Shown here piece by piece: positions 1-28,005 of a DNA stretch of 28,005 bases; within the stretch, counting starts at the first letter, position 1, and each line of letters opens with the position of its first letter. The notes below the pieces were generated by a model, which saw nothing but the letters and a program-made list of their open reading frames with translations, was not told where the DNA came from and made no database searches. The DNA comes from a virus. Taxonomy: Duplodnaviria; Caudoviricetes. The translations under genes were made by a program, and so were the position numbers. Location of the stretch: IMG/VR virus record IMGVR_UViG_3300048802_000008, positions 1 to 28,005 of that record, one strand, 5' to 3'.

Positions 1-609
1 GTGGAAGAGGGCGGCGAACTGCGCTGTCACGGTGGAAGCCATTGCACATACTGCCCCTGCGCACTGGACCCCATCGGGATACCGTGCCCGAATGGCGACC
101 TCAATCCAATGCTCAAGAGTCCTGCCGAGATGCTGAACTGGATGCTGTCGACCGAGGTTCAATTGCGCCAGGTGAAGGACTCGCTGAAGCAGTTCGTCGA
201 CGGGACTCAGGAACCAGTCGTAACCACGGACGCCAACGGCAAGCACTATACCTATGGGCCCAAGGAAAAGGAGAAGGTCACCTATCCGCTGTTCGAGGGC
301 AATCTGGAAGAGGGATTCAACATGCCCATTCTCGATGCGCTTTTGGACTGGGTTCGCGCCAACCCAAAAGACTTGGTTCCGCGCAAGGGTTCAAAGCCAT
401 GGTTCAACAACCTCCAGATCGGCGCGACGAAGCTGAACAGCTACCTGAAGACAAACAAGCGCGAGATCCTGCACAACAAGATTCGGGACTTGGCAACCAT
501 CGAGACAGTTACGCCGCTGGGAATTACACGGGACGCATCGGTGGACGATGGTCAGGGGTCCGAATATCACACTTGGGACGCTTCAGGTGATGAAGAAATC
601 TCATTTTAG
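1..609 (+). CDS. C-terminal part of a probable PD-(D/E)XK (Cas4-like) phage nuclease; 5' end truncated by the window edge
   Basis: Open frame from base 1 to TAG at 609. The Cys cluster HCTYCPC...C resembles the C-terminal CxxC motif of phage PD-(D/E)XK recombination nucleases. Acidic tail. The catalytic core would lie outside the window. Confidence 0.45.
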   Translation: MEEGGELRCHGGSHCTYCPCALDPIGIPCPNGDLNPMLKSPAEMLNWMLSTEVQLRQVKDSLKQFVDGTQEPVVTTDANGKHYTYGPKEKEKVTYPLFEGNLEEGFNMPILDALLDWVRANPKDLVPRKGSKPWFNNLQIGATKLNSYLKTNKREILHNKIRDLATIETVTPLGITRDASVDDGQGSEYHTWDASGDEEISF

Positions 610-618
610 GAGTAAGAT

Positions 619-670
619 GGGTTTGTCAGGTGTTGAAGCACCGGCAAAGCCTTATCGCCTGGGAGGGCGA
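619..670 (+). promoter_or_regulatory. Structured leader: stem-loop plus a hairpin that sequesters the RBS of the HNH gene
   Basis: TTTGTC-AGGTGTTGAAGCACC-GGCAAA stem-loop, then TCGCC-TGGGAG-GGCGA (655-670), which encloses GGAGG just before ATG 674. Confidence 0.5.
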
Positions 671-673
671 ATC

Positions 674-1369
674 ATGACAAACCCATCTGCTGCTAGCTTA
701 CCTCAAAAACTCTGCGCGTGTGGATGCGGGGAAATTCCCCCGATAGCAACGGCAACCAATCGCAAGCGCGGCTATGTTGCAGGCCAACCAATCAATTTTC
801 TTAAGGGTCACAAATTGCCTCTCAAACACAACACGCAGTTTGATGATGCTCTTCCCTTCAAGATCGATGGGGTATATTGCCGCCTGATACCTCTCACCAA
901 AGGACTGTATGCCATTGTGGATAACTCCGATTATGAATGGCTGTCAGCTTTTACTTGGCACGCCACTTGGAATTGTCGTACCCGATCTTTTTATGCGCAT
1001 CGCAAAGCTCTTCGCAGTGAGCCTCATCATGGAAAAACAATCCCGATGCATCGGCAGATACTTGGGCTTGGCTATGGCGATGAGCGCGTTGGCGATCATA
1101 AAGAGACTCGCCAGACATTAGATAACCGCCGCAACAACCTTAGAATCGTTGATGATTGCGGAAATGCGAGAAACACACCGAAGCGTAGGAATAACACCAG
1201 CGGATTCAAAGGAGTGTCCCAACTTCCGAGCGGTCATTTTCAAGTAAAGATTGTGGTGCAGGGAAAACCTATTTACCTGGGGTCACGTGATACCAGAGAA
1301 GCAGCAGGGGCTTTATATGATGAGGCATCTCTGAAATATCACGGGGAGCACGGAAGAATCAACGAGTAA
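674..1369 (+). CDS. HNH homing endonuclease with C-terminal AP2 DNA-binding domain
   Basis: N-terminal CACGCG; IPLTKGLYAIVD; MHRQILG..GDH..TLDNRRNNLR (HNH_3 type); NTSGFKGV..IYLG..EAAGALYDEASLKYHGE (AP2). Visibly more AT-rich than its neighbours. Start placed at ATG 674 after GGAGG. Confidence 0.9.
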   Translation: MTNPSAASLPQKLCACGCGEIPPIATATNRKRGYVAGQPINFLKGHKLPLKHNTQFDDALPFKIDGVYCRLIPLTKGLYAIVDNSDYEWLSAFTWHATWNCRTRSFYAHRKALRSEPHHGKTIPMHRQILGLGYGDERVGDHKETRQTLDNRRNNLRIVDDCGNARNTPKRRNNTSGFKGVSQLPSGHFQVKIVVQGKPIYLGSRDTREAAGALYDEASLKYHGEHGRINE

Positions 1370-1404
1370 CCCGCCTCCCGCCAGAGGCAAACAGAAAGGG
1401 AATC

Positions 1405-3306
1405 ATGCAAATCGCCGCAATAGCGCTCAAGAACTTTGGAATCTGCGAGGAAACCGAACTCGCATTTGACCAGCCGCTCAACGTCCTGATAGGTGGCCAT
1501 GCGAACGGGAAAACAACAGTGGCCAATGGAATCCGCCTCTCACTCACACCCCGCGCCGGCAAGACAACTGACCGCAAAGGCGGCGGCGCGATGGATAACG
1601 TGTCCCTCGGAGCCAAGAAAGCCGAGATCACAGCTGGCGTGGTCACAGCCAAAGGACCACTCCAGATTGTCACCACGTATGGGCCGGGAGCAGCCCGCAG
1701 GAACCAAACCATCAAAGGTGGCGAGGGCAAAGACGGCGAGAAGAGTCCTGCCGCGGCCTTTGAGTCGTTCCTCGATCGCCAGAGTGAGGCGCTGTCTTGC
1801 GTCCTCGATTCGGACTACTTCTTCAGCCCGAAGACCGAGCAGAAAGACATTCTGGCCGCGCTGATCCTGCCAGCATCGCATGAGTTCGATGCGGAGAAGG
1901 TTGCGCTGGCCGAGAAGCACTTGGGCAAGTTTGTTTGGTCGAAGAGTCCTGTTGCCGTCATCGACCAGGTGTACAGCGCGGCCTATGCGGGCCGGAAGGA
2001 TGCTAAGGCAGCTCTGGGAGCCATCTACATCCCGTCGCAGCCGCAGCGTCCGGAGTACGCCGCCGAGATCGTGCAGGGCAAGATTACCGAGTGCCGCGCC
2101 AACGTTCAGAAGGAGGCCAAGAAGATCAAGGCCGGAGGTACGGTCCAGATCGGCCGCATCGAGCAGAGTCTGGAGCAGGAGAAGGAGAAGCTGGCCACGG
2201 CGCGCACCGACTATGCCGAGGCCCGCAAGCGTACCGGCGAGATCGACCAGGCTGTATTGGACGCGCCCAACCTCAAGAAAGCCGAGCGCACGGCCGCTGG
2301 CAGGACTCTCTGGAACCAGTTGCAGGGCCAGATGGACCAGATCGACCGCGAGATCACCGAGCAGCAGGAAGCCCAGGAGATTTACCGCGACTTGGGCAAG
2401 AACCTTCGCTGCCCAACCTGCACTCAGAAGATCACCAAAGAGTTCGTGGCCGGTGAGATCGCCAGACTCCAGACCACGATTGACGAAGCCGCAGCAACGA
2501 AGATCAACCTCCAGGCTGAGCAGAAGGGCTTGGGCGACTTGGCCAAGGCCGAGACCGTCATCGCCACCCACAAGGCGCTGACCGAGAAGAAGCTCCAGAA
2601 CGTGCGCGACGTGGCCGACGCTACCGGGCGCATCCAAATGTTCGAGAAGTCCGTGGAGACCCTCGACGGCTCTCTCGTCACCGCCAAAGCCCAAGAGACA
2701 GCGCCGGCCGACACAACAGCGCTAGACAACGCCAATACCGAGCTATCCGCATGGGAAGCGCGTTTGAGTCCTGCGCTGAACTATGACACCATCTTGGCGC
2801 AGATCAAACAGGCTGAGAAGCGGCAGCAGGACCAGAAGGAGAAGGTGGATGATCTGGAAACCCTCGTAGCCTACTTCGGAGACAAGGGCATCAAGGCTGA
2901 TCTGATCGCGGCTGGATCTGAGGCGTTCATTTCGACAGTCAACGGTGCGCTGGCTGCGTGGGGATATGAGGCCAAGCTCTCACCAGAGGCCGACAGCTTC
3001 AGTGTCCTGACGCCGACCGGATGGCTGCCGACCAAGCAGCTCTCAGGCTTCGAGGAGTTTATGTTCCAGGTTGCGCTTCAGTGCGCTATTGCAGTCCACT
3101 CCAAATTGAAGATCGTCGTCATCGACGAGGCTCAGACCTTGGTGGATGCCCACAGGACTCGACTGTTCAAGGCCATTCAGTCAATGCTCTCCTCGAAGAT
3201 GCTGGATGAGGCATTCGTCATCATGGCCGATAACCGGGAGACGGTTCCGCAACGCGAGGGGATCGCCTACTACAGAATGGTGGCGGGAAAGGCGGTGCGG
3301 CTATGA
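1405..3306 (+). CDS. SbcC/Rad50-like ABC ATPase (SMC family) with zinc hook
   Basis: LKNFG start, Walker A GHANGKTT, long coiled coils, central CPTC zinc hook, ABC signature LSGFE, Walker B IVVIDE. Confidence 0.88.
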   Translation: MQIAAIALKNFGICEETELAFDQPLNVLIGGHANGKTTVANGIRLSLTPRAGKTTDRKGGGAMDNVSLGAKKAEITAGVVTAKGPLQIVTTYGPGAARRNQTIKGGEGKDGEKSPAAAFESFLDRQSEALSCVLDSDYFFSPKTEQKDILAALILPASHEFDAEKVALAEKHLGKFVWSKSPVAVIDQVYSAAYAGRKDAKAALGAIYIPSQPQRPEYAAEIVQGKITECRANVQKEAKKIKAGGTVQIGRIEQSLEQEKEKLATARTDYAEARKRTGEIDQAVLDAPNLKKAERTAAGRTLWNQLQGQMDQIDREITEQQEAQEIYRDLGKNLRCPTCTQKITKEFVAGEIARLQTTIDEAAATKINLQAEQKGLGDLAKAETVIATHKALTEKKLQNVRDVADATGRIQMFEKSVETLDGSLVTAKAQETAPADTTALDNANTELSAWEARLSPALNYDTILAQIKQAEKRQQDQKEKVDDLETLVAYFGDKGIKADLIAAGSEAFISTVNGALAAWGYEAKLSPEADSFSVLTPTGWLPTKQLSGFEEFMFQVALQCAIAVHSKLKIVVIDEAQTLVDAHRTRLFKAIQSMLSSKMLDEAFVIMADNRETVPQREGIAYYRMVAGKAVRL

Positions 3307-3569
3307 GCAACAAAGAGCTAGAGCATGACCGCGCTTGGTATGAAGAGAACGATCCGCAATCGCTGGTCGATTCTCTGAGTGGCAACGTCGAGTGTCCACA
3401 CAACGCGCTCCGCAAGATGAATCAAGACCACCGAACCTTTACGGGTTACATCTGCGGAAACTGCTCCAAAGTGTTTGAAGTGAAGGAACACGAAGAGCCT
3501 AAACAGGTAATTGAGAACCTGATGCTCGGCAAGCGTTCCCCGTGGGGAACCAGATTGAGGCAAGCGTGA
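3303..3569 (+). CDS. Small zinc-ribbon protein
   Basis: CPH...YICGNC motif; ATGA overlap with the upstream stop. Confidence 0.7.
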   Translation: MSNKELEHDRAWYEENDPQSLVDSLSGNVECPHNALRKMNQDHRTFTGYICGNCSKVFEVKEHEEPKQVIENLMLGKRSPWGTRLRQA

Positions 3570-3808
3570 ATATACTCAAGCACATCTGGCCGTGGTCCGA
3601 ACTTGAAAGGCTGCGCTGTCAGTGCCACGAACATTACCAGTTCGGAGAGGCTTGCATCTTCCTTCTCAACCAAGTTGACCCGTTGGCCGTTCATGTGCGA
3701 CTAGCGGGACGCTTGTACTCCATCGGTAAGGAAAACTCTTGGGTGGTTGGCAGCACAACTCCGGTCAACGTCGGATGCGTACCACCAGGAACGGAGACAG
3801 AACTATGA
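3566..3808 (+). CDS. Hypothetical protein
   Basis: GTGA overlap at the start (GAGG upstream) and ATGA overlap at the end; fills the gap in a tightly packed operon. Confidence 0.55.
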   Translation: MNILKHIWPWSELERLRCQCHEHYQFGEACIFLLNQVDPLAVHVRLAGRLYSIGKENSWVVGSTTPVNVGCVPPGTETEL

Positions 3809-4206
3809 AAGCTCTAAGTGTGCGCGCACCGTGGTGGTTGGCAATCTTGGACGGTGGCAAGGATATAGAAAACCGTGACTGGTCAACCAACTTTCGCGGA
3901 ACGATATATCTCCATGCCGGGAAGTTCTGGAAGCAGGAAGAAATCGAGCAGGATGTTGACGACATTGAGTTCATCCTTGGAGACACCGACAATCATTTTC
4001 CAGACGAAAATAACTTGCGCGAAGGATGCGGCTGCATTGTTGGAACCGTGGACATTGTAGGCTGCGTCAATCAAAGCAAAAATCGCTGGTTCTTCGGAAA
4101 GTACGGCTTCCAGCTTGCGAATCCTGTAGCTTTCCCGCGTCCGATTCCCTTCAAAGGTGCGCTTGGATTCTTCAATGTTCCAGACGACGTTCTAACGAGG
4201 CTCTGA
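3805..4206 (+). CDS. ASCH domain protein
   Basis: MKALSVRAPWWLAILDGGKDIENRDW..RGTIYLHAG and the C-terminal PIPFKGALGFFNV are typical ASCH motifs; GGAG RBS. Confidence 0.9.
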   Translation: MKALSVRAPWWLAILDGGKDIENRDWSTNFRGTIYLHAGKFWKQEEIEQDVDDIEFILGDTDNHFPDENNLREGCGCIVGTVDIVGCVNQSKNRWFFGKYGFQLANPVAFPRPIPFKGALGFFNVPDDVLTRL

Positions 4207-4736
4207 TGCTGACCACCATTCAATCCGACGGCTTGACAATGGGTGATCGACTCCAGCGGACGGGAAGTTTCCTGCCGCGAGGAGTGGCCTATGCCATCAA
4301 TAAGGGACGTGGATTGGAGATGGTGACTTACGCGCAACTCAAACAAGCACGCATCGAAAAGCAATCTGAGCATCTGCGGCGCATTACTGCCGTGGACTGG
4401 CCGGTGCGCAGAGCAGGCTACCTCTGGACCTTCTACCAGCCGGGATTGTTTGGATTCGCCTACGCGGGCTGGTGGGCCTATCTTCGGACTGTTGAACAGG
4501 AAGACGTGCAATTACGATGGGACAGACTGCACGATGATGAGGTTCTAGCTTTGCATTGCATGGAGCTTTTCCCTTGTGGTTTGTTTCCTATCCGAGACAA
4601 CTTCGATCTCTGGAAAGAAGAGTTCGGACGCATTTATTGCAGGCCAGGAAGATTCAAGAAGCAAGGTCTGGCTCCCGTTTGGGTAACTGTCAACTATCGC
4701 GGATTTCCGCAGTTACAAGTCGAGAAAGCGAGCTAA
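4206..4736 (+). CDS. Hypothetical aromatic-rich protein (start uncertain)
   Basis: TGATG coupling at 4204-4208; the ORF fills the gap up to the next gene. Confidence 0.6.
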   Translation: MLTTIQSDGLTMGDRLQRTGSFLPRGVAYAINKGRGLEMVTYAQLKQARIEKQSEHLRRITAVDWPVRRAGYLWTFYQPGLFGFAYAGWWAYLRTVEQEDVQLRWDRLHDDEVLALHCMELFPCGLFPIRDNFDLWKEEFGRIYCRPGRFKKQGLAPVWVTVNYRGFPQLQVEKAS

Positions 4737-4740
4737 AGAG

Positions 4741-5271
4741 ATGCTGACCACCAAAAACTTCGAGACGCGAGCCAATGCTCTGTTCGAGTCCTGCCGTGAT
4801 CGCTGGCGGAAGAAGCTCAACAAGGGCTTGCCTAAGAGCGTGCAGATCAACATTGCGCCAGAGGATGTTCTGCCGTTCAGCCGGCGTGAGTTTCAGGCAT
4901 GGCTCTGGAAGGCCGTAGGACTCCAAGCGGTATCCTGCTGCTACTGCCGCGCGCCAATCGACATTATGAACCTTTCCTTGGACCACAAGACACCGCTCCG
5001 GCGCGGCGGTGGTCCTGAGTTAGAGAACCTCCAGCCGATCTGCAAGGGCTGCAACGGGACCAAAGGCGAGTTCACCCACGAGGAGTATTCGCTGATCGTC
5101 CTGTTCATGGAGGGGCCTGGGGCATCCTTCCGGCAACGCCTTGAGGGGATCATGCGCAATGGTGGCATGGCAATCATGATGAGGTTCTTCCCCGGCCGCG
5201 ATAAGGCAAAGAAGAAGCGCCCAAGTAAGGTGCAGGACTCACTGGAATTTACGGACCTGCCTGACTTCTAA
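4741..5271 (+). CDS. HNH endonuclease family protein
   Basis: CCYC..LSLDHKTPLRRGG..ENLQPICKGCNGTKG, a canonical HNH motif with zinc ligands. Confidence 0.88.
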   Translation: MLTTKNFETRANALFESCRDRWRKKLNKGLPKSVQINIAPEDVLPFSRREFQAWLWKAVGLQAVSCCYCRAPIDIMNLSLDHKTPLRRGGGPELENLQPICKGCNGTKGEFTHEEYSLIVLFMEGPGASFRQRLEGIMRNGGMAIMMRFFPGRDKAKKKRPSKVQDSLEFTDLPDF

Positions 5272-5301
5272 CCATCAACCTTTTTTACCGGAGAGAAGAC
5301 C

Positions 5302-5715
5302 ATGAAGAACCCACCGATGGATGCTCAATCGTTTGCGAAATGGCTCAACGATAAAGGCTCTAGCCAAGAGTTTTTGAAATGGCAGAGCGGAAAGACTCTG
5401 CGCGAACTCTGGGACACGTGCGAATGCGGAGACTGGCTGGAATGGCTGCTCAGCGTGTGCAATTATCAATGGCCGGCTCCAGCGCGGGCCGAGTACCAGC
5501 GCGTGATGGCTCCAGCGTTGGCCGAGTACGAGCGCGTGATGGCTCCAGCGCGGGCCGAGTACCAGCGCGTGATGGCTCCAGCGTTGGCCGAGTACGAGCG
5601 CGTGATGGCTCCAGCGCGGGCCGAGTTCCAGCGCGTGACGGCTCCAGCGTGGGCCGAGTTCCAGCGCGTGAAGGCTGACACTATCAGGACGATCGTTCCC
5701 TACCCCTTCAAATAG
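5302..5715 (+). CDS. Hypothetical protein with six 11-aa helical repeats (APARAEYQRVM)
   Basis: GGAG RBS; N-terminal WDTCECGDWLEWLL segment followed by tandem repeats. Confidence 0.8.
   Translation: MKNPPMDAQSFAKWLNDKGSSQEFLKWQSGKTLRELWDTCECGDWLEWLLSVCNYQWPAPARAEYQRVMAPALAEYERVMAPARAEYQRVMAPALAEYERVMAPARAEFQRVTAPAWAEFQRVKADTIRTIVPYPFK
5476..5673 (+). repeat. Six tandem 33-bp repeats (coding VNTR)
   Basis: Unit GCTCCAGCG(C/T)(G/T)GGCCGAGT(A/T)C(C/G)AGCGCGTGANG at 5476, 5509, 5542, 5575, 5608 and 5641. The first four units form a 66-bp higher-order duplication. Confidence 0.95.
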
Positions 5716-5748
5716 CGCACCATCAACCTTTTTCCTCTGGAGGAAACC

Positions 5749-6111
5749 ATGGCAATGAATGTTCAGGGGCATCAAATGCCCGTACCCCACGGCGTCAACG
5801 AAGACAATCCAATCTTTCAACGCAATCCACCGCAGACACCGGCACCCGAAGTTCCTCTCGGCTTGCATGACGCTGTGACGCTTCGCAGCGAGTCTGAGCC
5901 GGTTGCAGCGAGTCCTGCGCCGGTCGTCGAGCAGCCCACACCCGTCGAGCAGCCAGTCGCGGACAGCGTCGATCTTGTTCCCGACACACCCAGCGCGCCG
6001 GAGATCCCCGCAGGCGAAGCAACGGAGCCGCCTGTAACCGAAGGTCTGCCCACAGCCGAGGATCTGGACGTACTCACCGAGGACGGCGAAAAGGCCGAGC
6101 TGGTCGAGTAA
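5749..6111 (+). CDS. Pro/Glu-rich acidic low-complexity protein
   Basis: Strong GGAGG RBS; P/E/A/V-rich, probably disordered. Confidence 0.75.
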   Translation: MAMNVQGHQMPVPHGVNEDNPIFQRNPPQTPAPEVPLGLHDAVTLRSESEPVAASPAPVVEQPTPVEQPVADSVDLVPDTPSAPEIPAGEATEPPVTEGLPTAEDLDVLTEDGEKAELVE

Positions 6112-6130
6112 TGCTACTCTTCGCTTGAGC

Positions 6131-6340
6131 AGGGCGGCAGGACTCTGATTGGCGGTCGGAGTTCAGCCAGCGGCACCTTGCCAAGCGGTTGCAGCGCCTG
6201 AGTCTTTTCCCTAAGAGAGGCTTGGGCGCTCCCGCCAAAGAGGAATCTTTTCAGTAACCGCCAAGTGCTGAAAATAGTTTGAAAATAACTCTTGACAGCA
6301 ATTCAACCGTTTCGCTCTGACCGCCATTGGAGTCAACAAA
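6131..6340 (+). ncRNA. Putative C4/CI-like antisense RNA and target leader
   Basis: Hairpin GGACTCTGA-[TTGGCGG]-TCGGAGTTC (6140-6164); long stem at 6193-6230; complementary CCGCCAA at 6232-6238 and in the loop of hairpin 6248-6274; CCGCCAT next to the RBS (6321-6327). Confidence 0.6.
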
Positions 6341-6847
6341 GTGACAGAAACCGAGCAAATTGAAGAAATCTACAACCAGTATCCGCGCAAAGTTGGACGC
6401 CGGGCAGCTCTCAAGGCAATCGAGAACGCGGTGAAGCGGATGGTCAAAGAAGTTATCCTCGACCTTGGCACGCCGAAGGAAAGAGCGTGTGATTCGCTCA
6501 CCGCGCGCCGGATGATTTGCAAATTGACGATGCTGTACGCGAAGAGTCCAGCCGGCCAGAAGCCATCAGATCCCGCGCAGGACTATCGACCGCACCCAGC
6601 GACGTGGTTCAACCAAGACCGATTCTTTGATGATCCTGCCGAGTGGCAGAAACCTAATGGAGGAACCAGCAATGGCCGACAACAGATTGGCACGAAGACC
6701 AGCCGCACAATTGACGCACTCAGGGCAGCTATCGCAAAAGGATCAGATCATGATCGCTCTGGGGATACTGGCAATCAAGAGGAACGGGGAGTACGACCAG
6801 GAGACGCTGGAGACGTTTGCGGCAGGACTATCGAAGGAACCCTTTGA
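6341..6847 (+). CDS. Phage replication initiator / replisome-organiser C-terminal-domain-like protein
   Basis: YNQYPRKVGRRAALKA and YRPHPATWFNQDRFFDD match the conserved C-terminal module of phage replication proteins; GTG start with GGAG RBS. Confidence 0.7.
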   Translation: MTETEQIEEIYNQYPRKVGRRAALKAIENAVKRMVKEVILDLGTPKERACDSLTARRMICKLTMLYAKSPAGQKPSDPAQDYRPHPATWFNQDRFFDDPAEWQKPNGGTSNGRQQIGTKTSRTIDALRAAIAKGSDHDRSGDTGNQEERGVRPGDAGDVCGRTIEGTL

Positions 6848-7196
6848 GAATGTCCTGTCCACCATCCAGAAGATTGCTGAGAGTCCGCGGCGTGACCGGG
6901 AGACGGCGTGTCCTGACTTTGGGACGTTGCTGCTGGCCATCCGGTCCATCCGGCACCCGCTGAGGCACCTGAGAGACGTTGTGACCCGGCTGGCACGTAT
7001 CTATGGCGTCACAGTGGATGAGGAGATGCTGGTCGAGTACCAGGCCGAGGCAGGACACAGAACGGACGAGGACCTGGACAAGGCTCTTGGAGTCCTGCGG
7101 GGCGATGAGACGCTGAAGAGGATGCCAACGCCGGCCCAGTTCAGAGCCGCCTGCGGGACTCCGAAGATTTACCGGGATGGGAGCAGACCAGAATGA
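6672..7196 (+). CDS. Putative helicase loader-like protein with two tandem helical domains
   Basis: GGAGG RBS before ATG 6672. Two similar halves end in CPDFGTLL and MPTPAQF, resembling the PtiaeI-type ending of phage loader proteins. Lies between the initiator-like gene and dnaB. Confidence 0.55.
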   Translation: MADNRLARRPAAQLTHSGQLSQKDQIMIALGILAIKRNGEYDQETLETFAAGLSKEPFENVLSTIQKIAESPRRDRETACPDFGTLLLAIRSIRHPLRHLRDVVTRLARIYGVTVDEEMLVEYQAEAGHRTDEDLDKALGVLRGDETLKRMPTPAQFRAACGTPKIYRDGSRPE

Positions 7197-7399
7197 AGCA
7201 TTTATCAGCAGCAGACGTGGAAGACGCTCTCGAACGGCGGCGCATCTACCTCAGCGACCCGGCAGCGTTTCCAGTTATCGCGGAACTACTCAATAAGCGT
7301 ATCGACAAAGACGAGCCTGTTCCCGGTCGGCGCGGATCATCGGTGGACGATTGCATTGTGACTTGGGCACCGGGCTGGGCTGAAAGGATTTGTTCATGA
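7193..7399 (+). CDS. Hypothetical protein
   Basis: ATGA overlaps at both ends; GGAG upstream. Confidence 0.6.
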   Translation: MKHLSAADVEDALERRRIYLSDPAAFPVIAELLNKRIDKDEPVPGRRGSSVDDCIVTWAPGWAERICS

Positions 7400-7593
7400 T
7401 CCAGATCCCGCTCGAAGAAAGCTTTCTGTGTGCCGACTGCAACACGATCTGCAACTCGGCAATCCAATGCCCTTGTGGATCGCAGCACGGCCTATTGAGT
7501 CTGGCCACGGTCCTCAACAGGACACAGCGAATCCCCGAGATCAAACGGGAAGTCCAAGAACTTTTGAACGCCATGGATGAGGTTTGCGCGTGA
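7396..7593 (+). CDS. Small zinc-finger protein
   Basis: CADC...CPCGS motif; ATGA/GTGA coupling with both neighbours. Confidence 0.7.
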   Translation: MIQIPLEESFLCADCNTICNSAIQCPCGSQHGLLSLATVLNRTQRIPEIKREVQELLNAMDEVCA

Positions 7594-8945
7594 CCGCTTC
7601 CAACTTTCAATTTGATTCAAGATTGCCGAGCAATGTAGAGGCCGAGAAGACCATCCTCGGCGCGATTCTGCTGGACAATGCAGCCTGGGAAGAGGTCCGC
7701 GCAGGACTCAAGAGCGATGACTTTTCGCTCGACAGCCACAAGCGCATCGTTAAGGTAATCGCAGCTCTGATGAAGAACGGCCATGCGGTTGACATTGTGA
7801 CGCTGGCCGCTGAGTTAGATGCGCGCAAAGAACGGGATGCTATCGGCGGTATCGCCTATCTGGCCAGTCTTACTGAGGGGCTTCCACGTCGGCCCGTGAT
7901 CAGCGAGTATATCCGAATTGTTCGTGATAAGTCGGTCCTGTGCAAGTTGATGAACACTTGCTCTCAGGCTATCTCGCGCGCGGCAGAGCAGTCTGAGTCA
8001 GGACTCGTTGTAATTGCGGACCTGATGAGCCAGTTAGAGAAGCTGACCACGCCCAGCCAGAGCGCAAACACAGCGCCGGTCCAGAACTTCATTGTGAGTG
8101 TGGCCGATGAAGTGGTGCGCGACTATCAGCAAAAGACCACGCTCTACATCCCATCCGGTAACTCATGGTTCGACGCGAAGACAGGTGGGGGCTATCGCTG
8201 CGGAAAGATCACCATCGTCGCGGCCAGGCCCAAGGTTGGTAAGTCATCGTGGGGAATCACATCGACGGCATTCAACTGTATGCGCGGTACGCGAGTCGTT
8301 TGGTTCAGCTTGGAGATGGACAAGAAAGAGTTATCTCTGAACTTGGTTCCCTACGTCGTCGATCTGCCTAACATCGTGGCTACGCGGCCAACTGTGAGGA
8401 CTCCTGAGCAACAGGCACTGGTTATGCAGGGTCTCGGAACTCTCGCAGACTGGCCGTGGACCGTTCACGATCAGGATATGGACTGCGATGAGGTTTGCTG
8501 GATCATCGACCGAGAGACACGAGATCCGAGTCCTGTCCTGTTCGTGCTCGACCATTTCGGAAAACTCAAAGGGGCCGGCAAGGTCTTGCGAGAGCGGTAC
8601 GTCGAGAACTCTGACAGGATCATGAAGAAGATGCGCCATAAGAACGCGGCCATGCTGAACCTGATGCAGTTGAAGCCAGTCCCGCGAGAGTTCGCTGACA
8701 AGCGTCCACAGTCAGAGGACGTAAAAGAGAGCGGCAACCCTATTGAGGACTGTTTCGCGTGCGTCCTGCTGCACCGCTACCAGGACAAAGAGACGCTGAA
8801 GATGACCAAGAAGGCGAACATCAATCTGGCGTTGATACGGGGCGGTGGGTCATCGGGCAACGTGGATGGGGAGTTCAATCCTCGCAAGCTATGTTTTGAG
8901 GCAGAGGCCGAGCTTGACTATTCAGATGGGAGTTACTTCGAATGA
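7590..8945 (+). CDS. dnaB: Replicative DNA helicase, DnaB family (divergent C-terminal domain)
   Basis: N-terminal LPSNVEAEKTILGAILLD..DF..DIVTL..IGGIAYLASL; Walker A AARPKVGKSS; FSLEM; KRP..DVKESG. Confidence 0.9.
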   Translation: MTASNFQFDSRLPSNVEAEKTILGAILLDNAAWEEVRAGLKSDDFSLDSHKRIVKVIAALMKNGHAVDIVTLAAELDARKERDAIGGIAYLASLTEGLPRRPVISEYIRIVRDKSVLCKLMNTCSQAISRAAEQSESGLVVIADLMSQLEKLTTPSQSANTAPVQNFIVSVADEVVRDYQQKTTLYIPSGNSWFDAKTGGGYRCGKITIVAARPKVGKSSWGITSTAFNCMRGTRVVWFSLEMDKKELSLNLVPYVVDLPNIVATRPTVRTPEQQALVMQGLGTLADWPWTVHDQDMDCDEVCWIIDRETRDPSPVLFVLDHFGKLKGAGKVLRERYVENSDRIMKKMRHKNAAMLNLMQLKPVPREFADKRPQSEDVKESGNPIEDCFACVLLHRYQDKETLKMTKKANINLALIRGGGSSGNVDGEFNPRKLCFEAEAELDYSDGSYFE

Positions 8946-9142
8946 GCACGCCAGCAAGGGAATATCCGCACGGCAGGACACGACGACACGATGCACGGCA
9001 GCCATTCACCGAGAAGAAGCTAGCTCGGTTGACTGCTGACATACTAGAACACGTAACAGGAGACCGATGTGAAGTCATAAGTCGGGGTCCTACGTGGCAC
9101 ATGATTCTGCGAGTCTGCGGAGATAAGGCGGGACGAGGATGA
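8942..9142 (+). CDS. Hypothetical protein
   Basis: ATGA overlaps at both ends. Confidence 0.55.
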   Translation: MSTPAREYPHGRTRRHDARQPFTEKKLARLTADILEHVTGDRCEVISRGPTWHMILRVCGDKAGRG

Positions 9143-9468
9143 AAGGCAAATCAATGGATGAGAAGAAAGAACCACAAATGTACGAGTTTCTAAGTCTTGA
9201 TTTTCTTGAGGCCATGAATGACATCGGTCGATATGGCTTTGAGAAGTACGGAATAGACAGCTTCCAAGCTCGACGCGCCAAAGGAGATCGATCACGCGGC
9301 CCGCTGAAGAGAACTCAAGGACAGGTCATCGCCGATCACGCACGCGAACACTTCAACCAGTACCTCGGCCACGAAGCACACGACCATTTCAACACCGATG
9401 TTCACCAACTCGCTGCTGTCGCGTTCAATGCGATGATGGAATCCTACTTCGCAGGACTCGTGAAATGA
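9139..9468 (+). CDS. DUF5664 / dATP-dGTP diphosphohydrolase-like protein
   Basis: YEFL..LEAM..YGFEKYG and the C-terminal HQLAAVAFNAMM resemble the G..KY / HL..A..N motifs of this family. Confidence 0.6.
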   Translation: MKGKSMDEKKEPQMYEFLSLDFLEAMNDIGRYGFEKYGIDSFQARRAKGDRSRGPLKRTQGQVIADHAREHFNQYLGHEAHDHFNTDVHQLAAVAFNAMMESYFAGLVK

Positions 9469-9815
9469 GAAATCGGACTCCAATCCGTCGCTACGTCTCA
9501 GTACGCAAGAAGAGGCCCGGCCCTCCACGTAGAGGACAGCCCACAGCAGCCGAAAAGGAAGCGGAGCGCAACCGAGTCTACGACCGATGCGGAGGCCGAT
9601 GCGAACTGAACTTGATGCCGAACTGTTGGAAGGGAGTCCTGCCGCGCACAGGACTTACACCTTGGGACCATTGGCATTTGGTTCACCTTCATAGCAAGCG
9701 CCGGTTCGGATGGACCGAGGCTGAAGGAAACACGCTCCTCGGTGGTTGTCCAGAATGTCACCTTGTTGGAATGCACGAGAAAGGTTTGAAGCCAGAATGC
9801 AAGCAAGAATCCTAG
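9465..9815 (+). CDS. HNH-like (His-Me finger) nuclease with a basic N-terminus
   Basis: R/K-rich N-terminus, RCGGRCE..C, HLVHLHSKRRFG, N..LGGCPECH..H. Confidence 0.65.
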   Translation: MRNRTPIRRYVSVRKKRPGPPRRGQPTAAEKEAERNRVYDRCGGRCELNLMPNCWKGVLPRTGLTPWDHWHLVHLHSKRRFGWTEAEGNTLLGGCPECHLVGMHEKGLKPECKQES

Positions 9816-10993
9816 TCGGCGACGTTCTCGATCGACTCCGCGGGTTACCGGATGAGTCAGTACAGTGTGTGGTGACCAGCCCGCCGTACTGGGCCCTGCG
9901 CGATTATGGCGTGGAAGGTCAGTTCGGACTTGAGAAGACGCCAGAGGAATACATCGCCAAGATGGTAGCCGTGTTCCATGAAGTTCGGCGCGTCCTGCGG
10001 AGTGACGGAACGCTTTGGCTCAATATCGGTGACAGTTACGCCAGTGATCCAGGAAAAGGTGGATCGGGAACCTATAACGGAAACAACGGCCATGGTGAGG
10101 CTTATGCGCGTGAACGCCTGAAAGGCGATAAAGATCCCAAGCGTGGCGATACGGCCAACGGGAAGCCATACCGTGCCGTGCGCGCTGAGGGGATTAAAGC
10201 CAAAGACCTGGTAGGAATCCCATGGATGTTGGCCTTTGCTCTGCGCTCCGATGGATGGTATTTGCGGCAGGACATCATCTGGGCCAAGCCGAACCCGATG
10301 CCTGAGAGCGTAACCGACCGATGCACCAAGAGCCACGAGTACCTGTTTCTGTTGACCAAGAGCGCGCGGTACTACTACGACGCCGAGGCAATCAAAGAAG
10401 ACTGCACGGCGGATCACCTTGCGGGGAACCATTCACACAAAGGATTGACAGCCTACGAAGCGGGCGATGAGCGACACAGGACTAAGCAGGGACTTGTTGC
10501 TTTCGCTCAGAGAACACGACTTGACATGGAAGGCCCTAATAGTCGGATGCACCAAGACAGAGATCCCGCTCATCCAGCAACCCGTAAAGTGCGCTCTCCT
10601 GCCGGATGGAAAACTGGCAACGGCGCTCACGGTTCAATTCACGAGGACGGACGAGAGCAGGAAGTGACCTACGTCGATACCGATTCGACGAAGCGCAACA
10701 AGCGCAGCGTGTGGACCATCGCAACCCAGGCATACTCAGAGGCCCACTTTGCCACGTTCCCGGAGGCGCTGGTTGAGCCGTGCATCCTGGCCGGGAGCAA
10801 AGAGGGCGATACGGTTCTCGAACCATTCTGCGGATCAGGCACAACCGGCGTCGTCGCGCTACGCTATCACCGTGACTTTGTGGGGATTGAACTGAACCCC
10901 ACTTACGCAGGACTCGCACAGAAGCGCATCGGAGAAGAATCACCGATGTTCAACCAAGTAGAAGTTCAACAATCCGCACCAACAGTGAGGTAA
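9797..10993 (+). CDS. N4-cytosine/N6-adenine DNA methyltransferase (beta class, orphan)
   Basis: ILVGDVL, VVTSPPY, LWLNIGDSY, DIIWAKPNPMPES, HFATFPEALVEPCI, EPFCGSGTTG, GIELNP. Confidence 0.93.
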   Translation: MQARILVGDVLDRLRGLPDESVQCVVTSPPYWALRDYGVEGQFGLEKTPEEYIAKMVAVFHEVRRVLRSDGTLWLNIGDSYASDPGKGGSGTYNGNNGHGEAYARERLKGDKDPKRGDTANGKPYRAVRAEGIKAKDLVGIPWMLAFALRSDGWYLRQDIIWAKPNPMPESVTDRCTKSHEYLFLLTKSARYYYDAEAIKEDCTADHLAGNHSHKGLTAYEAGDERHRTKQGLVAFAQRTRLDMEGPNSRMHQDRDPAHPATRKVRSPAGWKTGNGAHGSIHEDGREQEVTYVDTDSTKRNKRSVWTIATQAYSEAHFATFPEALVEPCILAGSKEGDTVLEPFCGSGTTGVVALRYHRDFVGIELNPTYAGLAQKRIGEESPMFNQVEVQQSAPTVR

Positions 10994-11002
10994 GATAAGT
11001 CC

Positions 11003-11341
11003 ATGCAAACACCAGCATTCGTACCCAGAGGAAGCCGCTATTTGGTCCTGCCTGATAGTCTGGGACAGGATAGCGAGACAATCGGAGGAATCACCCTCTC
11101 AACCCCAAAAGACCCAAACAAGCAAGCCATCGAGGGAACAGTCGTAGCCAAAGGTAAGTCCTGCATCGATTACGAACTGGGCGACAAAGTGATGTACGGC
11201 CAGTTCTCAGGCTACGATCTGAATCTCGACGGGACCGACTACAAGGTGCTCGCTGAGAATGAGTTGCTTGGTCAGCATCTCGTAACGCCGTTCGACGAGG
11301 ATCAACCCGTCCTGCCGCTCGTCATGGGCGAGATCGTCTAA
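11003..11341 (+). CDS. groES: GroES-like co-chaperonin
   Basis: PRGSRYLV, mobile loop TIGGITL, EGTVVAKG, GDKVMYGQFSG, DGTDYKVLAENELLG; GAGG RBS. Confidence 0.88.
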   Translation: MQTPAFVPRGSRYLVLPDSLGQDSETIGGITLSTPKDPNKQAIEGTVVAKGKSCIDYELGDKVMYGQFSGYDLNLDGTDYKVLAENELLGQHLVTPFDEDQPVLPLVMGEIV

Positions 11342-11382
11342 CTAACCGCCAACCGCCGCACTCAATAGGAGAAAGAACCGCC

Positions 11383-13128
11383 ATGGCAATCACTATCAAA
11401 ACAGGGAAGGAAGCTCGCGCCGAGATCCTTTCAGGAGCAACGCAACTCAACCAAGTAGTCAGTTCGTCTCTGGGTCCTGCCGGCCGCTGGACCCTATTCC
11501 GCCACGGCAACATGGTCGTGCTCAGTAAGGACGGCGTTACGCTGGCCAACGAGGTCAACCTGCCCGGCGTCTACGAGTCTATGGGTGCCGACCGTCTCAA
11601 GGGTGCAGCGCGCCAGGCTGTGAACGAAGCTGGCGACGGGACCACCACAGCCGTCCTGCTGGCCCACGCCATCCTTGAGGCAGGACACAAGGCCATCGAG
11701 GCTGGTGCGGAGCCGGTGAAGCTCACCAAGGGCATTGACCGGGCGCGCAAGGCCCTCGTAGGTGACTATGATCCTGCCAAGAAGAAGTTCTCCGGCGGGA
11801 TACTCGAAACGCTGGCCATCCCGTGCACTCCTGAACTCGCATTCCAGGCAGCCCGGATCAGCGCCAACGGAGACGATGCGATCGCCAAGGTCGTAGCCGA
11901 CACTGTTCTCAAAGTGGGCGCCGACGGCGATGTGACGTTCAACAAGAGCTTTTCGCAGGACCATGAAGTCGAGTTCCAAGAGGGGTTGGGATTCAACTCC
12001 GGCTGGGCACATCCGATCTTCATCAACGACCCGCAGCGCAACCGGGCCCTGCTCAACAATGTGCTGGTGCTGGTCCTGAACCGCCATCTAAACACGGCAG
12101 ACGAAGTGATGAACATCATGCGGAAGGCGGCCACACGGGCGGCCAAGCAGGACGAGGGCGACAACCAACCCTTTGCCATTCTCATCATCGCCGACGAGTT
12201 CACGCCCGAGGCCCTCCGGCAGCTCGTGATGCACCGCCAGCCGGCACAGATCGACCCCAGGACCGGAAGGAACGTCGGCGGCGACGGGCTGAATATCGTG
12301 GCCGTGCGTGCCGGACTCTTCAAGGATGCGCGCCGGGATCTGCTCGAAGATATTTGCTTGCTCACCAAGGCAACCCGGATCGAGAACCCGCACGGCAAAG
12401 CCTACGAGTCGATGAGCGCCAGTTCCTTTGGCTTGGCCGAGCAGGTCACCGTCACCCAGAGCCGGACCACGATCACGGCAGGACTCGCAGACAAGGACTA
12501 CCGAGCCAACACCATTGATCCATACTTGGCACGGTTGAAGGCGGTCTCAGAGGATACGTCTTTGCGTCCTGACCAGGTGAGCAACCTGAAGTCACGGATT
12601 GCGGCTCTGACTGGCGGCGTAGCTGTCATCAAAATTGGCGGCACGTCGGACAACGAGGTCGAGAAGTTGCGGTTTCAGGTTGAGGACGCTCTTCATGCCA
12701 CTCGGGCGGCCGTCTCAGAGGGAGTCGTACCGGGCGGGGGAAGTGCGCTGCTGTTCGCAAGTGAGATGCTTCAGAGTCCTGAAGATATAACCGATGATGA
12801 GCAGGGAATGAGGCTGCTTCTCAGTGTCCTGTCGAAGCCCATGGAACAAATCGCAACGAACGCTGGCTATGACGGGGAAGCTATCGTAGGGCAAGTCTCG
12901 CGGCCACTCCCATCTGAGGGATACATCCACGGATTCGATGCCTCAACAGGAATGCACGTGGTTAATATGTTCGAGGCTGGCATTGTGGACCCGCTTCGAG
13001 TCGTTCGCTCGTCACTCAATGCCGCGGCAAGTGAGGCCTGCTTACTGCTGCTCACAGAGGTTGTACTGGGCAACATTCCAGAACCAGCACAGCAGCAGAT
13101 GAGTGGGCAAGTCGGAGGCCGTCGGTAG
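11383..13128 (+). CDS. groEL: GroEL-like chaperonin (divergent)
   Basis: SLGPAGR, SKDGVTLA, AGDGTTTA, ISANGD, GGVAVIKIGG, VEDALHATRAAVSEGVVPGGG, AGIVDP; AGGAG RBS. Confidence 0.95.
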   Translation: MAITIKTGKEARAEILSGATQLNQVVSSSLGPAGRWTLFRHGNMVVLSKDGVTLANEVNLPGVYESMGADRLKGAARQAVNEAGDGTTTAVLLAHAILEAGHKAIEAGAEPVKLTKGIDRARKALVGDYDPAKKKFSGGILETLAIPCTPELAFQAARISANGDDAIAKVVADTVLKVGADGDVTFNKSFSQDHEVEFQEGLGFNSGWAHPIFINDPQRNRALLNNVLVLVLNRHLNTADEVMNIMRKAATRAAKQDEGDNQPFAILIIADEFTPEALRQLVMHRQPAQIDPRTGRNVGGDGLNIVAVRAGLFKDARRDLLEDICLLTKATRIENPHGKAYESMSASSFGLAEQVTVTQSRTTITAGLADKDYRANTIDPYLARLKAVSEDTSLRPDQVSNLKSRIAALTGGVAVIKIGGTSDNEVEKLRFQVEDALHATRAAVSEGVVPGGGSALLFASEMLQSPEDITDDEQGMRLLLSVLSKPMEQIATNAGYDGEAIVGQVSRPLPSEGYIHGFDASTGMHVVNMFEAGIVDPLRVVRSSLNAAASEACLLLLTEVVLGNIPEPAQQQMSGQVGGRR

Positions 13129-13136
13129 ATTTTGAC

Positions 13137-13259
13137 TTTCGGTACGACCGGGAACAATCCGGGGCGTTGGGCCGAAACGCTAGCATCGATATAAGCTTGG
13201 CAGCCGGGAAAAGACCGGCACTATCCAACCATCAACCCAGCAGGGCTTTCGAGTCCTGC
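13137..13259 (+). other. Structured intergenic region (three stem-loops), possible ncRNA or leader
   Basis: TTTCGGT/GCCGAAA stem (13137-13177) with an inner CCGGG/TCCGG; GCCGG-GAAAAGA-CCGGC (13203-13219); GCAGGGCT-TTCG-AGTCCTGC (13240-13259). Confidence 0.5.
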
Positions 13260-13286
13260 CAACCAATCTCTTAAGACGAGGAGCTT

Positions 13287-13793
13287 ATGGGGATGAATCC
13301 AAATACGCATCAGTTTGAACCTCTCGACAGTCCCGCTGCTGTCGAACGTGCCCATACAGAAAACTGGAAGATTTTCAAGATGGGCGAGACTATCACAATC
13401 AAAGACACCAAATTCACCGTGAAGGACATTAGTCCGAATAAGCTGGTCCTGCGGCCACATGGAAGCGGCTCGGAAAATCTGGAGTCTCTCGCCGCAAAGA
13501 TCGAGGATTTGAGCGAGCCCAAGCCGTTCGTTCAAGGCATCGGCTGGGCCATCAAGGAAATGCAGAACGGCGCCAAACTCGCGCGTGCTGGCTGGAACGG
13601 CAAGGGGATGTTCCTTTACTACGTCCCAGCGGATAGTTACCCGGCTCGAACCGCTGTCGCAAAAGAACAGTGGGGAGAGAATGCGCTCGTGCCCTATGGC
13701 GCATACGTGGCCATGAAAACGGCTCAGGGAAACGTAGTCCCGTGGCTTGCATCTCAAACCGACTTGCTGGCGACCGACTGGGAAATCGTCTAG
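13287..13793 (+). CDS. DUF2829 (Tad2-like anti-defence sponge) domain fused to an extra N-terminal domain
   Basis: C-terminal GWAIKEMQNGAKLARAGWNGKGMFLY..YVAMKTAQGNVVPWLASQTDLLATDWEIV is the DUF2829 signature; about 80 extra N-terminal residues; GAGGAG RBS. Confidence 0.85.
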   Translation: MGMNPNTHQFEPLDSPAAVERAHTENWKIFKMGETITIKDTKFTVKDISPNKLVLRPHGSGSENLESLAAKIEDLSEPKPFVQGIGWAIKEMQNGAKLARAGWNGKGMFLYYVPADSYPARTAVAKEQWGENALVPYGAYVAMKTAQGNVVPWLASQTDLLATDWEIV

Positions 13794-13801
13794 CGCAGGA
13801 C

Positions 13802-15019
13802 TCAATACCCTCTCGGATAACTGGTAACCCCATGGCGTTTGCGCAAATCAATTGTGCAGGCGCCATGTTTGTTTGTGGGCCTGCCGTGCGCATCCAGTTT
13901 CCCCTGCCGTGCCAGATCGCTCATTACCCATCGGCTTGCAATCTGTGCTGTAAATGCGTCCTTGCCTTGAATGGCGGCGTTCACAGCCTCTTGTGGGTCG
14001 ATGGCTGCTGAGTTGCGGAGAGTGCCGAGCATCATCTTGAGGCAGTCAAGCAAATGGTTATTTTTATTTTGCAATGCCTCTGACGGGTTCCGTGTGAGCA
14101 ACTGCCGGCTGGTCATCTCGACCCGCTTGGCGCGCTTCATCTCCCACAGCAGGTTCGGGCAGTCGAACTCGTGTAGACCAGGCTGGGGCCGGTCACTCGG
14201 TTGTCGGCAGACAATATAGAGCCGTGGTTTGAGTCCTGTCGGCTTCCCCTCCAGAGTCGATATTCCCCTCCACCAGTCAGCCATGACCCACTCGACAAAC
14301 GTCACGTCAGACCGGACCCCGTCATAGGGAGTCATCTTCCACATATTGTTCTTCTTGTAGGTCTGGTAGATGTTCGTCGGAGCGCCCTTGTCGGTGGCCA
14401 CGGCGTCATAGAAGATGGACGGGTCAGCCTTGATCCAGCGCGCTTTCTCCATGTGCGGCATCTTCCGCATGACTTCTACGTTCTGATCCACGTTGTTCTG
14501 CCACTCGTCGGAGCGGAAGCGATAGAACTCGCCAGCTAGGTAAAGCTCTGGAGGGTTCTTGCGTCCTGTCTTTGGATCGAAGCTTTCGCGGGGAACGTAG
14601 CCTTTGAGTTGTGCTGTCGCATTGGAAACGCCGTGGTCAAAGGTGGATACCACGTCGGGGTTGGCCGCCATGTACGGCGGGCCAGGATACCAGTTCGGGT
14701 CCGAGATTACGACGATCTGGTAAAGCTCCTCATTGCCCAGGATGGAGCCGAAGACAGCCTCGCCGCCGGTAGCGTAGGGGTCCATCTCCTGTTCTTTCTT
14801 CCAGCGCGCCTTTGACGAGTATCTGGAGGCGTTTTGCTCGTACCAAATTGCTCCCTTTGGCGTCTCAGGATCGCGGTCAGGCACGGCGCTGTAATGGAGA
14901 GACATGATTGTCAAGCCATTTTTTTTGCGCCGAATGTTTACTCCCCTGATTACCTCTATCCGGGTCTGCGGCGGGACTCCTTCGAGCTTCTTTACGGCTT
15001 CTTGAAGTTTGGTTGGCAT
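13802..15019 (-). CDS. terL: Terminase large subunit, C-terminal (lid plus RNase H-like nuclease) part
   Basis: LHYSAVPDRDP..W..WKKEQEMD..GGEAVF (lid region), STFDHG, YLAGEFY, ADPS and NNHLLDCLK fit TerL nuclease acidic motifs. Confidence 0.75.
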   Translation of the reverse strand: MPTKLQEAVKKLEGVPPQTRIEVIRGVNIRRKKNGLTIMSLHYSAVPDRDPETPKGAIWYEQNASRYSSKARWKKEQEMDPYATGGEAVFGSILGNEELYQIVVISDPNWYPGPPYMAANPDVVSTFDHGVSNATAQLKGYVPRESFDPKTGRKNPPELYLAGEFYRFRSDEWQNNVDQNVEVMRKMPHMEKARWIKADPSIFYDAVATDKGAPTNIYQTYKKNNMWKMTPYDGVRSDVTFVEWVMADWWRGISTLEGKPTGLKPRLYIVCRQPSDRPQPGLHEFDCPNLLWEMKRAKRVEMTSRQLLTRNPSEALQNKNNHLLDCLKMMLGTLRNSAAIDPQEAVNAAIQGKDAFTAQIASRWVMSDLARQGKLDAHGRPTNKHGACTIDLRKRHGVTSYPRGY

Positions 15020-15024
15020 TGGGT

Positions 15025-15783
15025 CTACGTCATCTCCGCATCATTGTTGTGATCCCAGAAGGCTCCCATGTTTGAGGTCGAGTTCATGATGATCTTCGGA
15101 GTGCCGGCGGCCATAGCCTCGTCGAAGGCGGTCATCGCGTCCGGCTGGAAAGCGGATTCATCCGAAAAGAATGCCCATGGGTGGTAGGCTCTGATCTTGC
15201 CTTCGCCTGATGGCAGGACGAACATGACGCTGGAGCCAACACGGAACTCGTTCATCGGCTGCTTGTCGGTTGGCTTCGGCAAAGGGAACTCATCTTTAAG
15301 CCACTGAGGCTGGCTGTCGTAGAGCTGCTTGGCGTAGGTGATGACCTCGGAGCCTTTCTCGTCGGTGATCGTCTGGACGGCTATCTCTCGCTCGTCCACG
15401 AGCATACACTGGAGCGTCAGGTAGGCCGTGATCGCCCAGGTCACCATCATGGTCCTGCTCTTCTCAAAAATCTTCACCCTGTTGGTGTCGTCCTCCAGGT
15501 ACTCGAAGACGACAGGAAAGAACGGCCAGTTCGGAAACGGCTCCCATGGCGTCGGTCGCTTCTGCTCTTTCCAGTGCTGGTTGAAGGTCTTGGTGTAGCG
15601 GGTAGCCCAGGTGAACGTATCCGCAGTGGCAGCGCGGACCTCATCGGCCCGCTTGCGCTGCTCGGTATCCGTGAGTTTGTTCTCGGACCTTACAGCTCGG
15701 TCAATAGACTCCTGCTGCTGTTCCAGACGCATGGCGGCGCGCGCGGCAAGCAGGAGTTCCCGATCTTCGGCGGCGGTACTCAT
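15025..15783 (-). CDS. terL: Terminase large subunit, N-terminal ATPase part
   Basis: WEPFP, IFEKSRTMMVTW (Walker A-like), LPSGEGKIR, FFSDESAF (Walker B) and coupling motif MNSTSN..F just before the stop. Confidence 0.8.
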   Translation of the reverse strand: MSTAAEDRELLLAARAAMRLEQQQESIDRAVRSENKLTDTEQRKRADEVRAATADTFTWATRYTKTFNQHWKEQKRPTPWEPFPNWPFFPVVFEYLEDDTNRVKIFEKSRTMMVTWAITAYLTLQCMLVDEREIAVQTITDEKGSEVITYAKQLYDSQPQWLKDEFPLPKPTDKQPMNEFRVGSSVMFVLPSGEGKIRAYHPWAFFSDESAFQPDAMTAFDEAMAAGTPKIIMNSTSNMGAFWDHNNDAEMT

Positions 15784-15788
15784 CCCAT

Positions 15789-16367
15789 TCAGTTTACAGG
15801 TTCGGTCCTGTTGCCCTCGATGAACCGTGCTTTGCTCAGGACCAGCTTCTGCAATTCCTCTGGCGTCATGTTCTCAGTGGGGTCGTTTTCCTTGCCGTAA
15901 CCGCAGCGCGTTAGCAGCGTGTTTGCTGCCTTCACTTGGCCATCGATGTTTCCCTTGGTTTGCGATGGGTCCAGCATCATCAATTCCATTAGGCGCCCTT
16001 CAATGTTGGACCGTGTAGCACCTACTTTTACCATGCTCTTCGCGCTCATCTTGGCAAGTTCGTGCCTGGTGTCCTCATGGAACTTTGTGAGCCAGAGACG
16101 GCCGGCCGCTGAATCCATGATCTCCTTAACCTCAGTCATGCTCATGTTAAGGTCGATCGCCGCGGATTCTCGATCCTTTTTGACACACAAGATCAGGCAG
16201 GCTAACTGCTCCTCGGTCAGCGTCAAGCATTCCATCTCTGCTTGCTCTGGACTCTTTCTGTCCTTGGCTTTCAGGGGCTTCAGCTTCTCCGGCTTGCGCT
16301 TCTCGGCAGGACGCGCAACAGGGTCGAAACCGGCTGGCCGGCGGGGCATGAGGGGCTTGTCATCCAT
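15789..16367 (-). CDS. Probable terminase small subunit
   Basis: Directly upstream of the TerL ATPase gene; helical, with GQVKAANTLL..G and a C-terminal ENMTPEELQKL typical of TerS-like proteins. The call rests mostly on position. Confidence 0.55.
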   Translation of the reverse strand: MDDKPLMPRRPAGFDPVARPAEKRKPEKLKPLKAKDRKSPEQAEMECLTLTEEQLACLILCVKKDRESAAIDLNMSMTEVKEIMDSAAGRLWLTKFHEDTRHELAKMSAKSMVKVGATRSNIEGRLMELMMLDPSQTKGNIDGQVKAANTLLTRCGYGKENDPTENMTPEELQKLVLSKARFIEGNRTEPVN

Positions 16368-16371
16368 TTGG

Positions 16372-19300
16372 TTACTTCCTTCTGGCGGATTTGATGGCGT
16401 TGATGCGCTTTGCGTTGAGGAACGGTTTCAGTTGCTCACGCTCGGCCGCTGTGGTCTTCGGATCTTCGTAGACGGCCTTGGCGTCAGTATAACTGAGTTC
16501 GAACTTGAAGACGCGCTCCAGGTAGTCGAGGTTCCGCGCTCTGGCTGCTGCGCGAATGCTGTGTTGCGTCGGATGCTCGCGTGAATAGTCCCGCTCCACT
16601 TGCTGGTCTGGTGTCAGCGGAGTGTGGGGATGGCGCACGGCATTCAGCTCGAGGGCCTGAGTGAGCGCATGGGAGCGGTCTAAGCTCTTTGGCGCGCCGC
16701 CGATCATTCCGGTGAATCGCAAAACCTTGCTTGCCGTGTCCTGCGGGCCGTAGGTACGCAGCCAGTTGTCGGCTGACATTGGCGTCAGGTCGCCGACGAC
16801 GTTGTATTTCAGGCCCTGCCACATCTCTTTGTAGAGAGGGGCATTTGGATCATAAACGTAATCGCCATTCCAGTCGCTATTCGCCATAGTGTTCCAGGCA
16901 TTGATGGCAACATCAGACACCTTACCTTTGGCGTAATTCTTTGGATTCTCAAAGCCGTGCTCGTAGTCTTTGAGTCCTGTCGGCCACGACATTCTGATGG
17001 GTTCTCCGTGCTCGTTCACCGGGCCGGTACGCGGGTGCATGGCCTCCATGGCAGCATTGGTAGCCACAGACATACCGTTGACCTCAGAGTCTTGTTGCGC
17101 CCACTGCCATGGATATTTTCCGGTTGCCAGTTTCTCGGTCACGCTGCCGAGGGTGCTGGTCAACAGAGCCATCGACAATATCCATCCGGCATTGACTCCG
17201 AGTTGCGGCAGCCGGGACGTGGCGCGCCGGGCCTGGCTCAACCAGTCGCCTTTCTTGGCCTGTGCATCCATCTTCTCGAACATCTTGTCGTCGAACATTT
17301 TGGAGCTTGTCTGCTCCTTTACGCCCTGCACCGCACCGCGCCAGGAACCAAGTGCCCACGTAGCCGACCGGAAGAAGAACTGCGCCGCGCTCTTCAAGTC
17401 ATTGTTGAGGTAGAGCGAATCCCAGTTCAGTTCGCCGAAACGGTTGTCCGTGGTCTGGGCAACCTCGCGCGCAATCTCCTCCTCGGTCTTCTCGCCGGAT
17501 GCGATCGCGTAACTGTACTGCGCCAGTTTGGTCGAGAGCAGTTCGACGGCAAATGCCCACTTCGACCGCGGGATGTAGTGATTGAAGAGCGGCGTCATCA
17601 GGCCATGACTGAGCCACGGCAGGAACTTCAAGAGACCTTTGCCGATCTCTCCGTCTTTCCAGGCGTCGAGGCAGTGGTCTCCAAAGGACCCTTGGAACTG
17701 CTGGGCGATGTTCCAGCGCAGGCCACCGGAGAAGAGCAATTCCATCAGGTGCGGGAAGTCCGGATACCGCTCCGCGAACTTCTTGCCCTCTGGAGACTCA
17801 AGGAACTCATCAGGATTCCGAGCGTACTGGATCGTCTGACCGCCGCGCTTGATGGCCGTATAGGGGGCAATCATCGCCATGGCAATATCTGCGAGTCCTG
17901 CGGAGACCTTGGTCGGGTCCAGGCCGCGAATCCCTTGGTTGACCACCTTGTCCATGCCGGTGTTGAGCACGGAGGCCATATTCTCGACCGTGATGTAGGC
18001 CCAGTGGAATGCCGAGATAGCCAGCTTCATCTCGGTCGAGAAGTTCTTGAGCTTCACGAACGCGCTCAGGACCTCGCTGCCTTTTATGTGGTCGACGCTC
18101 AGGTAGTTGTTGAGCAGCCGGGCCGCGTCCTTCTGGATTACCCAGCGTCCTGTCTGGACCGGGAAAGTGTCGCCATCGATCGATTGCACCATGCGCCAGA
18201 CGTTGCCGCTCTTGTCGTCGACATAGGCGTAATCCTTTGGCAGTTTCTTGCTGCCCTTCAGAAACATCGCCAAGCCCTGATCTTTGAAGTTGTACCAGGC
18301 GTATCGGGCCGCGACGAACTTGGCACCCTCCTGCAAGCGCCGGAGCAGCATCTCAACAGGATTCCCTAAAGGTTCCGCTCCATCGGCTACGGCTTCCTTC
18401 AGGGTGTACCGCTGCTGCTTCATGAACGCCTTGGACCCTTCAAACGGCCGACGGGACACTTGGCCAAGTCGGGCGATCTGCTGATCCTCTGTGAGCTCCT
18501 TCTCGCCGCCGGGGGCTACCTTGTAGCGGTTGGGGAAGTAGTTGGCCTTGTCGCTCAACTCCACTTGCTGAGTCCTGCGCTTGCCGAGGTTGACTGCTTC
18601 CTGCTCGCGTATCCTCTGCTGGCTCAGGACTGTCTGCATGAACTCCTGGGCGTGCTGTAGATCTTGCGTGGGCTGTTCTACGCCTCGCTGCCAGCGGTCG
18701 ACGAACTCCACTCGGTCATCAGGCGACAGCTTGTCGAGCATCTGGCTGATGCTTTGCAGGAACTGGCCGGCCTCAAAAAGACGGAGCGCAGGCTCACCGA
18801 GAGCCTTCCCCATGATGTCGAGCGCGTCTGTGTCCGCAACGGCACCCGGAGCGAACGCCGCGGCGACCTCGTGGCCCATGGCCTTGGCACTCTTGCCGGT
18901 GGACTTTACCGCACCGAGAGCTTCCTTCCAAGTTCCAACGGCTGCTTTCTTGGCGTAGCGTCCTATCGCAGCGAAGCTCGCTAGGGGCGCGAATGAACCC
19001 TCTTCTCCCTTCATCAAATCTTTGAACCGGGACGGACTCTTGGGTTTGTCGAGCTCCGCCTTGGCCTTCTCGTCGTGCGTCCGCGCTTCGTCAACGTGGC
19101 TCGGATTGGCATAAAGCGCGATCTTGCCCATGATGGCCTTGAGCGCGTCCAGTTCCCGGCCTTCCTTGACCGTGGCGCGCATCAGGCCGCCACTCGAAGC
19201 GAACTCCCCACCCTGCACCATGTCCAGCAACTTCGGATCGAGGAAGAACTTGCCGGATGCGGACTTGGATTTCTTGGTCCTGATCTCGAATCCTTCGCGG

Positions 19301-22300
19301 CGGTTGGATGGGCCGGTGATGCCGATCTCTGATCCGCTGCTCTGGAGGTACTGGTCTCCGGTTTCGAGGAATGACTTGGCTCCCTCCGGCGTCCGCATAG
19401 CGTAGGTTCCGCTCACGTCCTCCTTGATGTCGAACTTGGACGGCATCTGGATACCGAGTTTCGTGGTCCCGTCGTCCATCGTGAAGCTGATAATCCTGCC
19501 TTTGGACCCGGCCTTGAGTTCTCCGTATGCGCCCAAGAGGTTGCCTGTGATGATCTTGGCCTTCTGCCGGTCGCCGCCGTAGCCCTTGAAGAGTTGCCGC
19601 ACGTCCGCGTTGCGTCCTAGATTCGATGTGGCCAGCGAATCCATCTGTGAGCCGGGCACCTTGGTCTGCCGCAGGCCGCTGTTGACTGCGATGGTGAACT
19701 GGAGCGCACTGGGAGCGTAGGGGTTGCCCGATGGCTTCTTGGCTCCCTCTATGTTCGTTATGACTCCGTTGTAGCCTTCGCCATTGATGTCAACGTGTAC
19801 TCCGACGCCAACCCGGTAATCGTTCAGAAGCTGGCGTCCTCGGGTACGCATTTGCTGGGCGCGGTCCACCGTTCCCTGATGTGTGAGTCCTGCCAGGTAG
19901 GTCTTGTACATCGCCTCGAAGTGGTCATCCAGCGCGCGGGCCGCCAGCGTGTCGCGTTCTCTCGGCGGGAGCTTCATCGCATCAGGACCGAAAGTTTCGG
20001 CGATCTTCTCCATGACCTCTTCGGGAGTGAACGGCTTGCCTTGACGCTTGATCGAATACTCGCCGTAGTGCGCGTCCTGTCCGAATGGAGAGCTTGGATC
20101 AACTCCCTGATACATGCGCTCGATGTGAGTCTCACGGGCCGCAAAGTCGTAGGTTCGTGGTTCCAGATCGTTCTGTCCGGTCTCGTCGAGGAAGTCGATG
20201 TAGTTGGTGTAGGCCTCAGAGATTGAATCCATGAACTCCTGCTGCTGGGCTACGGGCAGGAGAGCCGAGTGGCCGGTTGCCTTCATGGCCAGCCCCTCGT
20301 TCGCGCCGGCTTGGCCCTGCTCGTTCGTGTCGGCACTCAAGCCAAGCATCCGGCTCATATCTGGATTGTCGAACAGGTATTGCGCGACGATCTTGTCACC
20401 GTATTTGTTCATCAAGTCAACGGCCTGAACTGAGGTCGCGGCGCGGGTGTTGCTGGAGACGTTGGCGTTCAGCGACTTCATCTTTTTGGCGAGGTTCATC
20501 TGTGGACGCTGCTCGGCGGGCAATGCGCTGGCCAGCATTGTGTAGAGCGGGAGAGCTACCTGTCCGGTTCTATTGATGCGACCGAGCATCTGGATAACCA
20601 CATTCACGTCCGCCGCAGGCTGCCCAACAATCATGTGTCGTGGCCTCACATCCCTGAAGTCGTGGGAAGCATGAAGAGAGATGCCCGCCGCGGCTGCGCG
20701 GTTGATAAGCAGTGCATCAAGGCCACCATTATTGAATTGCATCTGGGTGTTCACACGGTCTTTGCGTTCGATGCCAGGAACCTTCGTCAGTTTCGGAATC
20801 TCGCCGCTATAGTCGATGGCCCATTCGCGTCCTGTTATCTCGGCGATCTTGTAACCGGCCTTCGTCACTCCATTGCGGATGTAGTCGATGGGAGAAACCG
20901 GAAGATCTACTTTCAGCGCGTCGATCAAGTCTTGGGCCTCATCGTAGGCCTCGCGCACCGCAGGGCTCAAATCACTCAATGGAACCGTGACGCGCCTCTT
21001 ATCTCCCTCCAGGCCGGTTTCGTTGTAGTAGCGGGTCCGCATCAGGGTTCTGTCGGTCACTCTCGAATAATCGAGACCAGGAAGCAAATCGTCTTCAGCA
21101 AGATTGTTCCCGTCTATGTACTCTTCAAGGAATGATCCTGCTGTGTTTTCAAGGGCATATATCGGGCGCTCACCGCGCTCGATTGCCGCGACGATCTGCA
21201 CTATTGAATCGTCGCACTTCAGAGCCAGAAGCAGTTGACGAACGAGATTATGAACAGTGGAAGAAAACTCCATGTGGCTAACCGTGAGTCCCTTGCTTCC
21301 AGCCGATTTCCCTGCCGCCTTGGCTTCAGTTACGATGCGCGCAAAGTCAAGGTTATGGAACATCTTGTCGGCTTTCATAATCGCGCGCAGAATTTCTGTT
21401 ACCTGGTCTGATATGCGCGTAGCCTTCGCTTTGCCCGCTTCGTCTGTCTGATTCTTGAACTCTATCCCGTCGAAGGAACGCTCACGGCGAACGAACTGCC
21501 CAGTCTGCGCCAGCAGGCTTGTGAGGACGGCTTGGAGAGGCGCGCCGCCGGCAGTGATGGCTGAAGCAACCAGATCGCGGTCTGGGATGGCAATCGATAT
21601 GTCCGTCATGCCAGCGTAGAGCGGAAGATTGTCCGGCCGCTTTGCCCATGTGGCAGAGAGGAAGACAACGCCTTTTGAGGCTGTTGTCAGTTCAGTGAGG
21701 AAGTCTCCAGTGTTCGAGTCGCCACCTGCATTGTGGCTCTCGTCCAAGATGAAGATGGCGTTTGAGGCAATCCGCTGGAGCGTCTGTTGCTGCCGGTTGT
21801 CCTCCTTGTTGATCTGCGAGTAGGTCAAGAAGACTGCGTTGCTGCCCTTGGGTAGTTCTCCGGTCTCTCGTATCCTGTCGAGCACAGGACGCATCGCACC
21901 AGAGTTACGGAAGATTTTTGTTCCAGTGGAAGAGTCCGTGATCGAGGCATCAGCATTGAACAGAAGCGGGGTGATGGTCTGCCCAGAGCCGATGTTCTTC
22001 AAGTCGCGGTACATATCGGAGAACAGGTTTGCTTTCTCTGTCACGAAAATAGGGAGATGGCCATGCAGGTCTGCCCAGCGAATCATGGCGGCTGCAACGC
22101 GACCTTTTCCTACGCCAGTTTGGTCGGCTACGATCAAAGCCTTGCTGCGCTGCATCTGGTAGATTGCCGCGGCGATGGCGTCCGTCTGAATGCCCATAAA
22201 CGCCTCGTGCATCTCTTCCACGCTGGAATAGCCAAGCTGGTCCGTAACAAACTGGTCGAGGTCTCCTACTTCTTCGTGGACAACCTCCATTGCTCTCAGC

Positions 22301-25300
22301 ATGGGATCTACGAGAGCTTTCGGCGCCATGATCCCCACGTCTTTCTTTTCAGACATTGGTTTGAATGTCGCCTGGAACTGGTTGCTCTCATCCGCTAGAG
22401 CATTTGCAGAATGTCCATCAGGCTTGGCAGGTTCTCGTCTGACAGTTCGCGGGGCGGGTTGTCCTTCTGCCAGTCGATCTGAGAAAGCAATATCTCCATC
22501 AGGTCGAGTTGTAGAATCTGCGCTGCCCACTGCGAAGGAGGGCACCCTACCGGAATGGCTGATAGGTCCGACCCCACCCCGGACGACGTTCCCGCTGCTT
22601 CCAGTTCCCGCTTCGCTCGTATCGGGTTGTCCTGAATCAGTCGGTCGATTTGGTCCTGTAGCAGTTCTGGATACTGCTCCGGTGTCGGCGCTTTCGTCCC
22701 GCACGGGACCGCCAGCGACATCGTTGGCCGGTCGTTTCCCTGCAAGATTGGTGCCCAGATGTTCAGCAGCTTTGTCATAAACCTCTCCCCACGTCTTCAG
22801 ACGTTGAATGGCGGCGGCATCCGGGCTTACCTTGGCGGACCGGACTCGACCGTCGATTGCGATCAGGCGAACAGGGAACGATGCCCCCTGGCGCGAGTAC
22901 AGGTCTCCATCAAGCTCGAAGTCGGAGACGACGTTGTAGTGAGCGTAGAGCCAGTTGAAGAATGGCCGGACCTGGTTGGTGATCTCGCCCGGCTTCTCCC
23001 GGTCTCCGGCGGCGATGATGATTGCCGCCTTCCCAGCATCCTTCATCGCTCCCAGGGCCTTAGCCACAATCAGATGGTCAAGCTTCACCACGTTGTAGCC
23101 ATCGACCTTGACGGGTCCTGCCAGCGGGCCGAATGGGGGGTTGGCGACCACGGCATCCACTCGCTCGACAGGACTCCATATCGTCGCGTCGTGCTGAGTG
23201 ACGGTGAATCCCTCATCTTGGAGTGTGGCGGCGCGCGCCGGGTTCAGTTCGTTGGCTTGCGTCATCTTCGGGTTGGCCGCGATCAGCAGCGCGCCATTCC
23301 CTGCTGTCGGCTCGTAGACGGTGGTCGTGTTCCAGGTGATGCCCGCGAAACTGTCAGCGATGAATGCTAGTGGTAGCGGCGTAGAGTACGCTTGATTCGC
23401 AATGCTGGTGCTGGTCCTGATGCTCAGGTTCGGCTGGCCCTCATAGAGTCCGACGAGCGCTTCATAGACGCCGCTCCCCCTGCCGTAGCGCCCTTTCAGG
23501 ATCATCTCTGAGGCAATCCGGTTCAGCATGGCCTCGTAGGCCTCTTGAGCCTCCTTCATGCGAATCTGGTCTGGTTCGGAGCCATCGAACTCAGTGACGA
23601 TCTTCTTCAGGTCGTTGTAGTTCTTGGGTCCTGCGCCGTGCTCGAACTTGAGTTGCAGGGCGTCAACGAGGGTCGCATCGGCGGCGGGTTCTGGCTTGGC
23701 TTCGACTTGTTTTTCAGGAGGTAACCCACTGAAGAGAACAACAGGGATTGTCTTCTTACCGTTGCGCGCGAAAGCTCCCAACCGATGAATTCCCTCGATG
23801 CTCTCGATACGAGACGGATCAGTAAGATCAACCGTCGCAACGATTGGAGTGATTTCTCCTGATTCTTGGAACTCTTCCCATAATTGTCTATCGCGCGCTT
23901 TGTTGCCTGGGTAATCAAAGATCGTCTGGGGGAACGCAGAGACCGGTACTTGACGTACTCCCGGCAGCCTGAAAGCGTCATCGTCCAACTGGTCTACAGC
24001 AGACTTCACATCCTTTGGATCAGGAGCTAAGATTCGCAGACCTTCGATCTCTTCACTGTAAATCTGAGGATAGAGGAGGTCAACTTTTTCTAGTCCCGTG
24101 CCGGGCGATGAGGATGTCTTTGGCGTCTCGGCAGGACTCGCAATCGGCTTCACGTCCTCAATGTTCTTGTTGACTGTTGAGCCGCCGTCTGTGATTCGTA
24201 CTTTCTTGCCATCTGTCCAGGCTACTTCTCCTGTACGCTCCTTGCCCTTGTTGGTCCTGTAGGTGACCTTGTCGCCCTTCTTCAGAGCCTTGCGCTCGGC
24301 TTCCTGCTCTTTCAGGAACTCCCCAAAGTCCTTCACTTCAGGCTCGGCCGCCGCTGGCTTCTCTACCGGCTTGAGTCCTGCTTTGAACTGCTCCTCGGTC
24401 AACTCAGTCCCAAACGCCAGATTGAAGTCGAAGAACGGTTTGTCGCTCGGGTCGTGATTCGTGGCCGCAACCGCAAACGAGGAGAACGCCGACCGAACCT
24501 TGTCAATCGGATCGTCCAGCTTCTTGAGGATGGCCTCTACGACTGGACCCTGCTCGTAAGTGTCCTGTCCACGGAATATTTGGTCGTACCGCTCTGTGGC
24601 CGCAACGATCTGCTCTTGAAGGTTCCATCCATCTCCTGCTGAGAGGATGCCTTTGATTGCTCCCATCGTCCCTAAGAGCTTCTGTTTCAGGAAGTCCGGT
24701 GTCTGCTCTATCACTTCTGGGGGCAACAGTTCACCGAGTAGGGCATCTCCTACTTTGGCTTTGGCGGAAGTGGTGAGTAGTCCGGTCTTTGCGTTCACGT
24801 TCTCTGCACTATTGGTGATAATACCATCGTTCACCAGAGCCTGAGCAATAAAGTTTCCAGTGTCCTTGTGTCGCAGAACGTCGTCGAGTGTGGCCGTGGG
24901 GTCTGTTGAGGCGTGGTCATCGACCAGTGCGGTGAGTCCTGTCGCGGCCTCGGGGGGGAGCGTAATCGGCTTCAAGATGGACTTCGGAATCGGCTGGACG
25001 CTCTCCTTATCGAAGAGGTACATCTCCGCCGAGTCTTTGTCGGACTGGGAGGGTTTGTCGCGATTGGCCTCGAACTGGCGCAGGTTGAACTCATCGCCCC
25101 TGGCGCGCGCTTCTGCAATGGCGTTGTCCATCAGCCATTGGTCAACCCGCTTGACGGTGTTTCCAGCCTTACGGTTTGAGTCATTATCGATCTTCGGGAA
25201 GGGAGTTGTCTTGCGTCCTGTCGCCGTCAAGACCACTTCTCCGGCGGCCAGCATCATGCCAACTTCTCCGCGCTTAACCTCTTTAGATTCTCCGGAGACT

Positions 25301-27759
25301 TCCTGTTTTGCCACTTGATTTGAGGCTTTCGTCTCACCTTCAGCCGCTTTCGTCTCAGGCTTCGGCTGCTCCGTCTCAACGTCTTCCGCTTTCAGCTCGA
25401 CCGGCTTCTGCTCGGCTGCCGGTGCGCCCCCCTTTCCCAGTGCGTCCAGCGCGGCCTGAGCGCCAGTCTTCGAACGCGCCGCCTTGCGAATGTCAGCAGA
25501 CTCGATCTCCTTGGAGTGGTAGTAGGTGCCGCTGAAGGGTCCTGCGCCCTTCACTTGCGTCCGGGTAAGATGCTCCACTCCGGCCGGCTTGAACTCGGAC
25601 CCGGCAGGAACATGAAGAAAGGGATGCTCGCCTTTGCCGACAGCATCTGCCCAGCGTTGCAACTCTTCTCGACTCTGGCCCGGCGCGGCTGGTGTGCCCA
25701 TCATCCCGGCTTGCGCGTGATCCTCTTGCCGGTTGGCGCGCCGCTGAATCTCCTGCTCGACCATCCGCTTGCGAACCCCGGCAGTCACGGTTGCAGTCCT
25801 GCGGATCAGCGCGTCAAGTTGCTCCGAGGTCGAATCCATTGGGGCCGCGCCCAGCACCATAGAAGCCTTGCGAACTGCGGGCGTATCCGGGATTTCCACC
25901 GGCTCTGTGGAAGTTGTGGATTTCGAGGCTGTCTTTTCACCTTCTGGGGCGATGGCTTGGTCACGTTCCTCCTGAGCTTGCTTGGCGCTCTCCTGGCGCT
26001 CTTGGATGGCCGTCTGCTGAGCGTCCTGCTGGGCCTTGGCCTGTTCGGTCTGCCGGTCTACCTCATCGTTGATGATCTTCACAGCAACGGTCTGAGCGGC
26101 CTTCTGGCTATCGACGTTGACCACCTTGCCGTCAGGACCAATGGCCGTCTTCTGGCCGAAGAGCCATTTGGCGAGGTTGCCGGTGGCTTCGAGGATGGCA
26201 GTTGGGCGTAGTTTTGGTGGAAGTGCCTGAATCGCCGCTCCGGCTTTGTCTACAGTGTCCTGCGTCAGAAGTCCATCATCCATTCCGGCAGGCTTCGGCA
26301 TCTGCATTGAGCCGGGGTCTCCTGGCTTTGGAGGAGGCGGTGGGGGCGGCGCAAGGCCGGCAATCTGGGCGGCTTGGTGGTCAATGCTGGCGGCGCTGGC
26401 CGCTATCTCGGTGATCGTCTGGGATTGAGCCTTTTGCTGGAGAGCAACTGCATCCGGCGGCGCGGGCGGAGCAGGGCGCGGAAGGCCGGCGGAAGCGAAC
26501 ATCTGGCCCACGACTTGCTGTGCTTGCGCAGGACTCGTGATCGGAATTGGCTTCCCGCTCATTCCGAGAATGCTACCCTTGGCGATAGCTTGCTGGATGG
26601 TCTGCTCGTGCGCTTGGATGGTGAGCTGCTCCCGCATCTCGGCTGGCGCGTTCTGAACCAATCCTGCAATCTGCGCAACGAGTTTCGGGGTTACCGTTCC
26701 AGCCGGGTCACTGGACTGGAGATAGAACTTCGGAGCGCCTCCCGCGCTGGGCGATGGCGGCGGCCCGCTGGGAGTTTGCGGCGCAGAGGATGACGGCGCT
26801 TCTGGCTCACCGGGTAGTCCTGTCGTCGGCCCTTGGCTGCTGAAATCCACGTTGGGGTTGCTGCGCGGTTTGGCCCAGCCAAATTTGAAAGGTCCAACCT
26901 GGCCAGCCACGCCCACGGCATCAGGACTCGTCGCGGCCACTCCTTGAACTCTTCCTCCAAAGGCTGAAGCGCGCACTCGGCTGGTGGCTCCTTGTTGCTC
27001 TGTACTCAACTCCAATCCAATTGCCGTGTGATAAGCCATCGGAGCAAAGAATCCTATCGCATTGGCGAACTCGACTTCATCTGGCGTGAGATTCAGTTTT
27101 TGAGCAACTGCTTTCGCTCCGGCACCCGTAGCCAATCCCTCTGCATAGCCGATGGCCATTCTGATCGGAGATTTAGCGATTGCCACTCCCATCGGAATAG
27201 TTGCCGCTTCGGCTAATCCGCTGAGCGTCTCTGTCCCGCCGCGGGCGGCCTTACTCCAATCCCCAGCACGGATACCGGATGCGGTTGTGCCAAGTCCCTC
27301 CCCAGTCTTATATGCTCCCACCGGAACGGATGCGAGTATCGGATCGGCCGCCTCCAAAGCTTGCTGATCGGAGGGATGTTGGGCGACTTGCAGTTGAGCG
27401 TTTTGCTCTTCCGCGCTCTCAGGACCATGTACAAACTGACGGACAGCGTTCACCGCGCGCTGGTCACGAGCCACCTGAGCAGACGATGGCGGCGCTGGCA
27501 TACCGCTCAACACGTCCATCACGGATGCTTTTTCGACTGGCTGATACGGCCTATTGCCAGCGGCCTGAAGTGGAGTCTGCATCCCTGGAACAGCGCCAGC
27601 CACATTGCTCATGTCATTGGCATACGGGTTGACAGGACCATGCTGCTGGCCTTCAACTTCAACATCGGAAGAAGAAAGGGATGGCGTCTGGTCTCCACTG
27701 GATTGTGGAGGCGCGAGTTCTACATCTGTCGAGGACAGATTGACCGGTGAAGTGCCCAT
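16372..27759 (-). CDS. Giant (3795 aa) DarB-like polyvalent protein: N6-adenine MTase plus strawberry-notch SF2 helicase, probably a virion-injected protein
   Basis: MTase: QAYSTPLPLA, VYEPTAGNGALL (~23300), VVANPPFG (~23135). Helicase: ADQTGVGKGR (~22110), ILDESHN (~21740), LSATWAKRP, EITGR, GISLHA, QMLGRINRTGQ (~20575). ParB-like IEGIHRL (~23790). Pro/Ala-rich N-terminus. Confidence 0.88.
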   Translation of the reverse strand: MGTSPVNLSSTDVELAPPQSSGDQTPSLSSSDVEVEGQQHGPVNPYANDMSNVAGAVPGMQTPLQAAGNRPYQPVEKASVMDVLSGMPAPPSSAQVARDQRAVNAVRQFVHGPESAEEQNAQLQVAQHPSDQQALEAADPILASVPVGAYKTGEGLGTTASGIRAGDWSKAARGGTETLSGLAEAATIPMGVAIAKSPIRMAIGYAEGLATGAGAKAVAQKLNLTPDEVEFANAIGFFAPMAYHTAIGLELSTEQQGATSRVRASAFGGRVQGVAATSPDAVGVAGQVGPFKFGWAKPRSNPNVDFSSQGPTTGLPGEPEAPSSSAPQTPSGPPPSPSAGGAPKFYLQSSDPAGTVTPKLVAQIAGLVQNAPAEMREQLTIQAHEQTIQQAIAKGSILGMSGKPIPITSPAQAQQVVGQMFASAGLPRPAPPAPPDAVALQQKAQSQTITEIAASAASIDHQAAQIAGLAPPPPPPPKPGDPGSMQMPKPAGMDDGLLTQDTVDKAGAAIQALPPKLRPTAILEATGNLAKWLFGQKTAIGPDGKVVNVDSQKAAQTVAVKIINDEVDRQTEQAKAQQDAQQTAIQERQESAKQAQEERDQAIAPEGEKTASKSTTSTEPVEIPDTPAVRKASMVLGAAPMDSTSEQLDALIRRTATVTAGVRKRMVEQEIQRRANRQEDHAQAGMMGTPAAPGQSREELQRWADAVGKGEHPFLHVPAGSEFKPAGVEHLTRTQVKGAGPFSGTYYHSKEIESADIRKAARSKTGAQAALDALGKGGAPAAEQKPVELKAEDVETEQPKPETKAAEGETKASNQVAKQEVSGESKEVKRGEVGMMLAAGEVVLTATGRKTTPFPKIDNDSNRKAGNTVKRVDQWLMDNAIAEARARGDEFNLRQFEANRDKPSQSDKDSAEMYLFDKESVQPIPKSILKPITLPPEAATGLTALVDDHASTDPTATLDDVLRHKDTGNFIAQALVNDGIITNSAENVNAKTGLLTTSAKAKVGDALLGELLPPEVIEQTPDFLKQKLLGTMGAIKGILSAGDGWNLQEQIVAATERYDQIFRGQDTYEQGPVVEAILKKLDDPIDKVRSAFSSFAVAATNHDPSDKPFFDFNLAFGTELTEEQFKAGLKPVEKPAAAEPEVKDFGEFLKEQEAERKALKKGDKVTYRTNKGKERTGEVAWTDGKKVRITDGGSTVNKNIEDVKPIASPAETPKTSSSPGTGLEKVDLLYPQIYSEEIEGLRILAPDPKDVKSAVDQLDDDAFRLPGVRQVPVSAFPQTIFDYPGNKARDRQLWEEFQESGEITPIVATVDLTDPSRIESIEGIHRLGAFARNGKKTIPVVLFSGLPPEKQVEAKPEPAADATLVDALQLKFEHGAGPKNYNDLKKIVTEFDGSEPDQIRMKEAQEAYEAMLNRIASEMILKGRYGRGSGVYEALVGLYEGQPNLSIRTSTSIANQAYSTPLPLAFIADSFAGITWNTTTVYEPTAGNGALLIAANPKMTQANELNPARAATLQDEGFTVTQHDATIWSPVERVDAVVANPPFGPLAGPVKVDGYNVVKLDHLIVAKALGAMKDAGKAAIIIAAGDREKPGEITNQVRPFFNWLYAHYNVVSDFELDGDLYSRQGASFPVRLIAIDGRVRSAKVSPDAAAIQRLKTWGEVYDKAAEHLGTNLAGKRPANDVAGGPVRDESADTGAVSRTATGPNRPTDSGQPDTSEAGTGSSGNVVRGGVGPISHSGRVPSFAVGSADSTTRPDGDIAFSDRLAEGQPAPRTVRREPAKPDGHSANALADESNQFQATFKPMSEKKDVGIMAPKALVDPMLRAMEVVHEEVGDLDQFVTDQLGYSSVEEMHEAFMGIQTDAIAAAIYQMQRSKALIVADQTGVGKGRVAAAMIRWADLHGHLPIFVTEKANLFSDMYRDLKNIGSGQTITPLLFNADASITDSSTGTKIFRNSGAMRPVLDRIRETGELPKGSNAVFLTYSQINKEDNRQQQTLQRIASNAIFILDESHNAGGDSNTGDFLTELTTASKGVVFLSATWAKRPDNLPLYAGMTDISIAIPDRDLVASAITAGGAPLQAVLTSLLAQTGQFVRRERSFDGIEFKNQTDEAGKAKATRISDQVTEILRAIMKADKMFHNLDFARIVTEAKAAGKSAGSKGLTVSHMEFSSTVHNLVRQLLLALKCDDSIVQIVAAIERGERPIYALENTAGSFLEEYIDGNNLAEDDLLPGLDYSRVTDRTLMRTRYYNETGLEGDKRRVTVPLSDLSPAVREAYDEAQDLIDALKVDLPVSPIDYIRNGVTKAGYKIAEITGREWAIDYSGEIPKLTKVPGIERKDRVNTQMQFNNGGLDALLINRAAAAGISLHASHDFRDVRPRHMIVGQPAADVNVVIQMLGRINRTGQVALPLYTMLASALPAEQRPQMNLAKKMKSLNANVSSNTRAATSVQAVDLMNKYGDKIVAQYLFDNPDMSRMLGLSADTNEQGQAGANEGLAMKATGHSALLPVAQQQEFMDSISEAYTNYIDFLDETGQNDLEPRTYDFAARETHIERMYQGVDPSSPFGQDAHYGEYSIKRQGKPFTPEEVMEKIAETFGPDAMKLPPRERDTLAARALDDHFEAMYKTYLAGLTHQGTVDRAQQMRTRGRQLLNDYRVGVGVHVDINGEGYNGVITNIEGAKKPSGNPYAPSALQFTIAVNSGLRQTKVPGSQMDSLATSNLGRNADVRQLFKGYGGDRQKAKIITGNLLGAYGELKAGSKGRIISFTMDDGTTKLGIQMPSKFDIKEDVSGTYAMRTPEGAKSFLETGDQYLQSSGSEIGITGPSNRREGFEIRTKKSKSASGKFFLDPKLLDMVQGGEFASSGGLMRATVKEGRELDALKAIMGKIALYANPSHVDEARTHDEKAKAELDKPKSPSRFKDLMKGEEGSFAPLASFAAIGRYAKKAAVGTWKEALGAVKSTGKSAKAMGHEVAAAFAPGAVADTDALDIMGKALGEPALRLFEAGQFLQSISQMLDKLSPDDRVEFVDRWQRGVEQPTQDLQHAQEFMQTVLSQQRIREQEAVNLGKRRTQQVELSDKANYFPNRYKVAPGGEKELTEDQQIARLGQVSRRPFEGSKAFMKQQRYTLKEAVADGAEPLGNPVEMLLRRLQEGAKFVAARYAWYNFKDQGLAMFLKGSKKLPKDYAYVDDKSGNVWRMVQSIDGDTFPVQTGRWVIQKDAARLLNNYLSVDHIKGSEVLSAFVKLKNFSTEMKLAISAFHWAYITVENMASVLNTGMDKVVNQGIRGLDPTKVSAGLADIAMAMIAPYTAIKRGGQTIQYARNPDEFLESPEGKKFAERYPDFPHLMELLFSGGLRWNIAQQFQGSFGDHCLDAWKDGEIGKGLLKFLPWLSHGLMTPLFNHYIPRSKWAFAVELLSTKLAQYSYAIASGEKTEEEIAREVAQTTDNRFGELNWDSLYLNNDLKSAAQFFFRSATWALGSWRGAVQGVKEQTSSKMFDDKMFEKMDAQAKKGDWLSQARRATSRLPQLGVNAGWILSMALLTSTLGSVTEKLATGKYPWQWAQQDSEVNGMSVATNAAMEAMHPRTGPVNEHGEPIRMSWPTGLKDYEHGFENPKNYAKGKVSDVAINAWNTMANSDWNGDYVYDPNAPLYKEMWQGLKYNVVGDLTPMSADNWLRTYGPQDTASKVLRFTGMIGGAPKSLDRSHALTQALELNAVRHPHTPLTPDQQVERDYSREHPTQHSIRAAARARNLDYLERVFKFELSYTDAKAVYEDPKTTAAEREQLKPFLNAKRINAIKSARRK

Positions 27760-27762
27760 AAG

Positions 27763-28005
27763 CTATTGTGCTCCAACAATCAATTTCCCCGTCTGAGGAT
27801 TGATTCCTTTGACGACTGCCGGCTTTCCGTTGACCATGACGGTCTGACCGGGCGTGAAGGTCTGCCCTTTATATTGGAAGGCCTGCGGCGGCGCAGCGGC
27901 GCGCGGCTGTTGTACAGGCGCTTGTGCGGCACTTGCGGCAGGACTCGCCACCGGCTGCCCATCCACGCTCCAGTTGAACTTGTCGTCGATGACGTGATGG
28001 GGCTG
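27763..28005 (-). CDS. C-terminal end of an upstream (probably virion) gene, truncated by the window edge
   Basis: Frame is open from 28005 (QPHHVIDDKFNWSVDGQP...) to the stop at 27763, with a 3-nt gap before the giant ORF start. Confidence 0.65.
   Translation of the reverse strand, partial: QPHHVIDDKFNWSVDGQPVASPAASAAQAPVQQPRAAAPPQAFQYKGQTFTPGQTVMVNGKPAVVKGINPQTGKLIVGAQ

Follow-up and report, generated by a model that had tools for sequence, protein, structure and literature searches.

Why does a short, asymmetric word recur along a whole phage contig, within genes as well as between them, and what reads it? The stretch analysed here, which we call the window, is a 28-kb phage contig (28,005 nucleotides), in which the initial annotation had reported the octamer GAGTCCTG as about 30-fold over-represented. 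Our recount returned the same 33 exact copies (18 on the plus and 15 on the minus strand), the first at 117 and the last at 27939-27946, against a mean of 1.51 and a maximum of 5 in 100 dinucleotide shuffles. For the 21 main ORFs, 29 copies compare with a mean of 1.82 and a maximum of 7 in 500 synonymous-codon shuffles. The excess measures 22-24x under the Markov and dinucleotide nulls and 16x under synonymous-codon shuffling, smaller than first estimated, and the GC content is 57% rather than the roughly 58% that had been assumed. Since the enrichment outlives synonymous-codon shuffling, a codon or amino-acid artefact is ruled out, as had been argued.

The stringent unit of the motif is the hexamer GTCCTG, of which GAGTCCTG is the commonest extension in the window:

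117..27946, both strands: 98 copies of GTCCTG, 33 of them GAGTCCTG (counts with Markov and shuffle nulls)

It is the top over-represented hexamer of the window, with 20.0 copies expected under an order-2 Markov model, and lies 58 times on the plus and 40 times on the minus strand. Its 88 copies in the codon-shuffle set, against a mean of 20.85, were never approached in 500 shuffles. The base that follows GAGTCCTG is C in 23 copies, T in 7, A in 3 and G in none, exactly as first described. The six peptides said to be encoded by the motif are all present, and its occurrence both inside and between genes was borne out, with 30 of the 33 octamers within ORFs and three outside (6138, 13251 and 13796). 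Of the reported near-matches, GCGTCCTG (11 vs 1.8), GTGTCCTG (10 vs 0.8) and GGGTCCTG (4 vs 1.0) are indeed enriched, whereas GAGTCCG is not (6 vs 6.07). A tandem repeat was rejected because the GTCCTG copies are dispersed through the window, a structured RNA because no Rfam or tRNA match was found, and a fixed-spacer dimer site because inverted copies have no preferred distance once orthologous duplicates are removed.

Related phages, host-like DNA and outgroups

A DnaB search returned 11 loci, nine of which were enriched 4-8x for GTCCTG and two short ones weakly. Ten related contigs (G001-G010) were read whole (G006 to base 40,000 of 40,111). In all ten, the hexamer is enriched 2.2-4.9x on both strands and over the full length, as well as on the sense and antisense strands of genes, at about one copy per 300-700 bases, including in essential genes. 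Four of them (G001, G005, G008 and G009) carry a contractile-tail module in which terminase, portal and sheath were recognised, while the other six resemble the window and carry a giant late protein. BLAST detected no similarity between the two virion modules; the packaging site suggested by the initial annotation is thus disfavoured, as the word is common to phages whose terminase, portal and tail genes are dissimilar. Both virion types share an annealase-like gene, a PD-(D/E)XK exonuclease, a Rad50/SbcC-like ATPase, DnaB and a strawberry-notch SF2 unit.

The word occurs in dialects. At position +1, the window type prefers C or T and the contractile-tailed type prefers A, and G006 shows little preference for the first G. 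G010, a provirus, encodes a tyrosine integrase whose gene carries no GTCCTG. In the 799-aa DnaB frame of this contig (51379-53778, L231), the match fell into two segments, which hints at an insertion about as large as an intein. A second dispersed word, (GC)TTATCAA, is enriched about 9x on both strands in the contractile-tailed four only (31 vs 3.5 in G001, 20 vs 2.0 in G005, 29 vs 3.7 in G008 and 33 vs 3.3 in G009; 2 vs 1.3 in the window), and its copies tend to cluster rather than repel each other (e.g. L013-L015).

Within the close annealase group, 26/26 loci are enriched for GTCCTG at P<0.001 (998 vs 192, many of these contigs being redundant), compared to 0/81 distant loci (734 vs 670; 80 of them are the best 80 of 347). 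The word is usable as a marker for binning this phage family. A DnaB scan of bacterial genomes found no prophage relative, and a GroEL search among cultured phages returned matches of 32-35% only, with no cultured relative.

A phage Dps gene (L016:2742-3221) is present in five of the ten relatives, and its nearest named cellular homologues are from Terracidiphilus and Acidobacteria (64-69%). To judge from these homologues, the family probably infects Acidobacteria, likely Acidobacteriaceae. Host-like DNA was chosen by Dps, as 23 loci at ≥72% identity to the Terracidiphilus protein, and may not be that of the true host. In these 198 kb, GTCCTG occurs 89 times vs 98.7 expected and the GAGTCCTG octamer 7 times vs 5.6. 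The corresponding values are 260 vs 219 and 5 vs 9.9 in 57 other Dps-flanking loci (432 kb), and a 50-kb Granulicella plasmid holds 32 GTCCTG vs 34. Under the codon-shuffle null, host-like DNA gave 30 copies vs 50 on the sense and 30 vs 33 on the antisense strand. The initial annotation had proposed the host chromosome, related phages and unrelated genomes as controls, and all three came out in favour of a phage signal: GTCCTG is unenriched in 630 kb of host-like DNA, from which the true host may differ, enriched in 10/10 related contigs, and without a comparable counterpart in outgroup phages.

In ten whole outgroup genomes (G013 to base 100,000), no word was comparably enriched on both strands; the same was true of 12 distant Rad50-like loci (L342 was dropped as a family member) and of 48 distant SF2 loci plus phage BS-TP4. 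The outgroup G014 has the family's gene layout and avoided words, including CACCTC, a RecT annealase, and exonuclease and Rad50-like proteins 26-32% identical to those of the family. Its giant protein carries a DarB-type helicase in place of the strawberry-notch unit, and GTCCTG is unenriched (42 vs 39).

The window itself completely or nearly completely avoids GGATCC, CTGCAG, GCATGC, GACGTC and CAGCTG, as well as the non-palindromic CACCTC (0 vs 13.6) and GAGCCC (2 vs 15.8), which suggests restriction systems in the host. Palindrome avoidance was rejected as a host marker, since GGATCC, CAGCTG and GCATGC are also avoided by many unrelated phages. CACCTC is avoided in the window, G002-G004 and G007, and not in G001, G005, G006 and G008.

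Site anatomy, spacing and polarity

After codon-position correction, a common flank pattern was found in both virion types, and control hexamers did not show it. The extended site reads T-8, T-5, not-G-3, G-2, A-1, GTCCTG, not-G+1 (C/T+1 in the window), G+3, G+6, not-A+11, A+13 and not-A+15, a graded footprint of 24-29 nt around the core. A+13 is present in 0.33-0.42 of the sites in 10 of the 11 contigs (0.27 in G006) against a background of 0.20-0.22, and in 0.20-0.24 of GTCCTG sites in host-like and outgroup DNA. T-5 and T-8 are partly context effects, as control hexamers reach 0.26-0.32. A matrix of the distal positions only, trained on five other contigs with some training sites orthologous to window sites, gave the 98 window sites higher ranks than 687 sites from host-like and outgroup DNA (P 3e-12).

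Copies on the same strand avoid each other at short range. In the pooled contigs, 113 same-strand GTCCTG pairs lie 12-120 bp apart vs 229 expected; this ratio of 0.49 is the lowest among 255 hexamers with at least 500 copies (median 1.31). Opposite-strand pairs, with a ratio of 1.32, show no avoidance, and with orthologous pairs collapsed there were 124 same-strand pairs against 129 + 129 opposite-strand ones. Permutation of the strand labels placed the same-strand pairs 10-160 bp apart below expectation in 11/11 contigs, with P<0.05 in ten (8 vs 16.9 in the window, P 0.0007), and the deficit ends near 160 bp. Kilobase-scale evenness was not found, even among the best-scoring third of sites, and regardless of strand the spacing CV was not below random in 11/11 contigs. 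The uptake-type reading of the initial annotation is weakened by this strand-specific spacing rule, which sets the word apart from uptake-type words, whose more-than-random evenness disregards strand.

For polarity, we oriented the genomes on the Rad50-like gene and defined strong sites as those with G-2 and A+13. These favour one orientation in early genes (75:29, 0.72), late genes (119:69, 0.63) and unassigned DNA (46:25, 0.65); the pooled P values overstate certainty, as related genomes are not independent. Late genes are transcribed oppositely to early ones, and control hexamers flip with transcription while the strong sites keep their orientation. No switch point was found in eight near-complete contigs. 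Strong sites thus carry a polarity of about 2:1 that is fixed to the genome and not to transcription. Bare GTCCTG in early genes is unbiased (195:202), and T-5 sites in early genes lean the opposite way (70:101). An absence of strand polarity, by which the motif had been set apart from Chi, therefore holds for the 33 window copies taken alone (P 0.73) and fails across the family, where 63-72% of strong sites share one genome orientation.

The word had been described as either selected or mutationally maintained. Only the former stood, given the codon shuffles and a conservation of synonymous sites that had been proposed as a check: within the core, synonymous third positions show a conservation of 0.68-0.91 vs 0.51-0.75 for codon-matched positions, in 9/9 genome pairs (reciprocal orthologues at ≥55% identity, the giant gene left out). 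A mutational origin would be expected to deplete the one-mismatch neighbours of GTCCTG, yet 0/18 are depleted (O/E 0.89-1.8), and GTCCCG (1.8) and ATCCTG (1.59) are enriched. This pattern is one of graded binding preference and not of repair bias.

Taken at the level of sequence, the word appears to be real, selected on DNA, phage-specific and apparently undescribed, and to act like a directional protein-recognition site. A literature search, which covered few subscription papers, returned no account of a GTCCTG word or of a phage-encoded Chi-like word.

Candidate readers

The genes of the window that bear on the question are the following:

1..609, plus strand: C-terminal part of a PD-(D/E)XK (RecB-family) exonuclease, candidate reader or cutter
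1405..3306, plus strand: Rad50/SbcC-like ATPase (phrog_77, E 2.5e-18; AAA_23), candidate partner
4741..5271, plus strand: HNH endonuclease, of two interchangeable types in the family and not found in G006
6341..6847, plus strand: initiator-like ORF, whose match to phrog_270 is confined to the C-terminal half (profile positions 177-297 of 383)
7584..8945, plus strand: DnaB-like helicase, mosaic in the family (31-84% identity) and uncoupled from dialect
9746..10993, plus strand: solitary N6/N4 DNA methyltransferase (N6_N4_Mtase, E 7e-49)
13802..16367, minus strand: three conserved late genes without a family match, absent from the contractile-tailed relatives that carry the word
16372..27759, minus strand: polyvalent protein of 3,795 aa, with an adenine-methyltransferase domain (NPPF at residue 1540) and an SF2 ATPase unit
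~19411-22383, minus strand: strawberry-notch-type SF2 ATPase unit of the polyvalent protein (AAA_34, Helicase_C_4), rival reader

The exonuclease fragment is 90% identical to the C-terminus of G002 14398-15708, which matches PDDEXK_1 (E 5e-8) and the phrog_69 exonuclease. Its alignment shows invariant cysteines at 18, 249, 252 and 263, one N-terminal and three C-terminal, a layout that we take to be that of the AddB/Cas4 iron-staple nucleases. The Rad50-like ATPase displays Walker A at residue 30, CPTC at 336 and LSGFE at 546, and its gene occurs in 11/11 motif-bearing contigs. A search with the nuclease profile returned 389 unnamed relatives with no further functional clue, and PDB sequence searches with this profile and with the N-terminal 1,586 aa of the giant protein were empty. 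In the Atlas, the nuclease C-terminus matched DUF2800 best, at 0.87, and the SF2 C-terminus also stayed below the threshold of 0.9; neither the PDB sequence search nor the Atlas revealed a sequence-reading domain in the exonuclease or the Rad50-like ATPase. The name annealase derives from a weak similarity to the Rad52 fold (Z 6.1, rmsd 5.2, 134 aligned) and from the RecT gene in the same slot of G014; Foldseek with the annealase model gave nothing at E≤0.001, its top row being 80alpha Sak at E 0.052.

The stop-to-stop frame of the initiator-like ORF begins at 6296, and most family members carry only the C-terminal half of the initiator; in G007, the slot is taken by a DUF1376 protein. The intergenic element that precedes the initiator-like gene of the window (6112-6340), possibly an operator or promoter region, is conserved in G002, G004 and G006 and contains a hairpin with the motif in its stem, a TGGCGGT loop and several downstream CCGCCA repeats near TTGACA; the hairpin (6112-6190) folds weakly (z -1.84). 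A small ORF at 5302-5715 encodes tandem 11-residue repeats (PARAEYQRVMA-like) and has homologues in G003 and G008. A GroES/GroEL pair, followed by a gene with a Tad2-like anti-Thoeris domain, lies at 11003-13793, its GroEL being at most 35% identical to any cultured-phage record, and G002 has a Tad3 gene in the matching region. By eye, the three late genes look terminase-like, a putative label. The SF2 unit occurs in 11/11 contigs, in the contractile-tailed four as a stand-alone 971-aa gene without a methyltransferase. Stand-alone strawberry-notch genes of this kind (L015:4142-7057, G001) encode 971-1,014 aa and adjoin lysis genes; at least 25 such proteins were seen.

Several candidates are unlikely as readers: the initiator, as G007 carries the word with a DUF1376 protein instead; DnaB, as it is a mosaic of 31-84% identity to which dialect is uncoupled; the methyltransferase of the giant protein, which is missing from the contractile-tailed four; and the packaging proteins, as two non-homologous packaging modules share the core. 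The solitary methyltransferase, whose target the motif had been proposed to be, has homologues in only two of the ten relatives (G004 and G007). This leaves the recombination module, the SF2 unit or a host enzyme. To judge from the distant loci and the outgroup genomes, neither of the two phage modules is generally accompanied by a comparable word. Dialect distance correlates with divergence of the Rad50-like protein in the seven window-type contigs (Mantel rho 0.76, P 0.0045), the best of nine proteins tried on n=7 related genomes. Over all 11 contigs, it correlates best with divergence of the SF2 unit (rho 0.84; P 0.13 within the window-type seven).

We tentatively favour, at a probability of roughly 0.4, the word being a Chi-like stop or cut site for the phage's own end-processing module. 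The RecB-family exonuclease and the Rad50-like ATPase would read the word and hand over to the predicted Rad52-fold annealase. Phage DNA ends would be resected only up to the next correctly oriented site, with the cut presumably falling near +13, and the stopped ends would be repaired or start recombination-dependent replication. DNA without the word would be degraded further, which may allow discrimination of self from non-self. The exonuclease (10/11), the Rad50-like ATPase (11/11) and the annealase (9/11) are present in every motif-bearing contig that covers the region, and the word persists where initiator, loader, DnaB, HNH or methyltransferases have been replaced or are absent; both observations support a Chi-like reading. 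So do the Rad50-like divergence that tracks dialect in the window-type contigs, the polarity of 0.63-0.72 without a switch point, and G014, with its RecT annealase, divergent exonuclease and Rad50-like proteins and no word. The same-strand deficit at 10-160 bp in 11/11 contigs is as expected of a directional reader, and initiators reduced to their C-terminal half would fit recombination-dependent replication. Furthermore, the A+13 preference parallels that of the RecBCD nuclease domain for a certain 3' flank at Chi (PMC5041463, excerpt). On the other side, the strawberry-notch unit accompanies the word just as consistently and is the best correlate of dialect over the 11 contigs, and a primase would account at least as well for the 5' biases to -8 and for the 3'-G-Y-C core. 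The phage ORF scans made turned up neither an SF1 motor nor a Chi-reading subunit of the RecC/AddB type, and since five whole outgroup genomes have the same kind of module without a comparable word, word reading would be an invention of this lineage. Still more tentatively, this would amount to a phage-encoded Chi system, in which the Rad50-like ATPase and the iron-staple-type RecB nuclease read a private word of 24-29 nt, cut near +13 and load the Rad52-fold annealase, telling phage from host or competitor DNA by sequence and not by modification; reader and word would drift together into dialects, and the module would carry the word into unrelated virion types.

A doubtful but possible alternative is an optimised priming site: read 3'->5', the core is G(cryptic)-T-C-C-T-G, and a primer copied from it would begin with pppAGGAC. 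In that case either the host's DnaG, brought in by a phage protein, or a phage primase that escaped recognition would act as reader on rolling-circle or recombination intermediates. The 5' biases span ~13 template bases, roughly the length of a DnaG primer; same-strand exclusion with an edge at ~160 bp fits a refractory distance after each priming event, and a 2:1 polarity without a switch fits rolling circles. The last three bases of the core, CTG, form the recognition trinucleotide of proteobacterial DnaG (PMC2978363), and the core contains the human PrimPol site 3'-GTCC-5'; it obeys the general primase rule of a cryptic base followed by two pyrimidines (PMC5934617), with a strict purine G, T over C and a strict C, the T-to-C variant GTCCCG being the only one tolerated at its position. 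The distal 3' element, A over C, recalls the '-10 element' 3' of the T7 primase site (G/T)2GTC (PMC12839067; all three sources in excerpt). However, a CTG inside a hexamer is a modest coincidence, and no primase or polymerase family match was found in the ORFs scanned (25 in the window, 38 in G002, 35 in G001 and 80 further), a scan that can miss remote homologues. Neither the word nor its flank pattern is seen in host-like DNA, kilobase-scale evenness per strand is lacking, G014 has DnaB but neither a primase match among 30 ORFs nor the word, and G007 keeps the word at genome rate with a DnaB only 32% identical to that of the window.

We consider it improbable that the strawberry-notch-type SF2 translocase loads at the word or uses it as a mark; this protein probably enters the cell together with the DNA and would protect or move the incoming genome. 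This unit is the sole large gene outside the replication block common to both virion types and is 95-96% identical among the contractile-tailed four, which share one dialect; such ATPases can bear a C-terminal winged helix (PMC5512222, excerpt), and G014, with its DarB-type helicase instead, has no word. Yet the dialect correlation is non-significant within the window-type contigs, 48 distant loci and five whole genomes with a methyltransferase plus this unit show no comparable word, and the unit of G006 holds a single GTCCTG in 2.9 kb. In L261, with a unit that shares 72% identity with the contractile-tailed type, there are 6 copies vs 3.8, and 14 sites of its lineage lack the G-2/A-1/A+13 flanks, both on short contigs. 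A host protein, such as a defence system or host AddAB/RecBCD, that reads the word and spares DNA bearing it is less probable again: dialects do co-vary with avoidance of CACCTC, a proxy for host range, but the Terracidiphilus-like, other Dps-flanking and Granulicella DNA show no enrichment (the true host's may differ), and G014, which shares the avoidance profile without the word, weighs against a purely host-encoded reader. Finally, we give very little credence to the word accumulating without benefit of its own through biased repair or methylation-linked drive of the HIP1/Vsr type. Its density does rise with gene residence, from 1.46 per kb in unique genes to 2.97 in genes common to at least six contigs (2.76 outside called genes), as it would in any slow process, but the neighbours are undepleted, no methyltransferase is common to all contigs, and a graded footprint with strand-specific exclusion would be unexpected. 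An uptake-style molecular drive by biased recombination (PMC2817400, excerpt) is conceivable but would need the same kind of reader as the Chi-like model.

That a phage family places an asymmetric word of its own in essential genes implies that phage DNA metabolism includes an unrecognised step at which sequence is read. Resection under sequence control by a Rad50-type phage module would be new if the Chi-like reading is true; if the priming reading is, the novelty would lie in an extended start site for DnaG that arose in a phage without a primase. The site anatomy (strict core, A+13, 160-bp same-strand exclusion, 2:1 polarity and two dialects) makes the question of the reader directly testable.

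Comparison with known systems

Phages are known to avoid short words (restriction sites) and to borrow host Chi, a site at which nuclease activity is switched and recombination stimulated; Chi in E. coli is 5-10 times less dense than the GTCCTG word. Stoperators are oriented with transcription and mostly intergenic, whereas GTCCTG is enriched sense and antisense in genes, where most octamers lie. Unlike a pac/cos-type signal, which belongs to one terminase lineage, its core is common to two non-homologous packaging modules.

With Chi, the word shares over-representation of an asymmetric sequence beyond codon effects, an orientation bias of strong sites independent of transcription, a 3' flank preference and a RecB-family nuclease encoded by the word-carrying genome (PMC5041463, excerpt). 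It differs in residing in the phage, with Terracidiphilus-like DNA (the true host's may differ) at 89 vs 98.7, in placing the distal preference at +13, where Chi has it at +4 to +7 (same excerpt), and in its candidate machinery, a stand-alone PD-(D/E)XK nuclease and a Rad50-like ATPase, next to which the ORF scans made showed neither a RecC/AddB reading domain nor an SF1 motor. Primase sites resemble it in the 3'-G-pyrimidine-C core, graded 5' flank, distal 3' element and strand-specific use (excerpts of PMC2978363, PMC12839067 and PMC5934617), but GTCCTG has a stringent core of six bases, no primase was found among the ORFs scanned, and kilobase evenness is absent. DUS/USS likewise come in hundreds of non-palindromic copies, in both orientations and in coding sequence, with a stringent core, soft flanks and lineage dialects (PMC2817400, excerpt); they belong, however, to competent bacteria, while GTCCTG belongs to a phage, is not enriched in host-like DNA or between genes (2.76 per kb outside genes), and has a spacing rule per strand only and a genome-fixed polarity. 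HIP1 of cyanobacteria is also a short word of very high density inside genes (PMC4390886, excerpt), from which GTCCTG differs in being non-palindromic, with no shared methyltransferase and undepleted neighbours. By their defining tests, the GTCCTG word stands apart from Chi, DUS/USS and HIP1 and is a member of none of them.
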